Assembly: GCA_024275075.1 (NCBI GenBank) | Contig: JAJRZU010000070.1 | Span: 17,234-81,233 of the forward strand | Direction of reading: 5' to 3' | Origin: Deltaproteobacteria bacterium | GTDB lineage: Bacteria; Desulfobacterota; JAJRXV01 | Length of the DNA: 64,000 nt | Shown: positions 1 to 64,000 of the stretch, piece by piece | Layout of the letters: each line of letters opens with the position of its first letter | Position numbering within the stretch: the first letter of the stretch is position 1 | Program-made: the position numbers and the translations under genes | Notes under the pieces: generated by a model | What the model saw: only the letters and a program-made list of their open reading frames with translations | The model's database searches: none | What the model was told of the DNA's origin: nothing

Positions 1-176
1 ACATGCGCGCCTGTTAAAATATTGTTTTAGTATTCCTGCAAAATAAACAAAAAAAACCGGCATTTGCTTTGTCGTTGTAATAGTTGGATATTATTGTGAA
101 TATTGTTAATACGTTTTGTGCGGGTTAAAAACACGGCAAAAGAATGAGCTTGTTTGTAAAAAAGCAATTGATTTAC

Positions 177-205
177 TTGACAAAAAGCTAACAGTATTTT
201 ATTAT
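177..205 (+). promoter_or_regulatory. Candidate sigma70 promoter (TTGACA-17-TATTAT) upstream of iclR-like gene
   Basis: TTGACA at 177-182, 17-nt spacer, TATTAT at 200-205. AT-rich leader, ~55 nt before the TTG start at 261. Confidence 0.35.
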
Positions 206-260
206 TACAATGTGAAGGAATGCAATTTAATGAAATAACAAAATAACAAGGTAGGCAAAA

Positions 261-1040
261 TTGAAGCGAGAAAAAACAAATTACATAATTCAGTCAGTCA
301 ATCATGCACTTGACATATTAGAAGAGTTTTGCAGGCAGCAGGATGAGCTTGGCGTAACCGAATTAAGCAATCGACTTGGCTTGCACAAGAACAATGTGTT
401 CAGGTTACTCGCCACATTAGAATCGCGCGGTTATGTTGAGCAGAACAAAGTTACTGAGAACTATTTCCTTGGCGTAAAGAACTTAGAGCTTGGTCAGGCT
501 TTCATCAAGCAGATCGGCCTGCTCAGGCAGTCGAGGCCGGTGTTGGAAGCTCTGGCGAAAAAATGCAAAGAGACCGCGTATATGGCGGTAGCCCGCGGCA
601 AATTCGTTTTTTATCTGGATGCGGTGGAGACAAGGCAGGTCGTCAAAGTGTCCTCGCGTGTCGGTTCCAGGCTCCCGATATTCACTACTTCCGTCGGGAA
701 GGTGCTTATCGCTTCTGAGCCTGCAGAAGAGATAGTGAAGATGATACCAAAAGAGGGTCTGACCAAATTCACACCTAACACAATAGTCGATAAAAAAGAG
801 ATGCTCGCGCACTTAAAAGAGGTGGCGGAGCAGGGCTTTGCGGTGGATTATGAGGAGTTTGACGTTGGTGTCTCATGCGCCGCCGCACCGATAAGGGACT
901 ATACAAGGCGTGTTGTCGGGGCGATCTCCATCACCGGGCCCGCATCACGGCTCACGCATGACAAGCTTGACAAAGAAGTGGTGCCGCTGGTTGTTGATGC
1001 GGCCAAAGAGATATCAAGACGACTTGGTTATGTAGAATAA
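261..1040 (+). CDS. IclR family transcriptional regulator
   Basis: N-terminal HTH (GVTELSNRLGLHKNNVFRLLATLESRGYV) plus C-terminal IclR effector domain. 259 aa, TTG start after a GGTAGG ribosome-binding site. Confidence 0.85.
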   Translation: MKREKTNYIIQSVNHALDILEEFCRQQDELGVTELSNRLGLHKNNVFRLLATLESRGYVEQNKVTENYFLGVKNLELGQAFIKQIGLLRQSRPVLEALAKKCKETAYMAVARGKFVFYLDAVETRQVVKVSSRVGSRLPIFTTSVGKVLIASEPAEEIVKMIPKEGLTKFTPNTIVDKKEMLAHLKEVAEQGFAVDYEEFDVGVSCAAAPIRDYTRRVVGAISITGPASRLTHDKLDKEVVPLVVDAAKEISRRLGYVE

Positions 1041-1097
1041 GTAAAGCAGGTAATCTCATTACAATAAAAAGTTCTAACCGCTTTGCAAGGTGGTGTT

Positions 1098-2075
1098 ATG
1101 CCCGGTGTTACCGAAGTTACGATCCCTAAAGAGAGTAAAATTCTCGAAATCGACCCTGCCAGAGTGTATGACGTCCTCGTCTTGGGCGCCGGCCCTGCGG
1201 GTCTTACCGCCGCGGTATATACTATGCGCAAGGGGCTGGATACCGCTATGCTGGCTGATAACATCGGCGGGCAGGTGGTCGAGACTTCTGGTATCGATAA
1301 CTACATGGGTTACAGGCACATCCAGGGCACGGAGCTGATCGATAAGTTCTTCGACCAGATTAAGCAATTTTCGATATCATTCAAGCAGGGCGTAAAAGTC
1401 ACACGGCTATTTAAGGAAGGTGACGTATTCAAGGCGGGATGCAGCGACGGGAATACCTACTGCGCGAAGTCGGTCATCGTCGCGACCGGCAAGAGCCCGC
1501 GCAGGCTGAACGTCACCGGTGAGCGGGGCTTTACCGGTCGTGGTGTCGCCTATTGCGTGATATGTGACGCACCGCTGTATGCCGGCCTGAACGTAGCCGT
1601 CGTCGGTGGCGGTAACTCGGCGGTAGAGTCCGCGATCGACTTATGCAAGATCGCGAAGCATGTCGATTTAGTACAGTTTTTACCCGAGCTGACCGCAGAC
1701 AAGGTGCTCATAAAAAAGCTCTATGAATTCAATAACTTCACCGCGCATTTCAACTGTCGGCTCACCGAGATAAAAGGTGATGCGCTCGTCGATAAAGTGA
1801 TCGTGATGAAGAATGACACGAAAGATACATTTACCCTTGATGTGGAAGGCGTTTTCATCGCGATCGGGCTGAGCCCCAACACATCGTATATCAGCGGCTT
1901 TTTGGAGCTGAACGAATTTGATGAAATAACCATCGACCATGACTGCAATACGAGTGTAAAGGGCGTCTTCGCAGCTGGCGACGTCACTTCCATCGCAGTC
2001 AAGCAGATAATAGTAGCGGCGGGCGAGGGGGCAAAGGCCGCAATCGCCGCGCACCATTTTTTGTTAGGGTCATGA
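1098..2075 (+). CDS. FAD-dependent pyridine nucleotide-disulfide oxidoreductase (TrxB / AhpF C-terminal-domain-like)
   Basis: GAGPAGLTAAVY FAD motif, redox CVICD (cf. CAxCD/CPHCD), GGGNSAVE NAD(P) motif and AAGDV. Strong similarity to the AhpF C-terminal half, without the N-terminal Trx-fold domain. Start moved to ATG 1098; the track start at 1083 merely follows an in-frame TAA. Confidence 0.75.
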   Translation: MPGVTEVTIPKESKILEIDPARVYDVLVLGAGPAGLTAAVYTMRKGLDTAMLADNIGGQVVETSGIDNYMGYRHIQGTELIDKFFDQIKQFSISFKQGVKVTRLFKEGDVFKAGCSDGNTYCAKSVIVATGKSPRRLNVTGERGFTGRGVAYCVICDAPLYAGLNVAVVGGGNSAVESAIDLCKIAKHVDLVQFLPELTADKVLIKKLYEFNNFTAHFNCRLTEIKGDALVDKVIVMKNDTKDTFTLDVEGVFIAIGLSPNTSYISGFLELNEFDEITIDHDCNTSVKGVFAAGDVTSIAVKQIIVAAGEGAKAAIAAHHFLLGS

Positions 2076-2232
2076 TAGGCATGATCCCCACCCAATTTTT
2101 AAGACCCCTGCACAACCTAAAATCAGGCTCGCACAGTTTAAATCAGGTGTACCTGTTAAATAAATCGTAAAAATATTCATATCCGTTTTTATCTGTTGTA
2201 AATACCGCATTTATATTGTAAAATGTCCGAAA

Positions 2233-2979
2233 ATGATACGTCTTAGCAATGTGACAAAATATTTTAAGGATCAATGCGTATTAGACTCTCTTTCTCTTCA
2301 GATACAGAAGGGGAAAACGACCGTCATCATCGGTAAGTCCGGCGGCGGTAAGAGCGTCTTGTTAAAGCACATGATCGGGCTGATAAAGCCTGATGAGGGG
2401 GAGATACTCGTTGACGGTATGAATATCGTACCGTTAGAGGGCAAGGAGATAAACGAGCTGAGAAAGAAATTCGGTATGCTCTTCCAGAACGCAGCGCTTT
2501 TTGACTCTATGAACGTTGGTGAAAACGTCGCGTTCCCGCTGCGGGAGCACACACGGCTCAAAGAGTCGGAGATAAAAGAGAAGGTAGCCAGGACGCTGAA
2601 GCTTGTCGGTCTGCCCGGTTCCCAGGAGAAGCTGCCGTCACAGCTTTCTGGTGGGATGCGCAAGCGTGTCGGTCTTGCCAGAGCGATTATAATGGATCCT
2701 GAGATAATCCTGTACGACGAGCCGACGACTGGGCTTGACCCTATCATGACAGATGTTATTGACAACCTGATAATCGACACGCAAAAGAAGCTTGGTGTGA
2801 CATGCGTCGTTATCAGCCACGATATTGACGCTACTTTTAAAGTGGCTCACAACCTTGCCATGCTGCATGATGGTAAGATAATCGCGTTTGGTGAAGCCAG
2901 GGCGATGAGGGAGTGCAAAGACCCCGCGTTCCAGCAGTTTATTGAAGGAAGGGCGGAAGGACCAATTAAATTGGTATGA
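2233..2979 (+). CDS. mlaF: ABC transporter ATP-binding protein, MlaF-like
   Basis: Walker A GKSGGGKS, signature LSGGMRKRV, Walker B ILYDEPTTGLD. Immediately followed by an MCE/MlaD gene. Confidence 0.75.
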   Translation: MIRLSNVTKYFKDQCVLDSLSLQIQKGKTTVIIGKSGGGKSVLLKHMIGLIKPDEGEILVDGMNIVPLEGKEINELRKKFGMLFQNAALFDSMNVGENVAFPLREHTRLKESEIKEKVARTLKLVGLPGSQEKLPSQLSGGMRKRVGLARAIIMDPEIILYDEPTTGLDPIMTDVIDNLIIDTQKKLGVTCVVISHDIDATFKVAHNLAMLHDGKIIAFGEARAMRECKDPAFQQFIEGRAEGPIKLV

Positions 2980-2988
2980 TCCGAGGAT

Positions 2989-4677
2989 TTGATGAGTAAG
3001 AATTTTTCAACGGAAGCAAAAGTCGGTATCTTCGTCCTGTTAGGGATTGTAGCCCTGGCGTACATGTCGCTCAAGGTCGGTGAGATACGCATTGGCAAAG
3101 AGAAGGGTTACCGGTTGCGCGTACAGTTCACAAACGCTGGCGGGCTGCAAAGAGACGCCGCCGTACGCGTCGCGGGAGTCCGGGTCGGCAAGGTAGTCAA
3201 GATCTTCTTAAAAGATTCGAAGGCGCACTTGACATTGCTTATTAATAACAAGGTCTTTTTGGAGAAAGATGCGAGAGCGATGATAAAGACCTCGGGCATT
3301 CTGGGCGATAAGTACGTCGAGATACTTCCGGGCGTGGCAGAGGATTATCTGGTGGACGGGGATGAGATAATCAAGACCCTGTCTCCCGCGGATCTTGACA
3401 GTCTGATGAACAAGGTGACGGTGATCGCCGATGACATCAAGCAGGTCACAGGCTCATTAAGACACTCCATCGGTACTAAGGAGAGCTACGAGGATATCAG
3501 GCAGATACTGGTAAGTGTGCGGGATACCACGTCTCTGATGCGCGAGGTCATTAACAGGAATGATGAGAAGATCGAGCGGTTCTTCACCGATTTAGAATCT
3601 ATAAGTGGTAATATTGATGATCTTGTCAGGCAAAATGATGAGAAGGTGAGTAGATTCTTCACTAATTTCCAGGAGGTGAGTGATTCATTAAATGACCTTA
3701 TTAAGAACAATAATGATAATGTATCTGCGATCGTTGCGAATCTCAAGGGTTTCTCCGGTGACTTAAAGGATATCTCAGATGCGAACAAAGAATCATTAAA
3801 CGATGTTATATCTAACCTGCAATCCTTTTCTAACAGCCTTTCAGAAAAGACGCCAGAGATATTCGCTCAACTTAAGGAGATATCTAATAACATCAATCGG
3901 ATAGTCCAAGAGAACAAACCCGGGCTAAAAGAGGGCATCAGGAACATCAACACCGCGTCAGTGAGGTTAAAGGACACCCTTAATTCCTTGAAGAACGTCA
4001 CAAAAAAGATCGACGAGGGTGACGGTACTGTCGGTAAGCTGATCAATGAGGACACCACGTATAATAAACTGAACGATACCCTGGCCGGTATCAACAAGTA
4101 CCTTATCAAAGCCGATCAGTTCAAGACTATTGTGGATTTCCGCTCTGAGTACATGTCCGAGGCCGACGCTTTTAAGCACTACCTCACGCTACGTTTTCAA
4201 CCTAACCAGGACAAGTACTATTTTGTAGAGATAATCGATGACCCCGCGGGCGAAGTCACGACCACTGACAGGTACATCACCACCCAGGTCGGTGACGAGC
4301 CCGCGCAGACGACAGTCACTCACGAAGAGGTCGTCGAGGATAAGTTCAAGTTATCGATAGGTATCGCGAAAAGATACTATGACATGGTCATAAGGGGCGG
4401 GATAATAGAGTCTTCGGGTGGTTTCGGGCTGGACTACAACTTGTTTGACGATAACCTGAAATTGAGCGTGGACGCCTATGACTTCAACAATAACGATAAT
4501 ATCCACATGAAAGCATACGCGCAACTGAACCTCATGAAACACCTTATCGTTACTGCCGGTTACGATGATTTTGTAAAGCGCGACACTGACCCGTCATATT
4601 TCTTCGGCGCAGGCTTTACTTTTACAGACGACGATCTTAAATACCTGCTGACGAGTGTACCGCTGTCAAGCAGGTAG
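2989..4677 (+). CDS. mlaD: MCE/MlaD family protein with long coiled-coil and beta-rich C-terminal extension
   Basis: N-terminal TM helix, MCE domain (KVGIFVLLGI..LKVGEIRIG..RVAGVRVGKV), then about 300 aa of heptad-like repeats and a beta-strand-rich tail. 562 aa. Confidence 0.7.
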   Translation: MMSKNFSTEAKVGIFVLLGIVALAYMSLKVGEIRIGKEKGYRLRVQFTNAGGLQRDAAVRVAGVRVGKVVKIFLKDSKAHLTLLINNKVFLEKDARAMIKTSGILGDKYVEILPGVAEDYLVDGDEIIKTLSPADLDSLMNKVTVIADDIKQVTGSLRHSIGTKESYEDIRQILVSVRDTTSLMREVINRNDEKIERFFTDLESISGNIDDLVRQNDEKVSRFFTNFQEVSDSLNDLIKNNNDNVSAIVANLKGFSGDLKDISDANKESLNDVISNLQSFSNSLSEKTPEIFAQLKEISNNINRIVQENKPGLKEGIRNINTASVRLKDTLNSLKNVTKKIDEGDGTVGKLINEDTTYNKLNDTLAGINKYLIKADQFKTIVDFRSEYMSEADAFKHYLTLRFQPNQDKYYFVEIIDDPAGEVTTTDRYITTQVGDEPAQTTVTHEEVVEDKFKLSIGIAKRYYDMVIRGGIIESSGGFGLDYNLFDDNLKLSVDAYDFNNNDNIHMKAYAQLNLMKHLIVTAGYDDFVKRDTDPSYFFGAGFTFTDDDLKYLLTSVPLSSR

Positions 4678-4698
4678 TAAAAGGAGATTACATACAGT

Positions 4699-5742
4699 AT
4701 GGTAAAGAAGTACGAGCTCGTTAAATCAGTCAGGTCTTCTGGGTGAGCAGGTAAACTAGGTCAGGCTGATCTAAACGAGGTGATATCGAAAATGAAGATC
4801 AAAGCGGACAAAAATGTGCTTGCCGCCGTGGATCACTTTGAGGATGCCGGTGTATACAGACTTACCGATGACATTGCGATCGTGCAGTCTGTCGATCTGA
4901 TTACGCCTGTTGTGGACGACCCGTACATCTTCGGGCAGATAGCCGCCGCGAACGCGCTCTCGGATATCTACGCTATGGGCGCGAAACCGGTCACCGCGCT
5001 GAACATCATCGGCGTACCGATCTGCGATTTCGGGGACGAGGTGCTCATAAAGATACACAAAGGCGGGCTGAAGAAGCTTGAGGAGGCGGGCTGCTCCCTG
5101 ATCGGCGGACACACGCTCGATGACCTGGAGCTGAAATACGGGCTTTGCGTCACCGGCACACTACACCCTGACAAGGTGTATTATAACAACAAGGCCGCAA
5201 TCGGGCACGAGATGATCATCACCAAACCCATTGGTAACGGTATTATCACAACCGCCGGTAAAGCGGGTATGGCTGAAGAGGGGGTTATGCAAAAGAGCAT
5301 CGACAGCATGTTGGCGCTTAACAAGGATGCGGGCGAAATAATGAAAAAATATGATGTAAGCGCGTGTACGGACGTAACCGGTTTCGGGCTGCTTGGCCAC
5401 ATGTACGAAGTTGCCCACTCTTCTGATGTCAGCGTCATGGTGGATCATGACAGCGTACCGGTTCTCAGTGGCGCTTATGAATACGCGAGCATGGGGCTTA
5501 TACCCGCGGGCAGTCACTCGAACGAACAGTTCCTAAAAGATCACATCAGCGCGCAAAATTCATTGGGGGAGACATGGCTCTCGATCCTTTGCGACCCCCA
5601 GACCTCGGGCGGGCTCATGATCTTTGTCAATAAAGAGCATTCAAAAAAACTTTTGAAAGATTTGAAGGATAATGGTATAGTAGATGCTCAGCTAATCGGC
5701 AATGTAATACAAAAGAGCGATAAATCCATTATAGTATCGTAA
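4699..5742 (+). CDS. selD: Selenide, water dikinase SelD; selenoprotein with in-frame UGA (Sec) at 4744-4746
   Basis: ATG at 4699 after an AAGGAG ribosome-binding site. Translation reads [21 protein letters not shown]..; the U and K align with Cys17/Lys20 of E. coli SelD (GCGCK). Downstream the sequence is in frame with the track ORF 4780-5742, which carries SelD motifs ([23 protein letters not shown]). Confidence 0.8.
4757..4773 (+). promoter_or_regulatory. Candidate SECIS-like hairpin 10 nt downstream of the selD UGA
   Basis: UAGGUCA-GGC-UGAUCUA: a 7-bp stem (one G-U pair) with a triloop, immediately 3' of the Sec codon. Not matched to the E. coli SECIS consensus. Confidence 0.25.
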
Positions 5743-5770
5743 TACATTTCTTTTTATAGAGGGGGAGATA

Positions 5771-7333
5771 TTGTCAAAGATAAAATTAGCGCTTATCAGC
5801 GTTTCAGATAAGAGCGGTATTGTTGAATTCGCGAAACAGATAAATGAGATGGGCGTAAACATCCTCTCGACAGGCGGCACCGCGAGACTGCTCATGGAGA
5901 ACGGTATATTTGTAAAGGATGTCTCTGAACATACCGGGTTCCCGGAGATGCTCGACGGCAGGGTCAAAACGCTTCACCCGAAGATACATGCCGGTCTGCT
6001 CGCAATCAGGAACAATCCGCAGCACATGAGCAAGATGAAAGAGTATGACATCGACCCGATCGATATGGTGGTGGTGAACCTGTACCCGTTTGAAGCTACT
6101 ATCGCGAACCCGGACTGCGAACTTGAGGACGCCATCGAGAATATCGATATCGGCGGCCCCACGATGCTCCGTTCCGCGGCGAAGAACTACCAAGACGTTT
6201 CTGTGATCGTCGACCCCGCGGATTATGAGAAGGTCGTGCGAGAGATGACTGATTCTGGCGGCGGCGTATCGATCGCGACAAACTTTTATTTGTCGAAGAA
6301 GGTGTTTTCGCACACTGCGAGGTATGACAGCATAATCGCGAACTATCTTGGTACGGTCAACGAGAACAAAGAGAAGAATGAGTTCCCGGACACGCTTAAC
6401 CTGAATTATATAAAGGCGCAGGATCTGCGCTACGGTGAGAACCCGCACCAGATGGCCGCTTTTTATAAGGAGCATAAGGTGGAGGAGCCCTGCGTCTCGA
6501 ACTCTGTCCAGCTTCAGGGCAAAGCGCTCTCGTTTAATAACATTATCGATATCGACGCGGCTTATGAAACGGTGAAGGACTTACCGAAGAATGCCGCTGT
6601 CGTGATCAAGCATACGAACCCGTGCGGGGCGGCTATATCTGACGAGAGCCTTCTGGACGCTTACAAAAAGGCGCGTGCGACAGACCCGGTATCCGCGTTC
6701 GGCGGCATCGTCGGGCTTAACAAAAAGGTGGACGAAGCGACGGCGGCGGAGATAATCACGACGTTCATCGAGGCGGTCATCGCACCGGACTACGACGAGG
6801 CGGCGCTCAAAGTTTTCACCGAAAAGAAGAACCTTCGGATACTGAAATCGCCGCCGCTTGAAGCTTATATAAATAGCGGGTATGACCTGAAAAAGGTTAC
6901 CGGCGGCCTGCTTATCCAGACGCGCGACACCGGCATGGTGGATATCGGCGGGTGCAAGGTTGTGACAACAAGGGAGCCGACCGAAGAGGAGCTCACGGCG
7001 CTCGACCTCGCGTGGAAGATATGCAAACATGTGAAATCAAATACTATTGTATACTCTGCCGCCGACCGGATAATCGGTGTCGGCGCCGGTCAGATGAGCC
7101 GTATAGATTCCGCGAAGATAGCCGTGATGAAGGCGAACTCCCCGATAAAGGGTACTGTGATGGCGTCAGACGCGTTCTTCCCGTTCAGAGACGGGGTAGA
7201 CGCCGCGGCAAAAGCCGGTGTCACCGCGGTGATACAACCCGGCGGCTCGCAAAGGGATGATGAGGTCATCGCCGCCGCGAACGAGCACGGCATGGCGATG
7301 CTCTTCACCGGTATGAGACACTTTAAACATTAA
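5771..7333 (+). CDS. purH: Bifunctional AICAR transformylase / IMP cyclohydrolase PurH
   Basis: MGS-like N-terminal domain ([11 protein letters not shown]) plus AICARFT domain. 520 aa full length. Confidence 0.9.
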
Positions 7334-7343
7334 GGGGGCTTTT

Positions 7344-8096
7344 ATGTACAGACGCCGGAAAATAATTTTTAGGATAATTTTACCGCTTATGGCGCTGGCG
7401 CTTTTTTCCACCCTTCTCACCGGCTGCCAGAGCGAAGAGGATAAGAAATTCGATGCGCTTTTGAAAAAACTGCATGACGCGGACGCGAATGACAGGGACC
7501 ATGCTGCGACAGCTCTTGGTGTCTTGAAGGATCCGCGCGCGGTCAGTTTCCTCGCGGATACGGTAATAAGGGACACAGACCCGAAAGTCCGCCTGAGCGC
7601 GGCAACGTAACTGGGCGTGATCGGTGATCCGGCCGCGATCGAGCCGCTCGCGGACGCCTTGAACGATGATGATACGCAGGTGAGGTGGTGGGCGGTCACG
7701 TCTCTTGGGATGATACAAGACCCGCGCGCAGTCAAGCCGCTCTCTGACACGCTGAAAAACGATACAGATACCAATGTAATAAATGCCGCCATCTCCGCTC
7801 TCGGGGTTCTGGGCGACCCGGGCGCGATCGAGCCGCTCACGGCAGCTTTGAAGAGCAGCGACACGAAGATAAAAAGAGGAGCGATCGCCGCTTTGGGGCA
7901 GATAGGGAAACCCGCCCTGGATATTATTATCCGCTCTCTTAACAACGAGGATACTTTTGTCAGGATCAGCGCCGCGTCCTCTCTGGAGCGGATCGGTGAC
8001 CCGCGCGCGAAGGGCCCCCTCACCAAAGCTCTTAACGATACTAACTCGAGCGTGCGGAAGATCGCGAAAAGAGCATTGGAGAAACTTGCTAAATAA
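7344..8096 (+). CDS. HEAT/PBS-lyase repeat lipoprotein, interrupted by in-frame TAA at 7608-7610 (pseudogene or read-through)
   Basis: Lipobox LLTGC. About nine HEAT repeats (xxAAxALGxxxDPRAxxPL). Track ORFs 7344-7610 and 7617-8096 are in the same frame, and the repeat register is continuous across the stop (RLSAAT*LGVIGDP). Confidence 0.6.
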
Positions 8097-8181
8097 ACGA
8101 CTACCTTCTAAGCCGGTCGCTTTATAAAGATAAATAATTTGACATTATTGAAATAAATGGTTTATTATTAAGTAAGCGGTT

Positions 8182-8201
8182 AACAGGCGCGCCTGTTTTT
8201 T
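8182..8201 (+). terminator. Rho-independent terminator (AACAGGCGCGCCTGTT + T6)
   Basis: Perfect palindromic GC stem followed by a T-run, about 90 nt after the HEAT gene stop. Confidence 0.5.
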
Positions 8202-8289
8202 GCAGATTAATTCCTCCTCCTTTGACGGTAGAGGGAGAAGGTTGCCCCGGTGCGAAGCATCAAGGGATTCTTTAGATTAAATTGAAATC

Positions 8290-9777
8290 TTGAGTACCAA
8301 AGATGAACTGATGGCAAATTCAATTTTAGTGGTTCACACCTCAGATAAGGTGCATTCCTTTTTTAGTGATTATTTTAAAGAGGAAGACTGCACAATCAGC
8401 CATGAAAAAGACGGCGTTCATGCGCTGAAAAAAATCATTGACAATAAGCCAAACCTGATATTGATGGGGGTCGCTATACCTGTCATGAATTATCAGGACA
8501 TATTAAGGATAATAAAAGGGGGCCAAACCGATTCTTTTGTATGCCTTATCGGTGATGAAGGCAAGAATAAGATACCGGTGCTAAATTCGGGCGCCGACGC
8601 GTTCATCGAGCAGCCCTTGCAGATAGATGCCGTAAAAGAGACGATCGACAAGCTTTTACTAAAACAGAAGATCAGAAGACGAAGTTTGGCAAAGACGCAA
8701 AAGTTCTATAATTCGAAGACATATTTGATCCATCTCTTAGAACAGATCACCATCGCGATAATATCCGTGGACAACAACGGCAGGATATTATCATTTAACC
8801 AGAAGGCTGAAAAGCTCTGGGGCTACCAAAGCAACTTCGCGATTGGCAGGCACTTTGATATCCTGTGCATCAGAGAGAACCGGGACAAGTGCGCCTGTGT
8901 CTTCATCGAAGAGACGAGGAGAAACAATTCTTATGAGGGTATCTTGTTGTTTGAACGCGCGGACGGCACCAAGTTTGCCGGTGAGCTTCAGACCTCGGTA
9001 ATAAAAGGTGACAGTGGCAACGAGGGTATCGTGGTGGTGATAAGGGACCTTACCAAACAGCGTATACTTGAGGAGAAACTGTTAGAGAAAGAGAAACTGG
9101 CGACATTAGGCGCCGTTGTCGAGGGGGTTGCTCACGAAGTAAGGAACCCGCTCATCACTATCGGTGGTTTTGCCCGAAGGATCCTAAAGAAAGTCAGCAG
9201 TGATTTCCCGTACATACATTATCTGAAAGTCATCATTGAAGATGTCTCAAGGCTTGAATCGATGGTAAAGAATATTGAGAGTTATGTTCATTTCGCCAAG
9301 CTCCATAGAGCAAACTTCAAGAAGGGTCGGATAGAGAAGATAGTAGAGACCGCGGTAAATTTAATTGACAAGAAGCTGTTAAATCATATAGATATGAACT
9401 TTGAATTTGACCCCGCTGTCCCGCAGATGTACCTGGATGTCGGTTATCTTGTCGAGACATTCTTTAACATCATTGAGAATGCTGTAGAATCCATGCCAAA
9501 TGGCGGGGCTGTAACGATAAAAACCTCCAGGGACGATTACAATTATTGTGTTGTCAAGATCATCGATACCGGACGCGGGGTGCCAAAAGATCATGTTGAC
9601 GATATTTTCAATCTATTCTATACTACAAAACCATCAGGTATCGGGCTTGGTTTGGCGAAGGCGCATATAATAATCGATGAGCACAATGGAAGGATCAGCA
9701 TTAACAGCACCAGGGGACACGGTACGACAGTCACCGTTACTCTGCCGCTTGAGAGAAGACAAATAATCAGAAGGTAA
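8290..9777 (+). CDS. Sensor histidine kinase with degenerate N-terminal receiver-like domain, PAS, HisKA and HATPase_c
   Basis: H-box HEVRNPL; G-box motifs DTGRGV and GIGLGLA. The N-terminal REC-like fold has Gly where the phospho-Asp is expected (LILMGVAIPV). Confidence 0.8.
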   Translation: MSTKDELMANSILVVHTSDKVHSFFSDYFKEEDCTISHEKDGVHALKKIIDNKPNLILMGVAIPVMNYQDILRIIKGGQTDSFVCLIGDEGKNKIPVLNSGADAFIEQPLQIDAVKETIDKLLLKQKIRRRSLAKTQKFYNSKTYLIHLLEQITIAIISVDNNGRILSFNQKAEKLWGYQSNFAIGRHFDILCIRENRDKCACVFIEETRRNNSYEGILLFERADGTKFAGELQTSVIKGDSGNEGIVVVIRDLTKQRILEEKLLEKEKLATLGAVVEGVAHEVRNPLITIGGFARRILKKVSSDFPYIHYLKVIIEDVSRLESMVKNIESYVHFAKLHRANFKKGRIEKIVETAVNLIDKKLLNHIDMNFEFDPAVPQMYLDVGYLVETFFNIIENAVESMPNGGAVTIKTSRDDYNYCVVKIIDTGRGVPKDHVDDIFNLFYTTKPSGIGLGLAKAHIIIDEHNGRISINSTRGHGTTVTVTLPLERRQIIRR

Positions 9778-9781
9778 AAAT

Positions 9782-10420
9782 ATGAAATGCCCTAAATGCG
9801 GTTTTGTCAGCTTCGACAAATTAGAAACATGTAAAAGGTGTAAGCACGTTTTTGCGATAGAAGAACCTGTGCCGAAGCACTCGTTCCTTGCTAAGATGAA
9901 GGATATTTTGAAAAAAGAGGACGAAAAGACCGTCTCGCAAAAAGAGGTTAAAGAGCAGGAACCGGAACCAGCGCCACAAGAAGTAGTGCCCGCACCGAAA
10001 GAAGAGGTATCCGCGGCGCAGGCGAAGGCGGCCGTTGCAACTGCGTCTTTAGTGGATAGTTTTGATGATAAGTTTGACGACCTCTTTGGTGAAGATAAGT
10101 ACGCGGTAAAGGAGAGCGAAAGCGACGCGATAAAATTAACGGCGGTCGACCGGTATACACAGCAGCAAACGAAGCCTGATAATACCGCGGCAAACGGTTA
10201 TAACTTTGATGATTCATTCTTTAAGGTGACCGGCACGTCAGAGGAAGAAGCTGATGAAATGCTTCAGGAAGATAATGTTGAGGAGCCGCTTGTCGAGAAA
10301 AAGGAAGAGGAAAGCGCTTTCAAAGGTGGTCAGGAATTTCACGAGGTATTGTCTGATGATGTAGATGCTGATGACGATCTTATAGATTTTGAAATAGATG
10401 ATGACGAAAAAAAAAACTAA
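9782..10420 (+). CDS. Zinc-ribbon protein (CPKCG..CKRCKH) with acidic low-complexity tail; probably the N-terminal part of a zinc-ribbon-RDD protein
   Basis: N-terminal CxxC..CxxC motif, then a Glu/Asp-rich linker. The gene ends in an A10 run (10407-10416) before TAA. Confidence 0.6.
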   Translation: MKCPKCGFVSFDKLETCKRCKHVFAIEEPVPKHSFLAKMKDILKKEDEKTVSQKEVKEQEPEPAPQEVVPAPKEEVSAAQAKAAVATASLVDSFDDKFDDLFGEDKYAVKESESDAIKLTAVDRYTQQQTKPDNTAANGYNFDDSFFKVTGTSEEEADEMLQEDNVEEPLVEKKEEESAFKGGQEFHEVLSDDVDADDDLIDFEIDDDEKKN

Positions 10421-10422
10421 AC

Positions 10423-10902
10423 GCGCAACTTCGTGACCTGACCGATAAATTAAACGCCTCTGGCAGCCGCGGCGCTTTTATCGCGCAAAGCGCGGTTGCC
10501 GGTAAAAGAATATATGCGTTTATCGTAGATATCTTTTTCATAGTTTTATTAAACGTCTTGATCTTATCAATTGTCGCATCTCTTAACGCAAATGAGCTAT
10601 CCAAGAAGAGCCTTGATATTGAGTTCATATATTTTACTCTCTTCCTGACAACATTTTTGTACCATACTTTATTGCTCTACTTTTTCAAAAGGACATTAGG
10701 CTGCACTATCTTTGACCTTAGCATCGTGAAAGACCATGACGAACCGGTGGGGCTAAAAGATTGCTTTATCAGGTTCTCCGGGTTGCTATTGAACATCATG
10801 ACTCTTTTTATATTCGATATCATAGTGATTATGACCGGTAAGGGGCGCCCATTGCAGGACTCGTTCTCAAATACACGCTTAGTTACAGAACATGACAAAT
10901 AA
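10423..10902 (+). CDS. RDD family membrane domain (no own start codon; in -1 frame relative to upstream zinc-ribbon ORF)
   Basis: RDD signature GKRIYAFIVDIFF in frame 1, beginning right after the A10 tract. No ATG/GTG/TTG lies between the upstream stop and the conserved domain. Confidence 0.55.
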   Translation, partial: AQLRDLTDKLNASGSRGAFIAQSAVAGKRIYAFIVDIFFIVLLNVLILSIVASLNANELSKKSLDIEFIYFTLFLTTFLYHTLLLYFFKRTLGCTIFDLSIVKDHDEPVGLKDCFIRFSGLLLNIMTLFIFDIIVIMTGKGRPLQDSFSNTRLVTEHDK

Positions 10903-12532
10903 TAATAGCAGGCTAAACAGCATATCGCAAAGATACCCTGATATCTGGCGGTGGGTAATGCTCATTGTCATCCTGGCGCTCTCCGTCTTCGTACGCGTCC
11001 ACCTCATCGATGTACCACTTGAGCGTGATGAGGCGGAGTACGCGTATTCCGCGCGCTTCTTGCTCAAAGGGATACCGCTGTATACGCAGTCTTACGAATT
11101 CTTGAAGCTGCCGGGGCTTTACGCCATATACGCAGTGTTTTTGGGTGTCTTCGGCAATTCCGCCACGGGTATCCACACCGGCCTGCTTGTCGTGAACAGC
11201 CTCACTGTCATCCTGATATTCTTCCTGGCAAAACGCCTGATGGACACCACGGCAGGCATCACCGCAAGCGCAACGTTCGCTCTTGTCTCATTGAGCCAGC
11301 GGGTACTGGGTATCTCGACAAACGCCGAACCGCTATTATTGTTACCGGTAGTGGGCGGAACGCTTTTGCTGCTAAGAGCGATGGAGTCGCGCAGGCTGAA
11401 GGATTTCTTCCTCAGCGGGCTTGTGCTTGGAATGGCGGCGATAATCAAACAACCCGCCTTCTACTTTGTCGCGTTCGCCCTCTTTTACCTTGTATATTCA
11501 CAGATGGTCAAAGACAGGCTACGCTTCTCACAATGCGCCGCGAAGCTTGAGATTTTTGTTCTTGGTATCATCATACCTTTCGCTTTAGTCTGCGTCTTCA
11601 TGCAGCTGGCCGGTGTCTTTGACAAATTCATTTTCTGGACGTTTGAATACGCCCTGGCTCACGGGTCGGTAAACTCGCTTTCAAAAGGGTTTGGGATCTT
11701 TCGCAGCATAGCTCCATGGATAATAGCGCCGGCATCTTTGTTCTGGTTCCTTGCCGCCGTTGGGCTGTCGGCGATATACTGGGATGATGCGGCGCGAAAG
11801 CACGCGGTTTTCCTGATAGGATTCCTGGCCGCCTCCTTCCTTGCGCTCAGCCTCGGCCTCTTTTTCAGGCCGCATTACTTTATCCTCACCCTCCCGGCTG
11901 TCGCGCTGTTGACCGGTACCGGTGTCAGCTCGCTCACGAGGCTGATGAAAAGAAGCGGCGATAACCCGGTAATTAAATGGGCGCCGGTAATAATCACGGC
12001 ATTGGCGGCAATCGTATTCCTCGCAAGTGAAGGGGACTACCTCTTTTTTCAGAGCCCGCACGAGGTATCACGCTCGACTTACGGCGCCAACCCCTTTGTA
12101 GAGTCTATCAAGATCGCGCGATATATAAAGGAGCGGACATCTCCAGACGACCGCATCGCGGTGCTCGGTTCCCAGCCGGAGATATTCTTTTACGCCGACC
12201 GGCTCTCGGCAAGCAGGTTCACGGTGCTGTACACCCTTACCGGCGGGAATAAGTTCGCGGTCGAATTGCAAGAAGAGATGATCCGCGATATCCAGGCCGC
12301 CCACCCGAAATACCTGGTGTATGTGAACACACCGGCGTCATGGGCAATCGCCGAAGGTTCGAAGATACTGCTGTTTAGGTGGCTTAAAGCGTATGTCCCA
12401 ACACGATATGACCGTATCGGTCTCGTTGATATCCTTTACCCTGAGCCGTCAAAGTACTATTGGGACGCTGATCTGGCAGGTGTTCAACCAAGCTCCAAAC
12501 TTTGGATCTCCATATATAAAAGGAAGGAATAG
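10892..12532 (+). CDS. GT-C family glycosyltransferase (PMT/ArnT-like, family 39) polytopic membrane protein
   Basis: About 12 TM helices. ERDEAEYAYSA (DE motif in the first loop) is typical of ArnT/PMT_2 glycosyltransferases. Confidence 0.7.
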   Translation: MTNNNSRLNSISQRYPDIWRWVMLIVILALSVFVRVHLIDVPLERDEAEYAYSARFLLKGIPLYTQSYEFLKLPGLYAIYAVFLGVFGNSATGIHTGLLVVNSLTVILIFFLAKRLMDTTAGITASATFALVSLSQRVLGISTNAEPLLLLPVVGGTLLLLRAMESRRLKDFFLSGLVLGMAAIIKQPAFYFVAFALFYLVYSQMVKDRLRFSQCAAKLEIFVLGIIIPFALVCVFMQLAGVFDKFIFWTFEYALAHGSVNSLSKGFGIFRSIAPWIIAPASLFWFLAAVGLSAIYWDDAARKHAVFLIGFLAASFLALSLGLFFRPHYFILTLPAVALLTGTGVSSLTRLMKRSGDNPVIKWAPVIITALAAIVFLASEGDYLFFQSPHEVSRSTYGANPFVESIKIARYIKERTSPDDRIAVLGSQPEIFFYADRLSASRFTVLYTLTGGNKFAVELQEEMIRDIQAAHPKYLVYVNTPASWAIAEGSKILLFRWLKAYVPTRYDRIGLVDILYPEPSKYYWDADLAGVQPSSKLWISIYKRKE

Positions 12533-12632
12533 TCGCTGCGGCTTTGTCAGAGCAAAGTATGCAATAAAATATAAAAAATTGTTTTAAATTGCGGTATAAA
12601 TATGGTATATATTATAATATAATATTTAATTA

Positions 12633-12651
12633 AACAGGCGCACCTGTTTTT
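12633..12651 (+). terminator. Rho-independent terminator (AACAGGCGCACCTGTT + T5)
   Basis: Hairpin plus T-run, 100 nt after the glycosyltransferase stop. Same stem family as the 8182 terminator. Confidence 0.45.
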
Positions 12652-12718
12652 ATCTGTAGGGTTGTTTCCCCGTAGCTTGCTACGAGGAAGTTCATTAAAA
12701 ATTCAACTTGAGGAAATT

Positions 12719-13423
12719 ATGGAAAAAAGAGATAAAGTCTATGAAGGCAAGGCAAAAATTGTATACTTAACAGATGATGAGGGTCTTGTCATCCAGTATT
12801 TCAAGGATGATGCGACAGCCTTTAATGCCCAGAAAAAGGGGACTATCGTCAATAAAGGCGCGGTGAACAACAAAGTGTCTACGACGCTCTTTACGCACCT
12901 TGCAGGGCATGGAATACCAAACCACTTTGTAAAGCAGTTAAGCGACAGGGAGATGCTGTGCAAGAAGCTTAGCATAATCCCCATAGAGGTCATTATGCGG
13001 AATATAGTAGCCGGTAGCCTTTCAAAGAGAACCGGTCTCGCTGAAGGTTACGTTTTAAAGAGGCCGGTGATTGAGTTTTACTTAAAGGACGACGCGCTTG
13101 GCGACCCGATGATAAATGAATCGCACATAGATGTATTGGAACTTGCAAGGAAGGAGACTCTGGACGAGGTCAGAGGATGCGCGCACAAAATTAACGATAT
13201 ACTTAAAGATTTCTTTAACAGTAGAGATATTATATTAGTCGATTTTAAGTTAGAGTTCGGGTTTCACCATGGTAAAGTTCTCTTAGGTGATGAGATATCC
13301 CCAGACACTTGCAGGCTGTGGGACAAAAGCACAAAGGAAAAGATGGACAAAGACAGATTCAGAAGAGATCTTGGCAATGTCACTAACGCTTATGAAGAGG
13401 TACTAAAAAGGGTACAAGGCTGA
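12719..13423 (+). CDS. purC: Phosphoribosylaminoimidazole-succinocarboxamide synthase PurC
   Basis: MEKRDKVYEGKAKIVY..; SAICAR synthetase motifs. Start taken at ATG 12719 after a GAGGAA ribosome-binding site; the track extends an artificial N-terminus. Confidence 0.9.
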   Translation: MEKRDKVYEGKAKIVYLTDDEGLVIQYFKDDATAFNAQKKGTIVNKGAVNNKVSTTLFTHLAGHGIPNHFVKQLSDREMLCKKLSIIPIEVIMRNIVAGSLSKRTGLAEGYVLKRPVIEFYLKDDALGDPMINESHIDVLELARKETLDEVRGCAHKINDILKDFFNSRDIILVDFKLEFGFHHGKVLLGDEISPDTCRLWDKSTKEKMDKDRFRRDLGNVTNAYEEVLKRVQG

Positions 13424-13426
13424 TAC

Positions 13427-15580
13427 ATGAAGCTTGTTCTAAACAGTAAGAAGCTTAGCATTAAGGTTCTTTTAGCTCTTTTAATCACGGTTTTATTTGT
13501 TCTTACCGGTATCGTTTTCGGCTTATATTTCCATAACAGGATTAAAGTTATATTGGTAAGCGAGCTTAATGAGCGGGGCAAGGCATTAGCAAAGAACCTT
13601 GCCGCCAACAGCAGATACGGTGTAATAACAGAGGATGAGGAGATATTAAGCGGTGTGCTTGACGATGTGATAGATGAAAAGGATGTCGCGTTCATAATGA
13701 TCACCGATACTGACGGCAGGATATTGATCGGTAAGAGCAGCGAGAATGAAGCGAATATCAAGATTCCATCTGATGTTACAAATAAAGTTTTTAACAGCAA
13801 CAACTCGAGAATTATCCCGTTTAGCTATGATGATAGTAAATATGTCTGCGTCTCAAGCCCGATAAGGCTCGCGGAGGGGGCGGTGGAGCCTTCTGACAGC
13901 GTACCCGGTTCTTATGGCGGGACGGGTGGGAAGTCCTCGTCTATGGTCAAGAAGGGGTATGCTGTAATAGCATTCACGTTAGAGCACACATTAGGCGAAG
14001 TGGCGAATATATCCAAAACGGTCGCTATATTCATCGTCCTGATCACATCGATCGGTGTCCTTGTATCCCTGACCTTCATAAAGGCTGTTATCAAACCGAT
14101 AGAGAACATTATCGATGTTACAGGCAGGATAGCTGATGGCGACGTCACGATCCAGGTGGAGAAGACCGGTTTCAAGGAGTATGCCGGCCTGCAGGAATCT
14201 ATAAACAAGATATCGGGCAGACTGCGGGAGATATTGAACAGACTGCTCTGTACGTCACAGGAGATAACCGCCGCGACAGACTCTATACAAGACACCTCAG
14301 AGCACCTGTTTGAGGGAGCAAAGGAGCAGTCGTCATCTGTAAGCAGCGCTTCCATCTCCATGAATGAGATGAACGAAGCTATTAAATTGAATTCTGTGAA
14401 TATTGCAAGACTCTCTACATCCGCCAACCTGACATCGGCATCCATGAAAAAAATGGTTGATTCCATAGATGCAGTATCTACTAACACAAATACGCTTTAT
14501 GACTCCATAAACAACTCATCGAGCTCTATTATTCAGATGACCAGCTCCATTAAGGAGATCGCGAAAAGTACTGATGAGCTCTCAAACATTATGGCTACTA
14601 CTTCTGTAAGCATTAAAGAGATGGACCAGATGATATCGATGATCACTGATATCTCCGCTGACGCCTGCGAGCTGTCTGAACAGGTAAAGAAAAACGCTTC
14701 TGACCTGGGGCTGAAGTCTATCGAGCGGATGAGCGCGAGCATGGATAAGATAAAGGAATCGGTGGAGGATTCCACGAGCACGATAAAGAAGCTGGGCGCT
14801 ACATCAGGTAAGATCGGCGAGATATTGACTGTCATAGAGGGCGTTACAGAGCAAACAGGGCTCCTGGCATTAAACGCCGCTATCCTGGCGGCGCAGGCGG
14901 GTAAGCACGGGAAAGGCTTTGCCGTCGTGGCTGATGAGATAAAAGCGTTAGCGGACAGGACAGCGACCTCTACCAAAGAGATAGCGAATATTATCAAGGG
15001 GATCCAGGAGGATGTCGAGAGCTCCGTGACGGCGGTCTCTATCGGCAGGGACAACGTGACCGAGGGAGTGAAGCAGACCGATGCTGTCGTAAAGGCGTTC
15101 GAATCCATTTATAGCAGCGCGAGCTCTTCGGTCAACAAAGCGAGCGATATCAAAAGCTATTCCCTTGCGCAATCCCAGAAAGTCATTTCTATCAAGAAAT
15201 CTATCGAGATGATGTCAAACATGGTGCATCACGTCGTCAAAGCGACTAAAGAACAGAAGAACGCCAGCGAGCACATTATGAAGATGACTGAGAAGATATC
15301 TCATGTCACCACCAATATAAAAGATACTATCATTGAGCAGAGTTCGCAAAGCAAACATATCTCAAAATCGATCAATGACGTCACCGATGGTATAAGCGCT
15401 ATAAGCGCGGCGATATCAGAAGCAGCGAAGGGGACAGAGAACATCGTCACCGAGACGAATAAAATAAAGACGATAACGTCAAAGAATACTGAATATAATA
15501 ATGAACTTTATAAGGTTGTCAGAAGACTCTCCGAGCTGTCAAGAGTCTTAAAAGATGAGTTAAAACACTTTAAACTATAG
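13427..15580 (+). CDS. Methyl-accepting chemotaxis protein (periplasmic sensor, HAMP, MCP signalling domain)
   Basis: Two TM segments flanking a periplasmic domain of about 170 aa, then HAMP. Conserved MCP tip [32 protein letters not shown]. Confidence 0.85.
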
Positions 15581-15594
15581 ACATTTAAAAAAAT

Positions 15595-18573
15595 ATGATA
15601 AATAAAATCGAAGTATCGCTAAAGCCGTTTATAAGGGACGTGCGTGGGGAATCTGTTAGAAACGGGATCTCGAACTATCTTCACGTGGACGTTCAAGATG
15701 TAAGGATAATCGATACTTATATCCTCGAAGGTGACTTCACTGACAAAGAGATCGTCAGTATCGCTTCTAACCCCCTGTTAGACCCTGTAATACAAATGTT
15801 CTCGATCAACAAACCGATAAGCGGGGACTTTGATTTCATCATCATGGTGGGGTTCCTCCCCGGCGTCACCGATAATGTCGGGAGAACCGCGAAGGAAGCT
15901 ATCGGCACCTTTCTGGGCAGGCCTTTCGCAGACGGTGAAGGCGTTTACACCGCGCAACAGTATCTCATAAAAGGGGCGCTTGATTATGATGACGCGAAAA
16001 AGATCGCCCATGACCTTTTGGCCAATGAACTCATACAAAGCTTCCAGGTAATGTCGCAGGCTGACTTTTTGCGTGAGGGCGGCTTTGTGACAACCGCACC
16101 GAAAGTCAGCATCCTGCTTGAGGCGAAGGTGGATGAGATCGACCTGAACATCCCTGACGACGAGCTTGTCAAGTTAAGCAAAGATGGTCTTTTGGCGCTC
16201 TCATTAGATGAGATGAACACGATCAAAGATCACTTCAACGATGATGAGTTCATCTCACAAAGACGAAAGGTCGGCCTGACTTCCCGCATCACCGATGTCG
16301 AGCTTGAATCACTGGCGCAGACATGGTCTGAGCACTGCAAGCATAAGATATTCAACGCTGACATAGACTATACTGATGAACTTGGTATTACCACCAGAAT
16401 CAGCAGTCTTTTTAAAACATATATCGTCAACTCGACGAAGAAGATTCGGCGAAGTAAGGGTAATAACGATTTCTGCCTCTCCGTCTTCAAGGATAACGCC
16501 GGTGTCATCTCGTTTGATGATAACCACAATATCGTACTCAAGGTTGAGACTCACAACAGCCCTTCCGCGCTTGACCCGTACGGCGGCGCCCTTACCGGTA
16601 TCGTCGGCGTCAATCGGGACCCGTTCGGCACCGGTCTCGGCGCGAGGCTGATATTCAACACCGATGTCTTTTGTTTCGCCTCGCCATTTTACGATAAGGA
16701 GCTGCCACCGAAACTGTTGCACCCGCGCAGGATATATGAGGGTGTCGTCACCGGTGTCGAGCATGGCGGTAACAAGAGCGGCATACCGACTGTCAACGGT
16801 ACGGTCGTGTTCAATGAACGGTTCCTTGGGAAACCGCTCGTCTTCTGCGGCACCGGCGGTATTATGCCGAAAACGATCAACGGCAGGCTCTCCCATGAGA
16901 AGAGAGCGAATGCCGGTGACCTCATCGTCATGACCGGCGGCAGGATCGGTAAGGACGGCATCCACGGCGCGACATTCTCCTCTGAGGAGCTACACGAAGG
17001 CTCACCGGTGACGGCAGTGCAGATAGGCGACCCGATAACGCAAAAGAAGATGACGGACTTTCTGCTCATAGCGAGGGATCTTGGGCTCTACAGCTCGATC
17101 ACAGATAACGGCGCTGGCGGGCTCTCGTCATCCGTCGGTGAGATGGCCGAAGACTGCGGCGGGTGCCGGCTTCACCTTGACAAAGCGCCCCTGAAGTACA
17201 GCGGGCTCCAGCCATGGGAGATACTCGTCTCCGAGGCGCAGGAACGGATGACGCTCGCGGTGCCCAAGGAAAACATCGAGCGGTTCATGGAGCTGGCGAA
17301 GACTATGGATACTCAGGCCACCGTTTTAGGGGAGTTCACCGACACCGGTATCTTCCACATCCTGTATGAGGATAAAACGGTCGCGTACTTAGAGATGGAG
17401 TTCCTGCATCACGGCCTGCCCCCGATGAACCTGACGGCGAAGTTTGAGACGCCGCGTCACACCGAACCTGACCTGCCCGATTAGGTAGACATAAAGGATA
17501 CTCTTCTCAAGCTGATGAGATCATTAAATATTTGCAGTAAGGAATCGATCGTGAGGCGGTATGACCACGAGGTGCAGGGCGGCAGTGTCATAAAGCCGTT
17601 TGTCGGCGCAACGAACGACGGGCCGTCAGACGCCGCTGTTTTGCGGCCTCTCCTTGAATCGTTCAAAGGGATAGTCGTCTCGAACGGGATATGCCCGGAG
17701 TACAGCGACATAGATACGTATCACATGGCGGCGTGCGCGATCGACGAGGCGGTACGAAACGCTGTCTGCGTGGGCGGCGATATCGAGCACATGGCGGGGC
17801 TTGACAACTTCTGCTGGTGCGACCCGATAAAGAGCGACAGGAACCCGGACGGCGAATACAAACTCGCGCAGCTCGTCAGGGCGAACAAAGCGCTCTACGA
17901 TTACTGCACGGCCTACGGAATACCCTGCATCTCAGGGAAAGACAGCATGAAGAACGATTACATAATGGGCAGCTTGAAGATATCGATACCACCGACCCTG
18001 CTGTATACAGTGTTTGCCACGATCGATGACGTCAGAAGAGCCGTGACGATGGATTTCAAAGCAGCGGGCGACTGCATATACATCCTGGGCATCACAAAGG
18101 ATGAGCTCGGCGGCGGCGAATACTATAACCTGCTTTGCGCTACGGGCAACACAGTACCGAAAGTCGATGCGAACGCGGCCTACCACCGCTACAAAGCGGT
18201 ACTGGCCGCGATGAAAGAAGGGATTATCCGCTCATGCCACGACGCGTCCGACGGCGGGATCGGTGTGGCTATCACCGAATCCGCATTCTCTGGCGGGTTC
18301 GGGGCAAAGATCGACCTGACAAAAGTGCCTTGCGGCGATATCACAAGGGATGATATAATACTGTTCTCAGAATCGCAAAGCCGCCTGATCGTCTCAGTCA
18401 GCCCCAAAGATGAAAAGCGGTTCAGGTAGATCATGAGCGCGGATGCCTATGCCCGGATCGGAACTGTAACAGACAAAAAAGAGCTGATAATCAAAAGATT
18501 GGACAAAAGCAACGTGACTATCGATATAGATACATTAAAAAAAGCATGGCAAAAGCCGCTAAAGGGGTTATAA
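15595..18573 (+). CDS. purL: Fused PurS-PurL phosphoribosylformylglycinamidine synthase, interrupted by two in-frame TAG codons (17482-17484, 18427-18429)
   Basis: The N-terminal ~80 aa resemble PurS (VSLKPFIRDVRGESV..VQDVRI). PurL AIR-synthase domains run in one frame across both TAGs (..EPDLPD*VDIKD..NICSKESIVRRYDHEVQG..; ..EKRFR*IMSADAYARIGTVTDK..LKKAWQKPL). True stop TAA at 18571-18573. Confidence 0.8.
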
Positions 18574-18593
18574 AAAGACTTAACCACAGAGTA

Positions 18594-18703
18594 CACGGAG
18601 TGCAACGCAACAATAACATGAACAAAAACGTTGCGTTGCGTTTCGCTTAACAGCAACCTACTCGGCTGTGATAGAAAACTCTCTGTGACCTCTGTGGTGA
18701 AAG
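18594..18703 (+). other. Structured intergenic element between purL and purQ (nested inverted repeats)
   Basis: CCACAGAG (18594-18601) pairs with CTCTGTGG (18685-18692). There is also a perfect 10-bp inverted repeat, GCAACGCAAC (18602-18611) and GTTGCGTTGC (18630-18639). The element contains one copy of the 33-nt repeat. Confidence 0.4.
18629..18661 (+). repeat. 33-nt repeat, copy A (cgttgcgttgcgtttcgcttaacagcaacctac)
   Basis: Matches the reverse complement of 36572-36604 at 32 of 33 positions. Confidence 0.55.
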
Positions 18704-18735
18704 AGCTATTTGTGGTTCTGAAAGAAGGTAACGAA

Positions 18736-19572
18736 ATGCCGGTAAAGACAAAGGCGGCGGTAATAACAGGTTATGGTGTCAATTGCGAGCGTGAGATGGC
18801 TCATGCCTGCGCGTTGGCCGGTTTTGATATCGTTGACATAATACATATCAGCGAGCTGTTGAGCTTTGCGAAGGATATCAACGGGTACCATTTCCTGAAC
18901 TTCGCCGGCGGCTTCTTAGACGGTGATGATCTGGGCAGCGCGAAGGCCTGCGTGAACCGGTTCAAGTACGCCGTACCTTCTGGCGGCGGTGAGAAGATAG
19001 TCGATCAGATCCAGCGGTTCATCTCGGATAAGAAGCTGATTCTGGGTATATGCAACGGTTTTCAGCTCATGGTGAAGTTCGGTATCCTGCCGGGCTTTGA
19101 CGGCAGTTACATTGACCAGTCGGCTACATTGACGTTCAACGATTCCGCGCGTTTTGAGGATAGGTGGGTCTATCTCAAGATCAACGACAGCTAGCCATGC
19201 GTCTTCACAAAGGGCGCAAAAGGAGTATACCTGCCAATCCGGCACGGTGAGGGGAAGTTCATCTCAAACGATGATGAGACCCATAATAGGATCATCAGTA
19301 ATAACCTTAACGCTATCATGTACAGTGACAGCGATTATGTCGCGACGGACGTACCGTATCCGATGAACCCGAACGGCTCGAAGGCTGGAATCGCGGGTAT
19401 CTGCGATCCAAGCGGCAGGCTTTTTGGCATGATGCCGCACCCCGAAGCCTACCTGCACTACACGAACCATCCGCGCTGGACCCGCGAGAAGATGCCCGAA
19501 GAGGGGCAGGGTCTTTTATTCTTTAAGAACGCACATAAATATGTGAAGGAGCGCCTGACCGAAAATGCATGA
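18736..19572 (+). CDS. purQ: Phosphoribosylformylglycinamidine synthase glutaminase subunit PurQ, interrupted by in-frame TAG at 19192-19194
   Basis: Class I glutamine amidotransferase ([14 protein letters not shown]). Homology continues in the same frame after the TAG (..[34 protein letters not shown]..). Confidence 0.8.
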
Positions 19573-20977
19573 TTTAAAAGAGAAGTGTGGGGTTTTTGGT
19601 ATATACGGCCACCCCGAAGCATCCAACCTTACGTATCTGGGGCTCTACGCGCTTCAGCACAGGGGGCAGGAGAGCGCGGGGATCGTATCCCTGGACAATA
19701 AACAGTTATACAGTTACAGGCAGATGGGGCTTGTCGCGGATATATTCAATGAAAGCGTGCTCGACACCCTGCCGGGCAACGCTGCGATCGGGCACGTTCG
19801 CTACTCCACCACCGGTTTCAGCCAGTTGAAAAACGCCCAGCCCTTTGTCGTCGACTACTCATTGGGCAGCATCGCGGTCGCGCATAACGGGAACCTGATA
19901 AACGCTGACCTCTTAAGAGATGAGCTCGAAGCTCACGGCGCGATCTTCCAATCGACGATGGATACAGAAGTGATCATTCACCTGATATCGATATCGAAGA
20001 AAAAGTACCTATTAGACAGGCTGATAGAGGGCATCTCATTTATAAAAGGGGCATATTCCCTTCTATTCCTGACAAACGAGAAGATGATCGCCGTAAGGGA
20101 CCCGAACGGGCTAAGGCCGCTCGTATTGGGTAAGCACAAGAACGCGTGGGTCGTTTCATCGGAGTCATGCGCGCTCGACCTGATTGACGCCGAGCTGGTG
20201 CGGGAAGTCGAGCCCGGCGAGATAATAGTGATCGACAAAAACGGGCTTAAATCATACAAGCCGTTTGAGGAGCGGGACGAGACGTTTTGCATCTTTGAAT
20301 ACATATACTTCGCGAGGCCGGACAGCATTATCCAGGACAAAAACGTGTACGAGGTCAGGAAGATGCTTGGCAGGCAGCTCGCCAGGGAGTGCCCGCTCGA
20401 CGCCGACTATGTCATACCGGTGCCAGACTCGGGGATACCGGCCGCATTGGGCTATTCTCAGGAGAGCGGTATACCGTTTGAGCTTGGTATAATTAGGAAC
20501 CATTATGTCGGCAGGACTTTCATCGAGCCGCGCCACTCTATCCGTGGTTTTGGTGTCAGGATAAAGCTGAATTCACTGAAGAAGGTCTTGAATAATAAGC
20601 GGATCGTACTGATAGATGACTCGATCGTCCGCGCTACTACGTCGGAGAAGATCGTCAAGATGATGCGTTTGGCCGGTGCGAAAGAGGTGCACATGAGGAT
20701 ATCGTCACCACCGACTACGCACCCGTGCTATTACGGTATCGATACCCCTACAAAAAGGGAGCTGATCGCGTCGAGCCATACGATAGAGCAGATAAACACG
20801 AAGATCAAAGCGGACTCTCTGGGCTATTTGAGTATCGAAGGAATGAGGAATTCGGCAAACAGCCTCTCCGTGGGGAAACCGGACAGATACTGCGATGCCT
20901 GCTTCACGGGTAATTACCCGATAGGCTACCCCAAGCACAGAAGAGAAGCCCAGCTCGATCTATTTAATAAGAAGTAA
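19565..20977 (+). CDS. purF: Amidophosphoribosyltransferase PurF
   Basis: Propeptide plus CGVFGI Ntn nucleophile, then PRTase domain. 470 aa. Overlaps the purQ stop by 8 nt. Confidence 0.9.
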
Positions 20978-20982
20978 ATAAA

Positions 20983-22824
20983 ATGACCGCAAAAATAAGA
21001 ATTATTCCTGATACGTTATCAAACAAGATCGCTGCCGGTGAAGTTGTACAAAGACCCGCCTCAGTCGTCAAGGAACTCATTGAGAACTCTATCGATGCTG
21101 GCGCCGATCAGATAACCATCGATGTGAAGCGCGCTGGTAAAGCGCTGATAAAAGTGACCGATAACGGTAGCGGCATGACGAAAGACGACGCGCTGCTTTG
21201 TATAGAGCGATTCGCTACAAGCAAGATTAGGAGCGAGTCCGACCTCTTTAATATCAAAACGCTCGGGTTCCGGGGCGAGTCGCTCCCGTCGATAGCATCG
21301 GTGAGCAGGTTCGGGCTTATCACCAAGACCAGCGACGAGGTGGAGGGTACGGCACTGTATATGGAGGGCGGGAAGCTGAAAAGCGTGAGAGCGGCAGGCG
21401 CCCCGACCGGTACGAGCATATCGGTGAAGAGCCTTTTTTATAACACCCCAGCCCGCCTTAAATTCATGAAATCGAATACCGCGGAACTGTTCCACATCAC
21501 CGACACAGTCGTCAAGATCGCCGCGTCAAGGCATGGCCTGCACATAAGGTTGATCAGTGACGGCAGGATAATCGTCGATTTCACAAAAGCCACCGATAGT
21601 TACAACAGGATCTGCGATATCTTCGAGAGCGATATTTACAGGCACCTGATAAGGGTGGATGAGAAGAATGAAAATATACACGTTTTCGGGTTCGTTTCAA
21701 ACCCGGTATACACGACGGGCAACACCAGAAAATTCTTCACCTACCTGAACGGCAGGTACATCTTTGACAAGCTGGTCAATTACGCGATCATCTCGGTATA
21801 TAAGGCGAAGATCGAGGAGAGGAAGTACCCGGCGGTCGTTTTGTTCATCGAAATACCATTTGACATGGTCGATGTGAACGTGCACCCGACGAAAAAGGAT
21901 GTCAGGTTCAAGGATCAAAACTATGTGATAAACTGCATCAAGAAGGCGATTACAAATGCGCTCTCCTCGATCCAGCCGCTTGGTTACAGCGGTATGGGTG
22001 GTGGCGGCGGTACTTCTGCGCGAGCCGGGAGTATCGTGCAGGCGATGCAGGAGTATACGAAAAGCGCCGCAGCCAAGCCGGTAAGCGGGTATGAGGGCGG
22101 GAGAACGCTTTTTTCTGACGATTCCTTTACAAAGCGACCCGAGGTGACTTTCGCGCAAGAGCCTGACGCGGCCGCTTACGGTACCGGTTCATTCAGCGAT
22201 AAGGCCGCGGCTGCGTATGACCCTGTGATACCGATGGAGACTGTGGGTGAGCATATAAAGGTATTAGGGCAGGTTGGCGCGTCTTTCATCATCTGCACGA
22301 AGGGCGACTCGCTACTGCTCATCGACCAGCACGCGGCGCACGAGCGGATATTGTATGATGACCTGGTGCAGAAGCATAAGGAGAAGAAGGTATCCCCGCA
22401 GCCGCTGTTGATACCGATAATCTTTGAGCTCTCAAAGACCGACGCCATGCTCTTGCAAAGTTACATAGATGAATTCCACGCCATCGGCTTCACGATCGAG
22501 CCTTTCGGTAAGAACAGTTACGCGGTGAAGGAAGTACCGGATATCCTTATGGGTTATGACTATAAGGCGATAATCCACGATATCATATCCGAACTTATGT
22601 TCCTGAATAAAACCGCAGACATCAAGGACAAAGCCGCCGGCCTGATGAAACTGCTCGCGTGCAAGGGCGCGATAAAAGCGAACAGGCGGCTGACGCATCC
22701 TGAAATAACGCAACTCCTACAGGATATGTCGCAGACGGACTTCCCGACGAACTGTCCGCACGGGAGGCCGGTCGTCATCGAACTCACCATAAAAGATATC
22801 AGCAGGATGTTCAAGAGGCTGTGA
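20983..22824 (+). CDS. mutL: DNA mismatch repair protein MutL
   Basis: GHKL ATPase motifs (AAGEVVQRPASVVKELIENSIDAGA) plus C-terminal dimerisation domain. 613 aa. Confidence 0.9.
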   Translation: MTAKIRIIPDTLSNKIAAGEVVQRPASVVKELIENSIDAGADQITIDVKRAGKALIKVTDNGSGMTKDDALLCIERFATSKIRSESDLFNIKTLGFRGESLPSIASVSRFGLITKTSDEVEGTALYMEGGKLKSVRAAGAPTGTSISVKSLFYNTPARLKFMKSNTAELFHITDTVVKIAASRHGLHIRLISDGRIIVDFTKATDSYNRICDIFESDIYRHLIRVDEKNENIHVFGFVSNPVYTTGNTRKFFTYLNGRYIFDKLVNYAIISVYKAKIEERKYPAVVLFIEIPFDMVDVNVHPTKKDVRFKDQNYVINCIKKAITNALSSIQPLGYSGMGGGGGTSARAGSIVQAMQEYTKSAAAKPVSGYEGGRTLFSDDSFTKRPEVTFAQEPDAAAYGTGSFSDKAAAAYDPVIPMETVGEHIKVLGQVGASFIICTKGDSLLLIDQHAAHERILYDDLVQKHKEKKVSPQPLLIPIIFELSKTDAMLLQSYIDEFHAIGFTIEPFGKNSYAVKEVPDILMGYDYKAIIHDIISELMFLNKTADIKDKAAGLMKLLACKGAIKANRRLTHPEITQLLQDMSQTDFPTNCPHGRPVVIELTIKDISRMFKRL

Positions 22825-23771
22825 TGTCCAGAAAGAAGGTTGCCATAATCACCGGCCCCACCGCTACGGGGAAAAGCTCGCTAGCGGTAAGGCTGTGCGG
22901 GGAGCTGCGCGGCAGTATCATTAACGCCGATTCCGTGCAGGTGTATAAGTACCTGAACATCGGTACCGCGAAGCCGACGAAGGATGAGATGGGCGGCATA
23001 CCGCACTACCTGATTGACGAGTTAGACCCGAAGGAGCCGTTTTGCGCAGCCGATTTTATGAAAGCCGCGCTAAGGAGGATAGAGAAGATCCATAGCCGCG
23101 GGCGCAGGGTTTTTATTGTCGGGGGGACGGGTCTGTATATCAGGGCGCTCACCGGCGGGCTCATCGGGGGAAGCCCACCCGTACCGGCTATCCGTGCGGA
23201 GCTGAGAGCCCGCGCCGAAAAAGAGGGCACGCGAGCCCTTTATGATGAGCTCAAATCGGTTGACGCGGCATCGGCGCAAAGGATCGAACCGAACGATCTT
23301 TTCAGGATAATCAGGGCGCTCGAGCTGTACAGGGTAACTGGTTCAAAGCCCTGTGAGCTCAGACAGAAGCACTCTTTTAAGGAGAGCGAGTTCCTTACGC
23401 TCAAGATCGGGCTTACTCTTGACAGGGATAAACTGTATAAACGGATCGAGGCGAGAGTGGACAGGATGATCGCCGGCGGCCTCGAGGATGAGGTGAGGCG
23501 TCTCACCGGGATGGGTTATACTAAGGAGCATAAACCGTTAACATCTATCGGTTATAAGCAGATGATGATGTACATTACCGGTGAGATCGACCTCGACGAA
23601 GCTGTGCGGCTCATCAAACGCGACACAAAGCGATACGCGAAACGGCAGCTCACCTGGTTCAAAAAAGAGGAGGACATCTTGTGGCATGACGCTGAAAAGG
23701 CCGCTACTGACGCGGGATACTTAAAGATCATGGATAAAGTCGCAAGTTTCTTCGGGCGAGGCAAAGGGTAA
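22821..23771 (+). CDS. miaA: tRNA dimethylallyltransferase MiaA
   Basis: P-loop GPTATGKS and IPP transferase fold. Overlaps the mutL stop. Confidence 0.9.
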   Translation: MMSRKKVAIITGPTATGKSSLAVRLCGELRGSIINADSVQVYKYLNIGTAKPTKDEMGGIPHYLIDELDPKEPFCAADFMKAALRRIEKIHSRGRRVFIVGGTGLYIRALTGGLIGGSPPVPAIRAELRARAEKEGTRALYDELKSVDAASAQRIEPNDLFRIIRALELYRVTGSKPCELRQKHSFKESEFLTLKIGLTLDRDKLYKRIEARVDRMIAGGLEDEVRRLTGMGYTKEHKPLTSIGYKQMMMYITGEIDLDEAVRLIKRDTKRYAKRQLTWFKKEEDILWHDAEKAATDAGYLKIMDKVASFFGRGKG

Positions 23772-23883
23772 CTTTTCTATTGTAATATTATTCGCTTTTT
23801 GCTACTCTTTTTTGGGTGATAAAAAAACTCAGGGAACATGGAGAAATTGTAGGATGGGTTATTGCGCAGCATAACCCATCAAA

Positions 23884-23908
23884 CCTCTGAGCCCTCTGTG
23901 GTAAAAAG
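23884..23908 (+). promoter_or_regulatory. Upstream motif CCTCTGAGCCCTCTGTGGTAAAAAG (paralog of motif at 18681-18703)
   Basis: Matches CTCTGTGACCTCTGTGGTGAAAG upstream of purQ at 20 of 23 positions. Both sit 15-35 nt before a start codon. Confidence 0.3.
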
Positions 23909-23925
23909 AATTATAGGAGCGAGAT

Positions 23926-24078
23926 ATGGTCAAATGCCCGGAATGCGGGGAGATAGTAGAGTTGATCGACGGTATGGAGACAGGTGAGATCATCGAGTGC
24001 GGTAACTGCGGCGTTGAGCTGGAGATAACCTCCTTGACGCCTGTAAAACTGGAAATATTCGAAGAAGAAGAAAAGTAA
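23926..24078 (+). CDS. LysW-like zinc-ribbon amino-group carrier protein (50 aa; absent from ORF track because under 60 aa)
   Basis: MVKCPECGEIVELIDGMETGEIIECGNCGVELEITSLTPVKLEIFEEEEK. CxxC..CxxC ribbon plus an acidic EEEEK C-terminus, as in LysW/ArgW. Confidence 0.5.
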   Translation: MVKCPECGEIVELIDGMETGEIIECGNCGVELEITSLTPVKLEIFEEEEK

Positions 24079-24081
24079 CCG

Positions 24082-24978
24082 ATGGATGACGATACCAGAC
24101 GGATCAACAGAATAATCGCTGAATTGGGTGATGGGTTCCTTAAAGATCACGGGTTCACTATCTTTAATATACATATAAGAAGCGTCGCAAAAGGGCTCGT
24201 CCTAAGCGGAGAATGCCTTACTGACAAGCAGCTTGCCCTCCTTAAGAAAAGTGTACGCAGCCTGTCATTGACGCAAAAGGCGATTTTTGATGTCAATGTC
24301 CTTACCGGTGGCGGCCTTGTCAACAGGTCTGATAAGTGGGGCAAAGCCGGTAAGAGTCTGGTCAATGTCACAAACGATATGGCAGGGTCGAAGCTTACCA
24401 CTCAGATCACACAAAATGACAACTATTTCAGGATAATAGCGCAGCAAGACGGCATGGCGCTGGTGCAACTCGAAGACCGTACACTCGGCTGGGTCAACGG
24501 TGGCGATATCAGTATACATAACATGGATTTATCAGAGCGTCGAAGCGGCCTGAGGTTAGCAGAAAGAGGTAAGACGCTGACCGTTTCTTCCATCGAGCCG
24601 CTCTTTTGCGAGGCGTCTAAGTACGTGAACAAAGTCAAATACTTACACGGCGGGAAGAGTACCGGTGGTATGGACTGCTCAGCTTTTGTGCAGACGGTAT
24701 TCAAAGACGCCTGCAAAATAATAATGCCGCGTCATACGCTTGACCAGATGAGATGCGGTATACGCGTACCAAAAAAGAGCATCGGAAGCGGCGACCTGAT
24801 CTTCGCGAAAGTGAAAGGCCGCCGCATCATGCACGTCGGTATCGCTCTGTTTGAAAATGACGGGATGATCTTTCACTCATGCCTGCGCGAGAAATTGGTG
24901 ATCCGTGAAAATATTGACGATTTCTTTAAACATTACACTTTCGCGGGGGCGGCGAGGATCGTTGAGAAGGCACCCTGA
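24082..24978 (+). CDS. NlpC/P60 family peptidase with SH3b-like domain
   Basis: Catalytic Cys region YLHGGKSTGGMDCSAFVQ, His (IMHVGIAL) and a preceding SH3b-like segment. The N-terminal ~100 aa are of unknown function. Confidence 0.7.
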   Translation: MDDDTRRINRIIAELGDGFLKDHGFTIFNIHIRSVAKGLVLSGECLTDKQLALLKKSVRSLSLTQKAIFDVNVLTGGGLVNRSDKWGKAGKSLVNVTNDMAGSKLTTQITQNDNYFRIIAQQDGMALVQLEDRTLGWVNGGDISIHNMDLSERRSGLRLAERGKTLTVSSIEPLFCEASKYVNKVKYLHGGKSTGGMDCSAFVQTVFKDACKIIMPRHTLDQMRCGIRVPKKSIGSGDLIFAKVKGRRIMHVGIALFENDGMIFHSCLREKLVIRENIDDFFKHYTFAGAARIVEKAP

Positions 24979-24980
24979 TC

Positions 24981-26417
24981 ATGGACTTTATTGAATCGAT
25001 AAAAGAGAAGAATATCCACATTGTCGGTATCTGCGGCGCCGAGACAAGCGCGATCGCCCGGCACCTGTCGCGCTCAGGCTGCACGCGTTTGACCCTGCAC
25101 GATTTCAACACCCCGGATGATTTTAAGAAGATATTTGATATCAGCCACATAGCGCACCCGAAAGAGGAGCGGCAAAGGATACTCGATGCGACGTTGAATA
25201 TTGATGCCGCAAAATATTTCAAGAACGATTACCTGAAGAATATCATGGACGCCGATATCATCTTCGTCGGGCAGAACTGGTTCAACTATACGTTCAACAA
25301 GCCGGCTCTTATTGATGCGAAACTAAAGGGGATCCCGCTTGTCACGATAACCGAGCTGTACTTCGGGCTGATAAAGGCGCCGATCATCGGTGTCACCGGT
25401 ACGAACGGCAAGACCACGACCGCTAACATGATCCGGCATATCCTTGAGCGGAACCGTGAGGCGGCGAGCAACAGCGTCTACTTCAGCGGTAACGACCGGT
25501 ACTCCAGACAGATACTCGATGACGCAGCGAATATCCGCGAGGATGACGCGGTCGTGCTCGAGCTGTCAAACCGGCAGTTAGCGCCGCTCGAGGCCTCGCC
25601 GCATATCGCGGTCATAACGAACATCGCGCGCGACCACATCGAAGAGCACGGGTCGTTCGAGAATTATATTAATGTTAAGCGTAAACTGTTTGAATTTCAG
25701 GGTGACAGCGATTTCGCGATAATAAATCACGATGATGACATTGCGAAAGGGTTCGCTGACACTGTCCGTTCGAAGGTGTTTTTTTACAGCCTGCGGTCGC
25801 TTCCGCTGGCGGATTGCGCGTTTTTGCAGGATGATTCGCTGTATGCCGTCGCGGGTGGTAAAAAAATCAGGCTTTTTACTGCAGGCGACCTGAAGCTTCG
25901 AGGGGAGCATAATATATCAAACGCCCTGGCGGCATCGCTCGCGGCGCTCATCCGCGGTGTGAGCCCGGGGATAATCAGTGACGCCATGACGGACTTCACC
26001 GGTGTAAAGAGCCGCCTCGAATTTGTGAGGGAGGTATCGGGCATAAAGTTCTACAACGATATCAGCTCGACCTCACCGCACGCGTCGATCGCCGCCATCA
26101 ACTCGTTCACCGAACCCGTTATATGGATCGGCGGCGGTATGGATAAGGATATGGATTTCGTCGAACTATGTGGAATTGTTAATGACAGGGTGAAGTCGGC
26201 GATACTTCTGCCCGGCACCGCCACGGACAGGATATCAGAATTGCTGACGAACTACAGTGGTGTAAGCGACCTGCATGAAGCCGTGAAGGTGGCGTATGAT
26301 ACAGCCGCCGCGGGTGACGTTGTCGTCCTGTCACCGGCGGCGGCGAACTTCTTTACTCTGTATGCGTCTGGTAAAAACGGCTATAACCGCATTGTCAAAA
26401 AATTACGACGCAAATAA
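24981..26417 (+). CDS. Mur ligase family protein, MurD-like (outside any dcw cluster)
   Basis: MurD-like N-terminal Rossmann domain, ATP-binding GVTGTNGKTTT and C-terminal Mur ligase domain. Isolated from other cell-wall genes. Confidence 0.7.
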   Translation: MDFIESIKEKNIHIVGICGAETSAIARHLSRSGCTRLTLHDFNTPDDFKKIFDISHIAHPKEERQRILDATLNIDAAKYFKNDYLKNIMDADIIFVGQNWFNYTFNKPALIDAKLKGIPLVTITELYFGLIKAPIIGVTGTNGKTTTANMIRHILERNREAASNSVYFSGNDRYSRQILDDAANIREDDAVVLELSNRQLAPLEASPHIAVITNIARDHIEEHGSFENYINVKRKLFEFQGDSDFAIINHDDDIAKGFADTVRSKVFFYSLRSLPLADCAFLQDDSLYAVAGGKKIRLFTAGDLKLRGEHNISNALAASLAALIRGVSPGIISDAMTDFTGVKSRLEFVREVSGIKFYNDISSTSPHASIAAINSFTEPVIWIGGGMDKDMDFVELCGIVNDRVKSAILLPGTATDRISELLTNYSGVSDLHEAVKVAYDTAAAGDVVVLSPAAANFFTLYASGKNGYNRIVKKLRRK

Positions 26418-26430
26418 CCGATAAAATATT

Positions 26431-29079
26431 TCATGAACCGAACTTCTTACCCCGCATCAAAAGGGAGTTACTCACAACCGATACCGATGAGAACGCCATT
26501 GCCGCGCCCGCGATTATCGGGTTAAGCAGCCATCCGGTGAGCGGGTACAAGAGCCCCGCCGCGATAGGAATGCCAGCTGCGTTATAGATAAATGCCCAGA
26601 AGAGGTTCTGCTTGATCTTTTTCATTGTGTAGCGGGAAAGATCCATCGCGGTCACGACGTCCCGCAGATCCTCTCTGATGAGCACGATATCCGCGGATTC
26701 TATGGCGACGTCCGTACCCGAACCGATCGCGATACCGACATCGGCCTGTGTGAGCGCGGGGGCGTCGTTTATACCGTCACCGACCATCCCGACAATTTTA
26801 CCGGCGTCCTGAAGCTTCTTCACCTCCGTCGCTTTATCTTTCGGGAGTACCTCGGCGATAACCTCAGAGATACCGACCTGCCTGCCGATCGCGGCGCCGG
26901 TGCGCCTGTTGTCACCGGTAATCATGATCGTCGTGATCCCCATCTTAGTTAGCCTGGCGATCGCTTCTTTCGAGTGCTCCTTCAACTGGTCGGCAACGGC
27001 GATTATGCCCTGCGCCTTATTATTGAACGCGAGCATCATCGCAGTCTTGCCTTCGGTCTCATATTTTTCGAGTTTCTCTTTAATGGATTCAGTATCGATA
27101 CCCTTTTTTTTCATGAGCGCCATGTTGCCGATAGCGATCTCTCTATCTGCGTAAACTATTTCGACACCCATACCGGTGATAGAGTTGAATTTGTCAGGTT
27201 CACTTATCGTAAGCCTCCGATCCTTCGCGCCTTTTACTATCGCCTCACCAAGCGGGTGTTCAGAACTCTTCTCCGCGATCGCCGCGAGTTTCAAGAGCTC
27301 ATCCTCGTTCATCTCACCGGTAGTGAATATGTCGGTCACCTCGGGCTCTCCCTTCGTCAGCGTACCGGTCTTGTCAAAAACGATGGTGCTGAGCTGATAC
27401 GCTTTCTGCAGGCTCTCCGCGCCCTTGATGAGTATCCCGTGTTCGGCGCCCTTACCCGTGCCGACCATGACAGCGGTCGGTGTCGCAAGCCCCATAGCGC
27501 ACGGGCACGCGATGATGAGTACCGCTATGAAAGTGTTAAGCGCGAAGATGAACTCCTTGCCGACCAGGAAGTACCAGGTGATGAACGCTATTACAGCGAT
27601 CACAACGACTACCGGTACGAAATATCCAGAGATGGTGTCTACTAATTTTTGTATCGGCGCCTTTGACCCTTGTGCGTCCTCGACGAGCTTGATGATATTC
27701 GCGAGCGCTGTGTCCGCCCCGATCCGATCCGCCTTTAACTTGAAGGTGCCGGTCTTGTTTATCGTAGCGCCGATCACCGTAGCCCCTTCGCTCTTCTCCA
27801 CGGGTATGCTCTCACCGGTGAGCATCGACTCGTCTACGGATGAGTGGCCGGAGACGACAGTACCGTCCACCGGTATCTTTTGACCGGGTTTCACGACCAC
27901 GACATCGCCGACTACCACCTCTTCTATCGGGAGTTCAACTTCGTTACCGTCGCGGATAACGATAGCCGTTTTCGCCTGCAAGCCCATCAGCTTCTTGATC
28001 GCCTCAGATGTTTTCCCCTTCGCGACCGCCTCTAAATACTTACCAAGAAGGATGAACGCGATCAGGAGCCCCGCCGTCTCATAATAGAGGTAGCCGGTTT
28101 TTATCACGCCGGTTATTATAAGAACAGTGTTAATTATACTGTAAACGTAAGCGGTACCGGTACCTATAGCGACGAGCGAGTCCATGTTCGGCATCCGGTT
28201 CTTTATCGCCTTATAACCGTTTATGTAAAAATCTCTGCCGACATATATGATAGGAGTTGTCAGAAATAACTGAAGAATAGCGTTCGCCGTTTCACTCACC
28301 GGCAGTTTAGGGACTGATAAATATTCACTCATGGCGAGGTATACAAGCGGTAACGCCAGGATAATCGAAACGATAACACGGCTTTTTAAGACCGCTACCT
28401 CCTTTTCGCGCTCCTCTTTTTCCGCGTCCTTCGATTCAAAGACCTTCGCACCATAACCGGCATCCTCCACCGCATGGATCATCTGCGATACCTTTACCTT
28501 TTCATCGTCAAATGTCACATCCGCCCTGCCGGTGGAGATATTCGTCGTCACCTCTTTTACGCCGTCAAGCTTTTCGAGCGATTTTTGCACAATACCGGCG
28601 CAGTGGTCAGAGCCCATACCGGTTATCTGCAAGGTTATCCGCCCCTTGCCGCCGCCTTTCAGCACACCATAACCGGCGGACTCAACCGCCTGGGCAAGTT
28701 CGTCCATACCGGTTTTGCCAGAGTCATACTCGACGTAAGCTTTGCTCGACGCAAAGTTCACGTTCGCTTTCGCGACACCGGGCACTTTCTCAAGACTCTT
28801 GGTGATGGAGATGGCGCACGACGCGCAGGTCATACCGGTGATGCTTATCATCTCCTTAGAGTCAGCTGTGGCGCCGCTCTTTGCGGTTTCACCGGCGCCC
28901 TTTTCCACCGGCGCTTTCTCTGTCTCTTCCTCTGGAGGATTCAGGGACTTCACCGGGTCGGCGTCAAACTTATCCTTACAGTTTTTCGAGCAGAAAAAGT
29001 ATTTCTCATCATTGTACGCACTTGAAAATTTCGCTTCATCTTCGTTGACGTCCATTTTACAGATCGGGTCAATAGCCAT
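26431..29079 (-). CDS. copA: Copper-translocating P1B-type ATPase CopA with N-terminal YHS/TRASH and two HMA domains
   Basis: N-terminal Cys-rich YHS-like region; HMA motifs GMTCASC and GMGSDHC; CPC, DKTGT and GDGINDAP motifs. 882 aa. Confidence 0.9.
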
Positions 29080-29159
29080 GACAACCTCCTATGATAAAAT
29101 TCGCTCCATTATTAATTATCGCTCCGTGCCTGCACCAGAGGCCTATACTATGTCAAGCG

Positions 29160-29771
29160 TTACTTCATTTTTACGTCATCCATGTCCATATCTTTGTCAT
29201 CGCCATCAGGCATCATAGCCCCTGAGCCCATCATCTGTCGCATCATCTTCTTCCTGCCTTTACCCATACCCTCTTTCATCTGCATCATTTTTTGTTTCAT
29301 AAGCTGTTGCATCTTTAAAAACTGCTCATCAGTCAGAAGCTCCTTAACTTACTTGTGCGTCTTCAGGCACTCTAATTTCATCTGTACCTTAGTATCATAA
29401 AAATCCCTCAGCTTCCCCTCGATCGCATCTAAGTCCATATTGTCTTTGCTCATCAGCTCATCTAACTCAAGCTGCTTTATGTCACTTTGTGCCTTTAATG
29501 TTATCTTCTTCTTCTTGTGTTCGTAGTGAAGAGCATTGAATTTTTTTAGCTGATCATCAGAAAGGCCTAATTTTTCGGCGTTTTTTTTGCACATATCCGG
29601 GTTGTGCATACCGCTCATCATACTCATCATACCACCGGACATCATCGACTTTCCACCCATCATACCTTGTTCACCTTTGGATTCGCAGCATTTCTTGCCC
29701 GCGGCGGCATAAGTCACCGGCAGGCTGATCGCGGCGAGTAATACCGTTATTACAAATAATTTTTTTAGCAT
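29160..29771 (-). CDS. Spy/CpxP/ZraP-family periplasmic Met-rich metal-binding chaperone, interrupted by in-frame TAA at 29349-29351
   Basis: Signal peptide MLKKLFVITVLLAAISLPVTYAAAG; Met-rich stretch MMGGKSMMSGGMMSMMSGM. First LTXXQ motif (LSDDQ) lies before the TAA. A second LTXXQ (LTDEQFLKMQQLMKQKMMQM) and a Met-rich tail continue in frame after it, to TAA at 29160-29162. Lies upstream of copA on the same strand. Confidence 0.6.
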
Positions 29772-30155
29772 AGCCATTACCCCCTTAGCGTTATTTGATA
29801 CTACATTTATAATAATAATCACACTTTTAAATATAATGTCAAGACAAATTGTTCAAACTATATAGATGCAAGCCCCGCGCTTTCCCCTTAGTTTGCATAC
29901 CTGCCCGATAGAAGAGCAATATACATACCAGTAGGGGTAAATGTATGTAATATATTTATATGATTAGTTATTTTGTGTTTGTAAGAAATTCCATGTTCCA
30001 TTATATTTGCATGATTTGATTATGCCGCGGCAAAAAGCGTAGGATATGCTACAATCGATTTCATTATAAAATCCTTATAAAAATAGATAATTAAAACATT
30101 TTAATGTTATTTTAATTTTCATTTAATTTTGATCTGGTACATTTCATAGCATATT

Positions 30156-31052
30156 ATGGATAAGAAACTAACGACAATAAAATATTTAATAATCTTCTTT
30201 TCACTTTTCTCGTTTAATTCGGCATTCGGTATGCAGGATGTGGCCGCGACGATAGCTAAACAGGAGAACTACTCAGGCGACAAGATATCCGTCACCGCAA
30301 GCCAACAAGAGATCTTTTTGGGCGAGGAGATTGACCTGATCGTCAAAGTCCAGCTCAGTGATCCAGAAAATAAACTCATTATTTATCCTCCCAAGCTTGA
30401 GTCGTTAGACGGGGTGGAAGTGAACGGTGTAACTGTTACCTCCACCTCTTCTGACGGACAGGTAATCCAGGAATTCACGTTCAAGCTGCGGCCGAGCAAA
30501 ACGGGCGTTATAAAAATCGACCCGATCTATATAAATTATAAAGATAATTCTGACGGCTCTGAGAATGAGATAAAGGCGATGGGGCTGGATATTACTGTCG
30601 CAGAGTTTTCTGTGGGTAAGATGCTCAACAGGAAATTAGATATATTAAAAAGAGACCGGGGGAAAGCGATTGTCGCCGGGCTCATCGTTCTAATAATTTT
30701 TATCATTCTCATAATTGCTGTCAACAAGAAGCTGGGCAAGAAAAAGAGCGCTGTAGAAGTTAGAAGTGACGCCTCCAGGGCGAAGGATATTTTGCTGAAG
30801 ATCCAGAAGTCGAAGATGGAGGGCGACCATAAATCGTTTTTTGCCGAGGTGGTGCGTCTGTTAGACCTCTTTAACGAGCATGATGATGAATATGATAATT
30901 ATCTGGAGCTGAGCAAGAAGGCGCAGTACGGCTCGTTCAGCTTCAAGAACAAGGATATCCAGACGATATATCAACTGATGGAGAATAAATATAAGACCAG
31001 ATTCAAATCTGATGCGAAGGATGAGCTGTCAGAGATCGAGTTTGAAGATTAG
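30156..31052 (+). CDS. BatD-like 'oxygen tolerance' domain membrane protein (short paralog)
   Basis: Signal peptide, beta-rich domain resembling the BatD N-terminal domain (ISVTASQQEIFLGEEIDLIVKV), one TM helix and a cytoplasmic tail. Confidence 0.55.
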   Translation: MDKKLTTIKYLIIFFSLFSFNSAFGMQDVAATIAKQENYSGDKISVTASQQEIFLGEEIDLIVKVQLSDPENKLIIYPPKLESLDGVEVNGVTVTSTSSDGQVIQEFTFKLRPSKTGVIKIDPIYINYKDNSDGSENEIKAMGLDITVAEFSVGKMLNRKLDILKRDRGKAIVAGLIVLIIFIILIIAVNKKLGKKKSAVEVRSDASRAKDILLKIQKSKMEGDHKSFFAEVVRLLDLFNEHDDEYDNYLELSKKAQYGSFSFKNKDIQTIYQLMENKYKTRFKSDAKDELSEIEFED

Positions 31053-31156
31053 TTGTACTGCTGCTGCCTGCGAATACGTTAGGTTTCCCCTCCTTCAATA
31101 TATTTATGCGGGCAGCGGCTTCTTTATAAAAGATAATATCATTTTGGAGGCGTTTT

Positions 31157-32134
31157 ATGATAGAGGAACTGACTAAGCAGGTAGAAGAGAAAAGCAAGTC
31201 GATAAATCTTTTGATGGCGGAGATGCAAAAGGCGATCGTCGGGCAGGAGTACATGTTAGAGCGCCTTATCGTAGGGCTTTTGGCGGACGGCCACGTATTG
31301 GTGGAGGGCGTCCCTGGATTAGCGAAGACGACCACCGTCAAAGCGCTCGCCGACGCTATCAGCACCGGTTTCCGGCGGATACAGTTCACGCCGGATCTGC
31401 TTCCCGCAGACCTTATCGGTACCCAGATATACATGCCCAAGGCGGGCGGCTTCACCGTAAAGAAGGGACCTATTTTCAGTAACATAATCTTAGCCGACGA
31501 GATAAACCGGGCGCCGGCAAAGGTGCAGAGCGCGCTCTTAGAGGCTATGCAAGAGAGACAGGTAACCATCGGGGAGAACACGTTCAAATTAGGCGACCCT
31601 TTCCTGGTGATGGCGACCCAGAACCCGATCGAGCAGGAGGGTACTTATCCGCTCCCCGAGGCGCAGGTAGACCGGTTCATGCTCAAGCTGAAGATCACCT
31701 ACCCGAACAAAGCGGAAGAGAAGGATATAATGTTGAAAATCGCAAACCGCAATAACGGTAAGGTCTGTCCGGTCATCTTCCCTGAGGATATAATCAGCGC
31801 GCGGGAGCTGGTGCGCAAGATATACATTGACGACAAATTAAACGATTACATTGTCAATATCGTATTCGCGACGAGAGAGCCCGAACTCTACGGGCTTGAT
31901 ATAAAGAACATGATTAGCTACGGCGCGTCACCAAGAGCGACCATCTATTTGAACCAGGCGGCGAAAGCCTATGCGTTCCTCCAGGGGCGCGGATACGTGA
32001 CCCCGCAGGATATCAAGTCGATCGGTGCGGATATTTTGCGGCACCGGATCCTGCTTACCTATGAGGCGGAGGCGGAGGATACGACGTCTGACGACATCAT
32101 CTCACTTATCTTTGATACGGTGGAAGTACCTTAA
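31157..32134 (+). CDS. MoxR-family AAA+ ATPase (BatI-like)
   Basis: Walker A GVPGLAKTT, MoxR signature and AAA lid. First gene of the bat operon. Confidence 0.9.
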   Translation: MIEELTKQVEEKSKSINLLMAEMQKAIVGQEYMLERLIVGLLADGHVLVEGVPGLAKTTTVKALADAISTGFRRIQFTPDLLPADLIGTQIYMPKAGGFTVKKGPIFSNIILADEINRAPAKVQSALLEAMQERQVTIGENTFKLGDPFLVMATQNPIEQEGTYPLPEAQVDRFMLKLKITYPNKAEEKDIMLKIANRNNGKVCPVIFPEDIISARELVRKIYIDDKLNDYIVNIVFATREPELYGLDIKNMISYGASPRATIYLNQAAKAYAFLQGRGYVTPQDIKSIGADILRHRILLTYEAEAEDTTSDDIISLIFDTVEVP

Positions 32135-32170
32135 ATTTGATTGGGCGTCTGCCCTTTAAGAGAGGTCAAT

Positions 32171-33046
32171 ATGCTGTCAAGCGAGATCATAAAGAAGATT
32201 TCGTCGATTCACATAAGAACGAATTACCTTGTCAACGACATCCTGGCGGGCGAGTATGAGAGCGCGTTCCGCGGCAGGGGGATGGAGTTTGAGGAGGTGC
32301 GCGAATATACGCCCGGCGACGACGTTCGGACAATCGACTGGAACGTGACAGCCCGCACCGGTCACCCTTACGTAAAGGTGTTCACCGAGGAGCGTGAACT
32401 TACGATAATGCTCATGATCGATGTGAGTTCTTCCGGGCAGTTCGGCACTGTGAAGGAGCTGAAGAACGAGGTAGCGGCGGAAGTAGCTGCGATACTGGCA
32501 TTCTCGGCGATCAAGAACAACGATAAAGTCGGTCTCATAATCTTCAGCGAGCGGATCGAGAAGTACATCCCCCCAAAGAAGGGTCGGAGCCATGTCTGGC
32601 GCGTCATAAGGGAGATAGTGCAGTTCCGGCCAAAAAAGAGCGCAACGGACATAGGCGCTTCATTGAAGTTCTTCAACAAAGTTACAAAGAGACGTTGCGT
32701 ATGCTTCTTGATCTCGGATTTTTTGGCCGAGGATTATGAAAAGACCCTCTTTATCGCGAATAAGAAACACGATGTGATCGCCGTCACGATAACAGACCCA
32801 AGAGAGATGAAGCTGCCTAATATCGGTTTCATTGAGCTCGAGGACGCGGAGACCGGTGAGGCGATCCTCATTGATACGTACGACAAAAATATCACAAGAG
32901 GATTTGATGTCTTGACAAGGAAAAGAGCGATCGAGAGGAAAAACAGCTTCCGCTCGATGGACATCGACAGCATAGATATCGTGACAGACCGGTCGTATAT
33001 ACAACCGATCATGCGGTTTTTCAAGATGAGAGAAAAAAGGATGTAA
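32171..33046 (+). CDS. DUF58 (vWA-like) protein
   Basis: Canonical MoxR partner (..RGRGMEFEEVREYTPGDDVRTIDW..). Start moved to ATG 32171 after an AGAGG ribosome-binding site. Confidence 0.85.
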   Translation: MLSSEIIKKISSIHIRTNYLVNDILAGEYESAFRGRGMEFEEVREYTPGDDVRTIDWNVTARTGHPYVKVFTEERELTIMLMIDVSSSGQFGTVKELKNEVAAEVAAILAFSAIKNNDKVGLIIFSERIEKYIPPKKGRSHVWRVIREIVQFRPKKSATDIGASLKFFNKVTKRRCVCFLISDFLAEDYEKTLFIANKKHDVIAVTITDPREMKLPNIGFIELEDAETGEAILIDTYDKNITRGFDVLTRKRAIERKNSFRSMDIDSIDIVTDRSYIQPIMRFFKMREKRM

Positions 33047-33275
33047 TGTAGCCTGATAATATATCTTCTCTGTACTTCCCACTCCTCCCGTACTGGTGTG
33101 GGGCGCAATGGTGCGCCCCATGCCGGTACTATTAAAATGGGCGGCTGCGGGTGGAAGTATAACATTAACAGGAGGGCATAATGCCCAATAATTGTGCGCA
33201 TACTCTAAGGAAATCATGAATATCGTCATTCAAAAAAGTAACTAATTATTATAACAACTATTATGGGAGGGGTTC

Positions 33276-34514
33276 ATGGCTGACAATACACGCCGTAAAG
33301 ATAACCTGATCATCATTCTGATATTGGTGAATATAGCTGTCGCCGCCGCGTTTCTTATGACAGGCGGGGCCGGGCCAGGGCAGCACACGGAGGCGCTGCG
33401 GGATGCCGGCAATAAGCTGCGGGCGGTCGGGTTGAACAAAGAAGCGACGGATCTGTATACTGCCTATTTGAACAATGAGACTCTTGACACTGGGGAAAAG
33501 GCGAAAATATCGTTCTCCCTGGCGAAGATGTACATTGATGACAGTGATTATAATGAGGCGATAAAGTGGTTATATATCGCGGAATCGCTTGGCGGCGGTT
33601 TCGTTGACAAAGCTGAGCTGGACAGAAAGATCGTGTTATGCTTAGAGAAACTTGGTAAATCGACCGCCGCATCTTACGCATTGCAGACCCGCTCCAAGCT
33701 TGATGAGAGCGGCAATGAGGCAGAGATTGCTTCTGAGATCGTAGCGACGGTAGGTGATACCACCATCACTTTAAGTGAAGTGGATAATGCGATGGGAAGG
33801 CTGCCGGCATGGGTGAAGCAGAATTACCAGGGCGTTGAAGGGAAAAAGGATTTCGTCAAGAAATTCGCGGCTGAGGAGCTGATCTTCATGAAGGGCATGA
33901 AACTAAATTATGACCAGGATGATGAATTAAAAGATCAAATCCGGGATTTCGTTAAGGGTTATGTGATCAAGCAGGTCATCGACAAGGAGATAAAAGATAA
34001 GATAGTGATCGAAGAGGATGATCTGAAGAACTTCTTTATCGCCAATAAAGCAAAATTTGACCAGCCGGAAACGGCAAAGATATCCGTACTTAAAACTGAC
34101 AATAAAAAAGACGCCGAAAAGGCTTATAAGAAGTTGAAAGCCGGTGCGAAGTTTGCCGAGATAGTCAAGGAATTCTCCATCGACGATTACATGAAAGATA
34201 GAGGCGGCGTCATTGATATGCCGGTAGGGAAAGGCACCGGCGGCGTACCGGGCGTAGGGCCGAGCCAATTCGCCAACCAGTCGATCTTTGCTCTGGATAC
34301 CGGTGGTTTTACAGAAATAATAGAGGGCGGCGACTACTTCTTCATTATCAAACTGCGGGAACGCGTACCGGCGAAAGAAGCCGATTTTAATGAACTAAAG
34401 GAGCGTGTCCGGTCAGAGTACGCTAACGAGAAGTTCGCGATAGAGTACCAGAAGATGATAGAAGATATGGAAAAGGTAACGGACATGAAATTTTTCTTAG
34501 ACAACATCAAGTAA
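33276..34514 (+). CDS. PpiC-type peptidyl-prolyl isomerase (SurA/PrsA-like) with N-terminal TM and TPR-like region
   Basis: Parvulin domain (FAEIVKEFSIDDYMKDRGGVIDMPVGKG) and SurA-like chaperone region. 412 aa. Confidence 0.7.
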   Translation: MADNTRRKDNLIIILILVNIAVAAAFLMTGGAGPGQHTEALRDAGNKLRAVGLNKEATDLYTAYLNNETLDTGEKAKISFSLAKMYIDDSDYNEAIKWLYIAESLGGGFVDKAELDRKIVLCLEKLGKSTAASYALQTRSKLDESGNEAEIASEIVATVGDTTITLSEVDNAMGRLPAWVKQNYQGVEGKKDFVKKFAAEELIFMKGMKLNYDQDDELKDQIRDFVKGYVIKQVIDKEIKDKIVIEEDDLKNFFIANKAKFDQPETAKISVLKTDNKKDAEKAYKKLKAGAKFAEIVKEFSIDDYMKDRGGVIDMPVGKGTGGVPGVGPSQFANQSIFALDTGGFTEIIEGGDYFFIIKLRERVPAKEADFNELKERVRSEYANEKFAIEYQKMIEDMEKVTDMKFFLDNIK

Positions 34515-34517
34515 ATC

Positions 34518-35531
34518 ATGAGTAAAGTTCTGAAAAACAAAATATTGATTCTTGCCGCTTTATCGATGCTCATTGCATGTGGTAAAAAAGAAAGCGGCGA
34601 AGCGGCGGATACGCGAAAACTGCCGCCGGTAGTGGTCAACGCGTCCATAGACAAAGTGGAGGCGACTACCGGTGACATAATATCGTATACCGTCGAGGTG
34701 AGCTCAGAGCCAGGGCTAAAGGTATATATCCCTGAGGCCGGTGAGAAGATAGCGGGCTTTCGGATCGTTGACTGGGGCGATGAGGACCCGCGCGAGCTTA
34801 ATGACAGGATCATCGTGAAGAAGTGGTACAAGCTCCAGGCGGACATTATCGGGGGCTACATCATACCCGCGGTCAATGTAAGTTATGTTGATCGTGACAG
34901 TGGCAACGAAAAGTTTGTCTCGACCGCCGAACTGTTCGTGCGGGTAAAATCATCGATATCCGACGATGAGGAGTTCAACGATATAATCGATATCAAGCCG
35001 CTTGTCGATCTGACTACAGACTACTCAAGGGCTGTCGTCATCGCATCCGCGGCCGGCGGCGTACTGATCGCCCTGCTTTTACTGATATATATCCTAAGGC
35101 GGCGAAACAGGCAGGTGGAGATACCGGCGCTGCCACCGCATGAGACTGCGTTCAGTGAGCTTGATAAGCTGAAAAACTCCGGTCTTTTGCAAAATGGCGA
35201 CATAAAAGGTTATTACTTCGCCATGTCAGAGATTGTGAGACGCTACATGGAGGGCCGGTTCGGGTTCCCAGCGTCAGAGTGGACGACACAAGAGATACTG
35301 CCGGTCGTGACAAACGGGCTCAACCTTGATACCGTACTCAAGGAGTTGATAAGGACATTCTTGAATAACACGGATACCGTAAAGTTTACCGATACCGTAC
35401 CTGATGAGAATATGATACAGCTCGAGCTTTCAAGAGCATATAAATTTGTTGAGCAGACTATGGAAAAAGATGAAGATACGACACCAAATGATTCCCAGGC
35501 TAACGGGCAAATAAAAGAGGAAGCGGCATGA
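34518..35531 (+). CDS. BatD-like domain lipoprotein with TM helix (bat-operon hypothetical)
   Basis: Lipobox LIACG, BatD-like beta domain (VVVNASIDKVEATTGDIISYTVEV), a TM helix and a cytoplasmic domain. Occupies the position of the conserved hypothetical in bat operons. Confidence 0.55.
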   Translation: MSKVLKNKILILAALSMLIACGKKESGEAADTRKLPPVVVNASIDKVEATTGDIISYTVEVSSEPGLKVYIPEAGEKIAGFRIVDWGDEDPRELNDRIIVKKWYKLQADIIGGYIIPAVNVSYVDRDSGNEKFVSTAELFVRVKSSISDDEEFNDIIDIKPLVDLTTDYSRAVVIASAAGGVLIALLLLIYILRRRNRQVEIPALPPHETAFSELDKLKNSGLLQNGDIKGYYFAMSEIVRRYMEGRFGFPASEWTTQEILPVVTNGLNLDTVLKELIRTFLNNTDTVKFTDTVPDENMIQLELSRAYKFVEQTMEKDEDTTPNDSQANGQIKEEAA

Positions 35532-35538
35532 GGATTTT

Positions 35539-36534
35539 ATGTTAAGGTTTGAAGACCCATGGCTTTTGGCAGTGCTATTTGCCATACCGGTAATAACATA
35601 TTCATATTTTTATCTCAGCTCGTCGAGCAGGATAAGGTTCTCGACCATAGAGCTATTGAAGAAGCTGAAAACGTCAAAGAGCGTGAGAGCGCGGCATTCG
35701 CTTATCCTGCTAAGAGGCGCCGCGATACTTTTCCTGACGCTTGGCCTGGCGCGCCCGCAGCACGGCACCAAGACGACCGAGCAGCTTACCGAGGGTATCG
35801 ATATAATGCTCTGCCTTGACACTTCAGGTAGTATGCAGGCTCTTGATTTTACTATCGATGGCAGGAAGCGTGACCGGCTGGCTGTCGTGAAGGATGTCGT
35901 GAAGGATTTCGTCAAAGCCAGAGAGAATGACCGCATCGGGATGGTGGTCTTCGGTGACGAGGCGTTCACCCAGTGCCCGTTGACGCTTGACTACGGCGTT
36001 CTGCTCAGCTTCCTGGATCGTATAAGCATCGGGATGGCCGGCGACTCCACAGCAGTCGGCAGCGCCATCGCGACCAGCGTCAAGCGGCTGAAGGACGTAC
36101 CGGCAAAATCGAAGATAATCGTGCTACTCACCGACGGGCGCAGCAATGCCGGTCGTATATCACCGGAGATAGCCGCGGAGATCGCGAAAACTATGGGTAT
36201 AAAGATATACACTATCGGTGTCGGCAGCGACGGAGCCGTACCGTTTCTGGTGGACACATTCTTCGGGAAGCAATACATATACCGCCGCGTCGACCTCGAT
36301 GAGGAGAGCCTGAAGAGTATCGCGAAGGAGACTGGCGGCAAGTACTTCAGGGCGACTGACACAAAAGGGCTTAAAGAGATATATAAGACGATAGATTCAT
36401 TAGAGAAAACAGAGATCAAGGTGAAGGAGTACATGGAATATAACGAGCTGTTTGGCGGGTTCATGCTGATAGGTCTGTTTCTGCTCGTCACAGAGGTCGT
36501 CCTGGCAAATACGCGGTTCAGGAAAATACCGTAG
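35539..36534 (+). CDS. batA: vWA-domain protein BatA
   Basis: N-terminal TM helices, then a vWA domain with MIDAS (DTSGSM). Confidence 0.85.
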   Translation: MLRFEDPWLLAVLFAIPVITYSYFYLSSSSRIRFSTIELLKKLKTSKSVRARHSLILLRGAAILFLTLGLARPQHGTKTTEQLTEGIDIMLCLDTSGSMQALDFTIDGRKRDRLAVVKDVVKDFVKARENDRIGMVVFGDEAFTQCPLTLDYGVLLSFLDRISIGMAGDSTAVGSAIATSVKRLKDVPAKSKIIVLLTDGRSNAGRISPEIAAEIAKTMGIKIYTIGVGSDGAVPFLVDTFFGKQYIYRRVDLDEESLKSIAKETGGKYFRATDTKGLKEIYKTIDSLEKTEIKVKEYMEYNELFGGFMLIGLFLLVTEVVLANTRFRKIP

Positions 36535-36571
36535 CAGGGGAGGCGTGACGCCTCAATCATTATATTAGTGC

Positions 36572-36604
36572 GTAGGTTGCTGTTAAGCGAAGCGCAACGC
36601 AACG
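36572..36604 (-). repeat. 33-nt repeat, copy B (inverted relative to copy A at 18629-18661)
   Basis: The reverse complement, cgttgcgttgcgcttcgcttaacagcaacctac, differs from copy A by one substitution. Located in the batA-batB intergenic region. Confidence 0.55.
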
Positions 36605-36641
36605 ATAAACTAGTAGTTAAGAAAGTTAAAAGAGAGAAATC

Positions 36642-37649
36642 ATGAAGTTTGGCGATCTGACATACCTTTTTATGCTGTGGATAGTTCCGGTGCTGATACT
36701 GTTCTACATCTACGCGTTCAAGAAGAAAGACGAGCTGATCAAGCTGTTTTGCGAAGACGCGCTCATCGGTAAGATAATGCCCGGAGTCAGCCGCAACAGG
36801 CAGAAGCTCAAGGCGCTATTGATCGTACTCGCCGTTGTATTCATCGTCGTGGCGCTTATCCGCCCCCGCTGGGGATACCACTGGGAAGAGGTACAGCGGA
36901 TGGGTGTCGATATTGTAGTCGTAGTTGACGTCTCGACGAGTATGCTCGCGCAGGACGTAAAACCGAACCGGTTAAAGCGCGCGAAGATGGAGATCGAGGA
37001 TTTGATAAACATCCTGCAGGGCGACCGGATCGGGCTTGTCGCGTTTGCCGGTGACAGCTTCTTGCAATGCCCGCTCTCACTTGATTACTGCGCGTTCAAG
37101 ATGTTCCTGGATTATATCGATACAGACCTGATTCCCGTGAAAGGCACCGCAATCGCCGACGCTATACGAAAGGCCATTGACGCGTTCGATTCGAAGAAGC
37201 GGGAATCCAAGGCGATAATACTGATAACCGACGGCGAGGACCACTCCGGCGATCCGGTAAAAGCCGCCGAGGAAGCTAAGGCGCAGGGTATTAAGATATT
37301 CGCGATCGGTATCGGTAGCGAGGGCGGGGCGCCGATCCCCGAACCTGATGGCGGCGGTTTCAAGAAGGATAAGAATGGCGAACTTATCATGACAAGACTC
37401 GATGAGGCGACTTTGCAAAAGATCGCGCTTACCACCGGCGGGAGCTACGTGCGTTCCATTACCGGTGATATGGATCTGGAGAAGATATACATTGACGGCA
37501 TCAAGAAGGAGTTAGAGGCCAGGGAACTTAAGTCCCAAAGGCGGAAGCGTTTTGAGGAACGGTTCCAGATATTTGCCGGTATAGCCATACTGATCTTGGT
37601 TTTAGAATCTCTTATTAGTGAAAAGAAAAAGAAGGTAGAGCAGGTATGA
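36642..37649 (+). CDS. batB: vWA-domain protein BatB
   Basis: TM helices plus a vWA MIDAS motif (DVSTSM) and a C-terminal TM. Confidence 0.85.
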   Translation: MKFGDLTYLFMLWIVPVLILFYIYAFKKKDELIKLFCEDALIGKIMPGVSRNRQKLKALLIVLAVVFIVVALIRPRWGYHWEEVQRMGVDIVVVVDVSTSMLAQDVKPNRLKRAKMEIEDLINILQGDRIGLVAFAGDSFLQCPLSLDYCAFKMFLDYIDTDLIPVKGTAIADAIRKAIDAFDSKKRESKAIILITDGEDHSGDPVKAAEEAKAQGIKIFAIGIGSEGGAPIPEPDGGGFKKDKNGELIMTRLDEATLQKIALTTGGSYVRSITGDMDLEKIYIDGIKKELEARELKSQRRKRFEERFQIFAGIAILILVLESLISEKKKKVEQV

Positions 37650-38563
37650 AGAGAATAATAAGGAGTAAATCGTTTTTTAAGTTATTTTTTATTTTGCTTT
37701 TGAATATTATGTTATTGAATAATGCCTTCGCAAAGAGTATAAATAAGAGACTGGACGAAGCTGAGGAGTTTTACAAGAACGGTGACTATGACAAGGCGTT
37801 AAAGGCTTATATCGATGCCCAGTTAGAAGCTCCTGATGATGTCAATTTGAAGTACAACATCGCGAATGCTCATTATAAGATGAAAAGTTATGAGGACGCC
37901 GCCAAACTGTACTCTGATGTCACGTTAAACGCGAAGGATATCTCGCTTGTTCAGAAGTCTTACTTTAACCTTGGGAACGCTTATTACCGGCAGGGAAAAC
38001 TGCAAGAGTCAGTCGAATTATATAAAAGCGCGTTAGAGATAGACCCGAACGATGAAGAGGCGAAAAAGAACCTGGATTTTGTCAGGGAAGTCATAAAACA
38101 AATGATGAACGAGCAGAAGGATCGCGAGCAGCAGCAGAGCGGAGATGAACAGCAAAAAGAGGACGGCGAAAAGCAAGAGGGCGAAGGCGAGCAGGGTGAA
38201 AAGCAAGAGGGCGAAGGCGAGCAGGGTGAAGGCGAGGAGCAGCAGGAAGTAGCTCAAGGTGAACAGGACGAGCAGGAGAAACAAGAAGAAGGCTCATCTT
38301 CCAGGGAGCAAGAAGAAGAAGAGGGCGAGGGCTCGCCGTCAGAGGAGCAGGAAGCTAAGGAGCAGGCAGCGGCGAAAGAGAGCGAAAAGCAGGGCGAGGA
38401 TGCGCAGGCAGGCGGGCAGGCATCCGCAGGCCAGCAGATGGAGATGACGCAGGAAGAGGCAGAACGGTTATTGCAGGGCCTTGATGAGAACAGGGAAGAG
38501 TTCATGAAGAAGCAGATGCGAAAGAGTATGGGTAAAGGGTCAAGACACCGTAAGGACTGGTAA
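37646..38563 (+). CDS. batC: TPR-repeat protein BatC with acidic E/Q-rich low-complexity tail
   Basis: Signal/TM segment, three TPR repeats, then EGEGEQGEKQ repeats. Confidence 0.75.
   Translation: MKRIIRSKSFFKLFFILLLNIMLLNNAFAKSINKRLDEAEEFYKNGDYDKALKAYIDAQLEAPDDVNLKYNIANAHYKMKSYEDAAKLYSDVTLNAKDISLVQKSYFNLGNAYYRQGKLQESVELYKSALEIDPNDEEAKKNLDFVREVIKQMMNEQKDREQQQSGDEQQKEDGEKQEGEGEQGEKQEGEGEQGEGEEQQEVAQGEQDEQEKQEEGSSSREQEEEEGEGSPSEEQEAKEQAAAKESEKQGEDAQAGGQASAGQQMEMTQEEAERLLQGLDENREEFMKKQMRKSMGKGSRHRKDW
38172..38231 (+). repeat. Perfect 30-bp tandem duplication inside batC (encodes KQEGEGEQGE)
   Basis: aagcaagagggcgaaggcgagcagggtgaa occurs twice. Confidence 0.6.
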
Positions 38564-38568
38564 GTCGC

Positions 38569-40347
38569 GTGAACAAAAAAAAATCGATAATGGCGGTCAT
38601 CGCTGTTATATTCATATTTATGGCTGTTGCGGCACACGCTGATATCACTATCAGCGCCGATGTGGACAAGCGGCAGGCTTCATTGGAAGATACTTTCTAT
38701 TTGACCGTAACAGTGGGCGGAACAAGATCCACAAGCGCACCGCCGTCAGTGTCCGGCGCCGGCGCTTTTGGCATCACATACCGCGGTTCGAGCAGCAAAG
38801 TATCCATCATAAATGGTACGATGTCCTCTGCTATTGAATATAACTATGTACTCCTCCCAAAAAAAGCAGGTACGTTTCGACTCCCCCCGATCATTCTCAG
38901 GCACGACGGGGAAATATACAAGACCGCCCCGATCGAGCTGGTAGTCACGAAACCGGCGGCGGAAAATGCCGCGAAGGATATTTTTGTCACGGCGGAGATT
39001 TCGAACAGCTCGCCATACGTCAACGAGCAGGTCATATTTACTTTCAAATTTTTCACCAGTGTCCAGATAGCAAACGCTACTTATGAGAATCCCGTGTTTA
39101 AAAATTTTATTACTGAGGATTTGGGAGAAACGAGTAGCTACCAGAAAGTGATCAATGGGAAGCAGTACACGGTAAACGAGGTAAAATATGCTTTGTTCCC
39201 GCTGAAAGCCGGTGAATATCCTATCGCACCGCTCAAAGGTAAGGCGGACGCCGTTTACCGAAGTAAGCGGCGCGGGCGTAACAGTAGCATCTTTGACAAT
39301 CCGTTTTTTGGCGGGTATGCTGAGACAAAGCCCGTCTACTTCCAGACAAATGAGCTCAAGCTAAACGTGAGTCCGTTACCTGAATACACTAACAAAGAGG
39401 TGCCGTTCTCTAACCTGATCGGTGAGTTCAAGATTACCGCATCACTTGGTACGAGGTCGCTTGATGTAGGGGATTCCACAACGCTGACCGTAACGGTGCA
39501 CGGATACGGTAACATCACGGACGCCGCGTTCCCAAAGCTGTCCGAGCTGAAGAATTTAAAGACGTACGACGACAAACCGGTGGAGGATATAAAAGCGACT
39601 AAGGGCGGGATATACGGGTCTAAGACGTTTAAGAAGGCGTTTATCCCGTTAAAAGAGGGTAAACAAAAGCTTCCGGTGATAAAATTCTCGTATTTTGATA
39701 CAAAAAAGCGTGATTATGTGGTCTTATCGACACCTGAATATACGCTTGATGTGAGCCCGTCTTCAGTGCAGGAGAACATGAACCTTGTCGAGATGGTCGG
39801 CAGGACGACCACCAAGGAAGCGGTAAAAGTCATCGGTATGGATATATTACCGATCAAGGCATCGATAAATTCGCTTAATAATGAGGAGTTCAGGCTATTC
39901 TCCATTGTGAATGTATTGATAGCGTTGATGCCCGGTTTACTTTACATGGTCTTCATGTTTTACGCCAGGCAAAAAGAGATGCACCTGGCGGACGCGAACA
40001 TCCTGCGAAGAAAAAAAGCATACAAGAAATTTACGCAGGCGACGGGTAATTTAAACAAGCTGATAAAAAATGATTCCACTGAATTTTATGGTATGCTATT
40101 AAACTCGTTAAAGAATTATATCGGTGATAAATTAAATTCCGTCGGCAGCGCCATGACACCAAAGGAAGTTGCAGCCGCCCTGGCTAAGAACAACATCCCG
40201 CAGGATGTTATTCGTAAGGTGGCAGATGCGATGGAGAGATTAGAACGGGCGCAATTTGCGTCTGTAAAGCTTTTGGCGGCAGACAAGAAGCAATTGGTAA
40301 AAGTTTTGTCCTTCGCGGCAAAAACGATTGAGAGACGGGTTAAATAA
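38569..40347 (+). CDS. batD: BatD (oxygen-tolerance protein), full length
   Basis: 592 aa. Signal peptide, BatD beta domains, a TM helix and a C-terminal cytoplasmic helical domain. Confidence 0.8.
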   Translation: MNKKKSIMAVIAVIFIFMAVAAHADITISADVDKRQASLEDTFYLTVTVGGTRSTSAPPSVSGAGAFGITYRGSSSKVSIINGTMSSAIEYNYVLLPKKAGTFRLPPIILRHDGEIYKTAPIELVVTKPAAENAAKDIFVTAEISNSSPYVNEQVIFTFKFFTSVQIANATYENPVFKNFITEDLGETSSYQKVINGKQYTVNEVKYALFPLKAGEYPIAPLKGKADAVYRSKRRGRNSSIFDNPFFGGYAETKPVYFQTNELKLNVSPLPEYTNKEVPFSNLIGEFKITASLGTRSLDVGDSTTLTVTVHGYGNITDAAFPKLSELKNLKTYDDKPVEDIKATKGGIYGSKTFKKAFIPLKEGKQKLPVIKFSYFDTKKRDYVVLSTPEYTLDVSPSSVQENMNLVEMVGRTTTKEAVKVIGMDILPIKASINSLNNEEFRLFSIVNVLIALMPGLLYMVFMFYARQKEMHLADANILRRKKAYKKFTQATGNLNKLIKNDSTEFYGMLLNSLKNYIGDKLNSVGSAMTPKEVAAALAKNNIPQDVIRKVADAMERLERAQFASVKLLAADKKQLVKVLSFAAKTIERRVK

Positions 40348-40348
40348 C

Positions 40349-41089
40349 ATGAGAAGAGTGATATTCACAGCAATTGCCTTTTTCCTCCTTAGCCTGACAA
40401 GCGCTTTCGCTTCTGGCGTATCTGTATCAAAGAGCTTTATCAAGGCTAACGAAGCTTATGAGACCGGTGACTACGCACAGGCTACCGAACTGTATGAAGC
40501 GATTGTACAGGAAGTAAAAAGCGGCGCGTTATATTACAATCTTGGCAACAGTTACTTCAAAGAAGGTAAGATCGGTTACGCACTGGCAAATTACCTGCGT
40601 GCGAAACGATACATACCAAACGACAGCGACCTCAACGACAATATCCGCTACCTTCAGACATTTACGAAAGATACTATTGAGAACAAGAACCTGTTTTGCC
40701 ATCTTTACAAGATATTCTTCTTTTGCAACATATTCAGCACAAAGCTGTTCTTTTACATCTTCACCTTTTTTAACGCGGCCTTCTTCTTGCTGCTCATCAT
40801 TAAAAAGGGATCCCTTAACTGGTTAAGAAATCTCACCTTCATTCTACTTATCCTGTCAGCGATAGCGCTTGCTTTAAATTATAACAGGTACTATAATGAT
40901 AAAAACGGCGTGATAATCAAAAGTGAGGTCTCTGTGAAGTCCGGCAGCTCGCTGAACGACACGACGCTTTTTAACCTGCATGAGGGCACAGTACTCAGAG
41001 TAATCGGTGAGAGCGGCGATTGGTTAAAGATCCGGCTTCTTGATAACAAGAAGGGCTGGGTGCTAAGAAAAGTCGTGGAACCGGTATAA
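40349..41089 (+). CDS. batE: BatE (TPR + TM + SH3b-like)
   Basis: Signal peptide, TPR, hydrophobic segments and a C-terminal SH3b-like region (GTVLRVIGESGDWLKIRL). Start moved to ATG 40349. Confidence 0.7.
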   Translation: MRRVIFTAIAFFLLSLTSAFASGVSVSKSFIKANEAYETGDYAQATELYEAIVQEVKSGALYYNLGNSYFKEGKIGYALANYLRAKRYIPNDSDLNDNIRYLQTFTKDTIENKNLFCHLYKIFFFCNIFSTKLFFYIFTFFNAAFFLLLIIKKGSLNWLRNLTFILLILSAIALALNYNRYYNDKNGVIIKSEVSVKSGSSLNDTTLFNLHEGTVLRVIGESGDWLKIRLLDNKKGWVLRKVVEPV

Positions 41090-41103
41090 ACCCGCCCGGT
41101 GGT

Positions 41104-42486
41104 CTACATATCCTTTATCGCATATAATGTCTTATCCCATGCGGATACATACAAGTACCCTTTAGGCCCTATTGTCGGTGGATAGTTGATTATGTTACCT
41201 GTTTGTATTTTCCAAAGGAGCTTGCCCGCTTTGCTTATAGCGTAGATGTTGCTGTCATTAGAACCTACATAAATATTTCCCTTAAAGTCGATCACCGGTG
41301 ACGAGAGCACTTTGTTGCCGGTCAACACCCGCCAGATCTCAGCGCCATCCTTCCGCAAGGAGTAAATGTTCCGGTCATTTGAACCGAAGTATATATACTC
41401 GCCGTTGATCGCCGCCGTGGAATATATCGGCGCGCTGGTCTTGTAGAACCAGTTAACCTTCCCATCCTTGTTCAAAGAATAGAAGAAGTGGTCTAAAGAG
41501 CCAAAGTAAACATTACCCTCACTGTCTATGGCAGGTGAAGCTATCACCCTTAGCAGAGTCTCATATTTCCATTTAAGCTCGCCATATTTATTAACGGCAT
41601 ACAAATTATAATCATTTGAACCAATGTAAACAGTGCCTTCCTCATCCATTGCAGGGGAACCATAAATCCCCGCCTGAGTCTTATAAGTCCATCTTAAATT
41701 CCCCTTATGGTCAAGAGAGTACAGCTTCCCGTCGGAACTGCCAAAGTTTATCGAGCTGTCATTTATTGCCGCGGAGGAATTGATCATGCCCGTAGTCTCA
41801 TATATCCACTTCAATGAACCATCAGGGTTGACCGCGTAAAAGCTGTCATCATTGGAGCCTACGTAGATAGTGCCATCCTTCCCCAATGCGGGTACTGCGC
41901 TTATAACGCCATTAGTCGTGAATTTCCAAAGGACTTTGCCGTCTTTTATCGCATACAATGATTTATCAGAATTACCGGCATAAATAACGCCATCCGATGA
42001 TACGACGCAAGACGTAAAGGAACCATCCGCAGTTAATTTACACGCTACCTTACCCTTTACCGGCGCAAGGGAATTACTCTTGCCCGTGTTCTTAGCGTCT
42101 CCGCCAAAAACCTTCCACGATGTCTCTGGATACACTCTTATTGTGATTGTCTCTTTATCTGATAACTCACCGTCACTTACTGTCAGCTCAATATTATATA
42201 TGCCGATCTTGTCAGGAAAAATCGACGCCATCTTATCTTTCTTAGACTCAACAGCGGTTCTGCTGCCATTCGGGGCGCTTGTTATCTCCCACAGATAGCT
42301 AAGATCGTCACCATCCTTGTCAATACTCTTTGACCCGTCTAATGTGACCGTCTCCCCCAAAAACACATTCTGGTTCTGACCGGCGTCAGCTTTCGGCGGA
42401 GTCTGGACTTTCTTCTCCTTCTTGCATGAAATGACGCTTACCATAAAAATGAAAGCGATAACAACAACTAAATACTTCTTTATCAT
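41104..42486 (-). CDS. PQQ-like beta-propeller repeat lipoprotein (BamB-like) with PKD-like domain
   Basis: Lipobox VISCKK, a PKD-like module, then about eight PQQ/WD-like repeats (G..YAV/YSL). Confidence 0.7.
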   Translation of the reverse strand: MIKKYLVVVIAFIFMVSVISCKKEKKVQTPPKADAGQNQNVFLGETVTLDGSKSIDKDGDDLSYLWEITSAPNGSRTAVESKKDKMASIFPDKIGIYNIELTVSDGELSDKETITIRVYPETSWKVFGGDAKNTGKSNSLAPVKGKVACKLTADGSFTSCVVSSDGVIYAGNSDKSLYAIKDGKVLWKFTTNGVISAVPALGKDGTIYVGSNDDSFYAVNPDGSLKWIYETTGMINSSAAINDSSINFGSSDGKLYSLDHKGNLRWTYKTQAGIYGSPAMDEEGTVYIGSNDYNLYAVNKYGELKWKYETLLRVIASPAIDSEGNVYFGSLDHFFYSLNKDGKVNWFYKTSAPIYSTAAINGEYIYFGSNDRNIYSLRKDGAEIWRVLTGNKVLSSPVIDFKGNIYVGSNDSNIYAISKAGKLLWKIQTGNIINYPPTIGPKGYLYVSAWDKTLYAIKDM

Positions 42487-42590
42487 CCAACACCTCACTC
42501 TCTCTTATCATAATTCAGCTTAAGAACATATCAAATAATCGATGATAATTCAAGACTTTATTAATTATCAAACACAAGTAAACCGCCACG

Positions 42591-43043
42591 CTAAATTTTA
42601 CGCCGCAAAGCTCTTTGAAGCTCCCTGTCCGAGTCCTTTTTCTTTATCGCTTCCCGCTTGTCGTAAAACTTCTTACCCTTGGCAAGCGCTATCTCAAGCT
42701 TACACCTGCCCCGCTTGAAATAGAGCCGAAGCGGAACTAATGTCAGACCCTTCTCCTGTACCTTGCCGATAAGTTTCTTTATCTGAGCTTTATGCAGTAA
42801 AAGCTTACGGGTACGGCGCGGCTCATGGTTGAACCGGTTCGCAAAAGCGTACGGGCTGATGTGCATATTATAAATATACACCTCGCCATTATCTATCCTG
42901 CCAAAAGATTCTTTCAGGTTCGCTTTGCCCTGCCGGAGCGACTTCACCTCCGAACCCTTCAGGACAACACCCGCCTCAAAAGTCTCTATGATAAAATATT
43001 CATATCGCGCCTTCTTGTTCTGCGCTATTAACTTTTAACTCAT
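42591..43043 (-). CDS. smpB: SsrA-binding protein SmpB, with in-frame TAA at codon 3 (43035-43037)
   Basis: Reads [65 protein letters not shown]. The start resembles B. subtilis SmpB; the only ATG is two codons before the TAA. The track ORF starts at an internal Met. Confidence 0.75.
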
Positions 43044-43045
43044 CT

Positions 43046-43495
43046 CTAACCGATTATCTGGACTACCTTTGGTATGTATCGTGTATCCTTGTCTATCTTC
43101 CTGCTGACAGACTTTACGAAGAATATGCTCAAAACAAGGAATATCAATGCCGTCAACGCCGAGAGCGAATCCTTTGTCATGCTTTCACCGATGTACGGGT
43201 GAAGCGCACCGCCGATTATGCCGCCGGCGACAAGCGATATCACCGGTACCATGTACACCAGAAATGTCGCCTTTAGAAACGACTTCTCAGGAACCTCTAT
43301 CTTTACGGTATCGCCATCCTTCGCGCCAGCTGTGTTTAAGGCGCGGACTACCGCGTAGTCGCCGCCTTCACCCATCCCGCACATCTCCTTGGAAGAACAA
43401 TGATCGCACGCGCCTGTACGCTCCGTCTGCACTAACGCGTACTCACCCTCTATGCCCTGAACAACACCGACCTCTTGTATCATCATCACCTCCAC
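43046..43495 (-). CDS. rseC: RseC/MucC family positive regulator of sigma-E-like Fe-S membrane protein
   Basis: Cys-containing N-terminal domain (GACDHCSS..C) plus two TM helices. Downstream of cooS on the same strand. Confidence 0.7.
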   Translation of the reverse strand: MEVMMIQEVGVVQGIEGEYALVQTERTGACDHCSSKEMCGMGEGGDYAVVRALNTAGAKDGDTVKIEVPEKSFLKATFLVYMVPVISLVAGGIIGGALHPYIGESMTKDSLSALTALIFLVLSIFFVKSVSRKIDKDTRYIPKVVQIIG

Positions 43496-43671
43496 GTCTC
43501 ATAAAGCAGAATACTCTAATAATACTACATTTACCAAAAAAAGTTAAACATTTTTTATTTTTAATTCGTTTTTCTGAAATCCAATGGGGAGAAACAATAA
43601 AACGAAGAAAAGCCGGTAAGGGCACAAACATCGTACCCATACCGGCTCGCCTACCGCATAATATGCCCTTT

Positions 43672-45546
43672 TTATATCCCTAATGCGGCTCTCTTTTTAT
43701 TTATATGGTCTTCGATTCCGTTCACTATCTCCACAGGGTCTTCCCCCACCGCTACTTTACCACCGGTGATACCCTCGATGCCGCTGGTCAACAGCGCGAC
43801 GAGCTCTGGTGCGCCCGTGACAGGCGGAGTCGGTGATACGTGCGTGTAGAGCCCGAACGCTACCGCAAAGAACGCGTCGATAACCGCTTTCTGCTCAAGA
43901 TACTCTGGTGCTGTCACCGCAACGGGCAGCTGCGACGGATCCACCCCGAGCGCGTCCGCGATGGCGGTCACGAGGTTCGCTATCCGACCGGTATCCGAAC
44001 ATGTACCGAAACTTAGCACCGGTGGGATGTTCAGCGCCTTGCAAAGCCCTTTCAGCTTCTCGCCGGCAATGTCAGCCGCCTCTAACGTAGTCAGACCGCC
44101 CACCTGCAAAGCGGCGTTACCGCAACCGGCGCTTAGCACCAGTATATCGCGCTTGATCAGCTCCTTCGCGACGGCAATCGAGAGCGCGTCCTGCGGGCCG
44201 TTCTTCAGCGTCGTACAGCTTATCAACGCCGTGACGCCTTTTATGGTGCCGTTTTTGATAGCGTCTAAAAGCGGTGTAAGGCTCCCGCCCAACACATCCA
44301 GAATCGCCTCGGCGGAACAGCCGGAGATTATCTGCTTCTTATGCTCAGATGGTGAGGATGGCTTGTCCTTGCGGTTCTCAAAATTACTGATCGCGATATC
44401 TATCAGCTCAAGAGCGATACTCTTCGCGTCTTCGGGCAGATAGTTCAACCGCTTGTCAACGCCTTGCAGCGCGACGAGCTTTGACACCGGTACTATTGTC
44501 GCGTTGTACTTTTCGGCGTATTCGCTCAGCGTCGGTATCGTACAGTTCATATCAGCCGCGAAAACGTCAACGGTACCGGTCGCCAGAACAAACTCCTCGT
44601 TGAGCCAGTTACCGGTCAGGCCGACGAAAACGTCATCGCATTCGAAGCGCTGGATCAGCTCCTGACCGGTCTCGATAGAACCGACAACGTGTATCCCCTT
44701 CGCGCCCGCCGCGACGGCTTTCCCGTTCAGCCCCGGGTCGTCCTTTATCACCTTTATCAGCGCCGCCCCGACGAACGGTTCATGACCGTTCACAACGATA
44801 TTGACGTAATCCTTCTCAAGTATCCCGATATCAACGTTTGTCTTGTGCGGCTTTGGTGTACCAAAAAGTATGTCGTGGCACATCTCGATCGGTACGAGCG
44901 CTCCGTACGTGGACGCTATCCCCAGCCTGAGCGCTTTGAGCGCGAGCGATACATAATCACCGTCAACGTTGGTCATAGCTGATGTAGACGCGCTCATGAT
45001 CTCGTGCAGCGGGCCGCCGGGGAAGATACCAAGCTTTCTCCAGAGCTCCTTCCTGCTCTTCGGCGCGAACGCGTTGACCATCGTTGACTCTGTGTCACCG
45101 TCAAGGTTTATCTGGGCAATAATGAAGTCGGCGACATCGCCCGCTATCTTATTGGTATCGCCGTCCGTGTTTATACCAAGCTTTTCGGCGAACCCCTTGA
45201 GTTTTCCCGGTTCTTTTACCGCAAACACATCGCTGCCGTTCGCCGCCGCCTTAAGCGTTTTCGCGCTCTCGACCGCGTGAAAAGAATAGGCGGCGATACC
45301 CATTATATTCCTGTGCAGCATATTCCTCATCGCCATAGTGTTCGCGTCGACACCACATGCCCCCCTTGACGCTTTCGCGGTCAGACGGCATGGCCCCATC
45401 GAACATAACTGACAGCTCACCCCGTCAGAGCAGAACTTGCATCTTATGCCCTGAGCGTCAAACCTTTCGACGACAGAACTCATACCGTCAGCCTTTACCT
45501 TCTCGTGCATCTGTACCACACTTTCATGTGCGCTTACTTTTTCCAT
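43672..45546 (-). CDS. cooS: Anaerobic Ni-dependent carbon monoxide dehydrogenase catalytic subunit CooS
   Basis: N-terminal CKFCSDGVSCQLCSMGPCRL aligns with the CooS B/D-cluster motif CGFGETGLCCRHCLQGPCRI. Prismane/HCP fold; 624 aa. Confidence 0.9.
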   Translation of the reverse strand: MEKVSAHESVVQMHEKVKADGMSSVVERFDAQGIRCKFCSDGVSCQLCSMGPCRLTAKASRGACGVDANTMAMRNMLHRNIMGIAAYSFHAVESAKTLKAAANGSDVFAVKEPGKLKGFAEKLGINTDGDTNKIAGDVADFIIAQINLDGDTESTMVNAFAPKSRKELWRKLGIFPGGPLHEIMSASTSAMTNVDGDYVSLALKALRLGIASTYGALVPIEMCHDILFGTPKPHKTNVDIGILEKDYVNIVVNGHEPFVGAALIKVIKDDPGLNGKAVAAGAKGIHVVGSIETGQELIQRFECDDVFVGLTGNWLNEEFVLATGTVDVFAADMNCTIPTLSEYAEKYNATIVPVSKLVALQGVDKRLNYLPEDAKSIALELIDIAISNFENRKDKPSSPSEHKKQIISGCSAEAILDVLGGSLTPLLDAIKNGTIKGVTALISCTTLKNGPQDALSIAVAKELIKRDILVLSAGCGNAALQVGGLTTLEAADIAGEKLKGLCKALNIPPVLSFGTCSDTGRIANLVTAIADALGVDPSQLPVAVTAPEYLEQKAVIDAFFAVAFGLYTHVSPTPPVTGAPELVALLTSGIEGITGGKVAVGEDPVEIVNGIEDHINKKRAALGI

Positions 45547-45849
45547 TTAACAGCCTCCTTAAATTTTAGTTGCAGATTAACGTAATGAAAGAAATATATA
45601 ACTTATTAGGGGTGAACTCCTTGACTAATGTCAAAATAAGGTTCTTTTACAATGTAATGGATTTTTCCTGACTGTCAAGGCGCGCCCGTGCGTTGAATAC
45701 TTATTTCCTTTACACAAGGCGTATATTATGCTAAAAATCAGTTAGATTAAAAAGACTCTGCATGCCCCATAAACCGTCCCCCTGCCTTGATGGGGGAGGG
45801 AGTTTTTATGTAGTGCAACAGTCTTATCAAGTAATTTCCCGGTGCGTTT

Positions 45850-46635
45850 ATGGAGAACGTTTTTTACAGCACAACCGATTTCAATTCCCGCTATAAAGTG
45901 AAGCTGAGCGCTTTTGAGGGTCCGCTGGATCTTTTACTCTACCTTATCAAGAAGAACAAGGTGGATATCTATGACATCCCCATAGCGGTGATAACCGAGC
46001 AGTACCTCGAATATATCAAGAAGATGAAGGAGCTTAATTTAGACCTTGCCGGTGAGTACCTGCTCATGGCGGCGACGCTGACGTACATCAAATCGCGGAT
46101 GCTGTTGCCGGTGGAGGAAGAGGAGGACGAGTTTGGTGAGGAACCAGAAGACCCCCGCGCCGAGCTTGTCAGGAAGCTCCTTGACTACCAGCGCTACAAG
46201 GGCGCGTCAGAGTACTTTACCAGGTGCAGCATGTTAGAGCGGGATGTATTCCCATGCGGGCGGTATGAAGCAGAGGAGCTCAAGAAAGAGATAACGGGCA
46301 GCGGCGATTTCGACGTATCCATCTTCCAGCTTATCAAGGCTATCTCATCGATCATCAAAGAATCAAAGGAGAAGATCGTTCACGAGGTAACGGCGGAAAA
46401 GCTCACGTTAAAGGACAAAATAAACGAGCTGACCTTAAAGTTGAATAATGAGGAGATGTTCCTGTTCAAGGCGCTGTTTGAGGGCGCCGCGGGGAGGCAT
46501 GAGATCATAGTGACCTTTCTGGCGCTTTTAGAGCTTATCAAGCTGAACGTGGTGAAGGTCGTACAGGTAAGCAGGTTCGGCCCGATACGGATCATGTCGC
46601 TGATTTACAATTCTTCTCAAGGAGGGGACGCATAG
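45850..46635 (+). CDS. scpA: Segregation and condensation protein A
   Basis: ScpA kleisin N- and C-terminal domains (FEGPLDLLLYLIKKNKVDIYDIPIAVIT). Confidence 0.9.
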   Translation: MENVFYSTTDFNSRYKVKLSAFEGPLDLLLYLIKKNKVDIYDIPIAVITEQYLEYIKKMKELNLDLAGEYLLMAATLTYIKSRMLLPVEEEEDEFGEEPEDPRAELVRKLLDYQRYKGASEYFTRCSMLERDVFPCGRYEAEELKKEITGSGDFDVSIFQLIKAISSIIKESKEKIVHEVTAEKLTLKDKINELTLKLNNEEMFLFKALFEGAAGRHEIIVTFLALLELIKLNVVKVVQVSRFGPIRIMSLIYNSSQGGDA

Positions 46636-47250
46636 TTGAGTGACGATCGTACAAAAAAGGATTTCATCGAGGAAGTGGAGCTTACGAAACCGATAATCGA
46701 GGCGATGATCTTTTCGTCAAAGACTCCTGTTACTGTCAGGCATATCGTCGAAGCGCTCAACGTCTCCATGGAACCGGTGGACAGCGTATCCAGCGACGTG
46801 ATAAAGACAGCGCTCTCCCAGCTGAAAGAGGAGTATAAACAAAGCAGCCGCGGGATATGCCTGATGGAGATATCCGGTGGGCACCACTTCCGCACCAAGC
46901 CGCAGTATAAAGAATATATCGTGAGTCTGACGAAGGCGAGGCCGGTTAAGTTATCCCCGTCCGCGTTGGAGACGCTGGCTATCATAGCGTACAAACAACC
47001 GATAATCAAGGCGGAGATCGAGGACATCCGTGGTGTAGATTCGGGTTACATCGTGCGCTCGCTACTCGAGAAGAAGCTTATCAGGATAGTCGGCAGGAAG
47101 GATATTGCCGGCAGGCCGCTGATATACAGTACTACGCATGAGTTCTTAGAGGTGTTCTCATTGAAGGATCTCTCAGATCTGCCGACACTAAAAGATATCA
47201 AGGAGCTTGGGAAGAGTGAGCTTGACGATTCCCAGCTCTCTTTCCTTTAG
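46636..47250 (+). CDS. scpB: Segregation and condensation protein B
   Basis: Tandem winged-helix ScpB; TTG start abutting the scpA stop. Confidence 0.9.
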   Translation: MSDDRTKKDFIEEVELTKPIIEAMIFSSKTPVTVRHIVEALNVSMEPVDSVSSDVIKTALSQLKEEYKQSSRGICLMEISGGHHFRTKPQYKEYIVSLTKARPVKLSPSALETLAIIAYKQPIIKAEIEDIRGVDSGYIVRSLLEKKLIRIVGRKDIAGRPLIYSTTHEFLEVFSLKDLSDLPTLKDIKELGKSELDDSQLSFL

Positions 47251-47252
47251 AT

Positions 47253-47963
47253 ATGCTTATCCGGTTACAGAAAATAATTTCAGACGCGGGGATAACCTCG
47301 CGCAGAGCGGCTGAGGAGCTGATAACAGCCGGTAAGGTACGCGTGAACAAAGTTGTGGTGACGAAACTTGGCGCCAAAGCCGACCTGGAAAAGGATGTTA
47401 TCACCGTAAATGGCCGCACAATAAAGCCGACACAAAAAAAAATCTACATCATGATGCATAAACCTGTCGGTTATGTGACGACAATGAAGGATCCGCAAGG
47501 CAGAGCGGTAGTCACCGACCTCCTAAAGGGCGTCAGGGAGCGGGTCTACCCTGTCGGCAGGCTCGATTACGATTCATCAGGGCTTCTGCTCTTTACAAAC
47601 GACGGTGAGACAGCGAACAAGCTCGCGCATCCGCGGCACAAGGTTTCTAAGAGATATAAAGTGAAGATCAAGGGGAAGCTAACCGGTGTGGAGCTTAGAA
47701 AGCTGCGAAGCGGTGACCCGAAGCTCGGTTTCTTCGCGCCGGTCGAGGTATATGTAGACACTGCCCTGCCCAAAAACACGTGGCTTGTCATAACCATTGC
47801 GCAAGGGAAGAACCGGCAGGTGAGAAGGATGTGTGAATCTGTCGGGCATGATGTGCTAAAGCTTATACGCGAATCTTATGGTGAGCTTACGCTCGGCGCC
47901 TTGAAACCCGGGGAGTTCCGCCACCTGACACAGCATGAGATGCGGTATTTGAAGGGAGTGTAA
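47253..47963 (+). CDS. rluB: 23S rRNA pseudouridine synthase (RluB/RsuA family)
   Basis: S4 domain (ITSRRAAEELITAGKVRVN) plus catalytic RLDYDSSGLLLFTNDG motif. Confidence 0.85.
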   Translation: MLIRLQKIISDAGITSRRAAEELITAGKVRVNKVVVTKLGAKADLEKDVITVNGRTIKPTQKKIYIMMHKPVGYVTTMKDPQGRAVVTDLLKGVRERVYPVGRLDYDSSGLLLFTNDGETANKLAHPRHKVSKRYKVKIKGKLTGVELRKLRSGDPKLGFFAPVEVYVDTALPKNTWLVITIAQGKNRQVRRMCESVGHDVLKLIRESYGELTLGALKPGEFRHLTQHEMRYLKGV

Positions 47964-47970
47964 AGGGGTG

Positions 47971-50900
47971 TTACCGGAACCCGAAGCGGAACTTCAGATC
48001 GCCGCCGAAGGAACCGCGGGAAGCGTCGCCTTTATCTTCCCAGCCGCCCAACAAAGAGAAGTTCTTGCTAAGCGAATATTCCAGCTCCACGCTCTGCTCC
48101 TTTGTCCCGATTATGTCGGTCGTGTAGGTGACGGTGATGTTGTCGTTAATCTCCTTACCGACGATAAGCCTGGCGGAGGTCGCTTCGGACGATTCGGAAT
48201 AGTACGGGTCGATCTTGAACCGGTCGAACCCGATATACTTGCCAAGCTTTTTTTGCAGGTTCTTTTGAGCAATATCAGACGCGATCCTAAGAGCCTCTAA
48301 TTTCCGCTTCTCACCTTTTTCCTCCTCTGTTTCCGCGGGATCGATACCAAACAGGATTAGCGCGGCGATCTCGGTTTTGTCAAGAGCGGGATTAGAATCG
48401 ATATTAAGTTTCGCGTCCTCCATCTCACCGGTAAGGCGAAGCGAGACGGTATATATGTTATCAGAGCCGGTCGGCTTGACTTCGCGCTCGGCGAGGATAT
48501 CAAAGAATGGCGAGATGTACGATTCGTTCGCGAAGTTCACCATCCCTGATACGATCTCAAATTCTTTGTCCATGTAAAACACCTTGCCGGTGATAATCTC
48601 TATATTCCCGATGATCACCGGATCGGCAGCGTTACCTATCAGATTGACATTCCCTTTTAACTCACATTTAGCGACGTTATTGTCAATTATCAGGTCTTTC
48701 TCACCGTTTATTACAACATCGAATTCCAGGGATCCCCCCTTTCCTTTATACTGCTTCGGCTCGGATTTCCGCTTCTTGAAGGTCGGGAACAGATCCTTGA
48801 AGCTGACGATATCCGCGGCTAACAGCTCCTCTACCTTTATGATATCCTTAACGTTTATTACTTTAACCGGTCTTGTGTACCGAAGCTTTAGTATGTCTAC
48901 GCCGCCAAACAGAACAAGCTCTTCTAAGCCCCCCTCCAATTTCAGGTGCGAAGTGGTCTGCGAATAAATGCCCTCAGGGTAATTCAGCGCTAACCGCTCG
49001 CAATCTATCGCCAGATTCAGGCTGGTCGGTTTGAATTCAGAGAGTGTGACCTCACCGGTTACAAATACCGGCGTCTTGTTAAGCTCACCGGTTATCTTCT
49101 TGATTGTCAGCTCCTTCCTCGATAACTGGATAGTACCGGTGATATTGTTGATATTCTTCGGGAATTTCAATACGCCCAAGACACCGTTTTCTATCTTCAA
49201 CGTACCAAAAACTTCCGGGTCTTTTATGTCGCCTTTTACGCTCGCATCGAATGTGGACAGGCCGCCTATCCGCTCGATCTCCTTTGGCAGGAATGGCTTG
49301 ACAAACGGCAGTTTCATCGTACCCCCCATCTTCAGGTCGGCAACAGAGTCCCTGCCGACGGCGCCGGTAACAAACAAGCTTGAGTTTTCATCCTTCAGCT
49401 TTAACGAGTCTACACTGAAAATCGCACCGTCATAAGTGACTTTTATGGTGTCGTCGTTCCTGAACTCAAGGCCGCTGGCCTTTATTGTCAGATGATCGGA
49501 TTCAAGTAAGACGAGATAATCGTTATAATCAACGATGCCGCCTGATAACGTCAGCTTGAACTTTACGGCGCCGTCAATATCCTCGGGCAAGTCCACTTTA
49601 AATCGCCTTAAAAGTTCGGGGTAATCCAACTCCTTTGGTGTCGCCAGGGTTATCTCGTATCTCTTCTTATCCTTATAGTCGACTACGCCGCTTATCCGCA
49701 AAAGGCTGTCAGCACATATCCCGCGGATTTTCAAAAGCTTCCTTTTGGTAGCCAGATTGACGCATATCTTACCTAATTCGAACTCTTCATAGCTGACATC
49801 ATCAAAGTTCATCAAGCCGTTTACGTCCCTTAAGTTTGCGAGAAGATCCGTTGTATTATCGATGGAGATGACGTTGTTCAGCTTGAAGTTCAAAGAGATA
49901 TTCGCTTTGCCCTTTATCGCTTCTGACTTGTCGATATATTTATTGATATCGCTCATCAAAAGGTCTGTTACCGAGATCTCCGCCAGGGTCAGGTCAATAT
50001 CGCCATCGTATATAAAGCTCGTGGAGAACTGGATCTTCTCCTCTAATATCGACATGTCAATATCGCCCGCGCGCTCATCATAGCCGATATTAAGACCCGC
50101 TTCTTTAAATTTGTACCCGGCGGTTATCAGGTCAGTCAGCTCGATGTCAGCCTCTAAGTCACCGGTATTTATAAAGTAATTATTTATATCTTTTATGTTG
50201 TCATAATCCAGTAACGTTTTGAATTTCAGCCTGCCGTTTACTGTGGCCTTAACATCCGCATCGCCGTCAAAGAGTGATATTAGGTCATCTAACATTAAAT
50301 CGATAAAAATCCCGTTGAATTCAAGCTCATTCAACTTCTCACCGCGAAGGCGCAGATCAAGCTTCAATTCTTTTTTTAAAAAGTACCCCTTTACCGTTAT
50401 CCCATCATCATTATAAGTAAGGATAAAATTTGAATTCCTGACAACCTGCCCGTTGTAAGTCATGCCGCTTACGGTAACTTCCATGAACGCGTCTTTTATA
50501 CCGTCGTCGGCTCCAAGTATCCTGCCGGTGGAGAAGACCTTCGCGTCAACGTCAATATCGTCGTATTTTAAGGTGCTTAGAACATGTTTGACGCCTATGT
50601 CCGCCGCGGTATACTCAAGGTCAAACGAACCGTCCTTCACTACGATATTGCCGCTAAGATCGACGCGCGCCTGATCCTTTGTGATCCGTGCCTGCTTTAT
50701 ATCAACCATATAAGTTTGTAACTCTTCATTATCATAAATACGCGCTTTTACAGATATATCCACTGGCAGATCATACGCGGTAAGGTACGGTGCGGCCATA
50801 TCGAGCTTGATTTCAGGCGCCTTGGCGCTACCGTGGATATCGACCGTACCGGTAAGAGAGCCGCTTAGATTGTCCAGCGTGTCCACACTCTTCTCACCAA

Positions 50901-52746
50901 GCTCTGACAGTAAACCGTTGATCGAAGAGAACTCCGCGCCGTTGACCGCAATCCTGAGATCAAGTTCAGCCTCATCGTCAATCAGGATGCTGCCGTCCAC
51001 GGTCAGGTCGAAGTCACCCTTTAACACATTGAGATCATTGAAATACAGCCTGCCGCCCTTATAGGTGATCTCTCCCTGGGACCTGTCGATGAAATACTTG
51101 TCATAGGTTACGTTGAATGCTGTCAGAGAAGTCGTGACAGACGGGTTGTCAAGCGTCCCGCCGAGCGTCCCTTTCACCGAGGCAACACCGCTTAGCGGTA
51201 CATCTATCTTCGCGACATTCTTTAGCGGCCCTGGGTTGCTGACATGCGCCTGAAAAGCGAGATCATAGCTCTTGTATCCGGGCATACTCCCTTTTAGATT
51301 CGCGCTAAAATCACTCGTTGTTACGTTAATATCCCTGAAGATTATATTGTCCGCCAACACATCCAGCGATATGTCAAGCTTTAAGTCATTGAAAGTGATA
51401 AGTTCTTTTTTGTTTTTCTCATACAGGCCGTCATACAAGAGAAACTCTTTTGACATCAGGCCGCCTGATATTTTGATGGTGAAATTATCGTCGGTGAATT
51501 CGCCGCCGACATTGAGGTCGCCGCTGACCACACCACCAAGCAGTGTCGGCAGGGCAGGGCAACTCCTCTGAATATCCGCGAAGTCCCAGTTCGTTACCGT
51601 AAGTTTTGTGACAAAATCCGGTAGTCTGGCATATTCTGTGGAATAGCTGCCGACAGCGTGACCGCCAAAGATATCCGCCTTTATATCCCGCACCTCTATC
51701 TTCTTATCATCTATGGCGACATTGCATGATAACGCATCGAAATCTATGCCATATATGTTGCCGCCGCCAGAGTCAAGGTCGCCGGTCAGGTTGAATTTAC
51801 CGCCAGAGCCGCTGACATTCCCCGACATTTCGTAATCACCTGTAAATTCAAAATCATCGGGCAGGCGCTTTTTTATTATTGAGCCATCCGCCTTCACTGA
51901 GAAATCTAAATCGTAGCTGACCCCGGGTTCCCCTTCATCATCGGTGAAGCGCGTATCGCCAGATACCTTTAGTTCCGCCTTGTCACCGCTAAAGGCCTGC
52001 GCGCTCTTTATGCTGAGTTTATTCTCTGAAATCATATACTTACAGTCAAGGAATAGGCTGTTTAACTCCTCGTCGATAGAATCGTTTTTGAATTTTAACC
52101 TTGATGCCTGCGCGAACATCAATAGCTCTTCAGGAATATTCTTCGTATTAGCATCGATATTGATACCGGTTACGCTTATCGTGCTATCATCGTCTAACCG
52201 TGTGATATTTATGCGGGAATCCACGATCTCTATCCTGTTGACAGTAAATGCGCCCTTAGCCGCGCCGCCCGTGGCGTCATCGCTGCCGGCAGGGGTAGCG
52301 GCATCGATGTCCAGTCTGCTCAAGCCCTTGACCTTATTATCTTTTACGTATATATTGGCGTCTAACCTAACCAATTTTATGCTCTCGATTATTAACTCCG
52401 CCTCTTCTGAACTGAATATGTGACTTAAAAGGTTGATCGGGTGTACGCCGGTCATTATCTTGATTTGTCTGACTTTTATGTTAGGGGAATAGTCCGTTCT
52501 TATTGCGGTGGATACGCTTACATCGTTCAGGTTCAGCGAGATCGGGAGCAGGCTTAATGTGAATTTCGAATAATCGATGATTAATCCCAATTCCTCTTGC
52601 ACGGCGGTCTGTACTTTCATCTCGACATAGCTTTGCACGGTCTTACTGCTGAAAAACGCCACCGGCAACGCTATGAGCAGCGCCAGGAAGACAATCAGGT
52701 ATAATATTAATTTTTTAATTTTATTTTTCATGTATGATAACTGCAA
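47971..52746 (-). CDS. tamB: TamB/AsmA-like translocation-and-assembly module protein (DUF490 C-terminus)
   Basis: 1591 aa with an N-terminal TM anchor. Long beta-rich repetitive periplasmic region and conserved C-terminal beta-taco-like domain. Confidence 0.75.
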   Translation of the reverse strand: MQLSYMKNKIKKLILYLIVFLALLIALPVAFFSSKTVQSYVEMKVQTAVQEELGLIIDYSKFTLSLLPISLNLNDVSVSTAIRTDYSPNIKVRQIKIMTGVHPINLLSHIFSSEEAELIIESIKLVRLDANIYVKDNKVKGLSRLDIDAATPAGSDDATGGAAKGAFTVNRIEIVDSRINITRLDDDSTISVTGINIDANTKNIPEELLMFAQASRLKFKNDSIDEELNSLFLDCKYMISENKLSIKSAQAFSGDKAELKVSGDTRFTDDEGEPGVSYDLDFSVKADGSIIKKRLPDDFEFTGDYEMSGNVSGSGGKFNLTGDLDSGGGNIYGIDFDALSCNVAIDDKKIEVRDIKADIFGGHAVGSYSTEYARLPDFVTKLTVTNWDFADIQRSCPALPTLLGGVVSGDLNVGGEFTDDNFTIKISGGLMSKEFLLYDGLYEKNKKELITFNDLKLDISLDVLADNIIFRDINVTTSDFSANLKGSMPGYKSYDLAFQAHVSNPGPLKNVAKIDVPLSGVASVKGTLGGTLDNPSVTTSLTAFNVTYDKYFIDRSQGEITYKGGRLYFNDLNVLKGDFDLTVDGSILIDDEAELDLRIAVNGAEFSSINGLLSELGEKSVDTLDNLSGSLTGTVDIHGSAKAPEIKLDMAAPYLTAYDLPVDISVKARIYDNEELQTYMVDIKQARITKDQARVDLSGNIVVKDGSFDLEYTAADIGVKHVLSTLKYDDIDVDAKVFSTGRILGADDGIKDAFMEVTVSGMTYNGQVVRNSNFILTYNDDGITVKGYFLKKELKLDLRLRGEKLNELEFNGIFIDLMLDDLISLFDGDADVKATVNGRLKFKTLLDYDNIKDINNYFINTGDLEADIELTDLITAGYKFKEAGLNIGYDERAGDIDMSILEEKIQFSTSFIYDGDIDLTLAEISVTDLLMSDINKYIDKSEAIKGKANISLNFKLNNVISIDNTTDLLANLRDVNGLMNFDDVSYEEFELGKICVNLATKRKLLKIRGICADSLLRISGVVDYKDKKRYEITLATPKELDYPELLRRFKVDLPEDIDGAVKFKLTLSGGIVDYNDYLVLLESDHLTIKASGLEFRNDDTIKVTYDGAIFSVDSLKLKDENSSLFVTGAVGRDSVADLKMGGTMKLPFVKPFLPKEIERIGGLSTFDASVKGDIKDPEVFGTLKIENGVLGVLKFPKNINNITGTIQLSRKELTIKKITGELNKTPVFVTGEVTLSEFKPTSLNLAIDCERLALNYPEGIYSQTTSHLKLEGGLEELVLFGGVDILKLRYTRPVKVINVKDIIKVEELLAADIVSFKDLFPTFKKRKSEPKQYKGKGGSLEFDVVINGEKDLIIDNNVAKCELKGNVNLIGNAADPVIIGNIEIITGKVFYMDKEFEIVSGMVNFANESYISPFFDILAEREVKPTGSDNIYTVSLRLTGEMEDAKLNIDSNPALDKTEIAALILFGIDPAETEEEKGEKRKLEALRIASDIAQKNLQKKLGKYIGFDRFKIDPYYSESSEATSARLIVGKEINDNITVTYTTDIIGTKEQSVELEYSLSKNFSLLGGWEDKGDASRGSFGGDLKFRFGFR

Positions 52747-52833
52747 ATAATCATTTTAAAACACACTAATACATTATGATTATAGCTTAATGAGCGTATG
52801 AATGTCAATAAATGCGTAAAGGGGGGGATATTA

Positions 52834-53844
52834 TTAGTAGATATCCTTAATGCACCTGAACCCGATTGAAATGGATTTAGTGTTTGGCGGGGCAAACTGC
52901 CTTGCGGACGTTCTTGATTCATTTTTACCGGTTTTAAATGATCCGCCACGCACTACATTGTTCTTTTTGGAGTAGTTTTTATTCTTTTTATGATTGTTCT
53001 CATAAGGCAGGTACGGGCTTGACGTCCATTCAGAGACATTACCGCCAATGTCTATCACATCATAAGGGCTAAGGTCGTCTGGGAATGTACCGATTATTAC
53101 CGTGCCACCAATACCGCTTTCAACCGCATTAGTTTTTTTGCCTTCCTCCCAAACATTGCCCCATGGCCAGATCCTGTTACCAGTGCCGCGCGCCGCTTTC
53201 TCCCACTCCTCTTCAGTCGGGAGGCGTTTCCCGACAAATTCACAATATTGCTTTGCGTCTTGCGCAGTTACCAGGACAACAGGATGGTTATCCTTCTTTT
53301 CAGGATACGTTCCATCCTTCCAGTTATATGCGGCGGCTTCCTCTGCATCAAGATACGGGGCTTCATGTCCGGTAGCGTCCACAAAGCTCTTATACTCTTT
53401 GTTCGTTACTTCATACTTATCGATATAAAACGGGTTCAAATAAACGCTGTGCGGCGGCATCTCATCATCATTCTTGTTGTCGCCCATACCAAAAAACCCC
53501 TTTGGTATGTATGAGAGCATAGAGCCGCTTATCCGGCAGCCGGCGCCTAATTCCTCGGCGACAGCCCCGAGCTCTACTTCATTGAATATACCTATAGGTA
53601 TCAAATCGCTCGCGAATCTGTCTTCTGATACGCTCTCCGCGAGGACACAGCCGAGTTCCCTGTTGTTCGCGCCATAAAGAACAAATGCGGAACCGGTCTT
53701 TATGCCGTCCTTTAAACCAATATCAACGATAACAACCCGATTGGTTTTGTCCTTCTTAATAACTTTACCGCGTCTGGCGTCTTGCGCAAAGGTTACATTA
53801 ACGATGCACATAAGAATCACTAACACGCTAAAAGCTCTCTTCAA
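52834..53844 (-). CDS. FGE-sulfatase/SUMF1-family domain protein (secreted)
   Basis: Signal peptide. FGE motifs HPVVLVTAQDAKQYCEFVGKRLPTEEEWEKAARG, RGGSF and GFRC. Confidence 0.8.
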   Translation of the reverse strand: MKRAFSVLVILMCIVNVTFAQDARRGKVIKKDKTNRVVIVDIGLKDGIKTGSAFVLYGANNRELGCVLAESVSEDRFASDLIPIGIFNEVELGAVAEELGAGCRISGSMLSYIPKGFFGMGDNKNDDEMPPHSVYLNPFYIDKYEVTNKEYKSFVDATGHEAPYLDAEEAAAYNWKDGTYPEKKDNHPVVLVTAQDAKQYCEFVGKRLPTEEEWEKAARGTGNRIWPWGNVWEEGKKTNAVESGIGGTVIIGTFPDDLSPYDVIDIGGNVSEWTSSPYLPYENNHKKNKNYSKKNNVVRGGSFKTGKNESRTSARQFAPPNTKSISIGFRCIKDIY

Positions 53845-53894
53845 CTCATCCTCCGTTGCACTAAATAAAAAATTATAACATACCTTGTAATATT

Positions 53895-54878
53895 TTACAC
53901 TAAAAAAATGTCTTCTGCAAGCATACAGGCAGAAAAATGCCCGTTTTTTATCTCCCTTAATTCGGGTACGATCTCCTTACACGTCTCCTTTGCGTACTGA
54001 CAGCGGGGATGAAAGATGCACCCCCGCGGCGGGTTTATCGGGCTCGGGACATCACCCTTTAAGATGATACGCTTCTTTTTCCCCTCCACGGCAATGCTTG
54101 GCACTGCGGATAAGAGCGCGGTTGAGTATGGGTGTAGCGGCTGTTTATACAAACTTTTACTGTCCGCCAGCTCCATCATCTTACCTAAGTACATCACACC
54201 GACACGGTCGCTTAAATACTCCACAACCCTTAGATCGTGAGAGATAAACAGATAAGTGAGGTCAAACTCCTCCTGCAAGTCCTTTAAAAGATTAAGTATC
54301 TGAGCCTGGATAGAGACATCGAGCGCCGAGACCGGTTCGTCGGCTATTATGAGCATCGGGTTCACGCTTAGCGCGCGCGCAATTCCGACCCGCTGCCGCT
54401 GCCCCCCGCTGAACTCGTGCGGGTACATATTCAATGACTGCTCATGTATACCGACAAGGTTCAAAAGCTCTTTTGTCCTGTCCACCCGCTCTTTGCGCGT
54501 CGAACATATTTTGTGAACGCCAAGCCCCTCTGACACCGTTTGACCGATAGACATCCGCGGGTTCAGGGATGCCTGAGGATCCTGAAAGATTATCTGCATA
54601 TCCTTGCGGACTCTCTTCATCCCCCTTTTGCTCAGCTTCAAAATATTGTCGCCATTATAAAGTATCTGGCCGCTTGTCGGTTCTATCAGCCGCAGGATAA
54701 GTTTTGCCAAAGTGCTCTTACCGCAACCGGACTCACCGACGAGACCGAAAGTCTCACCTTTAAAAAGAGTGATGCTGACATCGTCTACAGCCGTAAGCGA
54801 CTGTTTTTTCTCATACATCCTTGACTTTATCAGAAACGTTTTTGTCAGGTTCTCTATCTTGAGAAGCTCTTTTTGCAT
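53895..54878 (-). CDS. oppF: Oligopeptide/dipeptide ABC transporter ATP-binding protein (OppF/DppF-like)
   Basis: Walker [10 protein letters not shown], signature LSGGQRQRV and the C-terminal oligopeptide-ABC extension. Confidence 0.85.
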
Positions 54879-55853
54879 CTATACCATCCAGCATCGCGCG
54901 TAATGCCCCGCTTCGACCTCTTTAAAGGGGGGCGGATCATCGCATATCTTTTTCTTCAATGGGCATCTGGTCTTAAAAAGACAGCCCCCGGGCAGGTTCA
55001 AAAGGTGCGGTACTACTCCAGCGATCGCGTTCAGCCGACCCTTCTTCTTCTCGTCATGTTCAGCATCACTGATCGAGGGCAGCGATTGCAAAAGCCCTGT
55101 CGTGTACGGATGCCTCGGCGTTGACAGCACCTTCCTGACCGTAGAATATTCAACGATCTTACCGGCATACATGACCGCCACGTTATCGGTGTTTTCAGCG
55201 ACTATCCCAAGATCGTGCGTGATCAACAGCACAGCCATCCCCAGCTTCTGCTTCAGGTCATTTATCAGCTCGAGTATCTGCGCCTCGATAGTGACGTCCA
55301 GGGCTGTAGTCGGTTCGTCCGCGATCAGAAGTGACGGGCTACATGAGAGCGCTATCGCTATCATCACGCGCTGACGCATCCCACCAGAGAGCTGGTTCGG
55401 GTAATCGTTTATCCTGCGCTTGGCGGCAGGGATACCGACCAGCCTAAGCATATCGACCGCGCGGTCATACGCTTCCTTCTTACTGATATCAAGGTGCACC
55501 CGCATCGCCTCGGTGATCTGGTCACCCACAGTGAATACCGGGTTAAGCGACGTCATCGGTTCCTGGAATATCATCGATATCTTATCCCCGCGGATATTCC
55601 GTATCTCCTCATCGCTTGACCGCAATATATCCTTGCCATTAAAAACGATCTCGCCACCGGCTATCTCGCCCGGCGGCTGGATGAGCCGCATGATCGACAG
55701 AGCCGTCACACTCTTGCCACACCCTGACTCACCGACAAGGCCGAAGGAATCACCCCTCTTGATCGAGAAGCTGATATCATCTACAGCCTTTGCGATGCCG
55801 GCGCTCAAGTTGAAATATGTCTTTAAGTTCTTGACATCTAATAAGTTTTCCAT
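54879..55853 (-). CDS. oppD: Oligopeptide/dipeptide ABC transporter ATP-binding protein (OppD/DppD-like)
   Basis: Walker A GESGCGKS, signature LSGGMRQRV and a C-terminal Cys-containing extension. Confidence 0.85.
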
Positions 55854-55874
55854 AAGATTCCGTCTGATGATGTA

Positions 55875-57695
55875 CTATTGGTACTCATCCGCCCCGATAT
55901 CGTAACCGGCGCCCTGTGGTCTTGCGTTACCGTCGATATCGTCGGACGGCGCGCCCCCGCTCGCAGCGGTATCGATACACGGGGAGCCGGCGGTCAGGTG
56001 ATAATCGCCGCCACCGACAAACAGCGGATCGGCGTCTATGTTCCCCATGCCGGTGTATCCGCCCTGTACATCGGAGTATGTGATACTTATCGTAGCGTTT
56101 CCGCTCAGTAGATAGACCTCGCTATCGCTGTAGTTCGCAAAATTCCCCCACATGATGCTGTTCAAGACGACAGGGCCTGTTGAGCAGGCGATCCCGCCAC
56201 CAAAATCGGATGTGTTGCCGCTTATAGTACAATTTGTGATACTCGGTGTTGATGACGTGCTGTGTATCGCACCGCCATATTGAGACGCTGTGTTGTTCAC
56301 TATGATCGAGTTTGTCAGCTTAAGAGAGGAGAAAACGCAGCCGATACCGCCACCGTACCAGCCAGCCGTGTTATCGCTGATGGTGCAGTTTGTAATCACC
56401 GGCGATGACGATGAAAGGCAGTATATCCCGCCACCGGTGATGTTCGCGGCATTACCGGTTATGACACAGTTCGTTATTGTCGGGGATGAGCTGTCCTTGC
56501 AGTATATCCCGCTGCCATAATCAGAGGCTCCGTTGGTGATGGTAAACCCGTCAAGCACGGAATCGTTACCCTCACCAGAATCGAATTTGACTACCATGCC
56601 CGCCGCGCCGCCATCGATTATGGTTTTTGCCGCACCGCTCGCGGATTGGATCGTGATCGCCTTACCAGAATAATCTATGTTTTCAACGTAAGTGCCGTCG
56701 TAAACGATTACAGTGTCTCCGTTCACTGACGCGTTGATAGCCGCCTGGATAGTAGGGTAATCCCACGGCACCTGGTGGCATATCTCATCTATCAGGCCGT
56801 CGCAGTCCTGATCGACGCCATCTCCGCAAAGCTCCGCCGCGCCCGGGTAGCTTGCCGCGTCGGTGTCATTACAATCAGTATTGTCAACGACATACCCTTC
56901 CTGGGGTGTTATGCTGGAGATAGTGCTGTTCGGGTCGCCGTAACCGTCACCGTCGGCATCCAGGTAATATGTAGTCGGTGGTGTGACCTGATCGGCGCCG
57001 TCACAGTCCTGGTCGATACCGTCGTCGGCGATTTCCGCTGCCCCAGGATATATCGCCGCGTCTGTGTCATCGCAATCGGTATTGTCCGTCAGGTACCCGT
57101 CGGGCTGAGTTGTGTCTATTACCAGTGTTGAGGGGTCGCCGTAACCGTCACCGTCGTAATCATAATAGTAGTAATTCATCTGGATACCGTCACAATTCTG
57201 GTCGATACCATCGCCGGGCACCTCACCGGCGCCCGGGTATACATTTGCGTCTGTATCGTCGCAATCGGTATTGTCCGTAACATAACCCTCGGGCTGGACA
57301 GTCTCTGATACCGATTCGTCAGGGTTCCCGTAACCGTCACCGTCAGAATCCATATAGTAAGTGTTCAGGTGCAGGTCTGTACCGTTGCAATCCTGGTCGA
57401 TACCGTCGTCAGGCACCTCTGTGGCGCCCGGATATATCGTAGCGTCATCGTCGTTGCAATCACCCATATCTGCTTCGAAGACGTCACCATCGACATCGTT
57501 CGGATTTATAACGGTGTCATCACCACCGTCACCGGTGTCTGTGCCGCCATCGCCTGTGTCACCGGTGTCAACTTCCCCATCTGATGTCGCTACGCCGCTG
57601 TCATAGTTGACGGAACTGTCACAACCTGACAAAAACAGGAATAGTACCAAAGTAACCGCGAATATAGCGGCGACGTTTCTATATAAATGCCTCAT
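55875..57695 (-). CDS. Lipoprotein with four MopE-like putative metal-binding repeats and a right-handed parallel beta-helix domain
   Basis: Lipobox LSGCD. Four repeats of about 45 aa (DCDDTDAxIYPGAxEVPDDGIDQDCDG..DGDGYG), then NosD/pectate-lyase-like beta-helix repeats (ITNCTISGNT..GGGI). Confidence 0.7.
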   Translation of the reverse strand: MRHLYRNVAAIFAVTLVLFLFLSGCDSSVNYDSGVATSDGEVDTGDTGDGGTDTGDGGDDTVINPNDVDGDVFEADMGDCNDDDATIYPGATEVPDDGIDQDCNGTDLHLNTYYMDSDGDGYGNPDESVSETVQPEGYVTDNTDCDDTDANVYPGAGEVPGDGIDQNCDGIQMNYYYYDYDGDGYGDPSTLVIDTTQPDGYLTDNTDCDDTDAAIYPGAAEIADDGIDQDCDGADQVTPPTTYYLDADGDGYGDPNSTISSITPQEGYVVDNTDCNDTDAASYPGAAELCGDGVDQDCDGLIDEICHQVPWDYPTIQAAINASVNGDTVIVYDGTYVENIDYSGKAITIQSASGAAKTIIDGGAAGMVVKFDSGEGNDSVLDGFTITNGASDYGSGIYCKDSSSPTITNCVITGNAANITGGGIYCLSSSSPVITNCTISDNTAGWYGGGIGCVFSSLKLTNSIIVNNTASQYGGAIHSTSSTPSITNCTISGNTSDFGGGIACSTGPVVLNSIMWGNFANYSDSEVYLLSGNATISITYSDVQGGYTGMGNIDADPLFVGGGDYHLTAGSPCIDTAASGGAPSDDIDGNARPQGAGYDIGADEYQ

Positions 57696-57834
57696 TTTAT
57701 CCTCACTTACATGTTATTATCGATGCTAACCTCTGACTTGTGCAATATTATCATTACCTCTGATAATTGTCAAGAAATGTGATTCAGCCATCGCGATGCG
57801 TACCGCGAAGTAATACAAAAAATAATAAAAATAT

Positions 57835-57863
57835 TTGACAACGTTCTAAACAAACGATATACT
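57835..57863 (+). promoter_or_regulatory. Strong sigma70-like promoter (TTGACA-17-TATACT) for cytochrome gene
   Basis: TTGACA at 57835-57840, 17-nt spacer, TATACT at 57858-57863, about 60 nt upstream of ATG 57924. Confidence 0.45.
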
Positions 57864-57923
57864 GTCTGCCTTATTTAGAGTTTAACTAAATAATAAAATA
57901 ATTTGTAGGAGTAGTCATCAATA

Positions 57924-59111
57924 ATGAAACAACGAGTAATAAAACACTATTTTATTCTGGCTGTTATTCTTGGGTTGGCATCAAGTGCCTTCGCTAAAAC
58001 ATGCTATGAGTGCCACAAAGATGAGAAAAAGAGCTTTAAAAAGAAGTTTGTACACAGCCCTGTATAAGATGAGAGCTGTGATGATTGTCACAATGAGCAT
58101 GAAGAAGGGAAGCCTAAAAAGCTGTCGCTGGTAGCAAAAGATAATGACTTATGCGTAGATTGCCACGACGACATCGCCGACAAAAAACACATTCACAGCG
58201 CGATAGCCGACGGCCTTTGTATAGACTGCCATGACCCTCATGCCTCTGACAATAAGAACCGGCTGATCGCTTCAGGTAACGATCTGTGCTTTGAGTGCCA
58301 CGACGATATCGCGGACAAAAAACATGTCCACAGCGCGATAGCCGACGGGGATTGTATCGACTGCCACAGCCCGCACTCGACGGATAACGCGAAGCAGCTG
58401 ATCGCTTCAGGTAACGATCTGTGCTTTGAGTGCCACGACGATATCGCGGACAAAAAACATGTCCACAGCGCGATAGCCGACGGGGATTGTATCGACTGCC
58501 ACAGCCCGCACTCGACAGATAACGCGAAGCAGCTGATCGCTTCAGGTAACGATCTGTGCTATGAGTGCCACGACAGCAAGGAGGAACAGCGTCATGTTCA
58601 CCCTGCAATTACCGACGGGGAGTGTATCGACTGCCACAGTCCGCACTCTACGGAGAATCAGTTCCAGCTCATAGCTAACTACACTTTAAAACGATATGTT
58701 GCATTTTCACCAGAAGAGTATGCTTTATGCTTTGAGTGCCACGAGGAGTCATTAATTACGACAGAATTCGTAGTCAATAATGAGACTAACTTTAGAGATG
58801 GCGCAAAAAACCTTCATTTTATACACGTCAGAGGTAAGACAGTTGTCGATAAGTATGGCTTGAAGAGAAAGCCCAAAAAAGGCAGGGCATGTTTTGGTTG
58901 CCACATGAGTCATCAATCTGACCAGAACTTCATGCTTCTAAATGAACTTACCGCTGGTAAAATATTAGTTTATTCGCTGACATATACGCAAATAAAGACG
59001 GATGAACAAGATGGCGGCAGGTGCGTTGTCGGTTGCCACAATCCAAGGCAGTATGACCGCGGCAAGAAAGAAGAGAGGGTAGAAGAAATATCCAGTGCAC
59101 CGGCTCCGTAG
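57924..59111 (+). CDS. Multiheme c-type cytochrome (~13 CxxCH), interrupted by in-frame TAA at 58065-58067
   Basis: Signal peptide MKQRVIKHYFILAVILGLASSAFA, then CYECH..VHSPV*DESCDDCH..; about 13 CxxCH motifs in one frame to TAG at 59109-59111. Largely missing from the ORF track because the segment after the TAA has no in-frame start codon. Confidence 0.75.
58262..58537 (+). repeat. 138-bp tandem duplication (x2, one silent difference) encoding a di-heme module
   Basis: The unit encodes LIASGNDLCFECHDDIADKKHVHSAIADGDCIDCHSPHSTDNAKQ and is flanked by diverged copies. This coding repeat explains the spurious antisense ORF 58114-58608. Confidence 0.7.
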
Positions 59112-59254
59112 ATTGTCGGGTACCGTGGGATTTCAGCTGGGTGGCAGGTTGGTTATATTTCAGCTGGATGGATGAGCGGCGGCGGTTCGGTTAAGCAACT
59201 TGCCCCGCCTGCCATAAACAACACCATAAGTTAGCTAAGAACGCGGCATAAAAA

Positions 59255-59315
59255 AACACTTCCTCTTTTAGAAGAAGTGTTTTTTTAGTTTCAACAGGCT
59301 TGCCTGTTTGTTTTT
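59255..59315 (+). terminator. Tandem/bidirectional rho-independent terminators between cytochrome gene (+) and lipoprotein gene (-)
   Basis: First hairpin, A6-ACACTTC..GAAGTGT-T7, has a 5' A-run and a 3' T-run. Second hairpin is AACAGGCTTGCCTGTT followed by GTTTTT. Confidence 0.55.
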
Positions 59316-59347
59316 ATCTGCTGTGCGCGCGAGTAAACCAAGTAGCG

Positions 59348-60433
59348 CTACTCCTCAGTTTTCTTGCGGCTTTCCTCGATCAGTTCAGTCGTTTTCCTGA
59401 TAGCTTCCTTATACAGTTTTTTTGGTTTCAGCCTGTTAGCATCTTTAAACTGGACTAAAGCCTTTTCATACCAACCATATCCCTTGTAAGCAATCCCTAA
59501 GTTATAATTAGCTTCAGAATGTTTCCTGTTGATTCTTTGGCATTGCTCAAAGCTCTCGATAGCTTTTTTCCACTTACCTATTTTTGCATAATCTATCCCG
59601 ATCTTTACTAAGTTGCTGGAGAATGAATCGGCCCCGGGGATCTTTTCAAATACAATCAATTCAGTCTTTGAAGGAGGCGTTAACTGTTCTACAAAGTTAT
59701 TGCTAAGCTCTTCCATAACCTCATCCAAGAGAGTCTCAAGCTCTATGGAAGACATCTGAGTCGGGTTCAGACTCGTTCTATAACAAAAAGCGTCCACTTC
59801 CTCAGACAGGTATTCCGTCGTATTGATAATAATCTTCCCTGTCTTTGCATCATAAAGCTTATAGTTTATCTTTATCTTTCCGACCCTTGTCTTACATTCC
59901 ATCTTTACATCAACTTCCTTCTTTTTTTCCTGATACTCCAATTTCCCTTGTTTGTTCTTGATAAACTCAAATTCACCGGTGCCTTCTTGTTCTGTAATGA
60001 CCTTATTATAAACCTCATCACCGATCTCTCTTTCTAATACTTCCCCCATGAAGAACGCATCGACTTTTAATGCGGCGCCCAATGCTTTTAATTCACTTTT
60101 TTCCATGTATCGTTTTAAACCTAATCCATTCACCAATAGATCGCTGTCAACATCATCTGGTTTTTTCACTGTATAAATCAAAGTGTCCGCTAATGCCTGA
60201 GCTAACATATAAGATGCTTTCTTACCTTCGTCTTTTTTACCAAAGAAAGTTGTAACCGCGATAGAATCAATATTCCTGGCTCTGATGTCAATTGCGGCCG
60301 ACTTATATATTGTAATTGGTATTCGTGTAGTCTCACCTCTGCCGCTACCGATACCTGAGCATCCACTTATACTTATCGACATAATAACTATTACGATGAA
60401 ACATAGCGCGGCTGCGAACAGTTTGCTTTTCAT
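59348..60433 (-). CDS. Lipoprotein with C-terminal TPR repeats (hypothetical)
   Basis: Lipobox ISGCSG. The central region has no recognisable domain; the C-terminal TPR region reads KAIESFEQCQRINRKHSEANYNLGIAYKGYGWYEKALVQF. Confidence 0.55.
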   Translation of the reverse strand: MKSKLFAAALCFIVIVIMSISISGCSGIGSGRGETTRIPITIYKSAAIDIRARNIDSIAVTTFFGKKDEGKKASYMLAQALADTLIYTVKKPDDVDSDLLVNGLGLKRYMEKSELKALGAALKVDAFFMGEVLEREIGDEVYNKVITEQEGTGEFEFIKNKQGKLEYQEKKKEVDVKMECKTRVGKIKINYKLYDAKTGKIIINTTEYLSEEVDAFCYRTSLNPTQMSSIELETLLDEVMEELSNNFVEQLTPPSKTELIVFEKIPGADSFSSNLVKIGIDYAKIGKWKKAIESFEQCQRINRKHSEANYNLGIAYKGYGWYEKALVQFKDANRLKPKKLYKEAIRKTTELIEESRKKTEE

Positions 60434-60566
60434 ATCTCCCTCTGATTTCATATCTCCCCCTGATTATTTATGATCAATATAATTTGAGTACTTTTCGGTA
60501 ACTACTGAAAGCAATTTATATTATTATTAAAAAAAATACTAAATGTCAAGTTAATATTGTGCTGTA

Positions 60567-60595
60567 TTGAAAAAAAATACAATTTTTGTTATAAT
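60567..60595 (+). promoter_or_regulatory. Sigma70-like promoter (TTGAAA-17-TATAAT)
   Basis: Perfect -10 TATAAT at 60590-60595, about 19 nt before the start of a small ORF. Confidence 0.4.
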
Positions 60596-60613
60596 ACAAT
60601 AGAGGTAATGAAG

Positions 60614-60820
60614 ATGGATAATAAAGTGCATGAATCTGCTATGGCCGCATCGCGCAGGGTAGCGGAAAAAAAGATTGAAAGAGTTTTAGAAGCCAAGAGA
60701 ACAAGGCAAAAAGTGCAGCTTGAAAAAATACAGGCTGTAAAGAGGGATAGGGTTATTTTATCAAAAAAAGCAAGGGCGCTGAGTGAACGTGTGCGGCTGA
60801 AGAGCAAGAAAAGAGGCTGA
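60614..60820 (+). CDS. Small highly basic protein (68 aa), hypothetical
   Basis: MDNKVHESAMAASRRVAEKKIERVLEAKRTRQKVQLEKIQAVKRDRVILSKKARALSERVRLKSKKRG. AGAGG ribosome-binding site 8 nt upstream. Predicted helical and Lys/Arg-rich. Confidence 0.4.
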   Translation: MDNKVHESAMAASRRVAEKKIERVLEAKRTRQKVQLEKIQAVKRDRVILSKKARALSERVRLKSKKRG

Positions 60821-61004
60821 ATTCAGACCGTACTTTCCGCATAAAAAATATTATATTAATATCTTGTAATCCATACCGCTACTTAACGAACCCGATTAAT
60901 CCAGCCAGCCATAATTTCCTTGACAAATTCTGAATAAAATATGTATAAGTTGTTTAAGCAAAGTGCTTGAAAAGCAAATTGTATTTTTGGGTCCCGGGGG
61001 GATT

Positions 61005-62651
61005 ATGCTCGAAAAACTTATCTTTGGTCTGATCGGTGGACTCGGGATGTTCTTGTTTGGTATGAAGATTATGTCCGAAGGTTTGCAGAAGATCTCTGGT
61101 GACAGGATCAGAAGAACATTAGAGGCATTGACAACTAACAGGATAATGGGCTTACTCGTCGGGCTGGTTGTCACATCGATCATTCAAAGTAGCAGCGCTA
61201 CTACCGTTATGGTAGTCGGGTTCGTCAACGCCGGTCTGATGACGCTTGCTCAATCGATCGGGGTCATTTTAGGCGCGAATATCGGTACCACCATCACTGC
61301 CCAGATGATCGCATTCAAAGTGCACCATTACGCCCTGCCAATCTTAGGTATCGGTGTTTTCCTCAAGACATTTTCATCAAGTAAGCGATGGACATACATC
61401 GGGGAGGCAATGTTAGGTTTCGGGCTCATCTTTTATGGACTCGTTGTCATGAAAGGAGCTTTTGCGCCGCTAAAGACAAATCAGGCATTCATCAGTTATT
61501 TCACTCTATTCGGTGATAATCCCATTATAGGGGTATTGGTTGGGGCGGCATTGACTCTTGTCGTTCAGAGTAGCAGCGCGACAATCGGTATCACCATGAC
61601 GCTCGCTTCCTCTGGCCTGCTCAGCTTTTATGCCGCTGTTGCGCTCATTCTCGGAGAAAATATCGGTACTACGATCACCGCGAATCTGGCAAGCATCGGT
61701 ACTAATACGAACGCGAAGAGGGCGGCGAGGGCGCACCTGCTCTTTAATCTTATCGGTACCTTATACATGCTGATGATCCTGCCGTATTTCGTAACTTTTA
61801 TTGATTATATCACACCAAACAGCGCAGACTTTGTAAACGCGATTAATGAAAAACCCTTTATCGGCAGGCATATCGCTAACGCGCATTCATTGTTTAACGT
61901 ACTGAACGTACTCATATTTCTGCCATTTACCGGTTACTTAGCAAAAGCCGCTTCATTTATGGTGCCGCAAAAAGAGGGTGAGGAGGTAGAGTACGCGCTA
62001 AAATATCTGGATAACAAATTATTAAACACACCGGTCATCGCGATAAGTGAGGCGCGTAAATAAGTCGTGCGTATGGCGGAGATATCTCTTTCCATGTATA
62101 ATAATTCCATTGAATTCATTATGAATAATGATATGAAATTATTAAAGAAAATAACGAAAAAAGAGGGGATTGTCGATCTGCTGCAAAAAGATATTACAAA
62201 TTTCTTAGTGGAGATTTCACAGCAATCGATAACAAAGGATATCTCTAAAGAGATCGCGTCCTTACTTCACATGGTAAATGATTTAGAACGGATAGGCGAT
62301 CATTGCGAGAATCTCGCGAAACTGACTGAAAAGATAATCGATGGCAAGATAAAGATATCTGAAGGCGCGCTTGAAGAATTAAAGGATATTTCAGGCATTA
62401 CAAGGGAATTCATAGAGAGTACGGTAAAGGTTATCGGTGCGAAGAACAAGAAGTTCTTGCAAAACGCGCGCTACTTTGAGTCCCGTATCGATAAATTAGA
62501 GGATAATTATCGGGAGAACCACATAAAGCGGCTGAACGAGGGGCGGTGCAAAGTCACTGCCGGTCTGATCTATGTTGATATGCTCGCCAATTTCGAGAAG
62601 CTTGGCGACCATACATACAACATCGCGGAGGCTATCGCCGGTATCAAATAA
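61005..62651 (+). CDS. Na+/phosphate cotransporter (NptA family) fused to PhoU-like domains, interrupted by in-frame TAA at 62061-62063
   Basis: Na_Pi_cotrans repeats (QSSSATTVMVVGFVNAG.., QSSSATIGITMTLASSG..). After ..ISEARK*, same-frame PhoU-like helices follow (track ORF 62067-62651). This matches the usual single-polypeptide NptA-PhoU architecture. Confidence 0.75.
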
Positions 62652-62662
62652 CACAAAACATT

Positions 62663-64000
62663 TTGAATAACTATAAAGAACCGAAAAAGAATCCATTTGC
62701 AGGCATCTTCACCATCAAAAACCTCATTACAGGGGTGCTGTTTGCCGTCGCGCTCAAGCTGTTTTCATCAAGAACGGCAGACTACGACCTGTTTGGTCAT
62801 CTAAAGACCGGCGAGATGTTGCTTAATGATTTTGGCCTGCTGAAAAAGGAGATCTTCTCCTTTACCGCTTCTGATGCTTATGTCGTCAACCACGAGTGGC
62901 TCTCGCAGATGCTCTTGGCATATCTACACAAGCTTTTTGGCGCCACAGGCCTTATCGTCATGAAAATCAGTGTCGGGATGGCCTCCGCTTTCACCCTTTA
63001 CAGGATAATCACATCAAAAACAAAGAATATCATCGTCCTGCCGCTTGTATTCCTGCTCGCGGTGCAGGCGCTGTCCCGGGGGTTCTTGTTCAGGCCGCAG
63101 ATATTTTCGTACCTGTATCTGCTGATTCTGGCTTACCTGTTCGCGACTTATGACGAAAAGGGGAAGTATTTCTACATAGTGCCGGGTATCTTCCTTTTCT
63201 GGGTAAACATGCACGGCGCGTTTGTTGCCGGACTCGCTTTCCTGTTCTTATTTCTCGTATCAAAAACAGTCGATTTTTACAAAGTGTCCGGTAAGGGTTT
63301 TTATAAGTCGAAGGAGTTTTTGACTCTGGCCGCCATCTGTTTCTTATCGCTTATGATAACTCTGCTAAACCCCTATGGCATCAAGCTTTATTCTTATATC
63401 GCTTATGAGATGTCACTGGGTATATCCAGGCAGTATATCACCGAGTGGCAGCCATTTACTTTCGCAATGCGCGAGATGCCTTTCTTTATTACACTAATTA
63501 TTTACATAGCTTCACTGATCTTCTCAAAAGAGAGGGTTACGCTAAAGGATCTGCTCATACCTATGTCCGCGGCTGCTTTGGGGCTGACGTCCGTACGGCA
63601 CACACCGATATTCGCCATCATGGCGGCCGGCGTTATATCAGACAGATTAGGGTATATCGCCGATACCCTGCGGGTCGGTAATAACGCGCAGGATACTTAC
63701 TCGCCCGCGGAGAGGTACACGAAGATATTTTTAACATTAGTCATTGTGCTGTTCCTTTACATCTCTACGGGACCCGGTCTGCCGGATAAGCGGGCAATAT
63801 ACTTAGAGGGTGATCCGTACCCTGTAGATACCGTGAATTTCATCAGGGTGAACGGTCTTAAGGGTAAACTGTGGCTGCCGCATAATTATGGGATGTACGC
63901 GATCTACTATTTATATCCAGACACTAAGGTCTCTATAGACGGCAGGTGGGCGACGGTATACCCGAAGGAGCTGATGCAAGACGCGATGGATTTCTCCTTT
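62663..64000 (+). CDS. Polytopic membrane protein (3'-partial, runs off window; not in ORF track)
   Basis: Open frame 2 from TTG 62663 (or ATG 62816) to the window end with no stop. Multiple hydrophobic helices (..LPLVFLLAVQALSRGFLF..IFLFWVNMHGAFVAGLAFLFLF..). Confidence 0.5.
   Translation, partial: MNNYKEPKKNPFAGIFTIKNLITGVLFAVALKLFSSRTADYDLFGHLKTGEMLLNDFGLLKKEIFSFTASDAYVVNHEWLSQMLLAYLHKLFGATGLIVMKISVGMASAFTLYRIITSKTKNIIVLPLVFLLAVQALSRGFLFRPQIFSYLYLLILAYLFATYDEKGKYFYIVPGIFLFWVNMHGAFVAGLAFLFLFLVSKTVDFYKVSGKGFYKSKEFLTLAAICFLSLMITLLNPYGIKLYSYIAYEMSLGISRQYITEWQPFTFAMREMPFFITLIIYIASLIFSKERVTLKDLLIPMSAAALGLTSVRHTPIFAIMAAGVISDRLGYIADTLRVGNNAQDTYSPAERYTKIFLTLVIVLFLYISTGPGLPDKRAIYLEGDPYPVDTVNFIRVNGLKGKLWLPHNYGMYAIYYLYPDTKVSIDGRWATVYPKELMQDAMDFSF

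Follow-up and report, generated by a model that had tools for sequence, protein, structure and literature searches.

An in-frame TGA at the catalytic codon of selD in an uncultured deltaproteobacterial lineage and its probable decoding as selenocysteine

The 64,000-nt stretch of deltaproteobacterial DNA analyzed here (the window) carries on its forward strand a reading frame for selenophosphate synthetase (SelD; selenide, water dikinase) that runs from an ATG at 4699-4701 to a final TAA at 5740-5742 and is interrupted only once, by a TGA at 4744-4746, its codon 16. All features of this gene given below lie on the same strand. The locus raises the question of whether that TGA lies outside the true gene, marks damage within it, or is decoded, and in the last case as which amino acid. 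Existing gene calls bypass the problem by starting further downstream: a mechanical ORF list begins selD at GTG 4780 (320 aa), the NCBI-derived product of the same 82.8-kb contig (P0001) is 316 aa long, which places its start at ATG 4792, and the six closest relatives are likewise called short, at 294-328 aa. An earlier note on this DNA had argued instead that the gene was mis-started in the ORF track, that translation begins at ATG 4699 and that the TGA occupies the catalytic Cys/Sec position. Our analysis favors, with a probability of about 0.9, the reading of 4699-5742 as a gene for a Sec-type SelD, that is, a full-length coding sequence of 347 codons including Sec16, followed by the TAA stop, in which case the internal starts at 4780-4794 would be spurious products of the gene callers.

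To identify the protein, the frame was read through the TGA, and residue 16 of the resulting SelD query was entered as C for the protein searches. The SelD equivalog model TIGR00476, whose cutoff is 125 bits, gave the 347-aa product of this read-through a score of 349.2 bits; the aligned part, residues 9-314, sets in ahead of the TGA and so includes the N-terminal extension. The PurM-like AIRS and AIRS_C domains (PF00586 and PF02769) are present in the precomputed assignments of P0001 and of all relatives. The best match among solved structures was the SelD of Aquifex aeolicus (2yye/2zod; E = 8e-73, aligned residues 5-337), followed by that of Escherichia coli (3u0o; E = 5e-60), and Cys-type homologues of 342-351 aa covered 98-99% of the query. 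In both the Aquifex and the E. coli alignments, the TGA column coincides with the loop cysteine: VRSSG-x-AGKLG of the window aligns with VRSSG-C-AAKVG of Aquifex and with SHGAG-C17-GCKIS of E. coli, residue 16 falling on E. coli Cys17 and Lys19 on E. coli Lys20. The position that the earlier note had assigned to the TGA is thereby borne out, SSG-U-AGK pairing with E. coli GAG-C(17)-GCK and VRSSG-C-A being identical in Aquifex. On the evidence of family model and alignments, the product belongs to the SelD family and the TGA stands at its Sec/Cys site. The catalytic Cys/Sec and the catalytic Lys of the enzyme are located in its N-terminal Gly-rich loop, and replacement of Cys17 by Ser (C17S) leaves the E. 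coli protein catalytically inactive (PMC3956282; bioRxiv 10.1101/2020.01.28.922716). A SelD begun at 4780 or 4792 would therefore be devoid of its active-site loop; indeed, both short calls lack the Gly-rich segment bearing the catalytic Sec/Cys and Lys.

On its upstream side, the selD frame is closed by in-frame TAG TAA at 4675-4680. Between these stops and the TGA at 4744 there is no ATG, GTG or TTG in frame besides ATG 4699 (4699-4701), which is therefore the only start able to include the TGA. The homologous codon is ATG or GTG in 6/6 relatives. A Shine-Dalgarno-like AAAGGAG at 4680-4686, 12 nt upstream of ATG 4699, may function in ribosome binding, and purine-rich stretches likewise precede the homologous start codon in the relatives. 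A scan for promoters and terminators over 4400-5900 yielded nothing above shuffled sequences.

We then compared the DNA of the window with that of its six closest relatives, all of them metagenomic and 63-69% identical (n = 7 with the window; the clade). The gene order MlaD/Aq_493-lipoprotein-family gene, selD, purH is common to all clade members (window 2989-7333; L001-L006). Plasmids, searched at the DNA level for distant matches, gave only short ones to selD, of 73-75% identity. TGA is found at the homologous selD codon in 6/6 relatives, and thus in 7/7 sequences with the window, and in all relatives it is preceded in frame by the peptide M(V/K)KKYEL(V/I)(K/R)SVRSSG. Over the 15 codons upstream of the TGA, the clade shows 5, 2 and 14 variable columns at codon positions 1, 2 and 3, and over all clade pairs the differing codons of this stretch comprise 138 synonymous versus 32 nonsynonymous changes; downstream of the TGA, the variable columns number 17, 8 and 24 by codon position. 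The third-position variation and the 138 to 32 count upstream of the TGA evidence, at the level of sequence, a translated frame under purifying selection, and rule out both an untranslated leader and a pseudogene. The start proposed in the earlier note is consequently upheld: ATG 4699 is the sole upstream candidate and its N-terminal peptide is kept in the relatives. As for that note's own reservation that SelD of relatives might start downstream, we found the same start and N-terminal peptide in all relatives examined.

Sec-containing SelD also occurs in Haemophilus and in many Deltaproteobacteria and Firmicutes. When one genome per species was scanned, 80 SelD loci (L007-L086) were retrieved. 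All are 43-51% identical to that of the window, 51% being the identity of the best species-representative match, so that the source lineage is not represented among them. The homologous codon was TGA in 33 of these loci and TGT/TGC in 37, the remaining 10 being unmatched by the search pattern; neither TAA nor TAG occurred at this codon in any of the 80. Judged by its codons, this pattern is the classic Sec/Cys alternation. It agrees with the literature, according to which the SelD of many organisms is itself a selenoprotein (PMC12013277), mammalian SEPHS2 carries Sec at the Cys17-equivalent position (PMC8659212), and Sec-type SelD genes are mostly represented in GenBank by 5'- or 3'-truncated entries (PMC4607533).

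Downstream of the TGA, a SECIS-like hairpin spans 4757-4773, where TAGGTCA (4757-4763) pairs with TGATCTA (4767-4773) in a perfect 7-bp stem closed by a 3-nt GGC loop (4764-4766). The earlier note had described a small hairpin following the TGA immediately; the hairpin is indeed present and conserved in relatives, but it starts 10 nt past the TGA, for which "immediately" is a loose term. Its UGA-to-apical-loop distance is 17 nt, the published bacterial range being 16-37 nt (PMC10778597), and a hairpin of 5-6 bp shortly after the UGA has been reported to resemble the minimal E. coli element (PMC4607533). RNAalifold on the seven clade sequences recovered exactly the 4757-4773 helix, which is kept in 7/7 members, in one of them with a mismatch. 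Stem positions pair in 98% of the cells of the clade alignment, versus at most 47% when the partners are slid. One stem pair is compensatory in the clade (GC in four sequences, AU in two and GU in one), although covariation over the stem is not significant, 71 of 500 shuffles doing as well. Nor does the 57-nt stretch stand out by its folding energy of −6.5 kcal/mol (z = 0.51), 136 of 200 shuffles folding at least as well. The stem sits in the codons of a conserved G-Q-x-D-L motif, and coding constraint on this motif could explain part of its conservation. In the loop, GGC of the window is replaced by GGU, GUU or GAU in relatives, with G as first base in 7/7. A G in the first apical-loop positions is a feature of the bSECISearch model; here, this base is the third of the invariant Gln codon CAG, and it is therefore not independent evidence. 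A search of Rfam 15 gave no match over the window at gathering thresholds and none over 4650-4900 at E <= 10. Bacterial SECIS elements are too diverse for one model, and in one test at least 13% of known genes escaped bSECISearch (PMC12013277).

Cys-type selD genes served as a control for the structure downstream of the codon. In a Sec-type sample rich in Smithella-like sequences, and with kinship ignored in each comparison, the segment +9..+53 folded at −13.2 kcal/mol versus −8.4 kcal/mol in Cys-type genes (p = 6e-5, GC similar), local minimum free energy at the hairpin position was −7.7 versus −3.3 kcal/mol (p about 4e-7), and contiguous stems of 6 bp or more, with the loop centre at +19..+25, were found in 23/40 Sec-type versus 4/37 Cys-type genes (stem length p = 3e-7). 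Outside the clade of the window, stems of at least 6 bp were present in 17/33 Sec-type selD. The window itself ranks among the weakly folding Sec-type genes: its 63-nt stretch gives −9.6 kcal/mol, whereas the Sec-type genes average −17.2 kcal/mol. The conservation and the geometry of the hairpin are shown by these sequences. That the element at 4757-4773 acts as the SECIS is a reasonably probable interpretation, and it would then be the binding site of SelB.

The decoding genes themselves did not show up near selD. The 64-kb window contains no tRNA genes and hence no tRNA-Sec, and tblastn of E. coli SelA and SelB against its six frames gave nothing better than E = 0.55. As a positive control, the same queries found selA beside selD in three loci of the species scan (L021, L041 and L076), an adjacency that is not seen in the window or in L001-L006; about 55 kb of clade loci revealed neither selA, selB or tRNA-Sec nor any other tRNA gene. 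Two ORFs of 470 and 613 aa at 19565-22824, initially suspected to be selA and selB, turned out to be purF and mutL, and the other window ORFs of comparable size correspond to a BamB-like protein, to CooS or to a histidine kinase, or have no match. From the conservation of the decoded TGA, we infer that selA, selB and selC are located elsewhere in the genome.

The window holds further in-frame stops, of the TAA and TAG types. The purS-purL gene (15595-18570) contains a TAG at 17482-17484, where relatives have Ser or Pro, and another at 18427-18429, where they have Asn or Ala; in purQ (about 18664-19560), a TAG at 19192-19194 takes the place of the conserved Ser in SPC(V/I)FT. A TAA at 62061-62063 splits a Na/Pi-cotransporter-PhoU fusion gene (ORFs 60963-62063 and 62067-62651), which in the relative L002, 78% identical over 550 aa, forms one undivided ORF of 548 aa whose residue at the stop site is Glu, ISEARK[E]VVRMA. 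Homology runs on past each of these four stops, and no frameshift was seen at the TAG sites of the FGAM synthase genes (purS-purL and purQ). The absence of a consistent amino acid at the TAA/TAG sites argues against codon reassignment; nonsense mutations, sequencing artefacts and read-through are all possible explanations. That the purL UAG codons (17482 and 18427), the purQ UAG (19192) and the Na/Pi-PhoU UAA (62061) are also read through, beside the selD UGA, seems to us unlikely; if true, this organism would decode each of the three stop codons according to context. Additional same-frame ORF pairs are joined by a single TAA or TAG at 7608, 34512 and 46633 on the forward strand and at 55877-55875 and 54881-54879 on the reverse strand, where the ORFs 54879-55853 and 53895-54878 are both ABC ATPase-like; these pairs may be ordinary gene boundaries or more interrupted genes. 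We also considered, and discarded, the idea that in-frame stops are widespread in deltaproteobacterial purSL, since the two loci in question (L090 and L091), apparently from long-read assemblies, show frame changes instead. Their purSL genes (L090 2265-5206; L091 2910-5116) are annotated as overlapping fragments in different frames that break near residues 594-628, close to the first TAG of the window; indels from long-read sequencing or a purL that is split by nature could account for this.

Against this background, four other accounts of the selD TGA were weighed. At least four in-frame TAA/TAG codons interrupt conserved genes of the window (two in purL, one in purQ and one in the Na/Pi-PhoU gene), which leaves the quality of the assembly in some doubt, and the TGA of selD could be of the same sort, whether by nonsense mutation, by decay into a pseudogene or by an error of sequencing. 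However, those sites are occupied by sense codons in relatives, whereas the TGA is common to every relative and recurs in 7/7 clade members, which stem from independent samples, so that it is not just another lesion of a poor assembly; the earlier note had rightly set it apart from the TAA/TAG sites. The TGA also falls exactly on the Sec/Cys codon and both of its flanks are under purifying selection, which renders damage or error very improbable. A genome-wide reassignment of TGA to sense, as in code 4 (Trp) or code 25 (Gly), draws on the in-frame TGA itself and on nothing further. The 45 genes of the window end in TAA (24), TAG (13) or TGA (8), the last at normal operon junctions, and when the window was scanned for long open segments separated by just one in-frame stop, selD remained the only real gene with a TGA inside it. 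Since TGA still terminates genes and no second internal one is seen, the selD TGA represents a site-specific event in an unchanged code; moreover, the aligned residue of homologues is Cys, not Trp or Gly. Reassignment is, of all four accounts, the one to which we give the least credence, verging on none.

A real start downstream, at GTG 4780 or ATG 4792, would turn 4699-4779 into an untranslated leader, and all automatic calls, those of the clade relatives included, point that way. Against it stand the codon-position and synonymous-change patterns of the 15 codons upstream of the TGA and the fact that the SelD model and the structural alignments both reach into the stretch upstream of 4780; furthermore, the shortened product would forgo the loop with the catalytic Cys/Sec and Lys, in which a single substitution, C17S, inactivates the E. 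coli enzyme (PMC3956282; bioRxiv 10.1101/2020.01.28.922716). We regard such a start as scarcely credible. Somewhat less remote, yet still improbable, is the decoding of UGA as Cys or another standard amino acid, either by Cys-tRNA(Sec) under scarce selenium or by near-cognate read-through. This account would avoid the bootstrapping problem of a Sec-dependent SelD, which is itself needed to make Sec, and it accords with the failure to find selA, selB and tRNA-Sec within the 64-kb window. It leaves unexplained, though, that the TGA has been kept at 63-69% identity when one mutation to TGT or TGC would end the need for read-through, and that the hairpin shows a Sec-type enrichment; Sec-type SelD is, in addition, well documented (PMC12013277). 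Selenocysteine is thus the residue that we take to be inserted at codon 16.

Under the Sec-type reading, translation would start at ATG 4699 and would not terminate at UGA 4744, where SelB-GTP-Sec-tRNA(Sec), tethered to the hairpin at 4757-4773, would insert Sec. Sec16 and Lys19 would then occupy, within the Gly-rich loop near the N terminus, the places that the catalytic Cys17 and Lys20 have in E. coli SelD, and translation would proceed onward to the TAA that ends at 5742.

On this reading, the selD described here adds one more gene to an already known class, that of Sec-containing SelD, and brings nothing new to selenocysteine biology. Its immediate bearing is on annotation, as the deposited 316-aa product and the clade products (294-328 aa) lack the catalytic loop, and modelling or expressing the short products would give an inactive enzyme. 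Specific to this case are the uncultured lineage, the minimal hairpin and the clade-wide truncation of the public calls. None of the closest SelD relatives, all of them known from metagenomes alone, exceeds 69% identity, and this uncultured anaerobic lineage is likely a selenocysteine user; that the organism is an anaerobe is shown by CooS, the catalytic subunit of anaerobic CO dehydrogenase, which the window encodes (43672-45546, reverse strand; TIGR01702, 787 bits). It is conceivable that the SECIS of this clade is unusually minimal, with 17 nt, a loop of 3 nt and no lower helix; if true, this would point to a SelB that is less demanding of its RNA. Elsewhere in the window, a CopA-type P-type ATPase with tandem N-terminal metal-binding domains (26431-29079, reverse strand) scores 111 bits, against a cutoff of 95, with NF041115, a model named "UxxU metal-binding (seleno)protein"; no in-frame TGA was seen in this gene, and the match probably reflects the common HMA fold.

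Among characterized proteins, the SelD of A. aeolicus (2yye/2zod; N-terminally truncated in 2zau) shares with that of the window the motif VRSSG-[U/C]-A(G/A)K around the site, although it comes from a different lineage. The native Aquifex enzyme is said, in the 2009 work of Itoh et al., to carry Sec at this site, and the crystallized construct Cys. E. coli SelD (3u0o) has in common with the window protein the family, the 347-aa length and the Gly-rich loop; unlike the window selD, however, it obtains its Cys from an ordinary codon and involves neither recoding nor a SECIS.

A further comparison is offered by the Sec-type selD genes of Smithella/Syntrophales-like bacteria (such as L020, L041 and L047), whose proteins are only 45-47% identical to that of the window. 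They have the same TGA codon and a loop at the same position, +21..+23, in a hairpin built from the homologous G-x-x-D-L codons (GGUC...GACC), with stems that are longer (8-9 bp, GC-rich) than that of the window. Pelotomaculum/Desulfotomaculaceae-like Firmicutes (such as L051, L054 and L071) also have the same TGA codon, but their dominant hairpin is found further downstream, at +28..+48, with a GGU or GUA loop, and belongs to another positional class. Indeed, over the 60 nt past the codon, the hairpins of Sec-type selD in L007-L086 fall into two classes, one with the loop at about +21..+23 (Smithella-like sequences and the clade of the window) and the other with the hairpin at about +28..+48 (Pelotomaculum/Desulfotomaculaceae-like Firmicutes). 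On the Cys-type side, a 6-9-bp stem at the SECIS position is confined to four of 37 genes, all from Cohnella/Paenibacillus (L056, L059, L073 and L079), where it may be left over from a recent change of Sec to Cys.

The nearest parallel for the RNA element itself is the minimal SECIS of E. coli fdhF, the upper stem-loop that follows UGA140. Both hairpins lie inside coding sequence and are 17 nt long, the fdhF element at +15..+31 with −4.2 kcal/mol and that of the window at +14..+30 with −4.4 kcal/mol. In fdhF, the loop is larger and contains GGUC, one U is bulged and a lower helix extends the structure, which folds over 60 nt at −16.0 kcal/mol, whereas the window hairpin consists of a perfect 7-bp stem and a 3-nt loop, with no conserved lower helix.

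Follow-up and report, generated by a model that had tools for sequence, protein, structure and literature searches.

The question raised by this locus is how eight in-frame stop codons (five TAA, three TAG) come to stand in seven otherwise intact bacterial genes. The answer may lie in how the codons are read, in the genes themselves, or in the DNA and data from which the sequence was assembled. Throughout, the window means the whole 64-kb stretch of DNA that was analysed.

Eight in-frame stops in seven genes

An earlier note on this DNA had reported eight nonsense codons inside conserved genes. We find all eight at the coordinates below, in frame, and the protein can be recognised both before and after each.

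7344..8096, + strand: HEAT-repeat lipoprotein gene, one stop, which HEAT_2 and HEAT_PBS repeats flank
7608..7610, + strand: in-frame TAA of the HEAT lipoprotein, at position 8 of a HEAT_PBS repeat
15595..18573, + strand: fused purS-purL (FGAM synthetase), two stops; full-length alignment with 119 homologues
17482..17484, + strand: in-frame TAG, purSL codon 630, in a variable column
18427..18429, + strand: in-frame TAG, purSL codon 945; GAG (Glu) in the sister contig
18736..19572, + strand: purQ (glutaminase subunit of FGAM synthetase), one stop; GATase_5 model matched over 1-260 of 260
19192..19194, + strand: in-frame TAG, purQ codon 153, replacing Ser
29160..29777, - strand: periplasmic LTXXQ-motif protein, Spy/ZraP-like, one stop; weak Pfam Metal_resist match only
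29349..29351, - strand: in-frame TAA of the Spy/LTXXQ-like gene
42591..43043, - strand: smpB (SsrA-binding protein), one stop; SmpB Pfam model matched over 1-142 of 143
43035..43037, - strand: in-frame TAA, smpB codon 3, in a hypervariable column
57924..59111, + strand: multihaem cytochrome c with five paired-CXXCH units, one stop
58065..58067, + strand: in-frame TAA of the multihaem cytochrome; Glu in the nearest full-length homologue
61005..62651, + strand: Na/Pi cotransporter fused to a PhoU domain (nptA-phoU), one stop
62061..62063, + strand: in-frame TAA, nptA-phoU codon 353, replacing an invariant Glu

Homology does continue past the stops, as had been claimed. Pfam domains cross them (GATase_5 in PurQ, HEAT_2/HEAT_PBS, Paired_CXXCH_1 and SmpB), and both PurSL and NptA-PhoU align over their full length with 119 homologues each, at 62-77% identity for PurSL and with the nearest at 81% for NptA-PhoU. 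The statement that all the lesions are substitutions also holds: no frameshifts were seen, matches to Pfam models run from one end to the other, and the lengths are in line with those of the sister orthologues. There are 31 A/T homopolymers of at least 7 bases in the window, yet no indels; the process that made these lesions is substitution-only. At least two of the eight stops are held in the public NCBI record, where products of 629 and 352 amino acids from an 82.8-kb contig match the window with 100% identity and finish precisely where these two stops stand.

Gene ends and the genetic code

Conserved genes that contain in-frame TAA and TAG are what one would expect if the genetic code had changed so that TAA and/or TAG were sense codons throughout the genome, and in this the window resembles known cases of stop-codon reassignment. 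UGA is read as Trp or Gly in some bacteria. TAG encodes Gln in recoded phages (bioRxiv 10.1101/2021.08.26.457843). The gene ends in the window refute such a change here. As the earlier note had it, genes end normally at all three stops (24 at TAA, 14 at TAG and 9 at TGA among 47 mapped genes), and TAA or TAG is the true end of 38 of the 47 (81%). Some of these ends separate abutting genes: ScpA and ScpB, like OppD and OppF, belong to separate families and adjoin at a TAG, and a PpiC-like gene and the gene after it adjoin at a TAA. The exclusion of global reassignment is thereby upheld, both by the ScpA/ScpB and OppD/OppF junctions and by the IclR and TrxR-like genes, which would fuse. Unlike in a reassigned code, in-frame use amounts to just 8 of 19,476 codons (0.04%) and different amino acids are replaced at different sites. 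We give a changed code next to no chance, and the eight stops do not look like a new way of reading stop codons.

The earlier codons and the class of change

What stood at the stop positions before can be told at four of the eight sites, two firmly and two probably. At nptA-phoU codon 353 the column is Glu in 119/119 homologues and the sister codons are GAA and GAG, firmly indicating GAA>TAA (G>T). At purQ codon 153, in a protein 80% identical to its sister orthologue, the column is Ser in 68/69 homologues and the sister codon is TCG, which as firmly indicates TCG>TAG (C>A). The change at purSL codon 945 was probably GAG>TAG (G>T), from the GAG of the sister contig. In the cytochrome, the nearest full-length homologue (56% identical) reads IHSPVEEESCTDCH against VHSPV*DESCDDCH and has Glu at the stop, so that GAA>TAA (G>T) is probable.

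The remaining sites are less telling. Sister repeats within the HEAT lipoprotein have Ala or Ser at the position of the stop, and TCA>TAA (C>A) would be the sole single-step route from these. The column of purSL codon 630 is Pro or Lys in most homologues and Phe, Pro or Ser in the nearest relatives, with CCG as the sister codon, and that of smpB codon 3 holds Lys, Ile, Asp, Val, Ser, Glu and others. No orthologue of the Spy/LTXXQ-like protein was recovered for comparison at its stop. Taken by residue, the stops are thus aligned with an invariant Glu, an invariant Ser, Glu, Glu, Ala/Ser and variable columns.

All four inferable changes (GAA>TAA twice, GAG>TAG and TCG>TAG) are of the class G:C>T:A. 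This class makes up 34% of the stop-creating single changes in the window, and four out of four has p = 0.013 when tested against a uniform spectrum. A process limited to G:C>T:A would produce 43% TAA, 47% TAG and 11% TGA, where we count 5, 3 and 0, and would draw 56% of its stops from Glu and 20% from Ser, where the resolved sites are Glu, Glu, Glu and Ser. The absence of TGA is not significant: the codon usage of the window predicts 11-16% TGA among new stops, and the probability of none in eight is 0.26-0.40. The earlier note offered four explanations, chose none of them and was right that the lesions are all substitutions, but it overlooked the shared class.

G:C>T:A is the change that results from copying oxidised guanine (8-oxoG), and G>T is also a common Illumina miscall. 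The 8-oxoG signature is met in mutators deficient in MutY or MutM and in oxidative artefacts of library preparation or amplification. The window is like it in having substitutions without indels, in the G>T or C>A form of 4/4 resolvable changes, and in a mix of stop types and source codons (Glu far ahead of Ser) that matches a G:C>T:A-only process.

Rate against background and a probable origin in the assembly

That stops at this density are out of the ordinary was confirmed in purSL, purQ, purF and smpB, which have 4 internal stops in 1,890 codons against 1 in 133,258 among 282 other public copies of the same genes (odds ratio 283, Fisher p = 1.9e-7). Short-lived in-frame stop polymorphisms have been described in bacterial genomes (Belinky et al. 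2021, PMC7918605), and the window resembles them in that single nonsense substitutions stand in otherwise selected-looking genes and distant relatives are without them. It differs in density, which is ~55x the measured background over the whole window and ~280x in the four genes, and in that its stops crowd into housekeeping genes on a single contig. No in-frame stop of this kind was found in the sister contigs L081-L083 (~62 kb). With none in the sister contigs and one in the 282 copies, the stops appear to be specific to this assembly. Invariant columns were struck at 2/4 sites in well-aligned proteins (the nptA-phoU Glu and the purQ Ser), so that conservation was ignored, as expected for random damage.

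Our preferred reading, to which we give a probability of about one half, is that the stops are G>T/C>A substitutions at the level of the consensus, that is, errors or template damage fixed in one assembly. Each stop would have arisen from a single base substitution of the class G:C>T:A and would be a plain nonsense codon with no decoding feature. The source may be errors, or template damage that got into the consensus, as may occur where DNA is amplified, comes from a single cell or has thin coverage. In the living organism, GAA, GAG or TCG would stand at the stop positions, and PurSL, PurQ, SmpB and the other proteins would be made at full length. Of the consensus errors from a mixed population that had been proposed earlier, the errors remain the front-runner, with a cause that looks like damage or miscalling; mixing would not create stops. 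If instead 7 of the 47 genes, purL, purQ and smpB included, were truly truncated genome-wide with no other lesion, a free-living cell would hardly be viable. From the sequence comparison we infer an origin in the data or the template rather than in a viable population.

There are facts that sit badly with this reading. At 0.1-0.4%, the rate is more than one would expect of ordinary oxidative artefacts where an Illumina assembly has good coverage, and high also for an artefact in a long contig; the 82.8-kb length argues against very low coverage. A further difference from the 8-oxoG signature, the lack of detectable enrichment in companion missense changes of the same class, is taken up below.

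If errors or damage are the cause, this public assembly has a false stop about every 8 kb, and gene calls are split or truncated, as with the 629-aa 'PurSL' and the 352-aa 'NptA' in the collection. Pathway inference would be misled, with purine synthesis apparently lost, and pseudogene counts likewise. The G>T/C>A signature would then be a simple flag for such assemblies.

Read-through and suppressor tRNAs

Context-dependent read-through, one of the earlier proposals, is unsupported, the sites sharing no flanking motif or structure and the stops being absent from relatives. No flanking motif is common to the eight sites, where the stop is followed by A, G, A, C, C, G, G and G. There is no shared RNA structure downstream; the fold z-scores are -0.65, 1.69, -0.08, -2.63, 0.41, 0.92, -0.40 and -0.29 (range -2.6 to +1.7), with 1/8 below -1. 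The stops at the purSL, purQ and nptA sites are not conserved, as sense codons stand there in relatives at 73-81% identity and in all more distant homologues.

A suppressor could in principle act without such context. An ochre-type suppressor, that is, a tRNA with a UUA anticodon (an allo-tRNA of Ser or Ala identity or a mutated tRNA-Glu), or generally leaky termination would let nonsense alleles be tolerated; with TAA and TAG partly read through, the capture of stop codons would be caught at an early, 'ambiguous' stage. The codons that a UUA anticodon would read are precisely TAA and TAG, not TGA, and the in-frame stops are only TAA and TAG, although the absence of TGA is expected by chance. 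Glu stands at 3/4 resolved sites, and the interrupted genes are free of other damage or missense excess, as if still under selection. Natural tRNAs with a UAA-matching anticodon occur in uncultured bacteria, and versions of Ala identity are efficient amber suppressors in E. coli once their anticodon is changed to CUA (Mukai et al. 2017, PMC5389517).

Against this, the earlier suggestion of a suppressor tRNA fits poorly if it inserts one amino acid, since the stops replace Glu and Ser at invariant columns, probably Glu at two further sites, and Ala/Ser at another, and no single residue suits the invariant Glu, the invariant Ser and the HEAT position together. With true gene ends at 81% TAA or TAG, back-up stops behind them are not enriched among the 47 mapped genes. 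The 64-kb window has no tRNA gene by ARAGORN and no Rfam match, and in this, as in the several kinds of residue replaced, it is unlike ochre or amber suppressor systems. The relatives without the stops and the lack of common context or downstream structure count here too. We know of no natural case of such a tRNA supporting in-frame stops in housekeeping genes. The sequence disfavours programmed decoding and decoding by a suppressor alike; suppression or generally leaky termination seems rather improbable. It would be a still longer shot that a free-living member of the Thermodesulfobacteriota has a UUA-anticodon suppressor tRNA, reads TAA and TAG ambiguously and lets the alleles persist in purL, purQ and smpB.

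Missense load, genome decay and a possible mutator

If G:C>T:A noise struck at random, at the implied 0.36% of target sites, missense changes would be expected alongside the stops, ~73 in the window and ~5 of these at conserved columns of the five genes tested. In these genes we saw no missense excess over the sister lineage, the unique deviations at conserved columns numbering 25 in the window and 28 in sister contig L081. G:C>T:A accounts for 2/25 of them, against 34/289 in the pooled other sequences. SmpB has no unique deviations at conserved columns, nor does PurSL deviate at any column that is near-invariant in its 119 homologues. With ~5 extra G:C>T:A deviations expected, p is ~0.08, at low power, as the nearest relative is just 75-81% identical. 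The tension with random G:C>T:A noise is weak. For the artefact reading it is stronger in PurSL and NptA alone (p = 0.02-0.04), and it vanishes only under a preference for the GA>TA context, which gives 2.4 missense changes per stop and is post hoc.

Classical genome decay is unlikely. Pseudogenisation in a decaying genome, as once suggested for these genes, fits poorly with the lack of indels, the 91% coding density of the window and the lack of missense excess against the sister.

The stops could also be real but very young nonsense alleles, left by loss of 8-oxoG repair of the MutY/MutM type or by an oxidative burst in the lineage, clone or cell. The genes knocked out would be ones that the cell can do without at present (purine synthesis where partners provide purines, smpB, the phosphate transporter, the cytochrome and the chaperone), and the proteins would be truncated or made merely in traces. 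We hold this as a tentative alternative, less probable than assembly error or template damage. The same signature speaks for it, G:C>T:A at 4/4 resolvable sites with no indels and with invariant residues struck, and each of the seven genes could plausibly be dispensed with in some conditions. PurSL and PurQ, which form one enzyme complex, carry 3/8 of the stops; by a rough scan estimate, three stops in 1.7 kb are not significantly clustered. Bacterial genomes widely carry short-lived in-frame stops (PMC7918605), and a disrupted gene may still yield low levels of protein, as in the 'pseudo-pseudogenes' of Salmonella proteogenomics (PMC9122581). Real stops would be the trace of a mutator burst or, with lower probability, of natural nonsense suppression in an uncultured relative of sulfate reducers; were the latter true, it would bear on how stop codons become reassigned.

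The missense counts weigh on the young alleles as well. There is no excess at conserved columns, and finding at most 2 conserved-column missense changes given 3 stops in PurSL and NptA has p = 0.007-0.04. Additionally, with 15% of genes struck and no second lesion in any, the events would have to be simultaneous and recent. The window, 91% coding, shows no frameshifts and no insertion-sequence or transposase genes among its Pfam hits, and the mutL gene that lies within it is intact.

In-frame stops in conserved genes

The earlier note had placed eight single nonsense codons inside otherwise conserved genes, and all eight are present in the window, with same-frame protein homology going on past each.

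In-frame stops, by position in the window
7608-7610: TAA, HEAT lipoprotein
17482-17484: TAG, purSL (fused purS-purL), codon 630
18427-18429: TAG, purSL, codon 945
19192-19194: TAG, purQ
29349-29351: TAA, LTXXQ-motif periplasmic protein (Spy/ZraP-like)
43035-43037: TAA, smpB, codon 3
58065-58067: TAA, multihaem cytochrome gene (57924-59111, plus strand)
62061-62063: TAA, nptA-phoU (Na/Pi cotransporter with PhoU domain)

Pfam models extend over the stops (GATase_5, for example, is matched in PurQ at positions 1-260 of 260), and PurSL and NptA-PhoU can each be aligned over their full length to more than 100 homologues. The stops were not created by the handling of the window, since two products of an 82.8-kb NCBI contig in a public protein collection are 100% identical to the window and end precisely where it has a stop: one of 629 aa at the first purSL TAG, the other of 352 aa at the nptA TAA.

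The density of these stops exceeds chance. The window has four internal stops in the 1,890 codons of purSL, purQ, purF and smpB, compared to one in 133,258 aligned codons of 282 copies of these genes on other public contigs (odds ratio 283, p = 1.9e-7). The lone interrupted control copy, which defines the background rate, is the purSL homologue of contig JAJRWF010000069.1, with its stop at query position 206. No internal stop was found in about 62 kb from the three sister contigs that are the nearest relatives (L081, L082 and L083).

That the lesions are substitutions and not indels also holds, as the 47 mapped genes are free of frameshifts despite 31 A/T homopolymers of 7-10 bases; the indel-type error profile of long reads is rejected on the same grounds. 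The lack of in-frame TGA, on the other hand, carries no weight. Given the codon usage of the window, TGA is expected for only 16% of new stops under any substitution, or 11% under G:C>T:A changes only, and the probability of seeing none among eight is 0.26-0.40. The restriction to TAA and TAG is thus not significant and was rejected as a sign of an ochre suppressor.

What the stops replaced

Comparison with homologues points to the original codon at four of the sites. The nptA-phoU column is Glu in 119 of 119 homologues, with GAA and GAG in the sister contigs. At the purQ stop 68 of 69 homologues have Ser and the sister codon is TCG; the ungapped alignment there is backed by variable neighbouring columns. 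Codon 945 of purSL is GAG in the sister. For the cytochrome the search of representatives gave one usable homologue, full-length and 56% identical, which reads IHSPVEEESCTDCH where the window reads VHSPV*DESCDDCH. The changes would then be GAA>TAA in nptA-phoU, TCG>TAG in purQ, GAG>TAG at purSL codon 945 and GAA>TAA in the cytochrome, two of them firm and two probable. All four are single G:C>T:A transversions (G>T or C>A, the signature of 8-oxoguanine), a class that makes up 34% of the stop-creating single changes in the window (4 of 4, p = 0.013).

The remaining sites are less informative. Sister repeats of the HEAT protein have Ala or Ser at the stop, and a Ser codon TCA>TAA would again be a C>A change. 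Codon 630 of purSL lies in a variable column and codon 3 of smpB in a hypervariable one, the best SmpB match in a metagenome scan being 63% identical. No orthologue of the Spy-like protein was found, and a homologue search with a chimeric Spy, SmpB and HEAT query matched long HEAT proteins and mis-called SmpB fusions but no orthologues. A process restricted to G:C>T:A is predicted to give 43% TAA, 47% TAG and 11% TGA, mainly from Glu (56%) and Ser (20%), and the observed mix of stops agrees with this prediction. Cytosine deamination or another transition-type process cannot convert Glu or Ser codons into TAA or TAG, and a mixture of two strains that differ in synonymous codons cannot yield these stops from Glu or TCN Ser codons; both were rejected.

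Decoding of the stops

A changed genetic code is excluded because TAA and TAG also terminate 38 of the 47 genes, including the unrelated abutting pairs ScpA|ScpB and OppD|OppF (both at TAG); the earlier note was right to dismiss global reassignment. None of the stops is conserved in any relative, no flanking motif is common to the eight, and no common downstream structure was found, with a z-score below -1 at one of the eight sites only. At that site the 93 nt from the purQ TAG (19192-19284) fold at -30.4 kcal/mol (z = -2.6 against shuffled sequence), which is probably chance. Neither a tRNA nor a match to an Rfam family was found in the window.

One suppressor means one inserted amino acid. 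A single-amino-acid suppressor fits poorly with stops that stand for Glu in one invariant column, for Ser in another and for Ala or Ser in the HEAT repeat, and a pair of suppressors (TAA as Glu, TAG as Ser) is contradicted by that HEAT position and by the GAG that the sister has for codon 945 of purSL. Tolerated recoding should also shun invariant columns, while random damage should strike them in proportion to their frequency. In the well-aligned proteins invariant columns were struck at two of four sites, as random damage predicts.

Missense changes and genome decay

Missense changes should accompany any random substitution process that yields eight stops: a uniform spectrum predicts about 157 of them in the window, and a spectrum of G:C>T:A only about 73. 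For conserved columns in the five genes tested, these totals translate to roughly 10 and 5 extra deviations, respectively. No missense excess was detectable there, and 2 of 25 deviations in the window were G:C>T:A, compared to 34 of 289 when the control sequences were pooled. These counts disfavour the uniform model (p about 0.03) and weakly disfavour the G:C>T:A model (p about 0.08); if the three stops that PurSL and NptA contain are taken as given, p = 0.007-0.04. The tension would be removed if the process preferred GA>TA contexts (2.4 missense changes per stop), which would be a post hoc assumption.

The missense deficit is the one observation that keeps alive the idea of an ochre-type suppressor making such nonsense alleles tolerable. 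Natural tRNAs with an anticodon matching UAA do occur in uncultured bacteria (PMC5389517). Natural nonsense suppression would be remarkable if true; we consider it quite improbable here.

Ordinary genome decay is an unlikely explanation. Genes are tightly packed, and no indels or mobile-element genes were seen in the window. Nor is there a sign that constraint on the interrupted genes has been relaxed: in near-invariant columns of an alignment with 119 homologues PurSL shows no deviation of its own, and PurSL, PurQ, PurF and SmpB together have 25 unique deviations at columns at least 90% conserved, compared to 28 in the sister lineage. Neutral decay of purLQ or uniform substitution noise predicts about 10 extra conserved-column deviations (p ~0.03), and for PurSL and NptA alone about 29 where at most 2 were seen (p = 0.007 or less); both were rejected.

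Origin of the stops

The results show a substitution-only process of the G:C>T:A type, which struck stop-creating positions about once in every 8 kb and was blind to residue conservation. Where it acted we can only infer. We give a probability of about 50% to changes that belong to this assembly, which could have arisen from the copying of oxidised template when a very small amount of DNA was amplified, or from G>T miscalls that entered the consensus. This reading is favoured because a viable free-living population could hardly have 15% of its genes, purL, purQ and smpB among them, interrupted by new nonsense codons and otherwise undamaged, and because random lesions would not appear in a population consensus. 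A real and very recent mutator burst of the MutY/MutM type, captured in a clonal or single-cell sample, is a less likely source; short-lived in-frame stops (PMC7918605) and weakly expressed "pseudo-pseudogenes" (PMC9122581) are both known from bacteria. Whichever variant holds, nonsense codons arising by G:C>T:A transversion are a known kind of event, and the density alone is unusual. What interest remains comes from the missense deficit and from the small probability that nonsense codons are naturally suppressed here.

Genomic context

Two interrupted genes have further features of their own. The nptA TAA is followed by a GTG two codons on and by an ATG four codons on, with GAGG upstream (62061-62080), so translation of the PhoU-domain half could re-initiate on its own, should the stop be real. 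The cytochrome gene contains a tandem repeat:
58161-58654: 135-bp unit, 3.7 copies, 86% matching, encoding near-identical paired-CXXCH units (five PF09699 matches)

The window is otherwise unremarkable bacterial chromosome, 91% of it coding, with purine-synthesis genes, mutL, miaA, a Bat/MoxR operon, scpAB, tamB and an oligopeptide ABC transporter among others. It is closest to uncultured Thermodesulfobacteriota/Desulfuromonadales-like organisms, with which its proteins share only 73-81% identity; a large protein search found no relative above 77-81%, and a genome-collection scan with PurSL gave at most 66% among the matches listed. The sister contigs all derive from two JGI metagenomes (3300041080 and 3300041085). 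L081 retains the gene order purC-MCP-purSL-purQ-purF-mutL-miaA, and in L082 the mlaD-AIRS-purH block of the window is joined directly to nptA, indicating rearrangement between the lineages. Three further features were recorded:
30156-41089: complete Bat/MoxR-type operon, all intact (BatD-like, MoxR AAA_3 ATPase, DUF58, PpiC-type rotamase, unknown protein, BatA-VWA, VWA, TPR, BatD, TPR-SH3)
38168-38230: 30-bp perfect tandem duplication, 2.1 copies, in the TPR gene of the Bat operon, encoding a Gly/Glu-rich stretch
55875-57695, minus strand: 606-aa protein with four MopE-type copper-binding repeats and a right-handed beta-helix

The last of these is located upstream of a pair of OppD/OppF-like ABC ATPases and of a protein with an FGE-sulfatase domain.

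Follow-up and report, generated by a model that had tools for sequence, protein, structure and literature searches.

Two reading frames of a 64-kb window (the whole stretch of 64,000 nt that was analysed) meet at a run of ten adenines: a zinc-ribbon ORF stops directly behind the run, and an RDD membrane domain without a start codon follows in the -1 frame. The question raised by this locus is whether it holds two separately expressed genes, one gene broken in the organism or in the assembly, or one gene from which two proteins are made. We favour the last reading with moderate confidence, namely that a recoding site retained at the A10 tract would let one gene yield two proteins.

Anatomy of the two frames and their junction

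The upstream ORF (0 frame; 9782..10420, + strand) encodes a short product of 212 aa, and its translation begins with MKCPKCGFVSFDKLETCKRCKHVF. This N-terminal module (9782..9853, + strand) contains the CxxC-x10-CxxC zinc ribbon MKCPKCGFVSFDKLETCKRC, with its cysteines at Cys3, Cys6, Cys17 and Cys20, and is followed by a long acidic linker that ends in ...DDDEKKN-stop. Pfam zinc-ribbon models gave only below-threshold scores against this ribbon. A Shine-Dalgarno-like AAGG lies about 10 nt 5′ of the ATG. At its other end the ORF reads ...GAT GAC GAA AAA AAA AAC TAA, in which the A10 tract (10407..10416, + strand) is followed directly by the 0-frame TAA stop (10418..10420, + strand); both the tract and this ending had been read correctly in the original prediction. 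Two heptamers, A AAA AAA and A AAA AAC (10411-10417), lie in the 0 frame. The tract is the longest homopolymer of the window, and at least one A10 occurred in 28 of 100 shuffles of the window, so that an A10 in 64 kb is unremarkable per se; what is above chance is its position, at the point where two halves of one gene join. Lying within a coding region, it is also long enough to count as a transcriptional slippage site, for which A/T runs of 9 or more are taken as the length criterion (PMC1088944).

The -1 frame is shut immediately 5′ of the tract by two consecutive stops, TGA TGA (10399..10404, + strand), and is open from 10405 to a TAA at 10900-10902. The 0 and -1 frames overlap at 10405-10420 only, and the tract is therefore the sole possible joining point. 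The -1-frame extension (10405..10902, + strand) runs through roughly 29 codons of linker into a complete RDD membrane domain and ends at the TAA stop; the domain thus does not begin immediately after the tract, as had been proposed. The RDD domain itself (10492..10866, + strand; residues 30-154 of the extension) corresponds to residues 238-362 of the fused protein, which match Pfam RDD PF06271 with E=2e-14 over profile positions 2-135 of 137. All residues that are invariant or near-invariant in the family are present in the window RDD, namely R243, D250, T305, G307, R331 and D360 (alignment A1; fused numbering).

The view that the RDD domain has no start of its own was borne out: the first ATG, GTG or TTG in its frame is a TTG (10558..10560, + strand) that lies within TM1, 3′ of the R...D motif, and lacks a Shine-Dalgarno sequence. 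R243, D250 and most of TM1 are upstream of this TTG, and the start-less part amounts to the first quarter of the RDD domain. The Pfam RDD score is 57.2 bits from 10405 (gathering cut-off, 24.1) and 37.8 bits from the TTG, so that about 19 bits lie upstream of any start. Near-cognate starts for a separate RDD protein (CTG 10438 and ATC/ATA codons) were also considered and rejected, since they lack a Shine-Dalgarno sequence and have no equivalent in the related locus L162.

Inserting one A into the tract gives a continuous 373-aa protein in which zinc ribbon, acidic linker and RDD domain are joined, in agreement with the original prediction. When the tract length was modelled from A8 to A13, only A11 or A8 led to the 373-aa product, and A9, A10, A12 and A13 transcripts stopped within 0-5 codons, giving 212-218 aa. 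With no start of its own upstream of 10558 and with the other frames shut, the downstream RDD ORF could be reached via the A-run only. Prompt closure of the frames other than the slipped one is the arrangement found in slippage-dependent genes (PMC1088944). The site is real as a feature, and its anatomy is confirmed.

Ancestry of the two frames and their syntenic relatives

With the -1-frame peptide alone as the query, 71 RDD proteins were retrieved by HMMER from a set of 1.84 billion representative proteins; bar one fragment, all are at most 37% identical to the query. Eleven of the 71 (P0014, P0016, P0018, P0019, P0021, P0032, P0041, P0042, P0051, P0053 and P0055) are single ORFs that start with MKCPxCG[FY].[ST].[DE]..xxCK[KR]C, continue through a variable linker and end in a C-terminal RDD domain; the ribbon motif that they have in common is MKCPxCGF.SF..L..CKxC. 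The upstream ORF of the window (P0001) was outside this query, and in pairwise BLASTP its ribbon matched those of P0041 (E=3e-9) and P0021 (E=5e-9). In alignment A1 with the single-ORF proteins, K2, C3, P4, C6, G7, C17, K18 and C20 of the ribbon are near-invariant. Because distant single-ORF homologues that were found through the RDD domain alone share the ribbon, descent of both frames, zinc ribbon and start-less RDD, from one ancestral gene is strongly supported, and the suggestion that such one-ORF homologues be sought has paid off. These proteins (e.g., P0016, P0021 and P0041) combine the same ribbon with a linker that varies and is acidic or of low complexity, and with an RDD domain that has the R, D, T.G, R and D residues. 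Unlike the split gene of the window, they are continuous ORFs, and their identity to the window RDD does not exceed 37%; in the window, and likewise in L162, ribbon and RDD stand in separate frames rather than in one continuous ORF.

The lineage is poorly sampled, in that the fused protein matched itself alone, in the form of the 212-aa ORF (P0001), in a search of 5.8 billion proteins. A profile built from the zinc-ribbon-acidic ORFs likewise retrieved only the gene itself, its candidate list being swamped by low-complexity EEPEEP words. The 212-aa ORF is the only called protein of this locus in the public collection searched; the 114-aa RDD ORF that would start at the TTG is absent from it, and no RDD match came from the source genome. 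Annotation pipelines thus call the locus as a 212-aa hypothetical protein, and the RDD domain is ignored or mis-started.

Relatives were reached via the adjacent PMT_2 gene and subsequent contig look-ups, by which four syntenic loci were obtained (L001, L162, L163 and L164). The gene of interest lies between a REC-PAS-HisKA-HATPase hybrid histidine kinase as the upstream operon partner (8290..9777, + strand), which is the same neighbour in L162 and L164, and a GT39/ArnT-like PMT_2 membrane glycosyltransferase downstream (10892..12532, + strand), whose first 11 nt are shared with the end of the RDD frame and whose synteny is kept in all four loci. In L162, L163 and L164, a homologous ORF is found at the equivalent place in the operon.

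The locus L162 (JGI 3300041077, a metagenome contig; PMT_2 52% identical) has the order kinase, zinc-ribbon ORF, -1-frame RDD and PMT_2. Its zinc-ribbon ORF of 274 aa ends in TTA GAA AAA AAA AAG TAA with A10 at 2210-2219, the RDD is in the -1 frame, and this frame is shut by a TGA three codons 5′ of the tract. As in the window, tract-length modelling gave the long product (422 aa) with A11 or A8 only, and 274-277 aa with A9, A10, A12 and A13. In both lineages, no stop interrupts the -1 frame between the tract and the candidate RDD start (chance 0.07 and 0.05). Local alignment of the linker between tract and RDD scored 42, compared with 20 +/- 4 for shuffled sequences, but RKKK, which the tract itself encodes, contributes about 20 of the 42, and no linker conservation was detectable beyond this RKKK. 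The A10 layout is known from these two lineages, both of them consensus assemblies of uncultured organisms, and L162 is the only relative that adds the junction. L001 (ENA), which is close to L162, spans only the 3′ part of the RDD and PMT_2.

The two remaining loci carry the short ORF and no RDD. L164 (GCA_024276115.1; PMT_2 46% and PurSL 77% identical) shows full synteny, with kinase, zinc-ribbon-acidic ORF, PMT_2, purC, MCP and purSL, and its ORF of 306 aa ends in GAC GAA AAA AAA TAG. In L163 (ENA) the zinc-ribbon-acidic ORF ends in ...DDDEENDI-stop, with neither an A-run nor an RDD. That both keep the short ORF without the RDD appears to fit a short form that works alone. The C-termini are homologous (window, DFEIDDDEKKN; L164, HFEIVENDEDEKK; L162, EEIVKDDPLEKKK), and a stop follows directly after the K-run in three lineages, as TAA in the window and in L162 and as TAG in L164. 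Coding for the EKK(K/N) C-terminus accounts for part of the A-run, and L164 has A8 there without an RDD. The idea that the peptide CTAAtCGCGCcAC, encoded behind the stop of L164, is left over from the RDD linker lacked statistical significance (173 of 2000 shuffles). RDD-specific peptide patterns had no matches in genome and metagenome contig collections, and PMT_2-based scans of genome and metagenome contigs gave 160 loci at no more than 45% identity, none of which (0/160) had a zinc-ribbon-RDD gene adjoining PMT_2. The contigs of P0076, P0078, P0079 and P0080 were truncated or non-syntenic.

The tract might instead be truly A11 and the split a sequencing or assembly artefact, in which case the locus would hold an ordinary single-ORF zinc-ribbon-RDD gene. 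Indel errors are classically associated with long homopolymers, other phyla have single-ORF homologues, and an in-frame TAG in the window purSL could be counted on the same side. However, the same arrangement of A10, stop and -1 frame is present in an independent assembly of the very divergent L162, and under A11 a stop lying exactly behind the K-run in three lineages would be a repeated coincidence. The window itself holds an A9 (47434-47442) within an intact pseudouridine-synthase-like gene, whose frame it leaves unbroken, and no other gene among its roughly 48 long ORFs is split or frameshifted at a homopolymer; the same-frame neighbours that were checked are distinct genes, e.g., ScpA/ScpB and OppD/OppF. 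We thus regard an artefact as very unlikely, and a homopolymer error is much less likely than the equal odds that it had been given at first. The purSL TAG is the one further anomaly of the window, so the assembly or the genome is not flawless. Stop-codon reassignment was rejected as the cause of in-frame stops, since TAG and TAA terminate genes of normal length here.

Selection on the RDD frame and the fate of the extension

Between the window and L162/L001, synonymous differences are saturated (pS about 0.8) and pN in the RDD frame is 0.29-0.37, which compares with 0.31 for PMT_2, 0.23 for the kinase and 0.45, above the RDD value, for the zinc-ribbon ORF. Between L001 and L162 the dN/dS of the RDD is 0.08/0.41, or about 0.2, and that of PMT_2 is 0.24. 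The out-of-frame RDD is therefore under purifying selection comparable to that on the neighbouring genes. The low pN of the RDD despite saturated pS, together with the dN/dS of about 0.2, implies that the -1 frame was translated through most of the time since the split. The identical layout in the diverged L162, combined with this purifying selection, makes both a sequencing error and a recent dead frameshift unlikely.

A different history would be that a 1-nt deletion in the A-run truncated a fused gene, so that the short zinc-ribbon protein is now the only product of the upstream ORF and the RDD is either decaying or initiated by itself at an internal or near-cognate start. Loss of the RDD from L163 and L164 with retention of the short ORF accords with such a history. 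So do two lesions in the other relatives: the L162 RDD has lost TM2 and the T.G motif through an in-frame 75-nt deletion (25 codons) and scores 15.5 bits, below the Pfam threshold, and the L001 RDD has an in-frame TAA at the spot of the L162 deletion, with an ATG directly after it. These lesions may represent recent decay, population variants or assembly noise, and the codons flanking them are still under purifying selection. Against decay, the window RDD is complete, with every invariant residue present, and its pN at saturated pS and the dN/dS point to long-term translation.

For self-initiation, candidate starts can be named in both lineages, at the ATG 2334 chosen by the gene caller in L162 and at TTG 10558 in the window. 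However, both internal starts lose the R-x6-D motif and part of TM1, neither has a Shine-Dalgarno sequence, their positions are not homologous, and the start-less stretch adds about 19 bits to the RDD match; the zinc-ribbon ORFs, unlike these candidate starts of the window and L162, have the AAGG motif at about -10. An RDD protein with its own start in a relative had been named beforehand as counter-evidence, and it was encountered in one respect only, in that the gene caller did use ATG 2334, but at the cost of the R-x6-D motif and without a Shine-Dalgarno sequence. Taken with the evidence for long-term translation, these points leave the whole account, dead frameshift or separate expression, unlikely in our judgement.

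Candidate slippage mechanism and comparable recoding systems

Under the preferred reading of one gene with two products, the cell probably makes a short soluble and a long membrane-anchored protein by slippage at the tract. Standard decoding of 9782-10420 would stop at the TAA after A10 and give the 212-aa soluble protein of zinc ribbon and acidic tail. A -1 frame change within the tract would, in part of the expression events, take translation on through 10405-10902, and the resulting 373-aa protein would carry the same ribbon and acidic linker tethered to a three-helix RDD membrane domain. The favoured route is the addition of one non-templated A by RNA polymerase (A11), although an A8 transcript would also suffice; alternatively, the ribosome could slip by -1 on A AAA AAC. 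Both routes would lead to the same product save for one junction residue (K versus N), and the expected junction peptide is accordingly ...DDDEKKKLNAQLR or ...EKKNLNAQLR, depending on the type of slip. The occurrence of slippage, its efficiency, the operating mechanism and the function of both isoforms are what we infer.

A heptamer of the form X XXY YYZ is in the 0 frame in both lineages (A AAA AAC at 10411-10417 in the window, A AAA AAG in L162). Folding of the window and L162 revealed neither a stimulatory hairpin nor a pseudoknot in the roughly 45 nt next to the tract, and no structure conserved between the two: the sequence from 10417 onward folds with -2.5 kcal/mol over 44 nt (z = 0.06), and the one strong hairpin, which begins some 45 nt 3′ of the tract, is not conserved in L162. 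An upstream Shine-Dalgarno-like or GGAGG-like stimulator was found in neither the window nor L162, and scans of the window for Rfam families and tRNAs were negative. Efficient -1 ribosomal frameshifting usually needs RNA structure, whereas slippage on runs of at least 9 A's does not (PMC1088944, PMC4256274). The missing stimulatory RNA structure thus favours transcriptional slippage over a ribosomal slip.

The closest parallel is tssM of Citrobacter rodentium and Yersinia pseudotuberculosis, for which transcriptional frameshifting was described by Gueguen et al. 2014 (PMC4256274). Experiments on C. rodentium tssM1 traced transcriptional slippage to an A11 that precedes a premature stop, and both length variants are required (PMC4256274). 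Like the gene of the window, tssM is a cellular, non-mobile gene with a premature stop right after a poly-A run (A11 in tssM, A10 in the window), lacks Shine-Dalgarno and RNA-structure stimulators, and has its arrangement conserved in a second organism. Read by standard decoding, tssM yields a truncated protein, and the full-length protein with the C-terminal domain comes from added A's, as is predicted here. The two differ in that tssM encodes a membrane component of the T6SS rather than a zinc-ribbon-RDD protein, and in that slippage was established by experiment in tssM, whereas the window is known from sequence. Transcriptional slippage is favoured for the window by the same reasoning as for C. 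rodentium tssM1.

Transcriptional slippage on runs of T9/A9 is also known from mxiE of Shigella flexneri and dnaX of Thermus thermophilus (Baranov et al. 2005, PMC1088944). Both share with the window a run of at least nine A or T within a coding region, from which heterogeneous mRNAs and two products arise there. As would be the case for the window, the longer product of mxiE requires a non-templated base; the T. thermophilus dnaX gene resembles the window in the close stops of its other frames and differs from it in that templated reading gives the long form. Unlike the window, both cases are experimentally established, and their functions are unrelated to it.

As for the ribosomal route, -1 frameshifting on A AAA AAG or A AAA AAC operates in E. 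coli dnaX, IS1/IS911 and copA, which share with the window a 0-frame heptamer of the canonical type X XXY YYZ. The parallel with copA goes further, since one gene there gives a soluble protein of the N-terminal domain and a full-length membrane protein. In contrast to these systems, a hairpin or pseudoknot at 5-9 nt or an upstream Shine-Dalgarno-like stimulator was found in neither the window nor L162, and the shift in copA and E. coli dnaX leads to the short form, whereas here it would lead to the long form.

Homopolymers of at least nine bases are hypermutable and serve as contingency switches, so that the tract could also toggle at the DNA level. Replication slippage from A10, with the short form alone, to A11, with the full-length form, and back would then create heritable OFF and ON subpopulations, and the anatomy of the tract, with both alternative frames shut promptly, would look the same as for slippage. 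Such phase variation is quite unlikely in our view: the tract is exactly A10 in both independent population consensuses, with no length polymorphism seen, the organisms are inferred from their metagenome sources to be free-living environmental bacteria and such switches are typical of host-adapted pathogens, and phase variation would in any case act alongside transcriptional slippage at this tract, not in its place.

Returning to transcriptional slippage as the preferred mechanism, we tentatively propose an undescribed, conserved recoding event, in which the A10 tract would fix the ratio between a free cytoplasmic and an RDD-tethered form of the zinc-ribbon/acidic protein, both forms acting in a conserved operon and the tethered form being dropped later by some relatives. 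The role of the gene is probably linked to this operon of histidine kinase, zinc-ribbon/RDD gene and GT39-like glycosyltransferase. The only RDD protein known to have been characterized, from Halobacillus andaensis, was reportedly an ion/H+ antiporter; if the proposal is true, this functionally obscure family would gain a testable role as the membrane anchor or partner of a soluble regulator. To our knowledge, conserved frameshifting or slippage is known in few cellular bacterial genes of neither mobile nor viral nature, e.g., prfB, dnaX, copA, mxiE and tssM. The locus would add a case, from a poorly sampled uncultured lineage, in which slippage selects between a soluble and a membrane-anchored state of a zinc-ribbon protein; poly-A frameshifting of the mxiE/tssM type is already known, and the protein family and the uncultured lineage are new.

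The distribution of the forms suggests how this state may have arisen. The ancestor would have been a single ORF of zinc ribbon, linker and RDD, as in other phyla, and in the ancestor of the clade the C-terminal K-run of the linker would have turned into a slippery tract with a 0-frame stop, giving a short form and a slippage-dependent long form. The RDD would have been lost later in L163 and L164 and was kept intact in the window. Such a series from fused, through split at the A-run, to RDD lost would illustrate how a homopolymer can mediate the loss of a domain without an abrupt loss of function.

The kinase, zinc-ribbon and glycosyltransferase block and its purine genes

A REC-PAS histidine kinase gene, the zinc-ribbon (or zinc-ribbon-RDD) gene and a PMT_2 gene for a GT39/ArnT-like glycosyltransferase form a conserved three-gene block with overlapping gene ends, found at 8290-12532 in the window, at 61-4281 in the metagenome relative L162 (JGI 3300041077) and at 3507-7641 in the syntenic relative L164 (GCA_024276115.1). 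In the window it is surrounded by purine-biosynthesis genes, with purH upstream and purC and purSL downstream, and the L164 block is likewise followed by purC and purSL. None of 160 other loci with related PMT_2 genes showed the zinc-ribbon-RDD/PMT_2 pairing.

The purS-purL fusion gene of the window (15595-18429, + strand) is broken by a single in-frame TAG at 17482-17484 (...EPDLPD*VDIKD...). Its syntenic counterpart in L164, 77% identical, has Ser at this position and reads without interruption, and elsewhere in the window TAG terminates genes of normal length, such as PMT_2. The codon could reflect readthrough, a nonsense variant, or an error of the assembly or its consensus.

Linker and RDD domain

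The zinc-ribbon protein of L164 (5033-5953) carries an internal duplication in its acidic tail (EAEDFLTDFIGADD... / EAESFLSDFIGIDE...), and L162 has a long expansion of (EEP)n repeats. By way of repeats the linker is evolving rapidly. Within the linker coding region of the window, a strong GC-rich hairpin (GGCAGCCGCGGCGC...GCGCGGUUGCC, 10462-10500) lies ~45 nt downstream of the A10 tract and forms the main part of a fold of ~-27 kcal/mol, which was not significant against shuffled sequences (z about -1 to -1.7), and the hairpin has no counterpart in L162.

The RDD domain carries a lesion at the same spot in both closest relatives, at 120-128 in L001, an ENA locus close to L162, and around 2425 in L162 itself. 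The lesion is an in-frame TAA with ATG as the very next codon in the former (..LYYI*MFYFF..) and, in the latter, a 75-nt in-frame deletion spanning that TAA site, by which TM2 and the T.G motif are lost. The codons flanking the lesion site still show a dN/dS of ~0.2.

Other long A/T runs

Four A9/T9 runs occur in the 12.9-kb locus of L164, two on the + strand (6892-6900 and 8794-8802) and two on the - strand (1155-1163 and 3306-3314). By their coordinates, at least two of the four lie inside called genes, namely PMT_2 and the MCP. Coding sequence in this lineage seems tolerant of slippage-prone runs. A second long run in the window, an A9 at 38575-38583, lies just before the ATG of a gene whose beginning, MAVIAVIFIFMAVAAHA, resembles a signal peptide. 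This run is placed in the short gap behind the previous ORF, and is thus probably 5'-UTR or intergenic.

Follow-up and report, generated by a model that had tools for sequence, protein, structure and literature searches.

The three in-frame TAG codons of purSL and purQ in this contig are probably ordinary single-base premature stops, part of a scatter that runs along the whole contig, and not recoded sense codons. Across the window (the entire 64-kb stretch of DNA analysed here) we counted six robust and two likely in-frame TAA or TAG codons, no TGA and one homopolymer frameshift (Table 1), a mix that is unusual among bacterial pseudogenes and among long-read errors alike. If the sequence is read as written, a ribosome halting at codon 630 of purSL would leave out the second AIRS half, and one halting at codon 153 of purQ would leave out the triad His and Glu of the glutaminase. 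This would make FGAM synthetase inactive, with the adjoining purC, purF and purH intact.

Translated in a single frame, positions 15595–19572 contain the three TAG codons, the TAA at the true end of purSL, a TGA in the spacer (18619–18621) and the TGA that ends purQ. The first-pass annotation had placed three TAGs in purSL and purQ within about 1.7 kb of one another, and they are indeed there, with no error of frame or coordinates. It had also described the PurL and PurQ domains as conserved and co-linear across these codons, which agrees with our alignments, as PDB chains and homologs run through every site. The purSL product matched PDB PurL with an E value of 2.7e-73, and chains of both PurL and large PurL align through the TAGs; the purQ product matched the glutaminase domain of large PurL (E 1e-30). 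The best 119 full-length PurSL homologs (992–1018 aa) share the architecture PF02700+PF18072+PF00586+PF02769 and align without gaps at both TAG sites, and the purSL C-terminus ('WQKPLKGL*', terminator TAA) matches the position of the conserved C-terminus of its relatives. No natural domain or gene break was found at the TAG positions among the 119 PurSL and 69 PurQ homologs. The fusion of purS to purL, singled out earlier as noteworthy, turned out to be unremarkable: PurS, linker and AIRS are present in 119/119 of the best full-length matches and, judging from these sequences, the fusion is the norm for this clade.

The three closest relatives (L001, L002 and L003) are 75–80% identical at the amino acid level and keep the gene order of the window, purC-MCP-purSL-purQ-purF-mutL; PurQ is 78–80% identical to that of L001 and L002. 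The relatives found in a GTDB scan were all at or below 66% identity. All three closest relatives have sense codons at the three TAG sites, namely CCG/TCT/TTT at TAG 1, GAG/AAT/GAT at TAG 2 and TCG/TCC at TAG 3, so that the change in purQ can be reconstructed as a one-step TCG>TAG. No in-gene stops were found in 31 kb of these three relatives. They also lack the spacer between the two genes, purQ beginning 1–2 nt past purSL. Separately, 33 nt of this spacer are found again, inverted, at 36572–36604.

The interrupted products can be recognized in public data. A 629-aa protein (P0035), which corresponds to purSL cut at TAG 1, is present in an NCBI-derived protein set on an 82.8-kb contig, and at least TAG 1 therefore belongs to the deposited record; its cluster at 90% has one member. 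The 352-aa product of the Na/Pi-cotransporter-PhoU gene cut at its TAA (P0128) comes from the same NCBI contig.

Table 1. Genes, in-frame stops and other features discussed in the text (window coordinates; an asterisk within a peptide marks the stop).
Feature	Position	Strand	Details
TAA in HEAT-repeat lipoprotein gene (7344–8096)	7608–7610	+	'VRLSAAT*LGVIGDP'
A10 homopolymer frameshift	10407–10416	+	Zn-ribbon ORF (9782–10420) into RDD-domain ORF (10405–10902)
purSL (fused PurS-PurL, FGAM synthetase large component)	15595–18573	+	992 codons; true stop TAA 18571–18573
TAG 1, in-frame	17482–17484	+	purSL codon 630; variable linker preceding second AIRS half
TAG 2, in-frame	18427–18429	+	purSL codon 945; true end 47 codons further
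purSL-purQ spacer	18574–18735	+	162 nt; nested inverted repeats
purQ (glutaminase subunit, GATase_5 type)	18736–19572	+	278 codons; stop TGA 19570–19572
TAG 3, in-frame	19192–19194	+	purQ codon 153; catalytic Cys (GICNGFQ) before, triad His/Glu (MPHPE) after
TAA, possible, in Spy/CpxP-like periplasmic protein gene (29160–29822)	29349–29351	-	motif evidence
TAA, probable, in smpB (42591–43043)	43035–43037	-	codon 3; 'ATG AGT TAA AAG TTA ATA GCG'
TAA in multihaem cytochrome c gene (57924–59111)	58065–58067	+	'FVHSPV*DESCDDCH'
TAA in Na/Pi-cotransporter-PhoU gene (61005–62651)	62061–62063	+	homologs uninterrupted

Several unrelated genes of the window are affected in the same way. The stop of the HEAT-repeat lipoprotein falls at residue 89, where the Pfam domains HEAT_PBS (82–108) and HEAT_2 (37–117) cross it; the sole signal peptide and lipobox lie 5' of the stop, and the residue expected at the site is Ala or Ser. 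A search of representatives for this protein returned giant repeat proteins only and no orthologs. In the multihaem cytochrome, Cytochrome_C7 (24–82) and Cytochrom_CIII (24–81) cross the stop at residue 48, and four of the best-scoring homologs (P0241, P0242, P0243 and P0248) have K/E/E/D at that position. For the Na/Pi-cotransporter-PhoU gene, 119/119 homologs are single proteins of 534–566 aa carrying both domains; as the stop column is Glu in every one of them, the change amounts to a one-step GAA>TAA. An in-frame TAA probably interrupts smpB as well, since position 1 of the Pfam SmpB model lies three residues past it with no ATG, GTG or TTG between. Another possibly interrupts the Spy/CpxP-like gene, in which a second 'LLTDEQ' motif (LTxxQ-type) lies 3' of the TAA and the Metal_resist match is weak (E 9e-4, under the cutoff). 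Synteny was not kept in a batA-centred metagenome scan for orthologs of these last two genes. As for the frameshift, one additional A in the A10 run would fuse the Zn-ribbon and RDD ORFs; the RDD domain begins at residue 30 of its stop-to-stop segment, 5' of the first start codon of that segment.

A reassigned stop codon no longer acts as a terminator and lines up with a single amino acid. Whole-genome reassignments are known for UGA (to Trp or Gly in some bacteria), and recoding of UAG is known in phages. The stops described here resemble these cases in lying within conserved genes and differ from them in that TAA and TAG still terminate genes and align to differing residues. The two codons end some 80% of the window genes at conserved ends (purSL, MCP, ScpA/ScpB, OppD/OppF), TAA making up about half of all terminators and TAG about a quarter; about 13 other genes (MCP, ScpA, ScpB, OppD and others) end normally in TAG. 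There was no enrichment of back-up TGA codons either, the median distance from a TAA/TAG end to the next TGA (57.5 codons) being at chance level. Genome-wide reassignment of TAG, or of TAA and TAG, with TGA as the sole stop is thus excluded by the conserved terminators and by the absence of TGA back-up.

Nor do the alignments name a single residue. In the 119 PurSL homologs the TAG 1 column holds P72/K35/S3/R3/A3 plus others and the TAG 2 column A40/E22/S20/R13/K10 plus others, while the TAG 3 column is Ser in 68/69 PurQ homologs and Thr in 1/69. The idea that one amino acid is read at all three sites is contradicted by these columns (P/K/S, A/E/S/R/K and Ser, respectively). A model with Ser at every site, through a tRNA-Ser(UGA>UUA), was consistent with purQ, with HEAT and with the variable columns of purSL; it is excluded by the Glu of Na/Pi and the E/K of the cytochrome, and Glu-only decoding is excluded by the Ser of purQ. 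Two suppressors (TAG as Ser, TAA as Glu) would clash with the A/S position of HEAT and over-fit eight sites. RNA editing and codon skipping were set aside, since the sites align as substitutions and not as inserted codons.

The special status of amber implied by the first-pass annotation is not supported by the rest of the window, in which other genes carry in-frame TAA, in one case in place of an invariant Glu, and both codons are ordinary terminators. An expansion of the code specific to amber, by pyrrolysine or another TAG-only decoding, is accordingly very improbable. It would account for three TAGs in 1.7 kb, in an organism whose selD already has a UGA recoded as Sec, and Sec and Pyl have been described together in marine Deltaproteobacteria (PMC8318568). 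As in Methanosarcina and in those bacteria, in-frame UAG occurs here within conserved genes of a Sec-using Desulfobacterota-like bacterium. Against this stand the affected UAA codons, the frequent use of UAG as a terminator, and the conserved Ser at TAG 3, which is not Lys-like. Known bacterial Pyl sites are methyltransferase active sites (PMC8318568), whereas the sites in PurSL and PurQ are at non-equivalent positions of other enzymes. Among the annotated genes of the window (Pfam) we found no pylT, pylS, pylBCD or methylamine methyltransferase; ARAGORN predicted no tRNA genes in the 64 kb, and there was no match to Rfam families. No SECIS- or PYLIS-like structures were found at the stops. 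Folding of the 80 nt past each TAG against shuffled sequences gave z = +1.0, +0.8 and -1.2 with no common fold, compared with z = -2.0 for the context of the selD UGA. A search for a methylation motif or shared context at the stops gave only a chance 'AGGTAGA' common to sites 1 and 2. That all three pur stops are TAG has P ~0.11, since single-step changes in these genes yield TAG more often than any other stop. Their grouping is also not significant once the remaining stops of the window are counted, three of eight sites falling within 1.7 kb with P ~0.10.

Natural nonsense suppression is a minority rival. Natural nonsense-suppressor tRNAs include those of the E. coli supD/supE type. Under this explanation the organism would have a suppressor tRNA, such as one of ochre type whose UUA anticodon reads UAA and UAG and not UGA; frequent read-through would make in-frame TAA and TAG nearly neutral and allow them to become fixed by drift, and most genes would still end at these codons. 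Such a tRNA would account for eight stops that are all TAA or TAG with no TGA, the codon that serves Sec in selD, for interrupted genes that are otherwise intact and conserved, and for the involvement of important genes (purSL, purQ, smpB) with frameshifts almost absent. Natural suppressor tRNAs are documented in bacteria, including allo-tRNAs that read UAA and the deltaproteobacterial opal-suppressing selC* tRNA-Cys (PMC5389517). With a suppressor tRNA, in-frame UAA/UAG would be tolerable while ending other genes. We nevertheless consider this explanation unlikely. No one inserted residue fits the Ser of purQ, the Glu of Na/Pi, the E/K of the cytochrome and the A/S of HEAT, so that the expected residues clash with one tRNA identity. 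Two of the six robust sites fall in nearly invariant columns, a pattern that differs from that of codons sifted by selection; about a third of sites struck in such columns is what random placement gives. If ochre suppression were efficient, its cost would be very high with TAA and TAG as the main terminators and no enrichment of back-up stops, and weak suppression would yield almost no PurSL, for which two read-throughs are needed. Moreover, the window is without a suppressor tRNA and the relatives without in-gene stops in their 31 kb. To our knowledge, an ambiguous dual-use state of UAA and UAG has not been described for bacteria, and that a free-living Desulfobacterota-like bacterium tolerates these codons in housekeeping genes such as purSL, purQ, smpB and those of a phosphate transporter and a cytochrome by way of an ochre-type suppressor tRNA, and still relies chiefly on them for termination, seems quite doubtful.

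The stops could also be new subunit boundaries, with re-initiation producing a multi-piece FGAM synthetase. An ATG (18433) does lie one codon past TAG 2 with an AGG 7 nt upstream, and TAG 1, which falls within a variable linker, is followed by an ATG after 10 codons. Functional splitting of this sort is nonetheless most improbable: the purQ TAG is followed by 41 codons, and the cytochrome TAA by 264, without an in-frame start, the downstream part of the cytochrome would be without a signal peptide, and 0 of 119 PurSL, 69 PurQ and 119 Na/Pi homologs are split there.

Premature stops would be expected to leave traces of decay, and the fully selected look of the interrupted genes counts against reading them as such. 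We saw no sign of relaxed selection in the stop-bearing genes, whether as raised dN, lost invariant residues or further disruptions. PurSL keeps 288/288 family-invariant residues and PurQ 76/77, the dN of the window branch equals that of the intact relatives, and conserved columns show private changes no more often than they do in the relatives. The stop events must then be very recent or absent from the organism. Considering the stop-bearing genes alone, neutral decay has P 0.002–0.05, and under a uniform mutation spectrum some 10 additional changes at conserved sites would be expected, which are not seen (P ~0.01). With a load model corrected for picking genes by their stops (G:C>T:A only, 8 stops per ~18,000 codons), about 5 extra conserved-column missense changes are predicted in four genes against an observed excess of 0–2, which is compatible (P ~0.1). 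The absence of TGA among the eight stops has P ~0.2. The argument that nonsense-only changes must be selected or translated is weakened by this ascertainment correction to the window-wide rate.

Each of the two reconstructable changes, in purQ and in the Na/Pi gene, is a one-step G:C>T:A transversion, the type of change that guanine oxidation leaves behind, be it in the cell or in the library prepared for sequencing. The remaining stops appear compatible with the same class, an assignment that is certain at these two sites only. Taking the premature stops as the preferred reading, we lean slightly, on the sequence evidence, towards a consensus error of the assembly as their origin over very recent real nonsense mutations, because about 13% of genes are broken, smpB among them, with no relaxed selection. 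A free-living bacterium would be heavily burdened by such a fraction of broken genes.

These genes resemble the nonsense-mutation pseudogenes or 'internal stop' genes of bacterial genomes and MAGs in that a single-base stop interrupts an otherwise co-linear ORF and is absent in relatives, that several unrelated genes are affected and that a homopolymer frameshift is near. They differ from the usual ones in the lack of relaxed selection, in three stops within one operon, in the restriction to TAA and TAG, and in a ratio of stops to frameshifts (8:1) that is higher than usual. As matters stand, the finding mainly amounts to a data-quality or pseudogene flag. For this genome, gene callers will give shortened versions of PurSL, PurQ, the Na/Pi transporter, the cytochrome and others, and de novo purine synthesis would be scored as broken, rightly or wrongly, in metabolic reconstructions. 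A cluster of stops of the same type should be weighed against the entire contig before recoding is invoked. The finding would be important only if the stops were real and accompanied by a suppressor tRNA or by full-length proteins, as it would then reveal a bacterium living with ambiguous UAA and UAG codons.

Three in-frame TAG codons interrupt purSL and purQ, which encode the large component of FGAM synthetase (a fusion of PurS and PurL) and its glutaminase subunit, as the first-pass annotation had proposed. This was confirmed by alignments of solved PurL and large-PurL structures, which continue across the stops, and by 119 full-length PurSL homologs (992–1018 aa) that likewise aligned through them. 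An NCBI-derived protein collection lists the truncated 629-aa product that ends at the first TAG (P0035), with an 82.8-kb contig as its source, so this stop belongs to the deposited record. P0035 is the sole member of its 90% cluster, and the best full-length PurSL match has 77% identity. The PurS-PurL fusion, also flagged earlier as noteworthy, turned out to be common to all best homologs, including those of Geobacter, Desulfuromonas, Trichloromonas and Syntrophales. Downstream, purF overlaps the end of purQ.

Features of the purSL-purQ locus, in-frame stops and other elements in the window
Feature	Position	Strand	Remarks
purSL	15595-18573	+	992 codons, TAA end
TAG 1	17482	+	purSL codon 630; relatives CCG/TCT/TTT; family column P72, K35, S3, R3, A3 and others
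TAG 2	18427	+	purSL codon 945; relatives GAG/AAT/GAT; family column A40, E22, S20, R13, K10 and others
purSL-purQ spacer	18574-18735	+	162 nt
Spacer core	18629-18661		33 nt; inverted copy at 36572-36604
purQ	18736-19572	+	TGA end
TAG 3	19192	+	purQ codon 153; relatives TCG/TCC; family column Ser in 68/69
selD	4699-5742	+	selenophosphate synthetase; in-frame TGA 4744-4746 in SSG-U-AGKL motif
TAA	7608	+	HEAT-repeat lipoprotein gene; HEAT_PBS and HEAT_2 matches bridge stop; robust
Zn-ribbon and RDD ORFs	9782-10902	+	different frames
A10 run	10407-10416	+	frameshift in Zn-ribbon/RDD gene
LysW-like gene	23917-24075	+	53 aa
TAA	29349-29351	-	Spy-like gene, ahead of second LTxxQ motif; possible
TAA	43035-43037	-	smpB codon 3; probable
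TAA	58065	+	multihaem cytochrome, 47 codons past signal-peptide start; robust
Cytochrome tandem units	58290-58533	+	~123 nt each
TAA	62061	+	splits Na/Pi-cotransporter-PhoU gene; robust

The three closest metagenomic relatives (PurSL identity 75–76%, PurQ 78–80%) carry these genes without interruption. Two of them share the gene order purC-MCP-purSL-purQ-purF(-mutL-miaA), and the third covers only the upstream gene and purSL. The idea that all three TAGs decode to one common amino acid fails within the operon, because the relatives' codons and the family columns differ between sites, being variable in purSL and nearly always Ser in purQ. The purSL-purQ spacer is an insertion compared with the relatives, whose purQ begins 1–2 nt past purSL. 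It contains nested inverted repeats (MFE -53 kcal/mol), its core recurs at 97% identity in another intergenic spacer, and it resembles either a small repeat of REP/MITE-like type or an attenuator; it had no Rfam match.

The reading of the three TAGs is changed by TAA codons outside the pur operon, which bring the in-frame stops to six robust and two likely cases in ~55 genes, with expected residues that are Ser, Glu, Glu/Lys, Ala/Ser or variable. All 119 Na/Pi-cotransporter-PhoU homologs are single proteins (534–566 aa) with an invariant Glu at the stop column, and a truncated product (352 aa) again exists in the NCBI-derived set. In the cytochrome, orthologs have K/E/E/D at the TAA position and cytochrome domains bridge the stop. 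Split genes with re-initiation downstream fail as an explanation for purQ and for the cytochrome, in which 264 codons follow the TAA without an in-frame start. In smpB, no canonical start lies between the TAA and the conserved N-terminus. The cytochrome gene also contains near-identical tandem units that differ by one G/A, and each unit codes for a paired CXXCH module. At the A10 run the Zn-ribbon and RDD-domain ORFs overlap, and one added A would join them as the usual Zn-ribbon-RDD protein; a sequencing indel, a genuine frameshift and a site prone to slippage are all possible readings. The LysW-like gene, for a zinc-ribbon carrier protein, is followed directly by an NlpC/P60 gene and one of Mur-ligase-like type.

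Reassignment of TAG was ruled out, as TAG terminates ~13 other genes in the window. One of these encodes the immediately upstream chemotaxis receptor, whose C-terminus matches that of the ortholog from a relative (L003) to the residue; TAG also closes the genes for ScpA, ScpB, a secreted MopE-motif protein and an OppD-like ATPase. Three pairs of same-frame neighbours are each separated by a single TAG (ScpA|ScpB at 46633, OppD-like|OppF-like at 54881, MopE-motif|OppD-like at 55877); Pfam coverage identifies them as complete and truly separate genes, which a naive read-through scan would fuse. The purSL TAA coincides exactly with the family C-terminus, and beyond TAA/TAG-ended genes the next in-frame TGA lies at chance distance (median 57.5 codons). 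Amber recoding is thus not supported, with TAG a normal terminator and in-frame TAA elsewhere in the window. Pyl-type amber decoding (PMC8318568) is contradicted by the in-frame TAA cases and by the types of site; no pyl or methylamine-methyltransferase genes were found among annotated window products, nor any tRNA or Rfam family in the window, and the 80 nt past each TAG folded no better than shuffled sequence. The only in-frame TGA in the window is the selenocysteine codon of selD, so the organism employs Sec/UGA recoding; the fold of the 80 nt downstream of it beats shuffles (z = -2.0).

The interrupted genes show no decay. The window branch has the same dN as that measured between the intact relatives, in every segment on either side of the stops; family-invariant residues are kept (PurSL 288/288, PurQ 76/77), and window-private changes at conserved columns of PurSL, PurQ, Na/Pi and PurF are as frequent as in the relatives. 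Natural suppression by a tRNA reading UAA/UAG, of a kind documented elsewhere (PMC5389517), would account for this selected look and for the restriction of the stops to TAA and TAG, but we consider it improbable: the sites fit no single tRNA identity, two of the six robust ones fall in near-invariant columns, and ~80% of genes terminate with TAA or TAG without back-up stops. Gene-by-gene tests seemed incompatible with unselective mutation (P 0.002 to 0.05), values that are biased because the genes were picked for carrying stops. With the test corrected to the window-wide rate (8 stops per ~18,000 codons), the four genes should carry ~5 extra conserved-site changes under a G:C>T:A-only process and ~10 under a uniform one; the observed excess of 0–2 is compatible with the former (P ~0.1) and marginal for the latter (P ~0.01). 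Chance probabilities are ~0.10 for three of eight stops inside 1.7 kb, ~0.11 for TAG at each of the three pur stops (TAG makes up 48% of the one-step stops there) and ~0.2 for zero TGA among eight.

The two fixed-residue sites, purQ (TCG>TAG) and Na/Pi (GAA>TAA), each require exactly one G:C>T:A transversion, and the others are compatible with it (GAG>TAG at purSL 945, GAA or AAA>TAA in the cytochrome). Such changes are the classical result of oxidised guanine, whether in cells deficient in GO repair or in sequencing libraries that have been oxidised, and from this established knowledge we would attribute them to that source. The three TAGs are probably ordinary premature stops. They either arose by very recent nonsense mutation or are errors in the consensus of a metagenome-assembled contig, and we lean slightly towards consensus error. 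Taken as written, the sequence would leave PurSL without its second half and PurQ without two catalytic-triad residues, His and Glu, as the purQ TAG falls between the GICNGFQ and MPHPE motifs. The explanation is an ordinary one, and the finding is of low interest unless the stops hold up in read data and a suppressor exists.

Follow-up and report, generated by a model that had tools for sequence, protein, structure and literature searches.

The smpB gene in the window, by which we mean the whole 64-kb stretch of DNA that was analysed, carries an in-frame TAA as its third codon, and this stop would best be explained as a single-codon nonsense substitution in an otherwise normal and recently functional gene, one of at least eight on the contig. 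Single in-frame TAA or TAG codons were found at no fewer than eight places in seven of approximately 47 genes of the window, smpB included, and these genes are otherwise intact and conserved. On balance, we lean towards the interpretation that the eight stops arose, free of selection, as base substitutions in the deposited consensus, whether through error, damage or the inclusion of minor alleles. The initial annotation of this DNA had treated the stop as a striking feature tied to the role of SmpB as the partner of tmRNA, a connection that was not sustained, since the orthologues lack the stop and at least seven more stops lie in unrelated genes.

The 5' end of smpB reads ATG AGT TAA AAG TTA ATA GCG CAG AAC AAG AAG GCG CGA TAT GAA TAT TTT on the minus strand, and the frame runs on past the TAA to a C-terminal RRKI and its stop codon (Table 1). 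The post-TAA sequence matches the SmpB profiles TIGR00086 (206 bits against a curated cut-off of 119.1, covering positions 2-143 of 144) and NF003843 (221.5 bits against a cut-off of 130), and 120 SmpB homologues were found at 60-76% identity. Judged by homology, this part of the gene is unambiguously SmpB (SsrA-binding protein; TIGR00086 / NF003843 / PF01668). An SmpB gene is expected to keep an uninterrupted frame from the start codon through the basic C-terminal tail; the tail is present here, and the frame is broken by TAA at codon 3. A decaying pseudogene would be expected to show several lesions and lost constraint, whereas smpB has one lesion followed by 147 codons that are intact and conserved.

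What had been read from the bare sequence held up well: TAA is the third codon, after ATG and AGT, and no ATG, GTG or TTG lies between it and the conserved block, the next canonical in-frame start being the GTG at codon 33. It was also correctly reasoned that, with the sequence as written, full-length SmpB would depend on read-through or on a non-canonical start. Should the TAA be genuine, the cell could produce very little SmpB, and a start at the GTG would drop the first 32 residues, including the conserved N-terminal block. The same stop is present in the public record, since the NCBI-derived gene call for the 82.8-kb contig (P0002) is the 118-aa shortened product. Neither a second smpB nor a tmRNA, tRNA or Rfam match was found within the 64-kb window. 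The smpB ATG has no Shine-Dalgarno motif, and for this reason translation of the gene is probably coupled to that of rseC.

Table 1. Positions in the window of the smpB start region, its upstream neighbour, the other in-frame stops and the probable indel.
Feature	Coordinates	Strand	Basis or remark
smpB reading frame, 150 codons and TAG stop, interrupted at codon 3	42591..43043	-	Translation; SmpB HMMs above cut-off
smpB ancestral ATG start, 2 nt past the rseC stop	43041..43043	-	Aligned with the ATG of three orthologous loci
smpB codon 2, AGT	43038..43040	-	Sequence
In-frame TAA, smpB codon 3	43035..43037	-	Sequence and translation
smpB codon 6, ATA, sole near-cognate start candidate 3' of the TAA	43026..43028	-	Sequence
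First canonical in-frame start, GTG, smpB codon 33	42945..42947	-	Yields a 118-aa ORF, 42591..42947
rseC/mucC-family gene directly upstream of smpB	43046..43495	-	PF04246, 1-129 of 130; synteny in L001 and L003
TAA in HEAT-repeat lipoprotein gene (7344-8096), codon 89 of 251	7608..7610	+	HEAT_PBS repeat (model 1-27 of 27) and HEAT_2 match span the stop
TAG in purL (15595-18573), codon 630 of 993	17482..17484	+	Homology alignments
Second TAG in purL, codon 945	18427..18429	+	Homologue column Ala 43, Glu 22, Lys 15
TAG in purQ (18736-19572), codon 153 of 279	19192..19194	+	Single alignment to Salmonella PurL spans the stop
Probable TAA in Spy/CpxP-like periplasmic gene (29160-29777), codon 143 of 206	29349..29351	-	Frame open for 62 codons further
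TAA in multihaem cytochrome gene (57924-59111), codon 48 of 396	58065..58067	+	Cytochrome_C7 and NrfB-like matches span the stop
TAA in Na/Pi cotransporter-PhoU gene (61005-62651), codon 353 of 549	62061..62063	+	Glu in 119/119 homologues
A10 run, probable one-base indel splitting the zinc-ribbon-RDD gene (9782-10902)	10407..10416	+	RDD ORF without a start for 51 codons

The comparison with relatives indicates what the third codon should be. The three closest SmpB proteins (P0001, P0003 and P0004, with 76, 74 and 69% identity, respectively) begin with MSIK(L/I)(I/V)AQNKKARF, and their start regions, ATG AGY AT[A/T] AAA, align codon for codon with the ATG AGT TAA AAG of the window. Because of this alignment, the ATG at 43043 is, on comparative grounds, the ancestral smpB start, and the TAA occupies a sense position. 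Codon 3 is ATA or ATT (Ile) in the three syntenic orthologues, and the corresponding column in 117 homologues holds only sense residues (Ile in 52, Val in 19 and Glu in 18). The alignment to SmpB orthologues, which the initial annotation had proposed as a check, spoke against a meaningful stop, being free of it in the three syntenic orthologues and revealing no conserved alternative start.

The relatives also share the gene order of the window, where their contigs reach, with rseC followed by smpB, a protein of ~462 aa with PKD/beta-propeller features and the Bat operon. The Bat/MoxR-type operon of the window (31157-41089; MoxR AAA, DUF58, BatA/VWA, VWA, TPR, BatD and TPR-SH3) adjoins the propeller protein, smpB and rseC, and this neighbourhood is kept in the relatives' contigs L001 and L003. 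Directly upstream of rseC-smpB, on the same strand, lies a Prismane/CO-dehydrogenase family gene (43672-45546, minus strand; PF03063, 486 bits). The same species was sought in genome contigs with the SmpB protein, which returned nothing above 63% identity, and in metagenome contigs with the degenerate pattern K[LIV][IV]AQNKKAR[FY]EYFI, which returned distant SmpBs only.

A design specific to smpB would treat ATG AGT TAA as a leader and would rely on re-initiation at the ATA of codon 6, or on programmed read-through, for a regulated low level of expression. Such a design could draw on the position of the ATA, three codons past the stop, on the capacity of AUA to initiate at approximately 0.02-3% of the AUG level in E. 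coli (bioRxiv 10.1101/063800), and on the delivery of the rseC-terminating ribosome 2 nt upstream of the ATG. However, the ATA has no Shine-Dalgarno motif, the orthologues have neither the stop nor ATA at codon 6 (where they carry ATT, GTC or ATC), and the occurrence of the same type of lesion at seven unrelated places demands no gene-specific logic. A genuine non-AUG start would be expected to recur as a near-cognate codon in orthologues, which begin at ATG instead. Similarly, programmed read-through should leave the stop conserved in orthologues and set in a stimulatory context, whereas ATA or ATT stands there in three orthologues, sense residues are found in 117 homologues, and inspection revealed no flanking motif, either a methylation site or a read-through signal, shared by the eight sites. 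We therefore consider a purpose-built smpB mechanism highly improbable, and nothing suggests that the TAA is part of a designed one.

Two further candidate signals of recoding around the stops were discarded. A frameshift past the smpB TAA would not help, since the conserved residues are encoded in the frame of the ATG and stops soon follow in both of the shifted frames. The bases following the eight stops (A, G, C, G, A, C, G, G) are as expected for first codon positions, and the richness of this +4 base in G and C when compared to true stops is expected anyway from first codon positions and AT-rich spacers. Known precedents, such as the AUU start of infC and the +1 frameshift at an in-frame UGA of prfB, share with smpB an apparent 5'-end defect in a translation-factor gene, but in these genes the unusual feature is conserved in orthologues and accompanied by defined stimulatory sequences, while the smpB TAA is unique to this contig.

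The other interrupted genes follow the same pattern as smpB. In the Na/Pi cotransporter-PhoU gene, the 119 homologues are without exception fusion proteins of ~548-563 aa, the relatives' codon at the stop position is GAA or GAG, and the public gene call P0399 (352 aa) ends at the TAA. At the first purL site, Pro is present in 95 of 119 homologues and the closest relative (L092) has TCA Ser, whereas at the purQ site the column holds Ser in 88 of 150 homologues and the codon of the closest relative is TCC (Ser). Single alignments to solved PurL structures cross the purL-purQ stops, and the public gene call P0122 (304 aa) corresponds exactly to the segment between the two purL TAGs. Together with P0002, three public gene calls of the 82.8-kb contig begin or end at these stops. 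The purL-purQ unit of 4 kb holds three of the eight in-frame stops, all of them TAG and clustered within 1.7 kb. As in smpB, the damage to purL, purQ and the Na/Pi gene consists of stops only and the remaining codons are conserved, unlike what is expected of decaying pseudogenes.

In the HEAT-repeat lipoprotein, the stop takes a position occupied by Ala or Ser in sister repeats of the same protein, and across the HEAT and cytochrome repeats the residues at the stop positions are Ala, Ser or Thr. The multihaem cytochrome gene has its signal peptide and first CxxCH before the TAA and the remaining protein after it. The Spy/CpxP-like gene is a probable case, with a second LTxxQ-type motif in the open frame past the TAA and weak Pfam support. 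Besides these substitutions, a zinc-ribbon ORF (212 aa) overlaps an RDD-domain ORF at an A10 run, and the addition of one A at this run fuses the two frames and raises the RDD match from 38 to 54 bits (model 2-135 of 137). A homopolymer indel is the probable cause, with a slippage site as another possibility.

Some features of these loci deserve mention on their own account. The FGAM synthase encoded here consists of a ~992-aa PurS-PurL-type gene and a separate purQ (15595-19572), and purC, purF, purH and a purM-like gene close to them are intact. The ENA scaffold L092, the closest purL-purQ relative, contains Ns within purL, which is the reason why its PurL is called as a 372-aa fragment, an interruption not due to an in-frame stop; many PurL homologues in the protein collection are fragments of 390-660 aa, some of them on contigs of 90-200 kb. 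The multihaem cytochrome gene contains six paired-CXXCH units, with three tandem 135-nt units at 75-100% identity (repeats 58127-58666).

The density of these lesions sets the window apart from its relatives. A flank-scoring scan detected six in-frame stops in the window, a number that homology checks raised to eight, and the same scan detected none over 56 kb of the relatives' contigs, so that the in-frame stop of smpB cannot be attributed to chance. An excess of internal stops over relatives, mostly without indels, is what an artefact in the sequence would produce, and this is the pattern found here, with eight stops in 64 kb and one probable indel. Approximately 40 other genes in the window showed full-length domain coverage. 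Additionally, homopolymers of 7-9 bases are in frame, indicating that the contig is not a raw or crude long-read consensus.

All eight stops could also be accounted for if the organism tolerated in-frame UAA and UAG by means of an efficient ochre-type suppressor tRNA or weakened termination, with the eight codons being translated. Under such efficient ochre-type suppression or context-dependent termination, read-through would yield SmpB, PurL, PurQ and the remaining products. It is consistent with this account that the in-frame stops are only TAA and TAG and never TGA, that the interrupted genes are otherwise under visible constraint, and that eight stops accompanied by one indel and no visible excess of missense changes are hard to obtain by random change; moreover, there is no tRNA gene in the window, which leaves room for a suppressor outside it. 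The absence of TGA was set aside as a signal, since TGA represents 11-16% of nonsense paths given the codon usage, and the probability of finding none in eight is 0.26-0.40. Nonetheless, 36 of 45 gene ends are TAA or TAG (22 TAA, 14 TAG and 9 TGA), although a reassigned codon should no longer end genes, and gene lengths match those of the relatives (PurH has 520 aa and MlaF 248 aa in both). Back-up stops are not enriched after TAA or TAG ends, with a median of 8-9 codons to the next stop compared to 10 in control frames, and relatives at 70-80% identity have none of the in-frame stops. Translation of these codons by suppression is therefore quite improbable in our view.

The residues that the stops replace argue in the same direction. 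Reassignment should place one amino acid at the conserved columns, yet these hold Glu (119/119), Ser (88/150), Pro (95/119) and Ile (52/117), so that no single amino acid would fit. Nonsense suppression and reassignment, as known from the ochre suppressor tRNAs of E. coli and from genetic codes 4, 25 and 15, do share with the window the presence of in-frame stops inside conserved genes. In reassigned codes, however, the codon stops terminating genes and aligns with one amino acid, while here TAA and TAG end 80% of the genes and their in-frame occurrences correspond to Glu, Ser, Pro, Ala and Ile. Furthermore, our literature search found no bacterial reassignment of UAA, and the known bacterial reassignments that it returned concern UGA. 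Pyrrolysine and selenocysteine were discarded as well, considering that TAA is involved, that TAG ends 14 genes and that the genes are not methyltransferases, and so was RNA editing of UAA or UAG, as the aligned residues (Glu, Ser, Pro and Ile) are unlike Trp or Gln. It is hardly probable, then, that the window comes from a free-living bacterium, kin to Thermodesulfobacteriota-like metagenome lineages, that uses TAA and TAG as main terminators and yet tolerates them scattered in frame.

Genuine nonsense mutations, fixed or frequent in the sequenced population, for example in a lineage with a G:C to T:A mutator defect or under relaxed selection, or as alleles drawn from a heterogeneous population, would explain the stops without any change in decoding. 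In this case smpB would be a fresh null or near-null allele, and trans-translation would be lost or reduced to a trace through near-cognate read-through or AUA initiation. Since de Bruijn assemblers emit only k-mers seen in reads, the alleles are probably present in some molecules, and the contig is long (82.8 kb) and clean of indels. The concentration of three of the eight stops in the purL-purQ unit is as expected once function has already been lost, and smpB and most of the struck genes are dispensable in many bacteria. Against these points, each gene carries its stop or stops only, without frameshifts and with its conserved columns kept, although neutral decay giving three stops in 4 kb should also give indels and radical missense changes. 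One nonsense change per 8 kb implies hundreds of broken genes, which is hard to reconcile with a viable free-living cell, and the MutL encoded in the window is intact. An ordinary young ochre or amber pseudogene resembles smpB in the conversion of one sense codon into TAA, in a gene otherwise unchanged and in an ORF that restarts at an internal GTG; gene-by-gene pseudogenisation, in contrast, does not look like eight events in 64 kb without indels or decay. Taken together, these observations make real mutations an unlikely source of the stops, albeit one that deserves to be weighed seriously.

Unselected substitutions in the deposited consensus remain the interpretation that we favour. The stops strike variable as well as conserved positions, at close to the background rate, and replace different amino acids, which indicates that they were not filtered by selection. 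We infer from the evidence above that the lesions are artefacts and that most cells do not carry them. Their source would most likely lie in the deposited consensus, through miscalled bases, oxidation of or damage to the template, or the incorporation of low-frequency alleles, and an imperfect consensus is also indicated by the likely homopolymer indel at the A10 run. The living organism would then produce full-length SmpB from the ATG at 43043, the third codon being a sense codon, for which GAA (Glu) or one of the Leu/Ile type is plausible, and with a normal codon there neither read-through nor unusual initiation would be needed. The most likely outcome of a closer look at codon 3 is a sequence correction that restores a sense codon.

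The type of base change involved is compatible with oxidative damage. A single G:C to T:A change (GAR or TCR to TAR) suffices for each of the eight stops, and the two sites that are determined best (GAA to TAA and TCN to TAG) belong to this class, while the ancestral codons of the other six are only inferred. Changes from G to T or from C to A are characteristic of oxidised guanine, whether it arises in cells or during library preparation (Costello et al., 2013; PMC3616734). The 8-oxoG artefacts described in that work resemble the stops reported here in that each of the latter can be derived by one such change; they differ in being normally of low frequency in reads, so that they would reach a consensus only with very low depth or if minor alleles were selected.

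Assembly errors of a more general kind have also been associated with internal stops. It has been demonstrated that the excess of pseudogenes with internal stops in public bacterial assemblies largely reflects base errors (Cooley and Wright, BMC Genomics 2024; PMC11017572), that low-quality reads raise the number of internal stops and not of frameshifts, with MEGAHIT giving the highest number, and that the count of internal stops tracks base miscalls and overall assembly accuracy (PMC11017572). The window shares the main traits of this pattern, namely single internal stops, intact conserved genes, few or no frameshifts and clean close relatives. The density differs: eight stops in 64 kb correspond to ~125 per Mb, when compared to roughly 1 per Mb modelled for low-coverage isolate assemblies (PMC11017572), and such a value is very high for ordinary assembly error and weighs against an artefact.

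The number of other substitutions that should accompany the stops was also considered. Nonsense changes represent 3.8% of all single-base paths in these genes and 7.9% of the G:C to T:A paths, and at such a nonsense share of 4-8% eight stops imply some 100-200 substitutions over 64 kb. In PurL and the Na/Pi transporter, missense changes at conserved columns were no more deviant than in equally divergent relatives, a comparison of little power in which only ~2 extra changes are expected.

Under the artefact reading, approximately one nonsense substitution per 8 kb would be present in the contig, and probably throughout the assembly, and the main lesson concerns data quality. In that case, shortened gene calls (the 118-aa SmpB, the 304-aa piece of PurL and the 352-aa transporter) have already entered public protein collections, and apparent recoding in this genome should be discounted pending a check of the reads. 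Conversely, stops that were real and also translated would make this the first bacterium known to decode UAA and UAG ambiguously, with relevance to the evolution of the genetic code, but the evidence points the other way.

Neighbouring genes in the same frame were also considered as read-through candidates and rejected, since the pairs MlaF/MlaD, PurC/MCP, SurA-like/BatD-like, ScpA/ScpB, OppD/OppF and LysW-like/NlpC consist of separate complete genes. All the same-frame junctions ending in TGA, and several of those ending in TAA or TAG, are true boundaries between separate genes. The LysW-like member of the last pair is a 50-aa zinc-ribbon ORF (23926-24078; PF21344, 52 bits) located just upstream of the NlpC/P60 gene, with no lysine or arginine biosynthesis genes adjoining it in the window. 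Finally, a lipoprotein encoded at 55875-57695 (minus strand) combines four MopE-type metal-binding repeats, visible as DNA repeats of ~195 nt, with a right-handed beta-helix that follows them, and its gene precedes, in the same frame, the oppD/oppF-like ATPase genes that lie downstream.
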